Notes: generated from the sequence alone by a model not told the origin. Numbered from the stretch's first letter, positions 1 to 64,000 are shown. The stretch is DNA of 64,000 bases from Mytilus edulis (GCF_963676685.1 NC_092344.1:31620001-31684000); one strand, 5' to 3'. A program made the numbers and translations.

Positions 1-90
1 ACCTTTAACTATGCACTGAAATTGTCAATGACAACAAATTTATTTGACTTTTGGTTGATATTTTTGTCACTGACGACCAAAATATTATTG

Positions 91-963
91 GATGTTTGTT
101 CTTCCTAAGCACCAAGATGTTCGACTAAACAGTTTTCTAAAACGTTGACTTCTATTTTTTATAGTATACAATGGCCTTTAAAAGTATTGTGATACGATAT
201 AATAACATTCTGGGGTTGATTCAGATGTTGATTCTTAAAAAAATCTACAGATTTATTGCAAAATCTTAGATCGCAATTACTTTTTGCAATTGTGTAGTAA
301 CATTAAGAGTTTTGATTTTACTACAATTTACATTGCTGTTCCCCATGGTATATTGTAAAATCGCCTCCACCATTTGACCAAACAGAGCTTTTCCTATAAA
401 AATGGGAATTGTAGATATATATTTCTTATTTTGGTTTGGAATAAATGTTATTTTGTGAAGGACAATAATGATTCTATCAGAATAATACATTGAAGATGAT
501 ATTATCAAAATTTTTGATAATTTTGATGTTTGTTCTGCTTAAGCACCAATATGTTCGACTAAACAGCTTTCTAAAACGCTGACTTCTATTATTTTTATAG
601 TATATAATGGCCTTTAAAAATATTGTGATGCGATATATTAACATTCTGGGGTTGATTCAGATGTTGATTCTTAAAAAATTCTATAGATCTATTGCAAAAT
701 CTTAGATCGCAAATACTTTCTGCAATTGTGTAGTAACATTAAGAGTTTTGATTTTACTACAGTTTACACTGCTGTTCCCCATGATATAGTGTAAGATCGA
801 CTCCACCATTTAACCAAACAGAGCTTTTCCTATAAAAATGGGAATTGTTGATATAAATTTCTTGTTTTGGTTTACAATAAATATTATTTTGTGAAGGACA
901 ATAATGATTCTATCAGAATAATACATTGAAGATGATATTATCAAACTTTTTGATAATTTTGAT
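91..963 (+). repeat. Direct tandem duplication, unit ~434 bp (91-524, 525-963)
   Basis: GATGTTTGTTCT...GATAATTTTGAT occurs twice with scattered substitutions; GAT microhomology at the junction. Confidence 0.9.
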
Positions 964-2300
964 CGACAATTATATTATTGAGTTTGGAGGATTGGTATTT
1001 CAACATAGAGTCGGTATCCAAATGCATACTAATTGTGCATCTCACTGGCTGAATTGTTTTTGAACTTGCTTGAAGCAGAATTTTGTCAGAACATTTTAAT
1101 GGACAAAAGGAAAGCATTTTGCAAATTCTTGAATTTTACATTCAGATGTATAATTGATGATGTCCTACCACTGAATAACCCATATTTCAATCAGGACTTA
1201 TATTTCATGTATTCCAGATAATTTGAAATTAAGGATACTACTGATAGTGACAGCTTCATACCTTGATATTCTAATCAATATTGCCACAGCGTTTTTTTTC
1301 GTTGTGATAAAATTGCTTTACTTTTTGAAGTAATTGAATAGGAACTATACGTATGGTTCCAGCTAAAAAATATCAGAAACCAGGAGAAAAGTATATAAAC
1401 TTTCAAAATAGCATAAAAAAAATCCTCTCAGCTATTCCATTTTCACGGTATCAATGCGCAAACCCAATATATGCTTACCTTGCGTATGCTTGGGCATTAT
1501 ATAAACCGTTTTCAAAAATAACATTTTCCGGACTACGGTTTCAGTGATTTGAATTTGCTTCAACACAACTATAACAATAGCAAAACTCTTGTGAAGTTTT
1601 ACGATAATCGAAAAAAAAAATACACAGAACTCTGATCTTTTGCACATAAAATGTGACATTGGACACTACTTTTTTGCATAAAAATGGGATAATCAAGTTT
1701 TATAATTCTTGGTATTCTAAATTGCGGGTTCTTTTGTTCTTTATTACCTAGTCTCATGTAATAAATTCAATCAGATATCTACTATATTTTTATCGAACTG
1801 AGCAGTCTACGTATTTATGTATATGCTAATATATAGCATAATATAATTCGTACCAACATAGTGCACACCGTTATGGTGTCTACATATTTCAGTTGATACG
1901 TTATGCTCGTGCATTTTCACACTATATGGACTTCATATACAGAAGTGTGCACTTTACACAGAAACTGATCCAACAAAGTTATGAGGAGGAAAGATTTAAA
2001 AATGAAACTAAATTTTATGGACACCATCACGAATTGGTTGATCCATACGATGTGTCTGTGTCCAAACTAACTAAGGAATTTTTACCACGTCTAAGATTGT
2101 GATTCACCATTTACGTCGTCTGGTCATAAAATTACCGACCATGACCGAATATGTCTGTTTTGCTGAGTGTGAATTCGCATTGCTATAAGACGTGTCATGG
2201 TATTTGTTTATTCAACATTCATGTATTTAGTCGTGGTGTTGCATTTGTAATTCTAATCGGATATTGTTAAATGTCTTATCGTTTTCAGTTATAATTCTAT
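91..2300 (+). mobile_element. Degenerate Penelope-like (PLE) retroelement RT remnant with an internal ~434-bp tandem duplication, interrupted at about 1270-1850
   Basis: Frameshifted translation gives pieces such as CSTKQLSKTLTS, NIKSFDFTTVYT, LIDN..EFGG..FQ..VGI and QLIRYARAFS...YGHHHELVDPY (ORF 1893-2102), collinear with the better preserved copy at 51312-51986. Confidence 0.8.
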
Positions 2301-2463
2301 ATTTTCATTTTCTATTCGTAATTAAAAGTAAAGGTAATTAATCACCAAGATCATATATACGATTTATTTGTTTTACAGACTGATTCAGAAGAAATACACA
2401 CATAGCTAAACAGTACAATTAATTATCTAATTACTAACACAATTCTTAATTAATATTCGTATA

Positions 2464-2906
2464 GAATGAAATTCAAAACAGTGTAGCTGTGGCCATTGAT
2501 TGACACATTAAAATCATCCATTGACTGGGACAATTTACGTGAACGTTTGTCTGTAACGACCACTGTTCACGACGTACCTACGATAGACATTTAAACTGTG
2601 GGGTCACTAAAGGTTTCTTAACGCCTTTAATTATAAAATAATTCGAAAAATTAATCAGGAATAACCTTTGTGTTTTGAATTATATAATTGATATAAATCA
2701 AAATATCGTGTTATTTCTGATCAATTTTTCGAATTACTCTATTTAGGTGTTGAGAACCTTTGGTTACCCCATAGTTTAAGTGTCTTTAAAAAGTACATAG
2801 TGAGCCTTGGTCGTTACATACAAACGTTAACCTAAATTGTCCCAGTCAATGGATGATTTTAATGTGTCAATCAATGGCCACAGCTACACTGTTTTGAATT
2901 TCATTC
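2464..2906. mobile_element. Foldback MITE (near-palindromic) flanked by TA
   Basis: GAATGAAATTCAAAACAGTGTAGCTGTGGCCATTGATTGACAC... at 2464 is the exact reverse complement of the end at 2906 for more than 70 bp, with weaker pairing further in; TA on both sides. Confidence 0.85.
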
Positions 2907-2919
2907 TAATTGTTATTAA

Positions 2920-3905
2920 AGAGGAGCGAAAGATTCCAGAGAAACAGTCAAACTCATAAATCGAAAATAAACTGATTTTTATATAGATAAGACTGTTGGT
3001 TTTCCCGTTTGAATGGTTTTACACTAGTAATATTTTGGGGTCCTTTCTGGCTTGCTGTTCGGTGTGAACCAAAACTTCGTGTTGAAGGCCGTACCTTTAC
3101 CTAAAATGGTTTACTTTTATGAATTGTTACTTAGATGGAGAGTTATCGCATTGGCACTCATAGCACATCTTCCTATATCTATTGACAACGCCATGTCTAA
3201 AAATAAAAACAGACAAACAGACAAACAGACAAATAATAGTACTTACGAAACAACATAGAAAAACTAAAAATAAAAATAAAGATGTGGTATGATTGCCAAT
3301 GAGACAACTTTCCACAAAAGAACAAAATGACACTGAAATTAACAACTATAGGTCACCGTATGGCCTTCAACAATGAGCAAAGGCGACACCGCATAGTCAG
3401 CTATAAAAGGCACCACAATGACAATGTAAAACAATTCAAACGAAAAATCTAACGGCCTTATTTATTTTAAAAAATGACGAAACAAGAATGTGTCCTCAGT
3501 ACACGAATGCCCCACTCGCACTATCATTTTCCATGTTCAGTGGACCGTGAAATTGGGGTAAAAACTCTAATTTGGCATTAAAATTAGAAAGATCATATCA
3601 TAGGGAACATGTGTACTAAGTTTGAAGTCGATTGGACTTCAACTTCATCAAAAACTACCTTGACCAAAAACTTTAACCTGGAGCGGGACAGACGGACGAA
3701 CGAACGAACGAACGAACGAACGGACGGACGAACGAACGAACGGACGAACGGACGGACGGACGAACGGACGCACAGACCAGAAAACATAATGCCCCTCTAC
3801 TATCGTAGGTGGGGCATAAAAACAAATATGTTAAACATAAACAAACGACAACCACTGAATAACAGGCTCCTGAGCAACATGAACCCCACCAAAAACTGGT
3901 GGTGA
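2920..3905 (-). mobile_element. PLE 3'-end fragment split by nested SINE-like and Helentron-like insertions
   Basis: Pieces 2920-2975, 3183-3275 and 3872-3905 join into the reverse complement of ~52110-52280. Inserts at ~2980-3182 and ~3280-3870 match repeats at 40688-40880 and 63864-64000. Confidence 0.7.
3481..3820 (+). mobile_element. Non-autonomous Helentron/HINE-like element with (GAAC/GGAC)n microsatellite
   Basis: Begins AACAAGA in an A-run, has a tetranucleotide array at 3690-3770 and a 3' hairpin ATGCCCC-TCTAC-TATC-GTAG-GT-GGGGCAT (3789-3817); no TSD. Confidence 0.7.
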
Positions 3906-5278
3906 TTATAAAAAAACAGCAAATATCATAATTACAAACCTAATCTTGATTGATATCTATTTTCTTTTGTAATTTATATTTAACGTTACTTTTTTGGCTT
4001 TGCTAGATTCTTGTGACGGTCAATCCATAATTCTATCATGCTGTTTTTGTGTACTGTCCTTAATTATTGTACGTTGTTATTCTGTTGTAAACATGTCGAA
4101 ATGTACTGTTGTATTGTTTATTTATGTATTTCCTGAATGTTCTTTGTACTTTTTTCCTGTCATGAAATGTTATCATCTTAGTGGAATATTTAAAATTTCC
4201 ATAAAATAATGGGGTTTGGCTAACCACAAAACCAGGTTAAACCCATCATTTTTCTTCAAATGTCTTGTATAAAGTCAGGAAAATGGCAGGAGTTATCTTA
4301 TAGTTCGTTTCTATGTTTGTTGCACTCTCGTTTGGTTTTTGTTGCACTTCAATGTTTCTGTTGTTTCGTTGATTTCCTCTTATAGTTGATGTGTTCCCTC
4401 GGTTTTAGATTGTAACCTGGATCCGTTTTTTGTCAATGGTTTTATGACTTTTAAACAGCGGTATACTACTGTTGCCTTTAATAATTATCTAAAGTAAATA
4501 AATCATCATTTCATGTCTCTAGTAACTGAAATTTAGACGGATCTTTACTTAGTTTTGATATAAACTCTGAGTCATACATAAAACCTTCAGATTATTTCCC
4601 AAACTAACATTGATGTCGTTCATGATCCAATTTACAGCTTTAATCCTACCATCACAGTTTAAGTAGATCTTTCTAATACCTTTATATTTGATCATAACAA
4701 AGGCTTGAAACAGAGTACAACAAAAAATTGCAATGCGAATTTTCGAAGGCCTATCCTACCAAATAAGAAGACTTATGTTTGAAAAATGTGTAGGTGAAAG
4801 TTAAGTCAAAAGGTTCGAAAAATCAAATCCGACCGAAAAGACAATTAAAAAACTTAATGTATACCTTTTTGTAATATTAACAGTACCAATCGTATTGCAA
4901 CAAATGCGCACATCGACATTTTGTCTCCTAAGTAGTGCTCGCGGGCAAAATATTTGACGGTTCAAAACTGTAAATAAACTCTGGATACCTGGATTGAAAT
5001 TGTATATTTGTGCCAGACACGCGATTTAATCAATTCAATAAAATGCCTCCGTTTGTCGGATTGATGTGTTTTTTCTTTATATGATCAAAATTATTTCGGT
5101 CTGACTCAAATCGAAGTAACAAGAAGAATTTCAGCATTTTTTCAATAGAAAAATAATAATGTGTTTTTTGCATTCTGTTAAAGTGAAATATTTGGCGAAG
5201 CACGTGATCCAAGGGTATTCATTTACTTAAACATATTATATTTCTTTTAAGATTGTTTATATACTGTTGCGCATATAA

Positions 5279-5315
5279 AAACTTAAAGTTCAATAAACCT
5301 TTTGTTATATTTGAT
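5279..5315 (+). promoter_or_regulatory. Conserved proximal upstream block of the gene family (core promoter or 5'UTR candidate)
   Basis: AAACTTAAAGTTCAATAAACCTTTTGT(T/G)ATATTTGAT recurs about 100-145 bp before the ATG at 17346, 18916 and, diverged (CTATAAACC), ~54533. Confidence 0.45.
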
Positions 5316-5376
5316 TATAAATTAACTAGAAGTTATGTTCAATTCAGTTTTAATAAAGAAGTAAAAGAGAAATAAT

Positions 5377-8300
5377 ATGGATCTTCTACGCCGTATTTTG
5401 TACTCTGTTTTTCTGAATTCGATACTCAGCGGTAAGTGTTCAATAACTGTTCAATAACTTTTTTTTATTAGTAATCTATTACATAACTAGAAAATGAAAA
5501 TATATATAATAAGTAAAACCGCCCTTTTTTTTTGCTTCTTACGATCGTGTTAAAAAAATCTCACAAATTTCACCAGCAGTGTGTCAGTAATTTCACAAGA
5601 CATATAATTTATCAATTTTGAGTATTTACGCCAAACTCATGTGAAATATAATCAGATTTCTCTTACAGACGTGTGGCGTAACTCACTCCAAAATAATTTG
5701 TGACATTAGTCATGTTAATATCATATATAGTATGTCATTCTCAGTGTTATACGTAATATTGTGCTGATCTCAATATATATTAGAATTGTGTCTTTATATT
5801 GTACATGGTCCATGTATTTCTGATATGTCAATCATTTAAAATTATCCTATAAAAGTATCATACATTTTAAATATAATATAAAACCTAGTTTCAAATCTTT
5901 TAAAGGGGCACTGGCTGTCAAATTCATGGTCACAGATTTGTTTCAAATTCTCATATTTGATTTATAACAATGTAAAACATTTATCAAAACTACCAAAAGT
6001 CCAAAAGAAACAGTTTACAGAGCATGGGGTAGAGAATATGTAGGTTCGTTTCGTGCGAATTTTAGTCCAGACGCCATCTAATTAACTATCGATTTGACCT
6101 CAAATGACCATATAAGCGATGTAAACATAAGAAAGATATGAATAGATTAAACCAACACGTGCAATTACATTTGTATAGGTCTGTTTGATTTTATTTTATA
6201 GATTAAACATATATGTTTCTCATTGTTTTTAACCGTATAAGAATGATTTTATATGGATCGAATAAGTAATCGAATGGTTTACCGTAGTTTCACTTTCATT
6301 GTTGACATTCTTTTTCTTTAAAAATAACCAGTACACGTACAATGCATGCGTTGTCAATCTCCAGCTAGGGGTTAAACTGAAGTTCACATGAATACGAATT
6401 TAATGAGGTCGACAGATTCACTTGCAAGTGAATTAGCAAATATCAATGTGTCTTCGCTTAATTTGATAAAATTGAACTATTTTGGCTGCTAAAAGCGAAT
6501 TATTATTTCACTATTTCACTTTCATTATTGATTTAACAAAAAAAATCTTACTTTAAATTTTTTATATATCTCGTAGCTAGTCCCCTTTAACGTTACATGG
6601 TTTCACTAAGATTTTTTTGCTATTTTCTATTGCAAAAACAAGTAGTTAATTTTGATTTCAAAATTTGAATTTGATCAAATTTAATATTATGTCCAACAAA
6701 ATGGTTGTTTTATTAATATCTAGCGGCAAAAGCATCATTCATTTTCAAAACGAGAATTTAATGAAAAAGTGTAAGATTTGCTAAATTATGTATTTTGTTT
6801 GTTTTTATAGTGATCAAGACTATAACACAATGTTGACTGCTGTTCCCCTCTTTTTGACATTTTTACCTATTATGTATGTTTGTTTGTTCAAAAAATGTTG
6901 TCAATATAACGGTATGTAATGCGACTGTTATACAAGTTAGAGGTTTAGCTATATAATAAGTTTTATAAAAATCTGGCAACCTTTGAGACGCTAACAAGAT
7001 CGGACTGACGAACAGACACACGGACGTACGCCTAGAAATTCCATGTCCCCTCGCAATGCAGTGTAAAATCAATCAGGAGCAATTCTACAATTCTGTATGT
7101 TGTTCTCTGCCAATGATCTATTTTTCATGAAACTATAGTAATTATGTTTTAGAGGAAAGTCAGATGGGACTAGGAAACAACTTAAATATTTTTTTTATTC
7201 AATGAATTAATCTATCATCACATAATTATGATAACAATATATATATATTAGTAACATGATTACAGCTGAAGGACGCCTCCGGTGCGGGAATTTCGCGCTG
7301 CATTGAAGACCTGTTGGTGACCTTCTGCTGTTGTCTGTTCTATGGTCGAGTTGTTGTCTCTTTAACACATTCCCCATTTCCATTCTCAATTTTATGTATC
7401 AATAGTTTTAAAATCATCTTTGGTAATGTCATTGTAGGTTATGACATTATTAGATATTACTTAGAGTATTAAACACCAATATATATCTCTTTGACGCAAA
7501 TCTATATATAAGAAATATGTAAACAAGACAGTGTGCGTGTGTGTTTGTGTGTGATAATGTTTCCGTCCCCACAACTATATCAATACAACAGTATAACAAA
7601 TATTCGATATTCTATTGCAATTATTTTGTATCAATGGTTCTGATTGGATGACAGTTAGCGTAAAATTCTTTATCTCCTTGTCTGTAACTAAGGAAGCCGA
7701 CATTTTGAATTGCTTAATGTATTGACATGTAATTTCTACAAAAATAAGCCATAAAACTCACATGTTGCACCTAAGAATCTTCTTTTTATCAAATTTTATT
7801 ACATTTTGAAGCGGAACAGAAGCCAGAAAACGCCCACTGTTTATGTTTGACACCGGAAGCATACCTATGACGTCACCTAGTGTAGGGACCAAAGACGATA
7901 ACATCTTTTCGCGGAATTTTCTTTAAAGAAGATTTTAAACTGAAATAATGATTGAAATTTAATTATGAACTTGTTTTGCATTAGAATAGAGATAACTGTT
8001 TGCATTAGAATAGAGATAACTGTTTGCATTAGAATAGAGATAACTGTTTGCATTAGAATAGAGATAACTGTTTGCATTAGAATAGAGATAACTGTTTGCA
8101 TTAGAATAGAGATAACTGTTTGCATTAGAATAATTAGAATAGAGATAACTGTTTGCATTAGAATAGAGATAACTGTTTGCATTAGAATAGAGATAACTGT
8201 ATTATATTAGAATAGAGATAACTGTTTGCATTAGAATAGAGATAACTGTATTGTAGTTGAAGCTTTGCGGACGTCCATCAGTAGTTTTACTGTCGCAAGT

Positions 8301-11300
8301 ACTCAAATATTCTAAAATGTACAGTCCATAAAAACTGACAAAACCAAACGATATCAATTGAAGAAACAAGTGGAAAACTTAATATAATATGTAGAACCAA
8401 AAAGCTAAATAGAAGTTAGTTTAGTTAAAACAGTATTTTATCAAATTAAAGTTAATTGTATTGGACAACAGACGGAGACTATGTAAGCCTTCTACATAGA
8501 AGTATGATACGCTGTGTCATGATTTAAATACTTCTTTTTGTAAAAAAATAAATAATCCGAATTATGTATAAACAATTATAACAATTTATATCTATCAATC
8601 TGACATAGATAAAGATTTGATATTTTTCAGTTTTGAAGAGTATGATTTATACTGTCACTACGTCTTTTCCTACACTTATTTCCAAAAGTAGAATACATAA
8701 ATTAGATTGTGAATAAACAAATACTACATTTTGTTTGGCGAACTTCAATATGTGTCAACCTGAAATAGATAAAGATTTAATATTTTTCAGTTTTGGAAGT
8801 TTATGGTGAATACTGTTACTACGTCCGTACATCCTACTATGGTTATTATTACTACGAATGTGACAGTACAGTAAGTGGGTATGTAACATTCATTTTACAG
8901 GAATTCTACAGGAATTTACAGAAATCTATTTGTCAATAACAAAACTTCGTGACCGAGATTCAAAATTATCGAACATGTAAATGGTGAATACTGCTATGTC
9001 TCCATTTACTTTTTTTTATAATTGTGATATCACATAATTTTTTTTTTTTTTTTTAATTAAAAATTAAAAGTTTATCATCTGAGAATAAACTAAAATTAAA
9101 AATAGTCTCTGAATCTGTAGCCTTAATCATTGCATGAGTTGAACAATTAAAGGGCAGGTGGTTGGGAGTTTTTCTGAAATATGTGATAACTGTACTTTTT
9201 GTTATACCTCATTTGATACACATTTTAATTTTTTTCTTAAATGTGTGAAACCCATGCAATTTTAGATATCAATTATGATAACATAAGCTTTTGAATATAT
9301 TTTCTTCGAGACCGTAATTTTGTTCATTCACTAAGCTTGTTTTTAGAAATCTTACATAACTTAAGACAAATTGACCATTACAGAGAAAATAGTTACTGGA
9401 TTTTTGATTAGCGTTCATAAGAAGATATATAATGTTCTTTGTAGAAGATTGATACGCTATTGATATACATGTACAATCCTTCATCTGGATCAGTATAGTG
9501 TGTTAATATATATGTGTGATTTACATATACTTCTTATATTCATTTATGTATTGATACTTTTTACTTACCGTTTTCAGTGGTTCCATAGCCGGGGCGGTAA
9601 TAGGAACTATCATTTTTATAGTCATCATTGCTGTCATTATTGCTGTGTGTAAAAACCAAAATAGAACAAGGGTGACAACTATTCGTACCCCTCACACTGG
9701 AGGAACTACTGTTATCACACAACAACAGCAACAACAGCAAGGTAATCGTGATAACAGAGAAGTATTACTTGATTTTCATTTATATTTTAAAAAATCGGAT
9801 TTTACTTCGATGCAAATTCTTGTTCACAAAAAAACCCAACATAAATTATTTTTAGAGATCTGCATGTATGTTTGGTATGAAAAAATGTTAAGGTTATTAT
9901 TTATTCCCATCTCGAGTACCGTATATCGTGTTTTTTCACGTGTGTTTAATAAACGCTTTATTCGCGGCTGTTAGTGAAAAGCGAACATTTGGCCTTGCAA
10001 ATTTCCCTGCCAATACCAGCATTGATCGTTGTCTGAAAGTTACATACATTGTGTTAATTATCGAATCGTTTCTGTTGTTCAACAGATGAAAAGAATGGAC
10101 CTACATAATAAAGATCTCTTTTTTCCCCCTAATCATTAATGTCCCTCTTTTTACAACACAGCAATCAGTGACATGGTATGCATTGTTAATAAGCTACGAT
10201 CTGTTAATCGGTGTCATAACCCGTACATTGTACATAAAGTGAAAAAAAATGTAGGGATATTTGTTTATCCGGTAATAATCAATCAAAACCTTAAATTTGT
10301 TAGCATGTGCATAGTCTTTAGTCCTTGGAAATTCTCCAACATATGTGTATTGTTTTCAGGGCCGTAACTAGCCTCGTTTAAAAATGAGGCAAAATGTCTT
10401 CGCCGAACGAAGCGAGGCGAAAAAATTTCGGCGAGGGGTCTGGGGGCCGCTCAAGGCCCCCAGAAGCTCTGAAAAAATTACGCAAAATCCTGCATTCTGA
10501 GCATTTCCCGGACTCTTATCTTACTCTGAAATGCAATTAATATTTAGCTATTTTTTGGGACATTTAAGGACTTAGAGACTTTATCAAAAGAAACTTCAGG
10601 TACCTCTTAAGTTGACACAAGGGATTATCTTGAACTTGTCATAATGATTCTTTCATTGTTGAAGACCCTATAGCGACTATCAAGAAGAAAAACCAAAATA
10701 AATACCCTGACCATTGATTTTTATGTATTTAGTACTTTGTGTACGACTAAATCCTACTCCGGTTCAGTATTCCTTTATTTTTCTATTCAAGCCTTAAGGG
10801 TCTGAACACCACTAAATGCAAGTTTAACCTTTCAATGTAAAAGGTCATTTGGCAATACATTTCTTCAAAAAATATGATACTGGTAGATTGGTGATATCAC
10901 TCTGATCTAACCCATGTCTTCTATCTAGTTTAACTTTTACATATAAAAAAGAGAGCCAGTTGTTTTGTATTCTTTAATATTATGTTTAATCCCCCATAAA
11001 GAAACAACCAATTTTTCTGTGCCCAGAAGCATTGTATCTTCTCAAAACATTTTGTCTCAAAATGTCTGGACAACGGTGAACATGCAGCATTGTTAAACCA
11101 CACAACCGTTCACACCGTCATCGTAGATCTTTCCCAAGTCTTGAGTCTACGCAATGCTGAAAATGATCTTTCGCAACACACAGATGTTACAGGAAGAACC
11201 AACAACAGCTTGAAGACTGTGTGAATGTTCGGATATAAGTCAAAATCAGCTAGTTTAAGCGAATCTTTCAAACTAACGCACTCTCCAGCAGAATGCACAT

Positions 11301-14300
11301 CAACCCTGATCCTCCATCTTTCCACTTCAGCAATAAAATCGTTCTTGTTTGACAAATCTGCTTCAAATGCGTCGCAAATTTTTGTAATGATGTCAGGGGT
11401 CAAGCTGTGCAGATGCTTTGGTATAAGATAATATCTCATCATTTGAGTTTTTAAATCGTTTGGAAATCTTCGTTGTAATTCCGATATGACATGGTCAATG
11501 AACGGAAAGAAAAGGTTAATGCGCCAATGAGACGTTGGGTCACTTTCTAAAGCTGCATTTTCTCGATGAACCTGACGCCCAACACGTCGCTTCGGTCTTA
11601 AATCTACCTCTAGCCTATCAGCAATTCTTTTAGCTCTACTGAACAACTGATTAAATTGTTCATCATTGCGTTTTTCCCCAAGTATTTGTATTAAACCGTT
11701 AGCCTCATCGAAAGCGGTCACCATATTGCAGTCAGTTTTCTGCAAAAAAAGTGTTAAAGGTTTAAGAAGGCTCAACACAAACTGAGCAACAACTATTGCT
11801 ATAATAAATTCAGAATCTTCAAGAAGTCTCCTGAATCCAGCTGCATTTGTTCTGGCATCTGCCGAACTTACGGTTTCAATTTTGCTTATGGCGGAATGCA
11901 CCGACTGATACTGTGCCATTAGTGAAGATACGGCATCAACTCCGGCGGTCCATCTGGTTTCACAAAGTTTGGCAACAGATTAATCCCCACCTTTTTTCAG
12001 TAGTGATACATCTATATTATCACCGTCACTGTCTACACCTTCGAGGAGCTCATTTAACAAGTCTTTATCTCCAGTAAAAGACTTCAGAATTTCTTTCCGT
12101 TTGTAAGATGCACATAGAAACCAAGTCATTTGGCCAACGGATGCCATCAGATTTCGGACCTGTCTGACATTTTTGCAGCTATCTGTGACTACTAAATTTA
12201 AATTATGCGATTTACAGTGAACATAGGGCGCGTTCGGACATTGCTCTTTTATACGTTGTTGAACACCAGAAACTACACCACTCATTACACTGGCACCGTC
12301 GTAACCTTGTCCGCGAAGATTAACCAAGTTCAATCCCCAATTCTGTAAATTCTCAAAAATTGCTTTAGATATATGTTCAGCATCAACTTGACCTGGCTCA
12401 ACAAAGCCTAAGAAGTCTTCACGGATATCGTTAGTGTCGGAAACTACGTACCGCACGCATATTGATAATTGCTCTTTAACGGACACGTCTGTTGTTTCAT
12501 CAGCACACACCGCGAAGAATTTACTTTTCTTGCAATTATCTATCAGGCGTTCTCTAATTTCTAACTCACAGCATTGAATAAGTTCATTTTGCACTTCGGG
12601 TGATAAATAACGCAATGATCTACTTGCCGTCTCAAGAAGCTCTTTCAAAGTAAGATCATATGTTGATTTCCAATCGATGAAAAATTGGAAATTTCCGTCC
12701 TCTTTTTTTAATTCCCTGTCCCAATTACCCCGTAAAGCAATATTTCGTTGACCAAGAACAACAATTATGTCTATGATAGAAATCAATATCGCCCTGTTTT
12801 TAGCAACCCTATTCTCATAACTTTTGCTGAGCGAATAGTAAATGTCCGGTTTACTTCCCTGACAAATTGCAATGAAATCTTTTGCTGCTTCGGCGGCATA
12901 AATGTGAGCATCACTTTCCTCGTGAATTTTCAGAGAAGAGCGTTTTACGCCTACTGCGTTCTTCCAATCACTGAATCCTTTCTTAGCAAATAACGAAGCA
13001 TTATCAGAAAATATCATGCAACATTCACAATATGCGGCATCTTCCGATTATGAGTATCGGAGCCAAGTATATTGAGACTCCCATGAAGGTAAATAGCGTC
13101 TCCCTCCTTTTTGAGGATAGTATTTCACAGGTTTTGTATCAGTTTTAGAAGAAAGGAAGACTAGTTTATCTGCATCTGTCAGTTTATGCTTAAAATGTGT
13201 TGGGTCGAGAGAATCAGACGATTTACTTGAATTCTTCATAGAATCTGACGATTTACTTTCATTTGTCACAGTACATTTTACCAAACAAGTGTTGCTTGAA
13301 CTAATTTCGGTCAATTCCTGGGAAGAAATTTCAGATGTTGATAGACCAGGGGGTGGATACTCGTCCTGAATTGTTCCCAATGCCACAATTTTCGGAGAGG
13401 AGTCGGATGAATCTGCAAAAGAATTCACATTTACACAACGTGAAACAATATAAGTTAAAATTATATCTTTCCTGCACATAAAAATGTATTTCTATATGTG
13501 AGTTATGCCTAGATAGAATAAATGTACCGTATGATTGAGACACGCACACTTTTTTTTAGATGTGTGTATGCTAAAAGACGAAATGCATCTCTTACTCAAC
13601 TAAGATACGAGCAGGCACGGTCGATCAAGATTTGTTTTTAATTCACACCCCGTCCACTTTTGAAATTTCATTAGTCTATATACGCCAGAGTCGGAACTCG
13701 AATATATTTAACGACAACAACCAGTGTTTGCATTGTTTTCTATCTCTTTGACATAACACCCATTTTTTTATTCAAACAAACGTAAGCACTGTCATAACTG
13801 GCAACTCCGACTATGGTGTTTCGATTATTTTTTATTATTAATGCGATGCTTACACAAGCAAGCGTCAAGTTACTATACATCAAGGTTTTTGTCGTCACTA
13901 AATGATAGTTCAAAGGGATATTGGGCCAGATGAAAATTGGGCGGTATATCAGAAATGCTTGTTTTAAAAATTATTCTCTGGATTGGTTTATTTTTAAATA
14001 AACGCGTAGAAAGAACGTTTTGTACTGCCGACACCCGTTAATTTCAAAAACCAATGCAGACTGTAACCAATTTTATTTTGTTCACTAAAAATTGATGCAG
14101 GACTGAGGTTGTTGATTCATTCCAATTATAGGGACAGGGATTGATTGATTGTATTGTTGGTTGCTTAACGTCCAGTGGCAAATATTTCATGCATATTCAT
14201 GACGAGAACAAGTTTATAATATATGCATAGTTAGGTCTTGTCATAATAAAGGCCATTTGGGTTGTTGGAATGATTGTCGGGGAAATTTGGACTGCCGCTG

Positions 14301-15972
14301 GAAAAAATTGAGGATAAATTCGAACAGGCCGGTGTGGGACTCCTATACTTACCATTGACTTCTTTTCTTTTCAAAGAACCAGTCTTCAGCCAATTTTGCA
14401 ATGACATGTTCAAAAACACTTTGCTGATTTCAAACCGTTTTAAAAAATTTGCAAGGAGATGAAATATTAAAATCTGGACCTGCGCAAGCCCCGGTAATTA
14501 TTGTCTTATATCACATGCATTAACAAATATTCCATACATTGCCAAACTATAATTATTAAAATCAATATCATCAACATTATAACAATTTATGACCTGTCAT
14601 ATATATACAGTGATCAAAGGAATATTAGACAACCGAAGCGTTAGACATTAAGAATGATTGATTGATTGCTTGGTTCTTGCTTAAAATCGCATCAGAACAA
14701 CAGCGAATCAGAGTTGGTTTAAAATATTAAATTATTACAATTTAATGTAGTTTTTAAAATGAGACAAGAGGTCCTTCAATATAAGAAAACTCAAGTTGAA
14801 AAGAAAATGACCAGATCTGAATATCATCTACATATTAAATTTCAAAACTAACACTTAGTCTATAGTCACAATAGTAGCACAATAAAGAAACAAAAGTCTA
14901 GACTCTCGTCGTATAAATCAATTTCATATAAATATTTTTTTGTTTGTTTTTGAAATTTCCAGCATGAGGCATTTGCCTCAATTGCCTCAATGTAGTTACG
15001 ACCCTGGTTTTTGTAGATCTTTCTAGTACTCATATTTATTTTGTACTCCATTACCTGTGTGTAAGTCAAGTTTTTAACAATACGGTACACGTTTTGTTTG
15101 TGTGAGTTGTCCCATTCAGTTATTTAATACACAGTGAAATTTTAACCTGAACCACTGGTCATCACATCGACAGAAAAAAAGCCGACGCAAAAAAAAAAAC
15201 CCAAAAAAACCCAAATAAACCCCGATATATACGTTATAATTTGTTTGTCTAGTCATCTGCAAATTAATTTGTTTTTCAATCTTTCCTTGTGTTGTTATTG
15301 TGTAACATATTTTGTGTTTTGTTCATTTACAAAAGTCTACAAATTGAATTCTGAAAACACATGTTTTACAATGGCAGTGAGTAAACGTATCAAGTACCAC
15401 TACAGAAAATTCAATGTGCTAAAATTTTCAAGTTTACAAGCTATAAAATCACATCGATGATCAATTAAGATATTACATATATACATGTATTAGAGACGAT
15501 AATATAATTATGCTATTGAGAATTTATATACTAGGCTGACACGCTGGTCATAAACATTCCTTCATAGTGATCAAGTGAATTAAACTACATTTATGCTGGG
15601 AAAAACTGGATCGAGAGAAAAAGTGCACTTTCGAATCTATACAGAAATGAGAATATTGTGAAAACTGTAGGCAGTTTAAAATAATAATCCCTTTCGAGTC
15701 TTTGAGCATTCAAAGAAATCTCGTACAAAAATTGAACTGACCATTTTTAAAGCTTAATGAGCTTTACGACGAACGCTGGACGATTGAGTAGTAAAAAACC
15801 CAGTATATAATGGATTTATCTAATTTTTTTTGTCATTTCAGCTCCACCACCAATGATGTATGGTCAGTATCCGCAACCAGGCGGCGTTATGTATAATCAA
15901 CCACCAGCGTATCCGCCGCCTCAACCAAACTATCCACCGCCACAAGGAAACTATCCACCACCGAAATACTAG
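5377..15972 (+). CDS. Small type I membrane protein, CYYR1/shisa-like PPxY family, copy 1 (145 aa); exons 5377-5431, 8791-8878, 9578-9741, 15842-15972
   Basis: GT-AG introns of phase 1,2,1 give MDLLRRILYSVFLNSILSVLEVYGEYCYYVRTSYYGYYYYECDSTVSGGSIAGAVIGTIIFIVIIAVIIAVCKNQNRTRVTTIRTPHTGGTTVITQQQQQQQAPPPMMYGQYPQPGGVMYNQPPAYPPPQPNYPPPQGNYPPPKY*. The same structure recurs in three paralogs. Family assignment is from architecture only. Confidence 0.9.
5904..6586. mobile_element. Non-autonomous TTAA-targeting DNA element (Kolobok-like)
   Basis: TTAA|AGGGGCACTGGCT ... AGCTAGTCCCCT|TTAA; absent from the homologous intron position of copy 2 (~22060). Confidence 0.7.
7265..7392. mobile_element. SINE-like interspersed repeat fragment (also 25417-25540, 50070-50330, 59932-60230)
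   Basis: Shared AATTGAGAATGGAAATGGGGAATGTGT...CCCGCACC(C)GGAGGCGTCCTTCAGCTG found in both orientations. Confidence 0.7.
7974..8250. repeat. 24-bp minisatellite (TGTTTGCATTAGAATAGAGATAAC), about 11 copies
   Basis: Near-identical head-to-tail units without spacers; source of ORFs 7877-8182 and 7965-8210. Confidence 0.95.
8631..8690 (+). pseudogene. Degenerate duplicate of exon 2 (loop exon) just upstream of the functional exon 2 of copy 1
   Basis: Same acceptor context (ATAGATAAAGATTTGATATTTTTCAG|TTTTG), followed by TACTGTCACTACGTCTTTTCCTACAC; 1-nt deletion and no matching donor. Confidence 0.7.
10357..15006 (-). mobile_element. Full-length decayed hAT DNA transposon in intron 3 of copy 1
   Basis: TIRs CAGGGCCGTAACTA (10357-10370) and TAGTTACGACCCTG (14993-15006) match 13/14. 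Transposase inside. The empty site is visible in the copy 2 intron (~25850-25870). Confidence 0.9.
10986..14407 (-). pseudogene. hAT transposase pseudogene (ZMYM1/THAP12-like, DUF4371 plus hATC dimerisation); exons 14407-14353 and 13412-10986
   Basis: Motifs ADETTDVS, GQGYDGAS, YVHCKSHNLNL, CETRW, LPVTSVCCERSFSAL and ERLCGLTMLHVH. In-frame TAA at 13048-13050 and 11980-11982; frameshift near 11110. Confidence 0.9.
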
Positions 15973-17486
15973 CAGTTTGTCAACTACAAGCAAACTATCA
16001 ACCAAAATACAAACAGTTGTATATAGTGAAAAAAATATATATTCCATGTAATTTGTTATCTTATATCCTTAATTGTATTATCAACTGATTGAGACATACA
16101 TGCCTAAAAAGAATATATAATGAATTGTTTTTTTCTTTAATTAAAACCTGCTGATATAATAACTGTAAAACAAAAATTGAAATTTTGATTTTCATGATAG
16201 CTTAAAGGTATCTTTGATGTATCTGTGATGAGTTTATTAACACTCTGTGACTTCAAAAATGTCCTCAGGAAGGAAATTTTAATATTTATTCGACCTTAAT
16301 AGAGTTCGACGAATAGTTACTTTATATTTCAGATTAATGAGATGCCATCGTTTTGAGCAATCAAATACATGTATCGCAAAAGAAGGAAATCAAAAATGAA
16401 ATTGAAAAAAGCACTGAAAATGTTGACCATCCAGGTAATTTTTCCTGGCTTGAGGACAAATTATATGTGTTGTATTTTATTCGATTGGTTGGCCAAAACC
16501 GGATATACATTTAGTGTTTACCTTGGTCAGCATGCAAACGAAAATTGATACTCAACTATTCACAATAAATCTTGTAAAATCATTGTCATGTAAAGAACGC
16601 AAACTAAGCTATGAATTGATCGTGTTAAGCTTATTAAAAAGTAAAATCCCAAAAATACCGAACTCTGAGGAAAACACGAAAAGTCTCTAATCAAATGGGA
16701 AAATCAAAAACTCAAACACATCAAACGAATGGATGACAACTGCCATGTTCCTGAATTGGTACCATCATTTTCTGATATAGAAAATGGTGGATTAAACCTC
16801 ATTTTAAATATAGTAGCTTCTTTGATTAGGTACTTAACCATTCCATCTGATACAGTCAGCAAAAATTAAATTGTCATCTTTAAAGTATATAAATTGAAAA
16901 GGGAAATAGGGTATATGTTTATTTTTATGAAATGAGTCCACGTACTTTCGTTACAGATAAAATGTGAAATCTAACTCTGGCATCTAAGTGTGATATAAGG
17001 GTACTTTTCGTTACCCTTAGACATCTCCGAATTAATTCAATAAAATACTTCCGTTTGTCGGCGAGATGGTAATGATTTGCTCAGTGCACCGATGTTTGTT
17101 TTCCGTATTCGAAAACCATATGTTTCAACATTGGTGTGAACATATAAAAAATACGATAACAAATATTTCGCTCCGACTCAGGTCCAAGGTTTTTTTTAAA
17201 GCAATCTTTCAAAAAGAAAAATAATAATGCGTATTTGCATTCTTTTAAAGTGAAATATGTGTCTAAGCAAGCGATTCAAGGGTATTAATTCACTAAAACA
17301 TATCAGATATTTTTAATGAGTGTTTGTATATGTTACGCACATACAAACTTAAAGTTCAATAAACCTTTTGTGATATTTGATTTTATCTATAGTCAGTTTT
17401 TAAAGAATTTGACAAAATTACACAAACTATAATTATTTAGAAGTTAATTGCTATTTAAATTCAGACTAAAGTAAAAGAGAGAAAAT

Positions 17487-17541
17487 ATGGATCTTCTACG
17501 CCGTATTTTGTACTCTGCTCTTCTGAATTTGATATTCGGCG
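17487..17541 (+). CDS. Duplicated (alternative) first coding exon of copy 2, signal peptide MDLLRRILYSALLNLIFG
   Basis: 55-nt exon with ATG and G|GTAAGT donor, phase 1, nearly identical to 19059-19113. Confidence 0.65.
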
Positions 17542-17622
17542 GTAAGTGTTCAATAACTGATGCATCGAATAATAAATAACCATTTATTAGTAATGTATAT
17601 ATAACATAAAAACAAAAGCATG

Positions 17623-17663
<41 letters not shown>

Positions 17664-18619
17664 CAGTTTGAGTTAAATGTAAAACCTTATACCTTATTTT
17701 AATGGCGCACTTTTGTTTTTCTACTAACAGTCGTTTTAAAATCATCTTATAATTTTGTTTTACCAACAGTGTGTCAGTAATTCCACCAGACATATGGTTT
17801 ATACCTGTTGCGTATATACGCTTAATTCTTGTAAACATTTCATCAGATTTCTTTTACAGAATTGTGAACTAACTTACTATGAAAAAACTTGTGATATGAA
17901 ATTCTTGATGTATTACATCAATCGCGTTTATATTATATATAACATGTCATGTCCAGCGTTATACATATTTATTATTGTGCTATCTCACATTGATATTCGT
18001 TCTCGCTATATGATAATAGTATGTCTGTGTATGGAATAAGGTCCATCTTTGTCTGATCTGTCCAATATTAAAAGTTATCTTTTAAGTTGCATTTTGAATA
18101 AAGTATCATACATTTTAAATATACTTATGGAAAAAAGTATTGCAACACCTTGATTTTTTAAACCTTGGAAAAGCAGCCTCCTTTTTGGGATAAAATTTGA
18201 TAAAATATTTGTATAATAATATTGAGACATTGTTTGTGATAACATTGGCAGTAAAGTGAATTAAAAAAAATGTATGAAAAATATGTTTTTATAAACCACA
18301 ATTTTGATGACAAAATGAAGTAAATTTTGTACAAAAAAATCCATTTTACAGTTTTTCTGTAACCGAACTTTACAATGTCAGACATTTCAAAAATAAATCG
18401 TAAGATGAGTGTTCACATCATGGTTATATAAAAAATACGATAACAACTATTTCGCTCCGACTCAGGTCCAAGTTTTTTTTTTAAAAGCAATCTTTAAAAA
18501 AGAAAAAATAGTAATGCGTATTTGCATTATTTTAAAGTGAAATATGTGTCTAAGCAAGCGATTTAAGGGTATTAATTCACTTAAACATATCAGATGTTTT
18601 TAATGAGTGTTTGTATAAA

Positions 18620-18898
18620 TTCAAATATATATATTTTATTGCTAATCAAAGCGCCCACAAGGAGCAGAACAATCAACATTAATTACATACAAATGATTAC
18701 AAGTGATTCAATATGATTAATTAAGACACAATGTTATATAAAAAAAAAAAAAACAACCAAACCAAACTAAAAAATATTTATTAAGACAAGTACAAGAATA
18801 CAACAAGCACAATGTTTAATAATATAAGGGGGGTCACTGGGCATTTCTATATCTATATATCATTTAAGGAAACTTTCCTATATGAGAATACTTTCATA
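18620..18898 (-). mobile_element. Short insertion resembling a LINE 3' end
   Basis: Present only in the second duplication unit (compare 17325-17335); AATAAA near its end on the minus strand. Confidence 0.5.
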
Positions 18899-19058
18899 TA
18901 TATGTTACGCATATACAAACTTAAAGTTCAATAAACCTTTTGTGATATTTGATATTATCTATACTCAGTTTTTAAAGAACTTGACAAAATTACACAAACT
19001 ATAATTATTTAGAAGTTAATTGCAATTTAAATTCAGTCTAAAGTAAAAGAGAGAAAAT

Positions 19059-22000
19059 ATGGATCTTCTACGCCGTATTTTGTACTCTGCTCTTCTGAAT
19101 TTGATATTCAGCGGTAAGTGTTCAATAACTGATGCATCGAATAATCAATAACCATTTATTAGTAAGGTATATATAACATAAAAACAAAAGCATGAACATT
19201 ATATATATAGGATCCTTTACTATAGATAATTTAGCTGATCTGTAACAATAACATCTTCATGCCTTATATATCATGTACTGTAGTACGCCGCTAGATTAAA
19301 ACTGACGTGGAAAGGTAACACATGGCCAGCGAAAGCTCTTTTATTGAGAGCCCAGGTGGTCGTGTGGTCTAGCGGGACGGCTGCAGTGCAGGCGATTTGG
19401 TGTCACGATATCACAGTAGCATGGGTTCGAATCCCGGCGAGGGAAAAACCAAAAATTTGCGAAAGCAAATTTACAGATCTAACATTGTTGGGTTGATGTT
19501 TAGACGAGTTGTATATACATTATGTACACAGCCATGTATCACCATCATTGATGGCGATCCGATGGATACATCTGTTGTAGAGTTGTCACTGACTCAGACG
19601 TACTTATAAATATAATTATTTTCTGTGACTGTATATTACATTAATTTGTAGGATCCTTTACTATAGATAATTTAGCTGATCTGTAACAATAACATCTTCA
19701 TGCCTTATATATCATGTACTGTAGTACGCCGCTAGATTAAAACTGACGTGGAAAGGTAACACATGGCCAGCGAAAGCTCTTTTATTGAGAGCCCAGGTGG
19801 TCGTGTGGTCTAGCGGGACGGCTGCAATGTAGGCGATTTGGTGTCACGATATCACAGTTACATGGGTTCGAATCCCGGCGAGGGAAAAACCAAAAATTTG
19901 CGAAAGCAAATTTACAGATCTAACATTGTTGGGTTGATGTTTAGACGAGTTGTATATACATTATGTACACAGCCATGTATCACCATCATTGATGGCGATC
20001 CGATGGATACATCTGTTGTAGAGTTGTCACTGACTCAGACGTACTTATATATATATATTATATATATATATATGAAACAGTTTGAGTTAAATGTAAAACC
20101 TTATTTTAATGGCGCACTTTTGTTTTTCTACTAACAGTCGTTTTAAAATCATCTTATAATTTTGTTTTACCAACAGTGTGTCAGTAATTCCACCAGACAT
20201 AAGGTTTATACCTGTTAAAAGAGGGACGAAAGATACCAAAGGGACAGTCAAACTCATAAATCTAAAACAAACTGACAACGCCATGGCTAAAAATAAAAAA
20301 GACAAACAGAAAAACAATAGTACACACGACACAACATAGAAATCTAAAGAATAAACAACACGAACCCCACCAAAAACTAGGGGTGATCTCAGGTGCTCCG
20401 GAAGGGTAAGCAGATCCTGCTCCACATGTGGCACCCGTCGTGTTGCTTAAGTGTTAAGTATATACGCTTAATTCTTGTAAACATTTCATCAGATTTCTTT
20501 TTCAGAATTGTGGACTAACTTACTATGAAAAAACTTGCGACATGAAATTCTTGATGTATTACATCAATCGCGTTTATATTATATATAACATGTCATGTCC
20601 AGCGTTATACATATTTATTATTGTGCTATCTCACATTGATATTCGTTCTCAATATATGATAATAGTATGTCTGTGTAAAGAATAAGGTCCATCTTTGTCT
20701 GATCTGTCCAATATTTAAAGTTATCTTTTAAGTTGCATTTTGAATAAAGTATCATACATATTAAATATACTCATGGAAAAAAGTATTGCAACACCTTGAT
20801 TTTTTAAACCTTGGAAAAGCAGCCTCCTTTTTGGGATAGAATTTGATAAAATATTTGTATAATAATATTGAGACATTGTTTATGATAACATTGGCAGTAA
20901 AGTGAATTAAAAAAAATGTATGAAAAATATGTTTTAATTAACCACAATTTTGATGACAAAATGAAGTAAATTTTGTACCAAAAAATCCATTTTACAATTT
21001 TTCTGTAACCGAACTTTACAATGTCAGACATTTTAAAATAAATCGTAAGATAATTGTTCACATCATGGTTATACGCCAAAGAATCAACATTTGGTGCAAC
21101 CTCCATGCACACGGATAACCGCCTCTTAACGTACTCTCATGTCTGCCACCAATCGACGAATTTGTTGATGAGGTAACCGCAACCATTCCTGATGAAGGGC
21201 ATTGTTTATTTCAAGAAGTGTTTGAACAGGTGGTGTCCTTTCCCGCACTTTACGTCCAATAGTGTCCCATATATGCTCAATATGGTTCAAATCCGGGCAT
21301 CTGTCAGGCCAAGGAAGATAAACCGACTTTCATTGGACCAAAATATCCTCCCCCAGATGCTTTATTTCTAAATTTGGTGACCTCTTCATCATTTGATATG
21401 GGCCACTTTATGTTCGTAAGCAAAAGCCCCCGAATTGGTCTTCTCAAGCAGTAGTTATAAGTCGATTTCAAACAGTTCTTGTTTAAAGTCTCCTGCAAGG
21501 CAACCACTAGGATTGCACTGTTTGCAAAGGTTTTTTCGTTACCAACCTTTCTACGGCTTGGTTTCCCTAGCTGGTGTTATAGAGGGTCTTCCTGATCTCG
21601 GAAGAACTTTAACATCATGTGTTGCCTGATTTCCAATCATAAAACGACTTACAGTGGAAAGCAGATGATGATCAACAATACGTGCAATTTGTCGCACCGA
21701 TAAACCTGCAGCTCTGATGCTGATAATCTGCCATCTTGCTGCAGTTGAGAGTTGTGGAGAACCCATAACATGGTGTCAATCACATAACTTTACAAACTTT
21801 GTTATTTAAAGTGTGGAAAACAATGAGGATAAAAACATCTGTTTGATTGTTTCCGGGTACAGTAGTTGCATGTGCAAATTAGAACTTATCGAGTCAACAT
21901 TTATTGATTAAACTTACGTGAGATTTGATTAATGTTTAACTAGTTCTATTTTAATAAATAATATCACTAAACAATATAAATTTTTAAATTTGAGTTTCAA

Positions 22001-25000
22001 TTCGGTGGTGCAATACTTTTTTTTCCATGTGTATATAATTTAAAACGTTGATTCTAATCTAAAGACATTATAACATGATTGCTGTAGAAAATAAACTCAT
22101 GTTATTTTCTATTTCAAAAATAAGTAATATAAATTTGATTCAAAAGTTTACTTAATCAAATTTTATATCATATCCAGCAAATATGTTGTTTGATTAATAT
22201 CAGGCGGCAAAATGTGCATGCAGATTCAGGAAGAGAAAAACTTAAAAATAAGAAAACAATGTAGGGTTCGCTAAAAATTATGTTGACCGAGACAAAGGGT
22301 TGAATATTCACATTCGCTTCTGGGGCATGGTTTTCGATCGTATCATAAGATATGCCATACGATGTATCTTAGGACATATTTTATTATCTTCTTATGACTA
22401 TCATATGATATGTAATATGATGTCAATCAAAGCTATCGTAAGATAGTCATAGCTATGATGATCTTATGACTGTCATAAGTGAACATTATATTCTATCATT
22501 TTAGATAATGATTACAAAATGATGAAAATAAATGTAAAAATGAAAGTATGATCATATTAATTATTACCATTCTTTGTATTTAAGAATATTTTTTTTCCAT
22601 TCTATTGAACATGAAATTTCATACAAAAAGGAATTAAATATGGTTTGATAATTTGTTTAAATTTAGTTTGTAATATATAATAAATATTGAACTTCGCATT
22701 CATGTGTTATCATACATGCATTGTTTTTAATTGTGAATACTTTTAAGATTATCAAGTACCCGCTTAACAAAATGCCCGTGCAAATACGTTAATATAGTAC
22801 TTTACTAGGAAAGAAATAATATGTATATTTATTATACAAAACCATGAATTAGAAAATTATTCCAAAGTGTATGTCGCAGGAGATTAAAGTTTTAATTTAA
22901 GTTGTTGAGAAAAATAAAATATTTACTATTTAGCCAAGGGTTCGCTAAAAATTATGTTGACCGAGACAAAGGGTTGAATATTCACATTCGCTTCTGGGGC
23001 ATGGTTTTCGATCGTATCATAAGATATGCCATACGATATATCTTAGGACATATTTTATTATCATCTTATGACTATCATATGATATGTAATATGATGTCAA
23101 TCAAAGCTATCGTAAGATAGTCATAGCTATGATGATCTTATGACTGTCATAAGTGAACATTATATTCTATCATTTTAGATAATGATTACAAAATGATGAA
23201 AATAAATGTAAAAATGAAAGTATGATCATATTAATTATTACCATTCTTTGTATTTAAGAATATTTTTTTTTCCATTCTATTGAACATGAAATTTCATACA
23301 AAAAGGAATTAAATATGGTTTGATAATTTGTTTAAATTTAGTTTGTAATATATAATAAATATTGAACTTCGCATTCATGTGTTATCATACATGCATTGTT
23401 TTTAATTGTGAATACTTTTAAGATTATCAAGTACCCGCTTAACAAAATGCCCGTGCAAATACGTTAATATAGTACTTTACTAGGAAAGAAATAAAATGTA
23501 TATTTATTATACAAAACCATGAATTAGAAAATTATTCCAAAGTGTATGTCGCAGGAGATTAAAGTTTTAATTTAAGTTGTTGAGAAAAATAAAATATTTA
23601 CTATTTAGCCAAGGATTTGTATAGTAAGACTATACAAATCCTTGATTTATCTTAATAAGAAAAACAGCAAATATTTTTATTGCAATTAACATGACATTAT
23701 ACATGAAAATTTAATTAAAAAATAGTTGATAATCATAAGATCATCATAAGTCATGTCGCGAGGGTTCTCAAATCACGACAGAAGTGATGTCAAATCGTAA
23801 CTTTCGAAAACAGATCTTACGACTATGACACGTCCTAAGACCACCATAAGACATGTCGTATTCATAAGCTACTTTCGAAAACAAGGCCCCTGATCCATAA
23901 CTAGTTATTGCATATATATTACGTAGAAATCGTATAAAACTATATCGGGAGCAATTCTGCAGTCTGGTAAGTTGTTCTTGGCCGACGGTATATTTTTCAT
24001 GAAATGATTGCAGTGCTGTAGTGCTATCACTGATTAAATCAAATTACACACATGTAAAAACCATTCATGTAGAATTATCAGAGACGAGTATTTACACATT
24101 AGAAACAACGCATAAAACCAGTAAATGAATTTTTTTTATCTACATGTCTATTGCAATTTCCATCTTCTATCTAGAATGTCTCTGCAGAGATGGGAAGTCC
24201 ATAAACAGTGACAAAATCAAACGCTATCAATTGACGGAACACGTGAAAAAAAAGCAGCTGCCTTTTTCTATTATATGTGCAACCGAAAATCTATATAGAT
24301 GTATATTGCGTTTCATCAATGTTAAAATACTTTTGTATATTTATATATGTTCCTCCTTCAATATTTTTCAATTAGAAATAGATAAAGATTTGGTATTTTT
24401 TCAGTTTTGGAAGTTTATGGCGAATACTGTTACTACTATTATTCATCCTACTATGGTTATTACTATGAATGTGATAGTACAACAAGTGGGTATGTAACAT
24501 TCGTTTCACAGGAATTCTACAGGAATTTACTGAAATGTCTTTGTCAACAACAAAACTTCGTGACCGAGATTCAAAATTGTCGAACATGTTAATGGTGAAT
24601 ACTGCTATGACTACATTTACCTTGTTTATTTGGGATATCACATCAATGATTTTGTTTGTTGTTTTGTTTTTATTAAGCATGACTAATATTTTTTCTGTCT
24701 ATGAAAGATAAGATAAAAAAAATTGGTGCACACTGCATAACCCGCGTAGTGGGTTATTTAAAATGTGCACCAATTTTTTTTCATATGTTATTTTGAATAG
24801 GCAAAAAAATACTACAGTCATTTCTTATAATCTAATTCTTTTTTCCATTTTTAACCGGAGTAAATCATGAAAAAACGTCGGTGACGTCACGGTCACATTA
24901 TGTCAAACTGACCATTCTAGAGAAAATGGTTGATTGATTTCTAATTTACGTCCAGAGGCAAACATTGGATAGATTTCCGGACGATAATATAACTATGTTC

Positions 25001-26801
25001 GTGATAAATAAATATAACATTCTTTGTACTAGACAGGTATGCTGATCATAAACAATCCTTTATCTGGATCTTTAAACTTTGCTTATATATTTGATATACA
25101 TTATTTATTGATACTTTATATTTACCGTTTCAGTGGTACCATAGCCGGGGCGGTAGTAGGAACTATAATTTTTATAGTTATCATTGTTGTAATTATTGCT
25201 ATCTGTAAAAACCACAACAGAACAAGGATAACAACTATTCGTACCCCTCACACTGGGGGAACAACTGTTATAACACAACAGCAGCAACAACAAGGTAATC
25301 TGAATAACAGAGAATATGAAAAAATCAGGATAATTTCTGGTTTTGATGCATGTTCTTGTTCACAAAAAAAATAAAATTATTTTTGAAGATCTGCATATAT
25401 GGTTGGTATGGAAAACAGGTCTCCGGGTGCGGGAGTTTCTCACTGCACTGAAGATCCATTGATGGCCTTCGGCAGATGTCTGCCTTTTAGTCTTGTTGTT
25501 GTCTCTTTGACAAATATCCCTATTTCCATTCTCACTTTTATTAGGTTATTATCTTTTCTTATCTTTAATAAACATATCACAAGAATGGACATGCTTAACC
25601 AAGATTTCTTTTTTTCTTAATCATTAAATTGGCTAAGCATACGTGTCAACCTTTTAACAACACACCAATCATTGACATGTTAAAAAATGTTAATAAGCTT
25701 CGATCTCTTGCTTAGTGTCATACACAGTTTAAAATGAAAAAAAGGTAATAAAAATAATTCTCAATTACACGGATATTTGTATCTGTAATGATCAAAACCC
25801 TGAATATCTAGCATGTGCATAGTCTTCGTTCCTTGAAAATTGTCTAATTCATAGTTATGTTTGTTTGTAGTATCAATATTTATTTGTAATTCAATTTCAT
25901 TTAGTTAAACAATATGATACATTTTTTTTGCGGGTTCATTGTCCCATTCAGCAATTATTATACACAGTGACCTGTCCAATTGGTCATCGAATCACGCAAA
26001 AAAGTCGACGCAAAAAAAACCAACCCAAAAACCTAAACGATCTACAATATTATTTATTTGTCTCGGCTTCTGCAAATGAATTTGTTCCTTCAATTTTTCA
26101 CTTGTTTTTTAGTCCACTGGTAGTGAGTTACAGTATCAAATACCATTAAGGAAAAGTCCATGTGCTATTTTTTTTATTTTGGTTTAGAAATTTTAAATAT
26201 TGTGACCATCGATACCATCGAACAAATAAAAAAAAAATATACAAAATTGTTCATTGACGTCCGATGTACCGTCAGAGGCAAATATTACATACATATTTGA
26301 GACGATACTTTAATTATGTTATTGAATTGATAACTTTCTTTGTACTGGGCTGGTCATAAACACTCCCTAATTTTTATCAAGTAAATAAACAACTTTTATG
26401 CTAAAAAAAAAGGATGAAGGGAAAAAAAACATTATATCTTCAAGTTCTTTTGAAATAAGAATAATGTGTGAAGACGTAGACGGTTTAAAAAGCTCATTCT
26501 TTTCAAGTGTTTAAGCATCAACTTATAGAGAAAAACTTGTACAGAAAATATAATAGCCATTTTCAAGCTTAATTAGCAAGAAGACATCAAGCTTTTTAAA
26601 GGAAAGCTTTACGATTGAGTAGTAAAAAACAGTTTATAATGGATATATTTCGATGTTATTGTCATTTCAGCTCAACCACCAATGATGTATGGTCAGTATC
26701 CTCAGCCAGGAGGCGGAATGTATAATCAACCACCAGCGTATCCGCCGCCTCAACCAAACTATCCACCACCTCAAGGAAGCTATCCACCACCGAGATACTA
26801 G
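19059..26801 (+). CDS. Small type I membrane PPxY protein, copy 2 (143 aa); exons 19059-19113, 24405-24489, 25134-25294, 26671-26801
   Basis: Open spliced frame; loop EYCYYYYSSYYGYYYECD, TM GTIAGAVVGTIIFIVIIVVIIAIC, Q6, tail NQPPAYPPPQPNYPPPQGSYPPPRY*. Confidence 0.9.
19208..20048 (+). repeat. About 1.9 tandem copies of a 441-bp unit with a tRNA-derived segment, inserted in a (TA)n tract
   Basis: Units start at 19208 and 19649. A-box GGTGGTCGTGTGGTCTAG and B-box GGGTTCGAATCCC lie within 19350-19443 and 19791-19884. The paralogous site 17626-17659 holds only (TA)n. Confidence 0.8.
20219..20451 (-). mobile_element. 5'-truncated PLE 3'-end copy flanked by TGTTAA direct repeats
   Basis: Reverse complement of ~52050-52282; TGTTAA at 20213-20218 and 20452-20457; empty site near 17805. 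Confidence 0.8.
20768..22033 (-). mobile_element. Tc1/mariner element with decayed transposase (partial end copy also at 18122-18428)
   Basis: TIRs TACTCATGGAAAAAAGTATTGCAACACC and TACACATGGAAAAAAAAGTATTGCACCACC with TA flanks. HTH ending in RSGRP (ORF 21551-21766) and PWPDRCPDLNHIEHIWD (~21260-21315). Confidence 0.9.
22263..23613 (+). repeat. 674-bp near-identical tandem duplication
   Basis: Units start at 22263 and 22937 and differ at only a few positions; AGG microhomology at the junction. Confidence 0.9.
22322..23890. mobile_element. Probable PIF/Harbinger-like MITE whose left part lies within the 674-bp duplication
   Basis: GGGGCATGGTTTTCGATCGTATCATAAGA at 22322 (again at ~22995) against the reverse complement GGGGCCTTGTTTTCGAAAGTAGCTTATGA ending at 23890; internal CATAAG/CTTATG repeats; no clean TSD. 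Confidence 0.5.
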
Positions 26802-27994
26802 CAGTTTGTCGACTACAAGCAAACTATCAACAAAGATATAAACAATGTTTTAAATTCATACACTACTAGTTCTATATTGTGAAAAAAATATATTTCTCAT
26901 ATATTTTTTTTTTTTATCTTATATCATTAGATATATTATCCACTGAGTAAGACATACATTCCTAGAAAATTATATATGATAAATGTACTTTTTACAATTA
27001 ATAAACTGTTTTTTCTGTTATAAAAACCTGGTGATAAATGTAAAGTCTTCTGTTTTTCATGATAAACTAAAAGGAATATTTTGTGTTCATTAACATTTTG
27101 ATGCTACAAAAATGTCCTCTACAATGAAATAAAAAAAAAAAAATGTCTAGTTGGATTTTAATAGCATATGACGATTAGTTACTTAATATTTTAGATTAAT
27201 GAGGTGCCATCGTTTTGAGCAATCATATATCGCAAAAAAAAAAATTAAAAAAAATCGAAAATGAAATTGAGATAAGCACTGAAAATGTTGATACCCTGGT
27301 AAGTTTTCCTGGATTGAGGTTAAGTTATATTTGTGATTATTTTATTCGATTGTTTTGTCAAAGTGCCGTTTGTATTTCGTTCACCATGCAAACGAAAATT
27401 GATACCAAAAGATTAACAATAAATTTTCGATATATTGTTAAAGTATTGTCACGTACAGAACACTTACAAAGCTATTATAAAAAGGTCGTCTTAAGCATCT
27501 CAAAATATGGTAGCTTCTTTAATTGAATACTTAACCATTCCATCGATCTTCATTGATAACAATGTTCCTTCAAATCAGCAAATTCAAATCAAGATCTTAT
27601 TTCATATCATTCGGTTGTCTGCCAAATCGTTTTTACAGCTACACGTGGATGTCATTGCATGCAATAAAGCTATCCTAAACAATTATTTATAAAAATGCCA
27701 TTCATTTTCTTATATATTATATTATTCGGTTGCATCACTAGTTTTAGAACAAATTGAAAAGAAATGGCATGGGGTAAGTATCCATGACTCAACATATATA
27801 TGTAAAGCAACCCAACGTGCTTTTGTTGCTATTCTTTACCTCGAAATGACAGAGAGGCCATCAACACATAGCGAAAACTCTCATTTGACTGCAGGTATAA
27901 GTCGGCCCCTGACACCAGCTTGATCTGGATTCTTTGCAAACTGGCTCCTTCGCCCACACACTATCAAAAAAGTCTGGTTGCTAAAAAAAAATAA

Positions 27995-28145
27995 GAAGAT
28001 GTGGTAGGATTAGAAATGGGACAGCTCTGCACAAGAGACCAAAATAACAAGAAAATTAAAAACTAAAGGTCATCGTTCGACCGCAGCTCAACAATGAACG
28101 GAACCAACACCGCATGGTCAGCTGTAAAGGGCCCCGAAATGACAA
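27995..28145. mobile_element. SINE-like repeat fragment (family also at 3280-3480, 29977-30270, 63864-64000)
   Basis: Shared AGATGTGGTATGATTGCCAATGAGACA...GCCTTCAACAATGAGC...GCTATAAAAGGCCC-like sequence. Confidence 0.7.
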
Positions 28146-28610
28146 AAAAAAAAAAAAGAAAAAAGAAAGAAAAAAAAAATAACTGTCTGATATTTTATTT
28201 TCAAATTATTGTAACTTTTCCAATTTAATTTTTCGTAAAATCATTCTCCTTAAATATTATTTCTTTTTAAACTTTTGTTTAATTTAAACAGTATGTTTCA
28301 ATACGTTACATTGACCTTAAAATCAGAAACTTTCTGAATTTGAAATTCGACAACCTTTACTATTTCAATACTGAGGTAATTCATAAAAGTCCATTAACAG
28401 TACTCTTAAGCATAATAATCGAGTCTAATATATTATTCATGTCTATGTTTATTTGGTTGAGTGTCCCCATTCGAAAAACTATTATGATAATATTAGTTTA
28501 TCTGCATCAGCGACAAGGAGGACTTAACTCATAATAGTTTCATCTTGGATATGATACTGCTTCTAGTGCTTGTTCAACAATGAACATTATTGTTTATGCT
28601 GTTCATCATA

Positions 28611-28820
28611 GATACCAGGACTAAATTTAGTATATACGCCAGACGCGCGCTTCGTCTACAAAAGACTAATCAGTGACGCTCGAATCCAAAAAAGTTAAAA
28701 AGGCCAAATAAAATACGAAGTTGAAGAGCATTGAGGACCAAAATTCCTAAAAGTTTTGCCAAGTACAGCTAACGTAATCTATGCCTGAGGTAGAAAAGCC
28801 TTAGTATTTCAAAAAATTCA
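28611..28820 (-). ncRNA. Retrozyme-like repeat with a type I hammerhead ribozyme (28679-28636), core mutated
   Basis: Minus strand reads GCGTCA CTGATTA GTCT TTTGT AGAC GAAG CGCGCG TC TGGCGT; flanks are homologous to 63470-63680. Confidence 0.8.
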
Positions 28821-31683
28821 GAATAAAGCTGTTATTCTTTATAATTAACTATATTGTAAATTGTTAATCATTTTACTGATTTATCATCTCATTTTTCTTT
28901 TTTGAATAATTGTTTTCGAATTTCATCATTTCTTTCATACATCAAGTGTATGGGCGTTTTTTTTTTTTTTAATAAAAACGTACTTTCTTGTCCCAGCCAC
29001 TTTAAAAAAAATGTGTTTGATCTTTGCAAGTAATTTTTTTGTGCAGTCAGTACATTGAATTAGATATAACATTTTTAAGCAAAGAAACAGTTTATTTTTT
29101 AGAGGGATTGATAAGATATTGATTCCTGAATGGTCCAAAACAACCAAAATGGCATGTCCCTAGACCGCCTGTTCAACATTCATACTCTCAAATATCGTAA
29201 AAAAATGTAGAAATAAATATTAATTTTACTTAATATAAGTTCTTTAATAATTCAAAAGTATGTTTAGAGCCAACATATTTTAATAAACAGCTTTTAACAT
29301 AGGATTTTTTATTTTAGAAGGTGTGTCCCTAACACAATGTCCACTACGAAACGAAGTCATTAAAACTTGCTAATAAACAGTTTTATAAAAATCAATGTAT
29401 TTTTTTGTTTGCAAGAGATATAAACATTAGGGTCTTACAAAAGAAGTGATGCTTTTATAACGGCAATTAAACTGTTGGTAAGAAAAATTGAGCACATCAA
29501 ATGGACCAGAGTGATACCGTATTTTTGTAAATGTCCACTACGAAACGGGTCAAATCTCCTTCAGTATCTGGTTTTAAAATTGTGAAAAAAATATCAGTGT
29601 ACAGCTTAATAACGCTTTGATGAATACAGTCAGTCTTGTTACTATTGCAATATTGGGGTTGTGAGAAAAAAATAAAACATGTGAATACGTCCCCTACGAA
29701 ACGGTCCCCTACGAAACAGTACACAAATTATGAAAATTATATAATTTTAAAGAGTATTTAAGATTGCACTTTTTGTTTACAAACAAGTCTATAATAGAGG
29801 TATTCAAAATAACTCTTGTAAATAAATTTTAGACTAGTTGATTTTCCATTTTTTTTAGGTCTGAAAGGAACGCTTTTATTGAAAAACGCCCGTATAAGTA
29901 TGGGATAAATGTCACAAGCGTTATCATACTTGAGTCTATGATTTAAAGGCCTGTATATATTAATGTAAAAATGACGAGATGTGGTATGATTGCCAAAAAG
30001 CATGATAAGACAATTATCAACCAGAGTTTAAATGAAGTTAAGTACTAAGCAGTTACAGGCCCCTGTACGACCTTTAACAAAATGCAAAACCCAAACCGTA
30101 TTATCGGATTTAATACGAAGGCCCCGAATGAAAATAACAAAGCAATTTACGAAAATATGACACACATGAATCAACACCACAGGCTCCTGGATTTGAACAT
30201 ACAAACAAGGATTTTTAAAAATCACTTTACAAATCCTTGATACATATAAAGAATGTGACAGGTTAAACATGTGTGTGATGACCATGCAATGACAGTTGTT
30301 GAACAACACAACACACTGAAAACATCAGTTGCAACGGTTTAACTCAACAGATCGGTACGAAGCACAAAAACACTGACGTAAAAACAAATAATAAAAACAA
30401 CGAAACACGTATCCTTTCATATACTGAATGCTAGTTCGAAGAAAGTTACAACTAATAAATAAATCATGCACCCCCAGGGCTAAAGTTTTAATCAGTACAC
30501 ATCCAACGGATATAGTGTCAAGACGATTCAGAATGTGTTTATAAGTTATTCAGATGACCAATTAGTTTTCATGGATCGTATTTACGGTCAGTATAGATAT
30601 AATCATTGTGCAAATAAAGGATCTGCGATTTTCATTTTTTTCTAATAATTCTACAGACAAATTTTCATTTACATTCTGCGTGTCTGTGAACGAAATTGGT
30701 AAGGATGTTTATTGATTTATGGAAACGAAATCCCTGATGGTGATCAGGGTTTTGAATTTGATCGTTTCTAATAAAGATCAATGCATAAAAGGCCCCAACT
30801 AATATAAGGTGTTCTTCCTCATTTTCAAAGTTGAACTAGTTCTGTCAAATCTGCCCTGGTTAACTGTGATTGTTAGCTACATACATTTATACTCGTTTTC
30901 GTCATGTTACGACCTGAATGTATTGCTATTTCGAATGATATAACAAATAGTCTTTTAACAAACCTGTATTAAATAAAGAAATGTCTATATTGAAATAGCG
31001 ACTAATAAAATACACCAACTATAGAGAAATAAGCATATTTTACCATCTTGGGAAATTTCACTAGTGTAAAATACTAGTACATAGTTGACCCGTTATGTCA
31101 AAAGTGTCAACACTTTTAATACCCATGTCGTTCTTAAGTTTCAATAAAAAGACCGTTATATTTATTCATATTCTAATCCCCACCTTTCCTCTATGATATT
31201 TATTTAGATAAATGGTCAAATTATTATTATGATAAAAAAAATCAAATCTAAGATTTAAAAGCACACACGTTAAAATATTCACAACCGAAAACAACATATA
31301 AGCTTAAAAGTCAAGATAAAACACAAAAAACGTAAAGTCTAAATACGAAAAAAAACGCGAATCATGTTCATAGTTGGAATTAGGCAAACATTAAATTAAA
31401 AAAAAAATCATCTTTCTCCCTCTTTATCTATTTTTCTTTTTTTTTGGTTTTCCCTCGTCTCAAAATAGACATGCTACTTAGGAGAGATGTATTTACGCCA
31501 TCATTAAAATTAATTCTTTTTTAAGTATTTACATTAACGTTAAACAGATATAATTCTGCATTTACATCTGTAAACGGAAATTTCAACTTAAAAGGTGAAC
31601 ACCACTATTGTATATATCATATTTATTTGGTTAAAAGTACTTCATTTAGAACATTTGTTTTTCCTCACGTCAGAAAACTTACA

Positions 31684-34600
31684 ATGGATTACAAGCTCGT
31701 GCATAGTGTGCAGTACGACGACTGCAATGTTCAAAGAGGTACCAGTAATGAGTCCGAGTCCATGTGGTACAAGAGACCGGTATGGAAATGGTTCTTTGGG
31801 GGTCTAGCTATTGGTATGCTTATCTCTATTGTTATTTGCTTGGTTGCTGGAACTATTTTGTTCAAAGGATTTCCTAGAAATACTAATTGTGGTGAGTAGG
31901 CCGTTAAAATTATGGTAAATATCAATGATGGCTTTTCGTTATAAATTTTTTATGTAAGTTCGTGTTTTTTCTTGAAGGTGATTGCAACTAAATATGATTG
32001 TAAAAACAAATGTGTATGCCTTTAGATCATGATTTCATTCAATAAGATAAAAAAAAAACAATTGTGTATGCCTTTAGATCATGATTTCATTTAATAAGAT
32101 AACATGTATAGCACTTATTACTTTAAAACTGCAAGCTGTACAAATGTGCATTCTACTGAAGCCAGTTAGCTTCTATACAGTGGTACTTTTACACCGGGCC
32201 CCTTTTACACTGTCGTATGTATAATACCTTAAAACTGACTGATAGACAGTGAAAATTTAATCAATTCTAAAAAGTCGTCCTTTAGAAAATTTTATTGTAT
32301 TAAGAACAAATGAGAAAATCTTCCTTCGTATGAAATTTATGATGTATCAGTTAAACACATTCCTCTATCTATGTACAAGTAAATAGTCCTCATATGAAAC
32401 CCCGTAGACATATAAAACTATTAGTGTCGTGGTTATGATAATATTTTCATTCATAAAGATGCTCACATGTTCTAAAGAATGTTATAACATTAACGCCAAT
32501 TTTTCTGCAATAAATGTCTCTGTGATGCTCGAGGGTTAATCATTTGAAAATATAAAGCTTATAAAACAAAAAAAGAAGAGCTCAGAAATTAAAACGGAGA
32601 AAAAGGTACAGCCAAATAAAATTAGGTAAGGAATCTAAATTTGCACGAGGGAGATATATTCCTTAGTTTAGATCAATTTCCAAAAGTTTGTAACATATCA
32701 ACATATCAGATTGATTTGAATACGTTTTATTGTTGCAAACAGCAACCGTGACTCCGGATGATTTGATTGGGTTGATGTCTCTATGAAGCATGACACACAT
32801 TTGCTTATTCATGCATATACACAAATATCTTTATATATTTTTTTTCAGGATCAAGTCAAAGTTTGCAGTACCAGGTCAACACATCTTTTAAATTAATAAA
32901 AAATGAAGGAATTACTAACGGTCTAAAGCAGATGTCTACACCAGCGACAACTACTTTTTATCTACCCAAATCCACTACTGCTCTGAAAACAATACACACA
33001 TGCCAAGTTGCAGGTACTGTTAAATTTTCTTTCAAATCTTATTGTTATCATAATTGGACAACATTTTATATACGTTTTAATAAATCATAATTGATAGAGG
33101 TGACAACACTAACAAGAATATGTTTTAATTTTAATCATGGTGTTATAGTTATTTTTACAAACTTTAAAGGTTATGGCAAGGGTTGTGTAACTGCAAACAT
33201 GTTAACCCCAGCCAAATTCTGTATGAACCCTCCCGTATCAGGAGCCTGTAATTAAGTGGTTGTTGATTGTGGTTGTTTATCATGTTTTTGTCGTTCATTG
33301 TTATTGTTACTGTACATAAATCAGGCCGTTTGTCAATTCAGGGCTCTTTTAAACTAAATCTGTGGTATGGATTTAGCCCATTGTTGAAGGCTGTAGAATG
33401 ACCTATATTTGCTTGCATTTACGTCTGTTGGTATCTGGTTTGACGAATGTCTCACTGGCGATCATACCATAAATTCCTATTTTTATAAGATATTATGTCT
33501 AGAAACAATATTTGTTTTATTTTCAAAATTTAAGTGTACGCCCGGGCGTTTTGATGTAAACGTAGTTACGCGCATGACAAGATTGATTATTTGTGAGTAT
33601 TAACACCACTTTCTACACTTGGGATATATCCTGGATTCCAGTTATGATCGACGGGGGAAGCCGGAACTTCTTCAGATTAAGTCTCCCTATATAATTGTCA
33701 ACTTCTTTTCATTAAAATGCAATTGTTATTATTTTTCATAAGTTCTATCTTGTTATGTCTATTTGTTTGCTTTTCTTTGTTGTATACACCAAATAGTACA
33801 TCATGTTCATAGTTTGAAGAAATAATAGACACAATTAATGTAATTCTAATAACATATAAGAACTACTTATAAAGATATAAACAAGGTGAAATTGTATAAA
33901 CAAAGAAAACCTTGAATAAATGATCTTATTACAATTGTCTTATATTTCTGAATTGCCCAATCCGACACGTACGTATTATGTTGAGTACCATTTTCCTGTA
34001 CTACTCTCAGTCGTGTGATTTAAGGAGGTAATACACATTTTAAGAGACTTAGTGAAAATGATTGACTAGACGTTTTTGATCAAGTTGTTTACCCAAACCC
34101 CAACCCTCATTGTTTGGGTGCGTTTACGATGAATATTGTTTTCATTAAGTTCCATTCTAGTACGTGCACACTACAATATTGTTTTCATTAAGTTCCATTC
34201 TAGTACGTGCACCCTACAAGTATTGTTTGTAGTGTATTTAAGAATAAAAATAACATGAGCTCATAGATTACCGAACATAAGTTGAAATAATAAGAAAATC
34301 TTTAAACAAAAATAGATTTCAAAGAAAGGGAGGACGGGAGGCATTGCCCCAAGCGCTTATATATAGATAAGAATATTCGATTATCTTAGATGCTCGTAAA
34401 AAATAACAAGATTGTTATTGGCAGGAAATGGCCACAGCATTTATTAACAGATATGATATGTACTATTATATGAAATACAATTTGTGATATGATATATGCA
34501 CTATTATATGAAATGCAATTTGTGATATGATATATGTACTATTATATGAAATGCAATTTGTGATACATGTAGATTTTTGAACTAAAATTAACTGATAAAA

Positions 34601-37600
34601 ATGCATATGTGTCTTTGAAAATGTTATATGATGATCGCCGAATATGTTTGAGGTGGCAGACCATATATGAAAAGGGGAAGTTCAAGATAAGCTATTAACC
34701 CTGGAAATCAGAGGCTAATGCTATCATACGATTACAATAAGTCTGTAAACTGCAAATATGTTATCTAAGCGCAGCGAAATCTGCCATAAATCAAGCGACT
34801 AACCCTGGATATCAGAAGTTGTCGCTACCAACGCAAAGTTTACATGTTTGAATGTAGATTTCTTTCCAAGTTATCCATTCAATTTCTATATGCATGCAAG
34901 TCCACTCCTCGCCCAGGATTCGTCTTTTTTCTTGAATGACCGTCTCGTCATTAAAACTTTTGTACATCTTTCCACATTGAGTGATGGTTTAATCGATGTA
35001 GACAATACAATTCTGAAATAAACAAACAAAACAAAACAGCAGTATCTTCCGTAGGTATTGCATTCTACTAATTTGAGGGAGGGTGGGCGGGTTTTAGAAG
35101 ATAAATCCATGGCTAAAAATGCGTCTGTTTTTCCTAAATGTCGACGTCAAAGGAGGATTATGGGTAAATCAATCACTTGCAAAGATCGATAATCCAACTA
35201 GAAACCAAATACTATTACTTGACGAAGTAGTATAACGACGGACAGTGGTATGAGCACTTTTTAAGAGAAATATTGCATCGTATTTTGTCAATATTATCAG
35301 GTATACGAAGTTCTGCATACAAAGCTAGGCTATTCCAGGCGGTTTTTTCCTGGCTTGACGTGGTATTTTTATCATGGTTCGGGAGTTAACAGTTCAAAAT
35401 ATGAGCAATGCATGTTCTACATATCATGCTTTAAACAAGAATGATGTCAAAATTTACAAGAAATATGTAGAAATTCATTTGGTTTCATCTAAGACCGATC
35501 AGTTTGGTAGAAGGTTAACTATACACATTCCTGCGCACTTAGGCAATTTGTCCAGTGGCTTTTATTGCTTTACTATTTGCCAGATAGACTTGTAGTAGGT
35601 GGACCGCTATTTTGTCTTTTGATGGTTAGCTAGTTTGACTAAATACCAATTTTCTGCAATACTCAAAATATCTATACATGCTTTAGGTATTAAATATTCT
35701 CGTTGTTCTTCTCTTTGTAAAATACACCCCATCTTCTGCTAGAGACTCGTGTTTAGCTTTTATGTAGGGATATCGAATGTAGCATCCATGCTTTGTCATG
35801 TGGACAACAATGGAGCTGTTTAACAGACGCCTGCACTTGTCCATACATTACAATTCCCATTGTTTGAAGACCGTCATTGCAGTCTGGGCAATAAAACTTG
35901 AGACCAAATCAAGTTGTATCAGGCAAATCAATATATAACCTTGACATAAATTGAACAAACTGATAATGAAAGTAACCTAGTTTGATATTTTATATATATC
36001 ATTTCCCACTGTGCACTATAATATAGCTGAGAGGATCTTCAAATCTTCGCATTATATCAATGCGATTCTTCACCTTAGAGATAGTTAATCCATCAGTAAA
36101 AACAAACCTACCATCAAATGTTCGCTCTTCCCGGTCGTTGTCTTGCTTCCAAAAACACATTCTTAATAATTGACGACCAAACAATCCAAACCCTTATAGG
36201 AGAAACAGCAACATATACACAATTAAATGGGAATTCGTATAATTATGTAACGCAAATATGCACCCGCTTTCAAACGACCTAAATATTTTTATTGGATAAT
36301 CCATCAACGACACATGCTATCTCCATATATATATATAGGAAGATGTGGTATGAGTGCCAAGAGACAAATCTCCATCCAAGTCACAATTTATAGAAGAAAA
36401 CCATTATAGGTCCATACCTATGTTGAATGTAGAATTATTGTGTACGTCCTTATGAATAAGAATAAAAACGAGAAAGAGAAAAAGAAAAACGATTTAAATT
36501 GTAGACTTTTATTAAACGGACAGTGTCCACGAAAAATAAATTTACCACTATCATCATTGCTATTTAAAAACGACTGTCATCTTTTGAAAATCATGACAAG
36601 CCGTGAAAATGTCGAATTCCGCAGTCAAATTATATTAAAACACAAAAAGATTTTTGGAACGTGTGAGTCTTATAAAGTTTTTTGGTATTTAGACATATGA
36701 TGGAAATTGGCTGCTGGAATAACTGGTTACTTTCTTGATTTGCTGCTAAAGGTGGCTGCTTCATATAACTTTAGCTCATTTGAGATTTTCAAAGTTTAAG
36801 TGGTGATCCGTTATAAGGGATATATCAATATATCGTTGGAACGGATTTATAATCTCATTCTGTGAGAACGGATTTAACAAATATACAGCATTTTCCTTCC
36901 CTGGCTACGTAACAGATAGAAACTATCGTGATCAATTTATATTTTCATTGTGAAAATGTATTGCAAGTAATATATTTATCATTACTTTGCATAAAAGTGG
37001 ATTGTGGATATTTGTCGAAGAGATAGTAACCGAATGATGAAAATAATCAAAATAATTACTTGTAAATGAGAGACGAAATATACCAATGAAAGAGACATTC
37101 AAACTCATAAGTAAAAAATAAACTGACATTACAATGGCTAAAAAAGCAAAAAAAAAAAAAAAGCAGAAAAACGGCAGTAAACAAAACACATCATAGAAAA
37201 CTAATGCCTGAGTAAGCAACACGAACCCCAGCAAAAACGCAGGTGATATCAGGTGCTCAGGAAGTGTAAGCTGATCCTGCTTCACATGTGGCATCCATCA
37301 TGGTGATCGTGTACTAAGTAAAAAATCGTTTCAATAATAAGTCTATTTCGTTAATTAGTCTCATTCGGAAAATATTACCATACGTAGCCCTAACTCGAAT
37401 TATTCTGCGCCCTCTAGCGGCCTATAGTCTATCGAGGTGTAGCAATCGGAGATTAGACGGAGATCGGCGGAATATAACGACTGAAACTATTCGTGTTAAC
37501 GTAGCCCGTGAAGACAATAATATACTTTTAAAATATACGAAATTGCGTACAACATTTACATTTAAATTTTATTGTAATCTGACAATTTTCTCACACCTTC

Positions 37601-39555
37601 CAATAAAAAAATATTCATGATCTTATATTTCGTGTTCCTAAACAAAATATAACATGGAACTGAACAAGTTCGATTTTGATGCTATTCATTTTCTTTTATT
37701 AGGAGGATGTAACCAACCACCTAAGTTACAAGATGGAATGGAATGTGTGTTTGAATCTAAAGATGGCAGAACATCCGTCCGGTATACTTTACTAGCCAAG
37801 CAGAATGTTGATACAGTTGATCATTGTCCCGTGTCATACTGTCAAGGACAAAACTACTGGAGCATGTTCAATGCCTCTTTATCAGGTATGCTCTATACGA
37901 ATAAGAGACAGCAACGGCCCAATGAACGCTATGCTATACGTTTTGGGAATTATTTTACGAACCAAACAAAATATTGATATAGTTGATCATTGTCCCAAAA
38001 AGTGTTCAAAAGGGTTTCATCAGGACTGGTATGTTATATACTAAAAATAGACAGAAATAGCCCAATGAACGCTAAAATATGTATTCTGGGATATTAGCTG
38101 CCATATTCATGTTGTCAAAAGTGTATTACTCGTATAAAGAAAACTGAAGCCAGCTATTCCATGGTTACGTCTTGTAATTATAGATTTTCTCGCTTGAGCT
38201 GGTACGGCGAAAGCATGAAAAGCAATCGAATTGAGATGACCAATGATAATCTGTTTATCGCTATTTTACCTATGACGACGTTGTCAATTTCATGTCAATC
38301 TGGTTAGCAACGCCACGTGCCTCCTTAGTTTTAGCGATAATTTTTCATCTCAAGCGAGAAGCATATGAAAAATTATCACAAAAAAAAAGATCAAATTAAA
38401 ATTGCACAAACTAGCGATAAAGTTATTTCTCTAATTCTTATACGACATCCTTTTCTTGACCGGTTGGTTATTTTCTATTTCTCTACTTTTCTTTGTTAAT
38501 TTTTATATTTCATGATCAGCGATGTGAGTAAAGTATTTGTCATCACAGCAAATGAATGGTAGAAATTTAATTATTACGTTACATTTTCTGAATTTCCTAT
38601 TTTGAAGTCATGAAAAAAGGCGATCATGTCTGATGTCATCACATATACAGAAAACAACTTTCTGCAATTCTTTGAAAAACGCATGATAAAAATCAAGAAA
38701 CAGATTGAAATTTCAACAGTTAAATTATAATTATTGAAAAAGCTAGACAAGCCTCGCGATTTGAATATTAAAGTTTAACTGTCTCCAGTGGAGAAATATC
38801 ATAACATTCTTATTGCAGTGATGAAATTTAATATTTTATCAACGTGTAATTTGTAATTTGTTAAATCTCTGTTCTTCATTGGTCAATATTCAATTATGAC
38901 GAACAATTGTCTTGCTTTCCTCTGCATTTCCTAATGTGACGTCATGAATAAAGGCGACCATGCCTGATGACGTCGTCTAGAAAGAACACATCTGGTTAAG
39001 TAATGAAGATATAACTCAGAACTACAGTTGCAAGATCAAGATATCAATACCTGTTTTATAATTATTGAGTTTAATAATTATTTCACAATTACCATCAATG
39101 CGCCAAAACGCTTGGCCTATACCGGTCGCCGGAGACTGCGGTGTAAGCACATCACTATAATTAAACGTAGAACATAACAGTACCATCACCACATTTTAAT
39201 ACACTAACAATATAATAGACAGTAACTGTTGTATAATATCTCAAAGTCAACGCAACCAACGTCTATTATACACATTGAATACATTATTTTTTTCACAGCA
39301 AATGAATGTTACGCAACCGGTTCCTATGGTGCGGTATATAACGGAAAGATTACATGTACAGTAACTGGTCGCACCTGTCAAAGATGGGACCGTGATTATC
39401 CACAAAAAAGGAATAGGAAACATATACCATCAAATTCTGATGATCTCCATAGTAACTACTGCCGGGATCCAGGACCTCCGTACGACGGTAAACCATGGTG
39501 TTATACAACAGATCCTAAAGTCAGATGGGAATTTTGTCACGTACCACTTTGTTGA
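31684..39555 (+). CDS. Type II membrane protein with Thr-rich stalk, degenerate CCP/sushi-like module and one C-terminal kringle (270 aa); exons 31684-31891, 32849-33013, 37703-37885, 39299-39555
   Basis: All introns are GT-AG and phase 1, giving an open frame. TM WFFGGLAIGMLISIVICLVAGTILF; kringle signature CY..YNG..CQRW..NYCRDP..PWCYTTDP..RWEFC.VP.C then TGA. Confidence 0.85.
34450..34565. repeat. ~38-bp tandem repeat, 3 copies
   Basis: GATATGATAT(AT)GTACTATTATATGAAATGCAATTTGT repeated. Confidence 0.85.
35290..35700 (+). mobile_element. Degenerate tyrosine recombinase fragment, DIRS-like
   Basis: VRELT...VSSKTDQFG (ORF 35374-35595), followed out of frame by GPLFC and LTKYQFSAILK. Confidence 0.6.
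35990..36195 (-). pseudogene. Degenerate SGNH-like ORF fragment of the kind associated with DIRS elements
   Basis: VWIVWSSIIK...ARQRPG, then (frameshifted) DPLSYIIVHSG, resembling SGNH blocks I and III. Confidence 0.4.
37407..37421 (-). promoter_or_regulatory. CTCF-like motif GCCGCTAGAGGGCGC
   Basis: Close match to the CTCF core CCASYAGRKGGCRS within a GC-rich patch of an AT-rich intron. Confidence 0.4.
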
Positions 39556-40260
39556 ATATTGTTATTGTAAAAACTCAAGATGTAGAAAATTGGTGTATTT
39601 CGTGAGAAAATGTGGACTTCACGTCAAAATGTTTGTACAGTTAATTTTTTTTTTTTTTTCAGTTTGAGAATAATTGTTTTCGTTTTTCATGAAGTTTGGA
39701 TATTACATGTTATCGTATACTTTCTATTTAAGAAAAACAACATTATAAATCAAATGTTCAATGTACATTTTATTCAGTGTATGCCGTCTTCACAACCAAA
39801 AGAACTTTTACAATGATATTTTTTCATCTGTTATTTGTATTAATTATGTATTATACGTTATAATATATTTAAGTAAATTAAAACATATTATAAACTTCAG
39901 AATTATAAAGATTGCAAGTTTCTAGGAGATCCGTAGATGGTCTGATACTAAACCATTTTTCTATCTGTATTCAAACAGAACCTATATTTGCATTGGCAAA
40001 ATTCCCGTCCTACTTTCCGTACAGTTCTTATCTATTTTTTTTATGGTTGTGTGGGTTTTTTTTCAGAACACGGCTCCTTAAACCAGTTGTTATTCTTTCT
40101 TTTTTACAAATATGTGAGTCCCCTTAAACCTACAACAGTTACTTGCCACTCATAATTGATGGTGATACCGGGGAACTCGGAAATGGAATGATAATTACAG
40201 TGTGAAGTATATCCGTGTATTAAAGTTCGAAAGAAGCTTAACAATTGGGTATTGTTAATA

Positions 40261-41538
40261 CCCCAGTCCCACTAGGCCACGATCGCACTACGATCTGTGA
40301 AAAAAATGCAAATTTTAATGATCGTAATACGATCGTGTAGATCGCAGTAAGTCGTATCACGGTCGTGGTGAAGTCTTCAAGATCGTGATGAGCGTGGCAA
40401 TTCAAAACAATCGTGGTGCGGTCGTGACGAAATCAGGTCGTAGTAGAAGCTACGCTTCCACTACGACTATACCACGCTGTTCACGACCATAGTACGATAT
40501 TAGCACGCCCTTGCCGTCCTCATCACGCTCCTCTTACGACCTGACTACGTTCATACTACGACCATTATTCTCATTGTCATTTCCCCATAAAATATATTAA
40601 TTCTCTCCAGGTTTTGTTTGTCTGTATTTAATTGGAACTTCTTGTCCATTTTCTCTAACGGCTCAACCATGCTTCTTGTTTTCATATAGATTAGACCATT
40701 GGTTTTCCCGTTTGAATTGTTTTACACAGTAATTTTGGGGGCCTTTTATATCTTGCTGTTCGGTGTAAGCCAAGGCTCCGTGTTGAAGGCCGTATCTTGG
40801 CCTATAATTGTTACTTTAAAAAATTGTTACTTGGATTGAGAGTTGTCTCATTGGCACTCATACCGCATCTTCTTATATATGACACATCTGTTTCATATCT
40901 GCTATCGTTCACTAAACTATCGTCATTTCAGCTTTATGGACCAGCAATAGGTTGTAACTTAGGCCGGATTGGTCGGTCCGACATCTCTACTTGATCAAGA
41001 TTCGTTACTATCAGTGCTCTATTTGCCTCTACATCAACCCTAACACCACGCCCACGTGTTCTAGTAGATTTTGGTGGAATGACTGTATTTTTTTTCTTGG
41101 AGAAATCTACGTATTAATCAAAAATAAAACTGAAGGAATGATACTGTATTGATAGGGAACACGATGTTGACGTTATTGCTGAGAGCGTAGTAAGATCGCG
41201 GTTTGAACGTAACTGTAATCGTGGTAAGAACGTGCTATAATCGCAGTAGAAGCGTGGTAAGATCGTGTTGCAATCGGATAACTCGTGGTATGGTCGTAGT
41301 GAGAACATGAGGAGCGTAGAAAGAGCTTGATAATCGTAGTAAGTTCGCAGAATAGCGCGGTGAGAATGTGTTATAATCGTAGCGGGATCGTTGTATAAGC
41401 GTAAAGAGGACGTAGTAGCATCGAGAAAGCAACAAAAATTTACATTTTCATGCCGCTCATACCGCGACCTCACCACGATCTGAATTTAATTTAGATCGCG
41501 GTGAGCGTGGTGCGATCGTGGTCTAGTGGGACTGGGGC
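40261..41538. mobile_element. Non-autonomous TIR element (Harbinger-like) with nested SINE-like repeat at 40688-40880
   Basis: CCCCAGTCCCACTAGGCCACGATCGCAC ... GTGCGATCGTGGTCTAGTGGGACTGGGG; many internal (C/T)ACGAT motifs in both orientations. Confidence 0.8.
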
Positions 41539-42099
41539 TTAATTTGTCAATATACTAGAAGTCTTTTATCAATCAACTTCTGTTGAATCCGGCTAAGAAA
41601 AGATAATCATTGTACCAAGAAATACAAAGGTTGAGCTTACCTTTATATGAATGCCTGCAAGTATTGCCTTATCAGCATATACGATTGCATTAACAATACA
41701 AGTAATGCAGAATATCGTTATAATTATTGTTCTGTGTTTTTGTTTTAGTGGGTTGCCGAAGTTCATTTCAGTTTTCTAAAGAAATTTTGTTTTAAGGGCA
41801 TTCCATACGAAGGTGTTTGGAAAAACAAGCATGTTGTTTGAAATTTAAAAATAGGGCGTTTTTAAATAATACCTCGTCTTTCAATACTGACAATACTGAT
41901 TCGTCAAGTTTTTGACAGAAAATAGTTGCTGTCTTAAATAAGCTGATTCATCTATGTTTACAAATTATCTCGATTGAAGGAAATACCAAAGTAAATATTT
42001 TAATTGATTTACACGTGTAACCATAAGTGATGCAACTAATCAACACGGAATCAAATAAACAATAGATAAACAATCATCAGAGGTGATATTTGGGCCATA

Positions 42100-43232
42100 A
42101 ACAGGTGTAAAGTACAATCACAAAATTACTGAACTCCGAGGAAAATTCAAAATGGAAAGTCCCTAATCAAACGGCAAAATCAAAAACACAAACACATCAA
42201 ACGAATGGACAACAACTGTCATATTCCTGACTTGGTACAGTCATCTTCTTATGTAGAAAAGCGTGGAACAAACCTGGTTTTATAGCTAGCTTAACCTCTC
42301 ACTTGTATGACAGTCGTATAAAACTCAATTATATTTACAACGATGTGGAAACAAAACAAATAGACATAAGCAAAAATATCAAAAATAAGGGTACAGTAGT
42401 CAACGTTGTGTTATTATCTTAATCACTATAAAACAAACAGATATATAAACAAACATTTGCAATGACACTACAATACAATCAATGACAGGATGTATAAGTA
42501 CATAGTCACGTCACATGCAAGAAAATATAAAGAGTCACACAGACAGCGCACATTATCAAAAACGAAAGACAAGAATAAAGAATTTATTATTGAACAGTAA
42601 CACAGTGACGGGATATATAAGTACAGAGCCACGTCATATGTAACCAGGAAACACAAAAAGGCATAAAGAAAACGCATATAATCAAAAATGAAAGACAAGA
42701 ATATAAAAATTATCATAAAACAATAACAGGGTGTATAAGTACAGAGCCCCGTCTAATGGATACTACCAAAAGAACAAACTAAACACTTCAAGTAGTATTC
42801 ATAAAGACAAATACAAGAATACTATAACACATTATTAAGATGATAAACAACGACGTCAGCACCCTATATACCGCAAAACCATCATGTATTATTTGTGAAG
42901 TTGAAACGGGATATTTATCAACAAGGTCTTGGTACCTTCCAATTAACTGTTTTAGAAAAAGGACGAGACGTTCTTTGACATACCACTGGTTCATCAACGT
43001 TCTGCTACGACTCTGGCAACGTTTTTACAAAATTTGAGTAGTTGCTGTAGGCTCTTGAATACCGAATAAGTTGGTAAATGTATATCCCATATGCATGTGA
43101 AGTTGTTGTATTGCTACTAAGATAGAAGAAGTTGATAATCTTAAAATTAAAATCTTTCGTTTTTCATTGATTCTGGTATCTTGTATGTCAAATTCGAGAT
43201 ATAGGTAAAAATTGATGCAGAGGAAGTCGTTC
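42100..43232 (-). mobile_element. Degenerate PLE 3' part (RT thumb plus 3' region with ~120-bp tandem repeats)
   Basis: DFNFKIINF..LSSN..AYGIYIYQLIRYSRA and ORF 42788-42997 (GRYQDLVDKY). The 3' segment recurs at 16640-16800 and 58920-59240. Confidence 0.7.
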
Positions 43233-46089
43233 TGTTATAGATATATTAAAAAAGCTACTAATGTAATATTAAAATTAGAATTAATTTTTAACATATAAAA
43301 AGCAAGCCCAGTATGAGTTTGTCTTGTCGTACCAAAAGTTATAAGTAGATACAATGAACACTTCGTCATTCTACATCATCATCAGAATTCTGACATTGTA
43401 ATTTTATATTAAAAATAAAGGATTGAAAGTCACACAGTTTTTAAGGATTAAACTTGTAAAATCTGTCTGAAAATATATACGTATATATTTACAGGTTAAA
43501 CGCGTTATTGATGTTCTATATCCTGTATAGATATTATGTCCCGGTAGATGTAGTGAAAATCTAAATTGAGATCTTTGATGATCTAGGTTTGGAAAACAGT
43601 TGTTATATTCCGGACGACCGTGAAATACATGGGTAATACCACCAACGGAAACCACGAAAGTAAGTTCCCAATGAATACAAGTACTTTCACAGAGGTTTAC
43701 CGTACGTCCTCTTACAATTAAAAAAAACCATACCTTATAACTACATGTAGCACTAAGAGCCCCAACATAAAATCATTTAAACAATTAAACAAGTTCAAGC
43801 TCTTAAATTTGACAAGCATATTGATTGTGGTGGGGAAGCCGGAATAAACATGTTTGTAAGCCCCCTTAACTTCCAACAGTGGTGTTACAGCGGAAAATAA
43901 GAAAAACTGTAAAAAATTCATTCTAAATGGCTTTACTAAAAAGATTGGGACTATTTACATACACCCCAACTTACATAAAACAATTATAGATACAAAATAT
44001 CGATATTAGAGTACTCGGGTTATTGAAAGCCAGCTCAAAGTCGAATACAACTAATAAATAAAGTTTGTTAAATACTACACTTAAGTTTCAAGCAGTACAA
44101 CGTTGTATTGAGATGAAATTTGTTTCCCTATTTTGAAATATCTATTTTTTAAGCTTGACGAAGATATACAAAATATACGAATATACAAATCTCAGTCTGA
44201 ATAAAGTCCGAGATTTAAAAAGAATTGTCTTATCTTCCAAAAGTAAAAAGTTATAATTCGATTTTTTTGCATTGTTTTAACCGCAAAACTATAAATGTAT
44301 CTTTATCAATTGATTTTTCGTGTGAAATATTAAGCAGTTTTTAAAGATTCAATGAAAATTCATTCACTGAAACTATATCTTTTTTTTTGTGATTGTTTAC
44401 ATAATGATATCAAATAGGAAGCATAAGTTTAAAAACAAATCATCAAAATTAAGTACACCTTGCGTAGGGTCGGACAATGTTGCAGAGTGATACATATCAA
44501 TAATTTCGGAAGAACAAAAACAAAAAAAGGGGGGATGGTCTTCTAGCGATAGGATCATATGTTTTTGAAAAGAACGATTAATGAAGGGTATCCAATTAAA
44601 TTTAATGACATCCTGATGTAATATATGATATTATCTACTTTGCTCAAATATTTTTGAATTAAATGACAAAACCAGTCAATTTTTTTACATCCTGAAGTAA
44701 AGTGTAATATATATATATATATATATTTAATTTAAAAGTGATTCGAGAAAATACTAATAAATCTTCTACGCCGTGTTTTGCGTTCTGCACTTATGAATAT
44801 TTTCGATTTACCTGATAACATAACGGTCTATTTTTTCATATCATGAAGTAAAAAGTAAAATAAGTTTTTTATACTTTAAAAGTTGACTAGAGAAAAAATC
44901 CATGGATCTTCTACGCTGTGTTTTGCATTCTGCTCTTCTGAATTTATTAATCAGCAGTAAGTATTTATCAGCTTTTACACCGAACGTCTACCACTTACCC
45001 TGAAGAAGTAATTTATAACATAAACACAATATAATTTTGGTCTCTTGTGGACCGTTGTCTCATTGGCAATCATATCACATCTTCTTTTTTATAGGAATAT
45101 ATATATGCAATAGTTTAAATACATTGCAAACTATTATGTTTGTTTTGCATTTTTGTTAGTCTCCTAACGGTCTTGTTTAAATCATGCATTGTTTTTATTA
45201 TATTTTATAAGCTGTGTGGTATGTTATTCCACTTATAATTGTAATAAATACGCCATTTAATGAACATATTTTATAAGGTTTCTCTTACGGAAGTTATATA
45301 TATCTTACTTCTTATTTGCTTAATATAAAACGGCAGAATTTCCATACATTTTCAGAACGAGAAGAAATTCTTCAAGAACTAATGTTTCTATCTATGAAGA
45401 CATTTTCTCACCAAAGTTTTTTAAAGTAATTATCGAGGGGGTCTTTCAGCTAATTGGTCATATGTTATTGAAAGGTATGATCAATGTAGATTAGTTAATT
45501 AACTTTTATGACATCCTGGTGTATACCTGAAATTATGTACTATTCTCAAATATTTTCGAGTCACTTACCAAACACATTCTATTTATTCATTTCCTGTTGA
45601 ATGATATATAAGTTTGCTTAATTTAAAGTTGATTAGAAAACAAATTCATGGATCTGTTTTGCCGTGTTTTGCATTCTGTTTTTCTGAATTTAGTATTCAA
45701 CAGTAAGTTTTGATCAGATGTTACCCCGAACGTTTGTCAATTACCTTAATAACTAATAACTTACATGTGAGAATGTCAAATTAACAACAACCCAACTAAA
45801 GATCAGAATATATATATTGAATTGTGAATAAACTAAAATAATATTTTTTGCGTACTTCAATAGCTGCCAATCTGACATAGATAAAGATTTGATATTTTTC
45901 AGTTTTGGGAGTTTATGGTGAATACTGCTACTACGTCTATTCCTACACATATTTTTATACATAATATGAATGTGATAGTACAGGAAATTAGTAAGTAACA
46001 TTTCATCGTCTAAATGACTATTTAAACTTTTCATATACCGGTTAGATGTTTTATTCTACAGGAATTTACTGAAATGTCCATGTCAATAT

Positions 46090-46157
46090 TTATCAAAGGT
46101 ACCAGGCTTATCTTTTGTTACGCCAGACGCGCATTTCGTCTACACAAGAGTCATCAA
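46090..46157 (-). ncRNA. Truncated, mutated type I hammerhead (retrozyme-like fragment)
   Basis: Minus strand reads TTGATGA CTCT TGTGT AGAC GAAA TGCGCG TC TGGCGT, followed by CCTGGTACCTTTGATAA as at 63658-63675. Confidence 0.7.
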
Positions 46158-46196
46158 TAATAGCATTTATCCGTGACAAGATGCAAAATTGTCGAC

Positions 46197-46690
46197 AAGG
46201 CATTCCCATGAAAGCCTGCTGTGCCCCTCTTCTTGTCGCCTTTATCCTTTATTCTTATGAGGCATACAGAAAATTCTTGTGAAAAAGAAAGGTATCATAA
46301 AACGTTACCTTCTGCTATGTAGATGATGTTCTCTCACTAAATAATTTAAAATCTAATGACGATGTTGAACGCATTTATCTAATCTAACAAGAAAGGATAA
46401 AGGATACATCAGATACTGTTAAGTCCGTCTCATATCTTAATTTACATCTAGGAATTTACTATGAGGGTCGGTTGAAAACTTTACGACAAAAGAGGAGATT
46501 CCATCTTTCCAATTGTGAATTTTCCATTTTTATGTAGCAACATTTTAGCACCGCCTTCATACGGAGTATATATATTTTCAATTGATATGATATTTCCGGG
46601 CTGGTATTTCTTATCATGATTTCCTTGATAGCGGGTCATAAGGAAGCTTTAAACCAAGAATTCTAAATGGCGAAGTTGAAATCATACAGT
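46197..46690 (+). mobile_element. Degenerate PLE RT fragment in intron 2 of copy 3
   Basis: Collinear with 51378-51890 (GIPM, YVDDV, FPIVNFPFL) with stops and frameshifts. Confidence 0.8.
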
Positions 46691-48606
46691 TCTAAAGTTG
46701 CTCATAATGTCTGAAATGGTAGCATTAATATTTGTCTAGGTTGTACGATTGTTCGACAAGCATAATGGCGGTTTCTGAATTGTGTGGTCAATACACAATA
46801 AATATGTGAATCTTTTTTCTGTACTTGTTTTTTTATTGATTTAAACAAAATCTGAAATCCATGCAATTTTAAAAAGTGATTCCAATAAAGATTTACACTG
46901 TCTTTTGCATTTCTTGTCTACGAGTAAGTTGTTTTGTTCCTGCGTTTTGCTGATTTTAAGAAATCATACATTTTATCAAATTACATGTATATTTCCTGAC
47001 TTTATTATAATTAAATTCATAAGAAATAAATATAACGTTCTTTGGAATAGACTAATAAGTCGGCCATTAAAAAGGCTACATAGTATATAGCTGTTAAAAA
47101 GTAACAAATGGATTTAGAGAAAACACATACGGATTACAAACCAAAACCGAGGTAAACACATCAACTATAGGAGGATAACAACGAAACAACAGAACACTGA
47201 AGTGCAACAAAAACAAATAACAAATAACATACATAAAAACAAACCATTAGATAACAACTGTCGTATTCCTGACTTGGTACAGGACATTTTAAGAAAAAAA
47301 TTGTGGGTTGAACCTGGTTGTGGCTAGCAAAACCTCTTGCATAAACAATTCTTCATATGGATCAGTATAAGTTGTTTATATATCTTATTCCCGTATTGTT
47401 CTTCTATAGACATATTCATTGATACTTTATATTTATCTTTTCAGTGGTTCCATAGCCGGAGCGGTAGTAGGGACTATAATTTTTATAGTCATCATTGTTG
47501 TTATCATTGCTGTGTGTGAAAACCATAACAGAACAAAGGTGACAACTATTCATACCCCACACTCTGTCGGAACTGCTGTTATCGCACAACAACAGCAACA
47601 ACAAGGTAATCTCAATGACAGCGAAAATATAACTTGATTTCAATTAATATGAAAGAACAATCGGGTTTACTGCTGGTTTCGATACATATTCTTGTTTACA
47701 AAAAAAAATGAAATCACTTAATATTGTTAAGACTAGTAATTACAGAGTTCTAGTATGTGATCAAAGGCAAAAACCAAAACAAAGATGCAACAATTTGTTT
47801 ACGAAATATAATATGAAAATAAGCAGATGTGGTATAATTGACAATGAGACATTCTCTCCAAGAAAAATAATAATATCGAAGTTAACAGATATATATCTCT
47901 ATACAACAATGAGTAAAAAACAAAATGACAACAGTAAAACATTCCGAATTTGAAAACTTACGATCTGATTTAGATAAGATTGGAAGTTTGTTCATAATTC
48001 CACATTTCGTTTTATCAATTCTTATCGTCGTGTTCTGCGTTTCACTTGAATTTTATAATAAAATGTTTTTGTTTGTTCTGTATCAAGAACAATTAAAAAA
48101 AAGCCATGTGCTAAAATTTTCAATACAGTTTACAAGGTAAAATATCACATTGAGACATTATAAAAAGAGAACTTGGTTGTTTGCCGTTCGCTTCACGTCC
48201 AGAGGCAATAATTACATTTTATTATACTTCAGTTATCATTTTCTATATAAAATAAGTAAACAATATTTTCATTGTTTTGCAAATTACAAGCTTTGAACTA
48301 TTGGACCGGTCAAAAATTTCCAACTATAACATCTTGGAGAAACTATCTGACCGCAAGCGTCATAAAATTTCGCGAAATTTTAAATACAGCTAAGCGATTG
48401 GAGGATTTTAAAAATAACGCGGGAGTAACGACGTCGTGTTTTACCTATTGTATCTAGTATAGGGTTGACGCCGGTGCAAGACGTAGCCTTAGCATTTGAA
48501 CATTTGTTTGAAGTAAACGTTATGGTTTGGTTTCTTCTTTTTAATATTACGATAGTTGATTTATCCCCGCCATTTATGTCTGTTGTCTTTGTGGATATAA
48601 TAAAAC

Positions 48607-48743
48607 ACTTACTGACTGGATATTCGTGGAATAGTAAGTTTATTGTCCCGAGGATAAATCTATTGCACTCGGCTACGCCTCAGGACAATAGTTGCTCCTC
48701 GGGACAATAAACTTACTATTCCACTCACACCCAGTCAATAAGT
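48607..48743. repeat. Long hairpin/foldback
   Basis: GTGGAATAGTAAGTTTATTGTCCCGAGGA and TCCTCGGGACAATAAACTTACTATTCCAC flank the loop CTCGGCTACGCCTC. Confidence 0.85.
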
Positions 48744-50992
48744 ATACACTATGGCATTTAGTCTCTGGTTGAGCGTTATGACATTGGCCATTATACCACA
48801 TCTTTTATTCTCATACTTACAAATCTTAACTGACAAGTTTAATATAAACGTAGGCTATTTAAACATTAGCCCCTTTTCAGCGTTTTAAGCATTTTCTTAA
48901 TGAGAAAATTTTGTAAAAGAAGTTGTAATGGCAATGTTGTTCAGGTGTCTTTAACCACCTTAGTACTCACTCAAATAATGATTCTTTATGAATGAAACTC
49001 CAATGGGAAAACCAACATTCAATATATTATCATTAAGACAGCAAGCTTTTCAAGGAAGTTACATGGATCAACAGGAAACACAGTACAACTCTATATCGTT
49101 TACCAAATTAAGTATTATATGATAACTTTGGCGATTTATCAAATCAACCCCTTTCCTGTTTTCAAAAAATCCCCTGAATGAGAACTTTTTTTGAGGTTCC
49201 TTATCCAACTACAATTCATGCGAAGAACTATTAAGTATAGATAAAACTACAATGTACAAATTAATTTTCAATATAATTATATTACTATGACTAATGTGTT
49301 TACCCATGATATGTTTTAATATTTGTGTCATTTCAGCCCAACTACCGATAATGTATGGTCAGTATCCACAACCAGGTGGTAGTATGTATACTCACCCACC
49401 AGCTTATCAGCCGCCTCAAGGAAACTATCCTCCGCCGCAAGAAAACTTTCCACCAAAATACTAACAGTTATCAATAACAAGTCTAACAAGCAGACTTCCA
49501 ATCAAAAGAACTGTTTTAAATTCATAAACTACTAATTCTATATAAAGTGTAAATAAACCTATTTTCCTGTAATCAAAAACCTTCGGTTTTAATGAACTTA
49601 AAACAAAAATCAAAATTTGCTGCTTATCTTGCTGATGTTTGATACACCTATAGTGAGTTTGATATATTTTGCGTCTACAATAAAATAAATAAAATTTTAA
49701 TACACATTTGGGCAAATATAGAGTTCGAAGAGTCGAACATATTTCAGATTATGAGGTACCATCGGTTTAGTACAATTACACATCGTAAAATAAGTATATC
49801 AAAAGTAAAAAAGACAAAAGCACTGAAAATATTGATTATTCTAGTACTAATTTTTCTGAATTGAGATCAAATTGTATTTAATTTTATATATGTTTTATTT
49901 GATTCTTTTGCTCGAGGCCATTTTGTATTTCGTTAATCATTTGAACTCGTGGTTCATCTTAACTAACGAATATTGGCACCCAGCGATTAACAACAAATTC
50001 TCCGTATATCGTAAAAGTAATAGGCTGTTTGAAATAGATTGTCTTAAGCTTATCAGAAATATGGTATAGAATTGAGAAGGGATATGGGGAATGTGTCAAA
50101 AAGAAAACAACTCAACCAAAGAGCAGAAAACAGCAGAAGGTCACCAACGAGTCTTCACCACAGCGAGAAAATCCCGCACCAAGAGGCGTGCTTCAGCTGG
50201 CCCTAAACAACAATGTGTACTAGTTCAGGGATAACGGACATCATACTTAACTCCGAAATATATAAATGAACTAAAATTGAAAATCATACAAGACTAACAA
50301 AGGCCAAAGCTTCCTGACTTGAGACTCGATCAAAAATGGATCTTCAATTAAACACCTTATCATTGTATCGGTCTGCAATATTCAAATATTTATTTACATT
50401 AGAAGTTCGAATGAAAATGTCAAGATTTCTGTCATACATATCATTAAATATTTAGTTGAAAATGTCAATATCTTATTTCATATATTCAGTATCAATTATA
50501 TATGTTGTGTGCAAGGTCGTTTTCACAACTGTATATTGATGAAAAACCAACAAACCTACCATAAACATTTAAAAAAAACGCTATTCACGTCATGATTATT
50601 TAATGAGATATGTTATATTGTGAGCGATATTTGCCTCACTAAATCCATAAAATGGTTGATGTATACAGATTGATATTTATGTAAGTCGTAGATACACAAT
50701 TTTGTGATTTGATGCATTTGGTTTTGAACAAGCTTCCAAAGGTATTTCAAATGGAATAGCACATTCAAAATATTACATTGATGTTGTTTATCGAGCCCGG
50801 AAATTTAATTACGATCTGTGAAAACCTAGATAAATTAGATCTTTGCAAATCATTTTTATTGGTATAGAAATTGATTTAGTGACCAGTAATTCAAAACTGT
50901 AAAAGTTATTATTGCTATACACATATGTACTTTTAAGAGTACTGCAATCTCTCAATACCTATATTTTGGCATTACATTGCTTTTCTGTGACT

Positions 50993-52284
50993 GTTAATGT
51001 GAAACTGCCTATTCTAGAGGGGGCGTGAATCAGATGTGGATACTTAAAAATTAAAAAGATCTTTTAGAGTACATACAATCTAACTCTCTTTCATCTTGTA
51101 ACAGTATTAAAACATTTGACTTTTCGACTCTATACACTAGTATTCCACATTCCCAACTAAAAGACAAATTGAAAGAGTTGGTATTGCTTTGCTTCGTAAA
51201 AAAGAATGGCCAACGTAGATACAAGTATCTTGTCTTAGGGAGGGATAAATCCTACTTTGTAAAGGATCACTCTGATTCAAACAAAAATTTTCTGAAACTG
51301 ATATTATCAAGATGCTTGATTTCTTGATTGACAACATATTTGTTACGTTCGGAGGACGTGTTTTTCAACAGACTGTCGGCATTCCAATGGGAACAAACTG
51401 TGCCCCTCTACTTGCCGACTTGTTTTTTTATTATTATGAGGCTGACTTCATGCAGGAACTTCTTAGGAAGAAAGATAAGAAGTTAGCACTATCCTTTAAC
51501 TCTACTTTTCGCTATATAGATGATATTTTTTCACTAAATAATTCAAAATTTGGTGACTATGTGGAACGCATCTATCCAATCGAGCTAGAGATAAAGGATA
51601 CTACAGATACAGTTAAGTCGGCCTCATATCTTGAATTACATCTAGAAATTGACAATGAGGGTCGGTTGAAAACAAAACTTTACGACAAAAGAGATGATTT
51701 CAGCTTTCCAATTGTGAACTTTCCATTTCTAAGTAGCAACATTCCAGCAGCACCTGCATACGGGGTATATATCTCCCAATTGATACGATATTCCCGTGCC
51801 TGCATTTCCTATCATGATTTTCTTGATAAAGGGTTGCTGCTCACAAGGAAGCTATTAAACCAAGAGTTCCAAATGGTGAAGTTGAAATCATCCCTTCGTA
51901 AATTTTACGGACGCCATCACGAGTTGGTTGACCGTTATGGAATAACCGTATCACAAATGATATCGGATATGTTCCTTACGTCGTAACTACAATTCCCTTC
52001 CCTTTCCTGAATGTGACTACCGAATTAGACTATTTACCGGATTTGTTATCACATAAGCAACACGACGGGTGCCGCATGTGGAGCAGGATCTGCTTACCCT
52101 TCCGGAGCACCTTAGATCATCCCTAGTTTTTTGGTGGGGTTCGTGTTGTTTATTCTTTAGTTTTCTATGTTGTGTCGTGTGTGCTGTTGTTTGTTTGTCT
52201 TTTTCATTTTTAGCCATGGCGTTGTCAGTTTGTTTTAGAATTATGAGTTTGACTGTCCCTTTGGTATCTTTCGTCCCTCTTTCT
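50993..52284 (+). mobile_element. 5'-truncated Penelope-like retroelement (RT core and thumb, ORF 51312-51986, no C-terminal GIY-YIG; Naiad-like)
   Basis: IKTFDFSTLYTSIPH, GIPMGTNCAPLLADL, FRYIDD, LYDKRDDF, YGVYISQLIRYSRAC. One stop (~51052) and one frameshift (~51288). The 3' region is copied many times in the window. Confidence 0.9.
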
Positions 52285-52641
52285 TAATGACGTCTTTACA
52301 CTAAAAAACCAAAACAAAATGACATAGAAACACTCCATAGACCAAGTACTATATAAAAAAAACCTGACAAGAATACAAAATTGACCATAGCACAGAAAAT
52401 CAATGCAATGCCAAAACATAAGGTATTGACAGATTTCAGTAATATTAAAAGTACATATGTGTATAGCAATAATAACTCAGAATACTGGTCACGTCTTTTA
52501 AGAAGTCCATGATTTCTAGAAAGTGGACAGGGTTTGATTGTTAGGCCCAAACTAAGGGAATATGTTTACTGTATCTTATCAAATTTTATTGGTTGCAAAC
52601 CAAGAAATATATTCTAAAAATATTTGACAGTAAAATTTGGA

Positions 52642-52830
52642 ATAGGTTAAGCTAGATATTTAATATTTTTAGATAGTTTTTTCGTGTATCGTAAATTTTA
52701 CCATAATATTTTTGTTGAAACACAGGCAACCTCACTCGACCTTGCCTCTTGAGGTTAATATCGTGGCTTTCCAACAATAGCTACGATACACGGAAAAACT
52801 ATCAAAAACTATGAAATATCTATAACTTAT
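52642..52830. repeat. Imperfect foldback hairpin
   Basis: GATAGTTTTTTCGTGTATCGTA and TACGATACACGGAAAAACTATC flank the loop CTCGACCTTGCCTC. Confidence 0.7.
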
Positions 52831-54083
52831 TACATAGGAAAATACACACCTGTCATTTGAGACAGGAAAAGCCTTTTAACCGGAAGTAGCTCATAATCTC
52901 CTTTATTATAGTCAAAATACATAGTTACCAAATATTTTTGAAATAATTTTCATATGAGACCGAAAGTGGTATTTACTAAACAGAAAGTAGTAAATTGTCT
53001 TTCTATTGTCAGACAAAAGATGATAGGAAACATGCACCTTTTGAAGAGCAGCAAGATGTTTTTCTCTCAATCTTAAACTTCCAGTTCCCTTATTGATTTT
53101 AGGGATTCCAATTTTTTTTTATCGGACTGACACAAGTCTTAGTTATAAAAAGAAATTTAGAAAAGTAGAATAATAATACAAATGTGTGCCATCTTCAATC
53201 GACAATATGTATAAATATATAACGTCTCAGTACCCAATTTGCACCGAGTACCCAAATTGCACCTACTGAACAAAAATAGCTGCGGAAATCTTACAAGTTT
53301 TGTTTGAGACTAAACAATCTGTACTTGTATGATTTGACATTAAACACGTATTTCAGCATAAGTAAATATATCTAAATGTGAACAAAACGTTCACAGTATA
53401 TCTCAACAGATAAAGTATTTACTGTTAAGTCAAATCTACGGAAACATCGCCATGCGACATTCACAAAAGGTCATATTTCAAAAATGAGCAAATAGAATAT
53501 GTTACAGGCATTCATTTCTAAAAAAAAAATATAGTAAGCATGGACTAATGTCAAATTGTTCTAAATATTTGAAAAAATAAGACAAAACATCTGTTATACG
53601 AATTTTAAGAATATGAATGTATGCATGGATGCAATTTGGGCACTCCCTATTACAGAATCATGGATCGTTTGGAGATCAATTCAGACCCGTATTTCTATTA
53701 CTCATTCTAATGCAATTTGTATGTAACAATTTTTTTTATTGGCTAAAAGTTGCCGTCAAATCCACAGTTGACCAGGCGTAACTAAGGAGGGATAACCATT
53801 TTGAAATGATTGAATTAACAAATGATCGATTACTACTATATAATCAAAAATAAAACAACACCTTCCTCAAATTCGCCGTTTTAATGTAATTTTATCCCAA
53901 TTTGAAGCGTACAGGTAACGTAAAAACCTTCAGTTTGTAAGTTTTCAATTGTATGACGTCACGTTTACCCATGACGATTTTTAGCCAAAATTGTTCATGA
54001 AGTTTCGAGGATTGTTTTATTTGTCAAATTTAGACATTTTCCAAGTTTTATCGTATTATTTTTTTTTGTAATGCATTTGAATC

Positions 54084-54248
54084 GGAATAACAGTACTGTA
54101 GTTGAAGAGTTGCCACCGTCAATTTTGATTTGACGGTCGCAGATCTCCGTTTTACTGTCTCCGCTACGCGTCGCCAGTAGAACTGCATTTGCGACCGTCA
54201 AATCTACAATTGTCGGTGGCAACTCTTCAACTACTGTATTGTTATTCC
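54084..54248. repeat. Long hairpin/foldback
   Basis: GGAATAACAGTACTGTAGTTGAAGAGTTGCCACCG and CGGTGGCAACTCTTCAACTACTGTATTGTTATTCC flank the loop CGCTACGCG. Confidence 0.85.
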
Positions 54249-54677
54249 TTAAAAATGAATTCAAAATTAAATCGGTGTAACTATATAGTAAGTAAGGATA
54301 CATCTACGAATTAAATCCAAAATAGAAACTTTTGTCTGGAGCATAAAAAAAGTAGGTGAAAAAAAATGTCAAAATAGGTGCAATTTGGGTACCCTCATTT
54401 TATATATTTTGCATTAATATTTTGAAATTTATCAGGGATATATTAAGCAATATATGCAAATTTAACGGTATGAATGCACTTAAACATATTATGTTTCTAC
54501 TTGTATTCTCTCTATACGGTAATGTATTTAAAAACTACAGTTCTATAAACCTTTTGTGATATCTGATTTTATCTACATTCAATTATTTCTAATTTATCTG
54601 ATAAAAACTACACATTGTTTATATCCAGTAGTTAAATGCAATTTAAATTTGGTTTAAAGTGATCAGGATAAATAATC

Positions 54678-57600
54678 ATGGATCTTCTACGACGTATTGT
54701 GTACACCGCTTTTCTGAATTTAATATTCAGTGGTAAGTGTTGATCATCTGTTACTCTCTATATTCTATTCATTATCTTGTTTTTGCAATTCATAACAAAC
54801 CCAAGAAATGTACATAGATAAAAAAAGTTTATGTATAATGCAATTCCATATTTTATATGTGAGCTGTCCTTTTTCATCGGTCGTATTTATATAATTTACT
54901 GTTAATCTTTATGGTTACTCGAGACCTAAAATTGAAAATCATCAAGAATTTACCACATATTTATGTAAGCCATTATTTCAGACTTCTTTAAGAGTAGCAT
55001 ATATATCTTAACTTCATAAATTTTAGTAGAATTGAAATTCTTGAATTATCTTATTTGAATTAAGTATAGTAAATCTTGCTGTGAAGAATATTTAACAAAT
55101 AAAATCCGACCTTTCCAATATATTTTAGAAAGGGGAAATTCATAACAACTAATAAAACCAAATTTTCTTAATTAACGGAACGAGTTATAATATTTCAGAC
55201 TTGAAACAGTAATTTTCCCAACCAAATATCGGGTTAAATTTATTTTTTTAGCTACCTGAACCTCCTACTTTAATGACTGTTGAAAATAATAATAAAATAG
55301 TATTATTAAGAATTGATTGATTGTTATTCAACTTTATACACTACCAAGAATTTACTCACGTTTTTTTGGTACATTTCTACCCTCGTATATATCAGTACTG
55401 TTCGGCAAGACAGAAAACTTGTAATGTTATACTTTCTGTTTATTCAGTACTGTTTTGACAGTACTGTTTCAGTACTGATTTTGACAGTACTGTTTCAGTA
55501 CTGATTTTGACAGTACTGTTTCAGTACTGATTTTGACAGTACTGTTTCAGTGCTGATTTCGTCAGTACTGATTCAGTTCTGATTTCGTCAGTACTGTTGC
55601 AGTACTGATTTCGTCAGTAATGTTTAAGTACTGATTTTGCCGGTAATGTTTCAGTACTGATTGTGTACTGTAAGTATACCGATGTTACATGTTAAAAGAG
55701 TAGTTCAGTGCATTATTGGTCTAGTTCTGTACAAAATAGGTTAATTACATTGTATTTATATCTGAGTATCATGTCCTCTTCCTGCACTCAACTTGCCACT
55801 GGATCACATAACATCCATCCAACCATCCATCTTCTCAAAATTAATATACCGAGTTCCAATGTTCAATTCTTGTTCAATATGTTCTGATTTGATTAAAGCA
55901 AGATACAAACACATGTAATATGGTATTGTCAAATAGAAATATTAATAAGATCTTTCTAAAAACATAAACCTTATAAAATAACCACACAAGATGCATTTCT
56001 GACAAAAAATATGACATTAAGCCAGAATATTAAAAAAAAACTAAAGTAGCTATCGAAGTGCTGAAACTAAAGCAAAACCAAATCAGGACAACAAAAATCA
56101 GAAAAATAAAAAAAAACATAACGAAAACAAAATGTCACGATATAGAAAATGAATGGAAATGGGGTAAGTGTCCAAAAAGAACAATTAATTCACCCCAAAT
56201 ATACAAAACAACCTAAGACCTTTTAAATAGGCATCAATGTATGCATTCAAATGTAAACATTGTATCTAATTTAAAGGTAAATAAACTAAATTTTACCTGA
56301 AATAAAAACAAATATAAACCTTAAAAAGGTGCACATTTACGTAATTAAAGAGAGGACATCTTCCGTTATGAACACAGTGATCTATTGATAAATGCACTCA
56401 AAAGAGCAGGTACATGTTTATATGTTGAACAGTAATGAAAAATTCCCTACAGATACAGTACTGATATAATTAGTGTTATAATGAAACAGTACTGACGAAA
56501 TCAGTACTGAAACAGTACTGTCAAAATCAGTACTGAAACAGTACTGTCAAAATCAGTACTGAAACAGTACTGTCAAAATCAGTACTGAAACAGTACTGTC
56601 AAAGTCAGTACCGAAACAGAACTGTCAAAAACAGTACTTAATAAACAAAAAGTATAACATTACAAGTTTTCTGTCTTGCCGAACAGTACTGATTTATACG
56701 AGGGTAGAAATGTACCAAAAAAAACGTGAGTAAATTCTTGGTAGTGTAGAAGATGTAGTTTAATTGGCAAAAGGACAAGTATCCACTAACTATGCTGTTT
56801 GTTTAACATCCAGTGGTAAATAATACATGCGTATTGCGTACATAAAATATGCGTGTTCTGTTTGTCGACCGTTTTGAAGGAGGGTAATTTTGGACTACCA
56901 TTTGTAAACGAAAGCACATACTTATCTGATATGAAACCTTATATTCCATGCCTTTTGTGTAACAAAATGAAATCGGAAGCCATATAAACAAGCCTACAAT
57001 TCTGACTGTTCTGCCTATATTTATATTTCCAGAAACGGTGGCTTCATTGTTTTACGAATGATGATAATGGCATGATAATATCAAATGGTTTTGTGGTTTG
57101 AGAAAGAAATACCATAACAAATGAGCACATACAGAAGACGGACACTCAGTGAAAGCATTTTTGCATAATTGCCTATTTTTGCAATCTTGACCGTTTGATA
57201 TTAAAATATCCAAGACCCATTTCATGGACAAATAAATGTCCATAAACATACCTGTTAAATAATGATTAAAGAATTTCGTAACAAAAACTCAGTCCACCTT
57301 GTATCACTTGGTTTTATAATCACTATCGTAAATATAAATGGCGTTAATAAACAATTTAACATAGTATAAGATTCATATAAGATGTCTACCATATGCCTAG
57401 CTTTTAATTTAAATACGACTCACTTACGAGATTCAGGTATCAGATATGTGTCGAATGTAAAACAATTGTGTTCTTTTTTTTTGGTTATGCATGTTAATGT
57501 AAAATACATATTATTTTTCAGTTGTGAAGGTTTATGGTGAATACTGTTACTACAGTTATTACTATTCTGATTCTGAATGTGATTACACAACAAGCGGGTG

Positions 57601-59500
57601 TGTTTAATTTTCTTTTTTCTTTTTTTATTGTACCATAAAATACTAAATTTCGTTTTAATTTATGAATAAACTTGTTGGCTGTTTTGTACACAAGTAAACA
57701 GGAGTGGATATAAAACAAAGACTCCTGTATTGTCTGATCAGTATTCTTAGAAGATGCCAACTTCGTATTCTGTTCTCGTTTAAATATTTTTTTTATATTT
57801 TTTTTTTATGGTGAAACCAAAGTAGTTTAAGTACATATTCTGATAGTCACACTATTTGTGGAAAATATTTCATACAGAGACTGTCGTTGTGATCCTTCGC
57901 TGATTTCTAGACTTGTTGGCGACGGCTTAACGTCATCAGACAGAAGGCCAATGTATACTTTAGACGATAATAAAATTATGTTAATTAGAAATGATAACCT
58001 TTTTGTATTTTGTACAAGACTGACACATAACAGTGCATCTGGATAAGTATGTTTTGTTTATATATATGATCCGTATACTATATATAGAATATTTATTAAT
58101 ACTTAATACTAACTATTTTAGTGGTTCCATAGCCGGTGCGATAGTAGGAACTATCATTTTCATAGTTGTCATAGTTGTTATAATTATAATTTGTAAACAG
58201 AAGAAAACTAGGACGAGACGTATTCATACCACTCCACACACTGGTGGAACTACTGTTATCACACAACAACAACAACAAGGTAAACTTAATTACAGAAGTT
58301 AAAACATGATTTTTAATATTATAAAAAGAATGGTTGATTTCGAATATAAATGCATATACTTGTGCAAAAAAGTGGAGAGAGATGTGCACAGATTTGCATG
58401 TCTGATAAGTATGAAAACATAGGTTGTTAACAGTCGTATACAAAAAACTACACTGTGAAATCAAAGCCAAAAAAACATAATGTATAATGATTTGTTTAGG
58501 AGCTATAGGATTGACAGATTTTGTATGTTTGTCATTCGACATATCTTTTAACTTTTTCTCATCACGAGTATTATTCATTTGTTTGTGCCTCGGCAAATAC
58601 ATTTCTATCACAATTTTTGAAAGGCGTGTTACTTGGTGTTAGGTTTTATGTTTAGTGTTTTGTGCATCTTTATTGAATTTTAAAATCAATATTTTGTTTG
58701 GCCATTGCTATTGAGAACAGTAGCAGAACAGTTACAAATAATTTCAAGTGCTAAAATTAAATTTTTGGTTTACAATGACAAATGTTACATCGACATCTTG
58801 CATTATAAAAGGTGAAAATGTTTGCAGGACGTCCAATATACGTTTTCGGCCAAAAACCATACATACTTTTAAAACTATTTTGTGATTGCAAATTAAAATC
58901 TTCCTTTGTATGGATGAAAGCATTTTCTTATGTCACAGAAGGTGTATTAAAACCTGATTTTATAGCTTGCTAAACCTCTCACTTGCATGCAAGTTGCATA
59001 CAATTCCTTTGTGTTGACAACGAGGTGTGAACAAAACAAATAGACACAAAAGGTAAAATGTCAAAAAGGGGTCCAGCAGTCAACATCGTGTTATAACCTT
59101 AATCCCTATAAAAACTAACAAATATGTAACAAGAAACAATAAAAAGGCATATTGACAAAGCACATTAGCAATTTGAAAAATGAAAGAATATATATTAACC
59201 GTAGCACAATTTACAAAATGACGGAATTTTTAAGTTCAGAGACACGTTAAATTAAACAACTGTAAAAAAAAATAAAAAAAAATATAATAAACAATAAGAT
59301 GGCAGGCATTCAGGAACCGCTACAACTTATGAGTAGTACGATGGATATGTTTTAAGATTTTTGTCATTCCAGCTCAACCACCAATGATGTATGGTCAGTA
59401 TTCGCAACCAGGAGGCCCGATGTATAATCAACCACCAGCGTATCCGCCACCTCAACCAAACTATCTACCACCACATGGAAATTATCCTCCAAGATATTAA
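54678..59500 (+). CDS. Small type I membrane PPxY protein, copy 4 (138 aa); exons 54678-54732, 57522-57597, 58122-58279, 59373-59500
   Basis: Open spliced frame; loop EYCYYSYYYSDSECD, TM GSIAGAIVGTIIFIVVIVVIIIIC, Q5, tail NQPPAYPPPQPNYLPPHGNYPPRY*; AATAAA shortly after the stop. Confidence 0.9.
55339..56746. mobile_element. Non-autonomous CACTA/EnSpm-like element with 26-bp subterminal arrays
   Basis: TA|CACTACCAAGAATTTACTCACG ... CGTGAGTAAATTCTTGGTAGTG|TA. About 100 bp of near-perfect TIR, then inverted arrays of CAGTACTGTTTCAGTACTGATTTTGA. Confidence 0.85.
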
Positions 59501-62500
59501 CAGTGTTATGAATAAAATAAAACTTATGTTTGATACAACTGGTAATTGAATAACTGGTGGTATTTGCATGTTATGTTTTGTTGTTTCTATTATATTACCT
59601 GAAGGAACGATTAATTCGTCCAGTATTAAAACCAAATTGATAAGAAACCGAAATCCTCTCGTTTTTTATATCTTGCATGAACTCATGATTTACTATCTTG
59701 ATATTAAACAATTAATGTTTAACATTTTCTCAAGAAAACACTGTCACTTGCAACAACACTAGAAATATACTTTGACATACATAGCTTTTGAATTGTAGTC
59801 AAAATTACAATATAGAAAATTCTACTTCGTGCGCATGCCTTTCGTCGTATTAGTTGATATAATTATCCCTTAGACTTATGTATTATTATGTAGTGAAATG
59901 CGAAAATGTACACTTTTGCTTCAAATAAGTAAAATTGAGAATGAAAATGGGGAATGTGTCAAAGAGACAACAACCCGACCATATAAAAAACAACAGCAGA
60001 GGGTCACCAACAGGTCTTCAATGTAGCGAGAAATTCCCGCACCCGGAGGCGTCCTTCAGCTGGCCCCTAAACAAATATATACTAGTCCAGTGATAATGAA
60101 CGCCATACTAATTTCCAAATTGTACACAAGAAACTAAAATTAAAATAATACAAGACTAACAAAGGCAAGAGGCTCTGACTTGGGACAGGCGCAAAAATGC
60201 GGCGGGGTTAAACATGTTTGTGAGATCATGTACATGGTGTTAAACATTTGTTAGGTCAACTCGGTTTCTTGTGTATTATCATGTTTTATTCTATTGTATA
60301 TTTTTATTATATCTTGTAACAAGAGTTACTGCCTTAATTTATAAAAAAATCAATCCTTTTTACTATTTGTCTGACAGTTTCCTCATAACGATAAATCAAC
60401 TCATGGTGCCGCATCTTATGATTTTAAACTGTTCTTACAAATAAAGATTGTTAGTATCCCTGAAGAGCGATTTTATTTCAACTAGAATGAATTTGTTTTA
60501 AGACGGACATGTCACTTATAAGATTCCTTACTTCGCTTGCTCACTAAATGCTGTACAGCACTGAAAAGAAGTTTGAAGGTACAGTTGAACAAGCTTACGA
60601 TAACTATGATAAAAAAGATCATGAGACAAGATATAGCATAATCATTTTAATGTTTAATAAATATACTAATAGCATTGTCATTGGTAAAACAAAATAGGGT
60701 TACTATGAGATTAAAAATGTTTAACCGTAAGACAAATGCATACATTCTAAAACAATCTAATTAACCTAAATCTAAAGGCAGAATAAAAAAAAAATATCCC
60801 AGCTTTGTATCATAAAAAAGGCCAACATACAAAGGAAATTCAAGCAAACTCAAGGCCTTTCAATAAAATCATAAAGATGCTTTAGTTTGTAATTGTAATC
60901 ATATTTGATAGACTTGTTGAATGTATGTCACAGATGAGCACAAATATGTACCAATTGTCCTTTTCATTCTCTTGATTGTAACTTCATTGGGGTGAAATAT
61001 TCTCATGGGGTAAACCTAGCGGAGCTGAAACAATTCATCTAATTTGTTTAAGGTTCATGATGATCAGGTTAATTATTTCTGTTGTCTTTATTTTTGACTG
61101 ATGTTTGGCAATTAGTTTTTTGCTACCGTATTAAGCTGTTGAAATCTTTTTAAGATTTTGAAATATTCCATCATGTTTTTCCAAAAAAAGGAACGTGGAG
61201 AAAATTGAGTTTTAGAATATAATATTTAAATAACATACTTTATTTTTATCCATGAGAGTCGAAACGTATGTTAAATAATTCCAAATTTAGATTCACAAGT
61301 GTTTTGCATTTAGTATATTTTTGCAATTGAACTTAATTAAAATAATGAGATCGAGTTTTAGATATATATTTCTCAAACAGCAAACATATGAAAATTAATG
61401 GAAATCTCAATATCGCATGAATTTAAAAGGTTTATTTTTGTATTATTTCTTTCAACAATTTGCTATTTACCAGTCTCTATTAGTAGTTTATAGTTTGTGG
61501 GACTGCTACCATAGGTCCAAGTTGTAAGGTAAAAATACTTAGTAATTCATTCAAACATTTAACAGACGTCATAACGAGTTGGGTGACTGAAATGGAACAT
61601 TTGTGTCACAGATAACGATGGACATGTTCCATGTACTAATCACAATTTGGTCCAATTTTCCTCAAAAGTTACCACAGGAGCGACACACAGGGTGCCAAAT
61701 GTGCAGCAGAACCGTCTTACCGTTCTTGTACATTTGAGATCAACCTCAGCTTTTGGGAGGAATCGTGGTGCTCTGGTTTATTTTTTATGTGATTGTTGAT
61801 TGGTTTTTGGTCGTTTTGTGAGTTTTGCTACGCTGTTGTCAGTTTATTTTTGACTTGTGAGTTTGAATATCCCTTTGATAATGTCCATCATTCATATTAT
61901 GAAATGTCTTCCTTGATAACAACCAGTAGTCGGCACAAACCGATTTGAACTTTCAGTAATGTGTGAGCTGTTAATTCATGTTGATTATACAAGCATTTAT
62001 ATTTTATATTTTATATTTGTTGTTTATATTTAAATCATTTGCCATTTATCTAAATGACGATTTCATATTCTAAACGTCCAGGAGTTCAGTTAAGCGTAAT
62101 CATTACATAAAAGTATATGATCTTAAATTTTAAATTAAAAATGTAAATGAGCATATAAGTTTGTGTAACCGTTTTATACTAGTTTGATATGAAGAAGCAA
62201 TGTGAATTTAAAAATATAGATTAATACGAAAAATTTATATCTGTAACAAGATAACGGAAACTTTCTTTAATATCACAAGCTCATACAAAGGGAATGGACT
62301 GTTCTTCGTCCATATTGACTATGGTAAATTTCTTTTTTTTCAAATACCATTCAAAACTTCATATGTGAGTTGCAGCTGATATTTTATTATACATTTTGAT
62401 GTATTTGTCCTACTCTTTATTGTAACTCATGGTTATCAAATTTTATTTTTATTTTCAGTTTCGATTGCTCAAATTTTTTATTGCTCAAAATACAACAAAA

Positions 62501-63469
62501 AGAATAGAAAAAAAGGGCAGCAATAATTATTGTTCTGCCTTTAAAAAGAAAACCACGCATCAGTTATCGTCTATTTTGTACTTATATTACTTTTGGTGTT
62601 TTTGTAATACAGTTGCATGTTTCATAAAGTCTAAAAGGGATCTAAGAGATATGGAAAAATTGAACATGAGTTTTGTTTTTGTTCAATCATTAATAAAAAT
62701 AAAATCAATGAAATATAAATTAACTTTCAACAATTGTGTTAAAAAAAGGGCAGAAACATCACTAATGAATAGCAAGTCAATAATCCGTATTTTTGTGACC
62801 CTCAATTCATTAGCTTGTGATTGGTAACGTATATAATAGACATGTTCAACCATTAAAAGGAAAAGAATGTCAACATTGAAAGAGAAACAAAGATGAACCA
62901 TTTCGTAGACACAACAAAATAATGTTATACAGGTAAAAACGATGATTAACTTAATTTTTAATTTACAGTATGAGATTAAACAGAAATAGGAAGGTCCATT
63001 TGCACGATGTCTCTTTCTACTGATATCAATATTCATGTTTATATTAGGTTATGTGACCTTCGGCAGTCTTCGGATTCATCTCCATGGTCAATTAGATAAC
63101 CTCTGGACTAAAATACACAGGAAATGCTGATATATACTTTATGCATTGAAATGTTCATTTCAGACTTATTGCAATTTGAATATATGTTTAGGCATGTTAT
63201 AAATCAAAAATGAGAATTTTATTCAAATCAATGAATATGAATATGACTGCTAATACCCGTTAAATCTTTGTAAGGCAATACGTGTCCTTTCTTACTTGTA
63301 TTATTAAACCTAATGACATTAAATAGGAAGTCTTGTTTTAGTGTTTCCTAAACTGAATCTGCTTACTCTTCCGGAGCAATTGAGATCACACCCAGTTTAA
63401 GTGAGGTTTGTTTCTCAAACTTTATTGCTTTGTGTTGTGTTTTGTGTATTTTAGATTATCCATTCATAT

Positions 63470-63677
63470 AACTAAGGAATTTCTTATCCCAGGAGTAGAT
63501 AACCTTAGCCGTATTTGGCAGAACTTTTTTGGAATTTTGGGTCCTCAATGCTCTTCAACTTTGTATTTGTTTTTTTTTTATTTTAACTGTTTTGATCTGA
63601 GCGTCCCTGATGAGTCTTATGTAGACGAAACGCGCGTCTGGCGTATTAAATTATAATCCTGGTATCTTTGATAACTA
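63470..63677 (+). ncRNA. Retrozyme-like repeat with an intact-core type I hammerhead ribozyme (63601-63644)
   Basis: CTGATGA 63607-63613, stem II GTCT/AGAC, GAAA 63627-63630, palindromic minimal stem III CGCGCG, GUC cleavage triplet 63636-63638, stem I GCGTC/GGCGT. Confidence 0.85.
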
Positions 63678-64000
63678 TTATCATCAATCTTCGTGTGACC
63701 TTATTCGCGTTACCTTTAAAAACGAATCTTTATCAATGAAATGTTACGTGATCGGATGCAAGAGGATTTTTGTCTGGTATTATCTCTTGCTATTTGCCCT
63801 TAGCGCGCGGTAGTTGACCACCATATGTTTTAGGTGACGTATATTGTATGTATAAAAAATTAGATGTGATTGTCAATGAGAAAACTCTCCATAAGAGACC
63901 AAATGACACAGAATTAACAACTATAGGTCACCTTACGGCCTTCTACAATGAGCAAAGCCTATACCGCATTCTGCTATAAAAGGCCCAAAAATGACAAATG

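Follow-up and report, generated by a model that had tools for sequence, protein, structure and literature searches.

A window of 64,000 nucleotides from the genome of the bivalve Mytilus edulis contains a tandem family of genes for very small predicted membrane proteins with one variable, Tyr-rich loop outside and PPxY motifs inside. This raises the question whether the locus represents a diversifying set of minimal recognition modules and thereby an undescribed system, as proposed in the initial annotation, or a branch of a known protein family whose loops differ for less specific reasons.

Gene structure and extent of the array

Self-BLAST of the window and translation gave four colinear exon sets, corresponding to four four-exon genes on the + strand: gene A (5377-15972), gene B (19059-26801), gene C (44902/45648-49464) and gene D (54678-59500). 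All 12 introns of these genes have AG/GT borders, and the phases (1, 2, 1) are identical. The coding sequences amount to 438, 432, 432 and 417 nt, respectively, each divisible by three. Thus, the four paralogs do share exon structure, membrane segment and tail, as had been noticed.

Exon 1 of gene A (5377..5431) contains the start codon and the leader MDLLRRILYSVFLNSILS, ends with a phase-1 donor and equals the N-terminus of the RefSeq protein P0035. Exon 2 (8791..8878, AG..GT borders) encodes the leader end VLEVYG, the loop CYYVRTSYYGYYYYEC and the stalk DSTVSG. Exon 3 (9578..9741) encodes the GSIAGAV motif, the membrane helix (residues 48-77 in the AlphaFold2 model), the invariant juxtamembrane Cys, the KNQNRTRVTTIRTPH segment and a Gln run, and exon 4 (15842..15972) the Pro-rich tail with PPAY and a C-terminal PPKY before the stop codon TAG. 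In gene B, exon 1 was placed at 19059..19113 by translation and splice borders, and an extra copy at 17487..17541 lies within a segmental duplication of 94-97% identity. It is followed by exon 2 (24405..24489) with the loop CYYYYSSYYGYYYEC, exon 3 (25134..25294) with the membrane helix and juxtamembrane segment, and exon 4 (26671..26801), whose tail carries PPAY and PPRY.

Gene C has two copies of exon 1 (copy a, 44902..44956; copy b, 45648..45702), which were defined, like its exon 3 (47445..47605), by translation and splice borders; exon 4 (49337..49464) encodes PPAY and PPKY. The loop in exon 2 (45903..45990) contains an in-frame TAA (CYYVYSYTYFYT*YEC), and gene C is therefore probably a pseudogene in this assembly; its M. 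trossulus counterpart, P0014, is intact. For gene D, exon 1 (54678..54732) and exon 3 (58122..58279) were again assigned by translation and splice borders, exon 2 (57522..57597) encodes the short loop CYYSYYYSDSEC, and exon 4 (59373..59500) contains PPAY and PPRY and ends with TAA. A six-frame scan of the window for the loop motif returned exactly four matches, all on the + strand (8814-8861, 24428-24472, 45926-45973 and 57545-57580), and these reproduce the four loop peptides quoted originally without deviation. No Rfam family matched the window at gathering thresholds.

A family of four is correct for the window, but the array runs past it and is larger. It comprises at least 11 tandem units, at least 10 of them close and one divergent, over about 165 kb (G000:C1:31579409-31743800). 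The window holds four of these units, of which A, B and D are intact and C carries the stop codon. NCBI models in the array splice exon 1 of one unit onto exons 2-4 of another. Contig C1335 was considered as a second haplotype and rejected, since at 99.93% identity with 0 mismatches it is an assembly duplicate and thus provides no allelic information.

Some features of the array would fit decay. In addition to the stop codon in gene C, the G10 unit has a truncated tail that lost both PPxY motifs, the G9 unit lost its terminal motif and ends with PPRF, and decayed exon-2 fragments adjoin exon 2 of genes A and B. Furthermore, the protein clusters of A and G8 (90% identity) consist solely of NCBI models, and transcript-derived Logan entries are missing from them, in line with low or restricted expression. 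On these grounds, most units could be regarded as duplicates that are decaying or have no function, and the gene models as artefacts of a low-complexity, TAY-rich repeat. However, open frames together with all splice sites and phases are kept in 9 of the 10 close units, the dN/dS values of loop frame, membrane segment and tail are well under 1, and the exons are better conserved than the introns. Single units have orthologues in three other Mytilus species; the counterparts in M. galloprovincialis and M. trossulus are one-to-one, and M. californianus has related models. Wholesale decay is, in our judgement, the least probable of all readings discussed here.

Protein architecture and relationship to CYYR1

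The predicted proteins A-D (138-145 aa) consist of a hydrophobic leader, the Tyr-rich loop, one membrane helix, a Gln run and the PPxY tail. The leader has an RR n-region and a V-x-G site, and a separate hydrophobic stretch comprises 24 residues. As described before, the ectodomain is essentially a single loop: each protein has only two ectodomain Cys, which enclose one Cys-(10-14 residues)-Cys segment preceded by VYGEY and followed by D in all four genes. Cleavage of the leader near the junction between VYG and E would leave an ectodomain of about 25 residues. The AlphaFold2 model of the gene A protein, which is of low confidence (mean pLDDT 55.6), contains strands at residues 26-31 and 38-43 and helices at 2-22 and 48-77; the ectodomain may fold into a Tyr-rich beta-hairpin stapled by a C27-C42 disulfide. 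Palmitoylation could occur at the invariant Cys where the helix meets the cytoplasm.

The gene A exon model is residue-for-residue the same as P0035 (XP_071151728.1), annotated in RefSeq as 'protein shisa-5-like [Mytilus edulis]'. P0035 matches the Pfam CYYR1 profile (PF10873) with 36.6 bits (E 7.6e-9, profile positions 12-141 of 149), above the gathering cut-off of 31 bits, and P0009, the M. galloprovincialis orthologue of gene A, does so with 35.6 bits. Among the full-length database proteins scored, only these two pass the cut-off. Other unit models fall below it (P0011 28.8, P0038 27.1, P0037 26.1, P0012 24.2, P0036 20.7, P0010 20.6 and P0013 18.7 bits), and P0002, P0014 and P0015 gave no match to Pfam CYYR1. 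Single exons of A and B are sub-threshold (E 0.07-0.28), and a search of the whole M. edulis genome with the profile likewise yielded exon-level, sub-threshold matches only.

Profile-profile alignment of the Mytilus family (A1) with six-Cys bivalve CYYR1/Shisa-like proteins (A2) by hhalign gave a probability of 99.3% (E 3.1e-20) over 84 columns, with loop, helix start and juxtamembrane segment among them and part of the score coming from the membrane helix. In the C*C*CC*CC pattern, the two loop Cys correspond to Cys 2 and the final CC. This six-Cys pattern of Shisa-like ectodomains is itself absent from the array proteins with their two Cys, and Pfam Shisa_N (PF13908) has no match in P0035 or any array member and sub-threshold matches only in the distant relatives P0032 and P0034. 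Pfam WBP-1 matched a mis-spliced model only, with 16.5 bits, and RCR matches on tail and helix were weak (up to 21.9 bits, cut-off 27.8). The nearest ESM Atlas clusters are mollusc proteins named 'shisa-5-like', 'CYYR1-like' and 'WBP1-like'. Relatives in oysters and scallop have the SGG(S/T)IAGAV motif, a small Tyr-rich ectodomain and a C-terminal PPPKY in common with the array, and the oyster relatives with two to three ectodomain Cys are called CYYR1-like by NCBI. A homologue search starting from P0026 reached molluscs only and not vertebrate CYYR1.

The CYYR1/Shisa resemblance pointed out earlier is thus well founded. The genes are not an undescribed system, as they have already been modelled and named by homology in RefSeq, and no paper describing them was found in the literature searched. 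We consider it likely that the array proteins are very small type I membrane proteins and divergent, Cys-reduced members of the CYYR1 branch within the Shisa-like superfamily of single-pass adaptors, that they most likely act as PPxY adaptors for NEDD4-type ligases, and that their loops differ through relaxed constraint.

Variation of the loop

The loop had been described as variable between fixed flanks. Nonsynonymous differences were indeed found at 16 of 91 sites in the loop core as compared to 1 of 75 in the EYCYY..EC frame (Fisher p=0.0005). However, the centre is not free-form: its core of 7-11 residues includes 3-8 Tyr and, in most cases, a central Y-G-Y.

The nonsynonymous rate in the loop core is twice that in the rest of the gene (p=0.009). 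The synonymous rate of the core is raised likewise (pS 0.62), arguing for mutation or alignment effects rather than selection. Across four independent sister pairs, pN/pS is 0.51 in the loop core and 0.42 elsewhere in the gene, without a difference in N:S counts (p=0.50). The core has a pooled dN/dS of 0.25, whereas the loop frame reaches 0.02, the tail 0.18 and the membrane segment 0.33; with 7-11 codons per gene and a low-complexity tract to be aligned, these selection tests have low power. Paralogs are 76-90% identical in exon 2 and 43-91% (mostly 50-80%) in the flanking introns, exon 2 being at least as conserved as these introns in most pairs. At the protein level, exon 2 is 88% and the signal-peptide exon 87% identical between Mytilus species, and stalk and signal peptide vary as much as the loop or more. 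Loop frame, membrane segment and PPxY tail are under purifying selection, and diversifying selection on the loop is not supported.

These data bear directly on the proposal of a diversifying set of minimal recognition modules, in which Tyr/Ser loops bind varied extracellular, e.g. microbial, targets and deliver them to ubiquitination and endocytosis in an immune-type function. The proposal finds some backing in the at least 11 tandem units, whose loops of 10-14 residues differ in sequence and length within a fixed frame, and in the doubled nonsynonymous rate of the core. Between G3 and its M. trossulus counterpart P0002, 5 of 14 loop positions differ as compared to 1 of 53 in exon 3, and the sole difference between the gene A units of M. 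edulis and M. galloprovincialis falls in the loop. It conflicts with the selection tests, the raised synonymous rate and a loop divergence that does not exceed that of introns. Furthermore, the loops of A and G8 are nearly unchanged across species, the stalk and signal peptide are no less variable, and the composition of the loop is narrow (Tyr with Ser, Thr and Gly). We therefore regard this proposal as highly improbable. A related scheme, in which the array would supply germline-diversified minimal surface hairpins, each loop with a ligand of its own that is passed to NEDD4-type ligases and endocytosis, possibly with the unit chosen by splicing at the level of the cluster, is given even less credence. 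If true, it would amount to a new kind of invertebrate recognition system; at present, the array gives no pointer to a new mechanism or immune system.

Under the preferred adaptor reading, the loop differences would have arisen by duplication followed by relaxed constraint, perhaps with slippage in the run of TAY codons, and not by selection for diversity. The hairpin would then mainly need its frame (EYCYY...EC) and a high Tyr content.

The latter feature could also be read differently. Since the Tyr content is kept while TAT and TAC interchange freely in the core, selection appears to act on composition rather than on the exact sequence, and mussels make extensive use of Tyr-to-DOPA chemistry. 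The ectodomain might accordingly be a substrate, its tyrosines being oxidised (DOPA/dityrosine) or sulfated for cross-linking or adhesion, e.g. in foot or mantle, and the PPxY tail would serve turnover only. However, similar proteins are found in oysters and scallop, which lack byssal chemistry of the mussel type, and vertebrate CYYR1 is also Tyr-rich and resides in late endosomes (PMC11399591). A role as such a substrate thus appears less probable still than either recognition scheme.

Related proteins and possible role as ligase adaptors

CYYR1 is a single gene in vertebrates, whereas Mytilus has at least 11 tandem copies. Within about 145-155 aa, both combine a short Cys/Tyr-rich ectodomain with a Pro-rich tail that contains more than one PPxY motif, and the signal peptide and single membrane helix of CYYR1 have predicted equivalents in Mytilus; the gene A protein covers nearly the whole Pfam profile. 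They differ in that the CYYR1 ectodomain is multi-Cys and its tail has three PPxY motifs, as compared to two Cys and two PPxY motifs in Mytilus, and in that the Mytilus proteins have a Gln run after the juxtamembrane segment and a single juxtamembrane Cys. CYYR1 has been placed in the Shisa-like STMC6 superfamily (PMC5578492), for which PMC5578492 cites Pei and Grishin 2012. The Shisa and Shisa-like members, including WBP1, WBP1L and VOPP1, are single-pass adaptors whose cytoplasmic PY motifs recruit ligases of the NEDD4 family, and the array proteins resemble them in predicted topology, in their small N-terminal Cys-containing ectodomain and in their PY motifs; of the defining C*C*CC*CC, Mytilus retains two Cys, and Pfam Shisa_N has no match.

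Further relatives are bivalve CYYR1-like proteins with small ectodomains (P0018 and P0021/P0029 from Saccostrea, P0025 from Ostrea, P0017/P0039 from Mytilus), which the family profile retrieved at E values of 1e-11 to 4e-4. In common with the array, they have a leader, the (S/T)IAGAV helix start, a Tyr-rich ectodomain (two to three Cys) and a PPxY tail that often ends with PPPKY, but they are only 31-45% identical to the array proteins, have another Cys spacing, lack the Gln run and are not known to lie in tandem. A Cys-reduced form of the CYYR1/Shisa-like PY-motif adaptors, which were called vertebrate-specific when named, exists in bivalves with a putative Tyr hairpin, and in Mytilus it has expanded to at least 11 genes in one array. 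NDFIP1/2, Drosophila Commissureless and yeast Rcr1/2 are functional analogues, namely small membrane proteins that use PY motifs to recruit Nedd4/Rsp5-type ligases for the sorting of membrane cargo; they have no demonstrated homology to the array proteins and no Cys/Tyr loop, and NDFIP is multi-pass.

The tails of A, B, C and D all combine PPAY with a C-terminal PPKY or PPRY, and the dual PPxY arrangement noted initially, with its putative link to WW-domain ligases, agrees with the gene content of M. edulis. WW plus HECT gene clusters are present on C4, C5, C9 and C2, the four NEDD4-family genes lying at C4:25.28 Mb, C5:11.62 Mb, C9:15.19 Mb and C2:89.07 Mb. These genes include an ITCH/WWP-like one with four WW domains, and WW4 of the gene on C5 has an ITCH/WWP-type sequence. 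Complex prediction for residues 100-145 of P0035 with WW4 of the ITCH/WWP-like gene (L054:3313-3432) gave a score of 0.05, which counts neither for nor against binding. The PPxY motifs of human CYYR1 bind WW domains of WWP1, WWP2 and ITCH, and CYYR1 drives WWP1 to lysosomal degradation (PMC11399591); for WBP1L, palmitoylation, binding to NEDD4-family ligases and regulation of CXCR4 have been described (PMC6991692). The most likely function of the array proteins is therefore that of a PPxY adaptor for NEDD4-family ligases. Judging from the motifs, the two PPxY elements would dock the WW domains of these HECT ligases at endosomal, Golgi or plasma membranes. With human CYYR1 and WBP1L as precedents, docking might control the activity or stability of the ligase, or the sorting of adjacent membrane proteins in a ubiquitin-dependent manner. 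Since the loops differ in length and sequence but share a constant helix and putative ligase-docking tail, the array offers a natural series for probing the role of the tiny lumenal or extracellular part.

Gene structure and extent of the array

A six-frame scan detected four loop exons in the window, all on the + strand and in the context VYGEY-C...EC-D, and the loop peptides quoted in the initial annotation were recovered as exact matches. Self-comparison of the window revealed four colinear sets, each of four conserved blocks. Translation and inspection of the borders led to one common four-exon model for the genes A (5377-15972), B (19059-26801), C (44902/45648-49464) and D (54678-59500). 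Exon 1 (55 nt) contributes the start codon and an 18-codon hydrophobic leader and ends with a phase-1 donor, GTAAGT. Exon 2 (76-88 nt, phase-2 donor) completes the leader and adds the loop and a short Ser/Thr stalk. Exon 3 (158-164 nt, phase-1 donor) provides a G(S/T)IAGA motif and the membrane helix, together with an invariant Cys, a juxtamembrane stretch that is basic and rich in Thr, and a run of Gln. The Pro-rich tail, which carries PPAY and has PPKY or PPRY at its C-terminus, is encoded by exon 4 (128-131 nt). AG/GT borders are present at 12/12 introns, and the coding lengths of all four genes are divisible by three. By scan, self-comparison and translation, the feature is real and its anatomy had been drawn correctly. 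Gene C contains an in-frame TAA within the loop and two copies of exon 1, which is also duplicated in gene B.

The array was mapped with exons 3 and 4 as queries against the whole 1.37-Gb assembly, after which 194 kb around the window was read. Ten close units, all on the + strand, are located at 31,585,123-31,743,800 of contig C1, on which the window spans 31,620,001-31,684,000: G1-G3 upstream of the window, A-D inside and G8-G10 downstream. A divergent unit of identical plan, with the loop GGCYYHYQYEYHEC, CCC after the helix and PPPIY, lies at 31,579,409-31,581,600. The phase-2 donor after exon 2 is kept in 10/10 close units; the tail of G10 is truncated and lacks PPxY, and the C-terminal motif of G9 is PPRF. 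A second contig, C1335 (1-32640, 32.6 kb), duplicates window positions -3582 to 29064 with 99.93% identity, 0 mismatches and 23 indels. An allele or second haplotype was rejected on these values in favour of an assembly duplicate, owing to which the gene A protein appears under two RefSeq accessions.

Relationship to CYYR1 and Shisa-like proteins

Full-length analyses were run on database proteins found by searches. With exon 3 as the query, only eight proteins were matched by HMMER among 1.84 billion representatives, and a word-indexed search with one of the eight retrieved annotated models from four Mytilus species (M. edulis, M. galloprovincialis, M. trossulus and M. californianus). By cluster look-up, the exon model of gene A is identical to RefSeq XP_071151728.1, 'protein shisa-5-like [Mytilus edulis]' (P0035); P0012 and P0013 equal the exon models of G8 and G1, respectively. 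At 90% identity, the proteins of A and G8 cluster with NCBI models only.

P0035 matches the Pfam family CYYR1 (PF10873) with 36.6 bits (cut-off 31) over profile positions 12-141 of 149, and its M. galloprovincialis orthologue (P0009) reaches 35.6 bits. Of other full-length unit models, four scored 18.7-28.8 bits on this profile and two gave no CYYR1 match; single exons reached only E 0.07. Comparison of profiles gave a match, at 99.3% probability, between the Mytilus family and bivalve six-Cys 'shisa-5-like / CYYR1-like' proteins; the first loop Cys aligns with Cys 2 of C*C*CC*CC and the closing Cys with the last CC. The neighbours of P0009 in a protein-language-model atlas are mollusc clusters named shisa-5-like, CYYR1-like and WBP1-like. 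The family profile also recovers oyster and scallop proteins of like plan, with a Tyr-rich ectodomain, an (S/T)IAGAV helix start and tails often ending in PPPKY; the oyster relatives have only two to three ectodomain Cys. CYYR1 has been assigned to the Shisa-like STMC6 superfamily (PMC5578492). Taken together, the Pfam, profile and atlas results and the oyster and scallop relatives place the array in a cysteine-reduced branch of this known superfamily, as an expansion specific to the lineage. The suggestion of an undescribed system is therefore not upheld, since gene A is already a RefSeq shisa-5-like model and the family matches CYYR1/Shisa-like proteins. None of the papers searched mentions CYYR1 together with Mytilus, shisa-5 together with mussels or 'cysteine and tyrosine-rich' together with bivalves.

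In M. galloprovincialis and M. californianus, NCBI models (P0011, P0037, P0036, P0010) fold several tandem units into a single locus with isoforms X1-X7. In P0011, exon 1 of the A unit is joined to exons 2-4 of a G8-like unit, either as a prediction artefact or by read-through splicing between units.

Variation of the loop

Differences were counted in four sister pairs that are phylogenetically independent (A/B, C/G8, D/G9 and G1/G2; n=4). Nonsynonymous differences occupy 16/91 sites in the loop core as compared to 1/75 in the EYCYY..EC frame (p=0.0005), so the contrast between a fixed frame and a variable loop centre is real. The pN/pS is 0.51 for the core and 0.42 elsewhere in the gene, with N:S counts of 16:7 and 103:70 (p=0.50) and pS values of 0.34 and 0.21, respectively. 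These tests, whose power is low because of the very few codons and the low-complexity alignment, give no support to the proposed diversifying receptors or to their role in immunity. Pooled over 36 paralogue pairs, dN/dS is 0.25 in the loop core, 0.80 in the stalk, 0.53 in the leader, 0.49 in the juxtamembrane segment, 0.33 in the helix, 0.18 in the tail and 0.02 in the frame; by region, there is thus no sign of selection for change in the loop.

Whole exon 2 is 76-90% identical between paralogues, and its 200-nt flanks 43-91%, mostly 50-80%. For matched units of different Mytilus species, identity is lowest in exons 1 and 2 (87% and 88%, respectively), higher in exon 4 (90.6%) and highest in exon 3 (96.5%). 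Both comparisons point the same way as the tests above. Between M. edulis and M. galloprovincialis, the loop of G8 shows zero differences and that of A a single residue change; the sole fast-looking case is G3, in which 5/14 loop positions are changed relative to the counterpart in M. trossulus. Tyr is kept at 3-8 of the 7-11 residues in the core, its codons TAT and TAC replacing one another; thus, selection preserves composition and frame. Relaxed constraint is the best reading of the loop differences from these alignments, and slippage in TAY runs perhaps accounts for the loop length changes of 1 and 4 codons.

Predicted fold, putative adaptor function and local repeats

AlphaFold2, run with a 19-sequence alignment, predicted a leader helix, strands 26-31 and 38-43 and a second helix over residues 48-77, and left the tail disordered. 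The two predicted strands would bring C27 close to C42; because of the mean pLDDT of only 55.6, this fold is a lead only. Human CYYR1 uses its PPxY motifs to bind WW domains of WWP1, WWP2 and ITCH at late endosomes and directs WWP1 to lysosomes (PMC11399591). WBP1L, a related adaptor that lowers CXCR4, is palmitoylated and binds these ligases as well (PMC6991692). The M. edulis genome encodes NEDD4-family ligases, with WW and HECT exons clustered on contigs C4, C5, C9 and C2; the gene on C5 encodes four WW domains, WW4 being of the ITCH/WWP type. From homology and motif content, we infer that the mussel proteins would act as PPxY adaptors for NEDD4-type ligases, a role supported by the experimental precedents of CYYR1 and WBP1L. 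They differ from known CYYR1/Shisa-like PY-motif adaptors in being two-Cys and tandemly expanded. P0007 (241 aa), from transcript-like Logan contigs, has the helix, juxtamembrane segment and PPxY tail on a much larger, unrelated ectodomain, and a similar exon (L013) occurs at G000:C4:6542026; the cytoplasmic module is therefore common beyond the mini-loop family.

Intron 3 of gene A measures 6.1 kb as compared to ~1.4 kb in gene B, due to a hAT-type transposase remnant on the - strand (11110-13479), in which ORF 11980-13017 matches DUF4371 (73 bits) and ORF 11110-11919 the hAT dimerisation domain (26.5 bits). At 63601-63644 (+), a search of 701 nt found a Hammerhead_1 (RF00163) match of 27.6 bits (E 1.6e-4), which falls short of the gathering score, 34, and is absent from the Rfam results at gathering thresholds. 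The repeat that holds it has inverted copies elsewhere in the window; related copies are at 28605-28805 and 46085-46156. Recent local duplications lie upstream of and inside gene B (17142-17638 versus 18426-19209; 19196-20061; 22263-23617). One is segmental (94-97%) and bears the second exon 1; the remaining ones, in intron 1, are tandem repeats of 441 nt and 680 nt with 97-99% identity. Decayed partial loop-exon copies adjoin the functional exon 2 at 8588-8681, about 8977-9012 and 24579-24640. The upstream copy in gene A is 84.6% identical to 8748-8825, is closest to exon 2 of gene C and is frameshifted with stops, and 'VNGEYCY' fragments lie downstream of exon 2 in A and B. All of these partial copies look like pseudo-exons rather than alternative exons.
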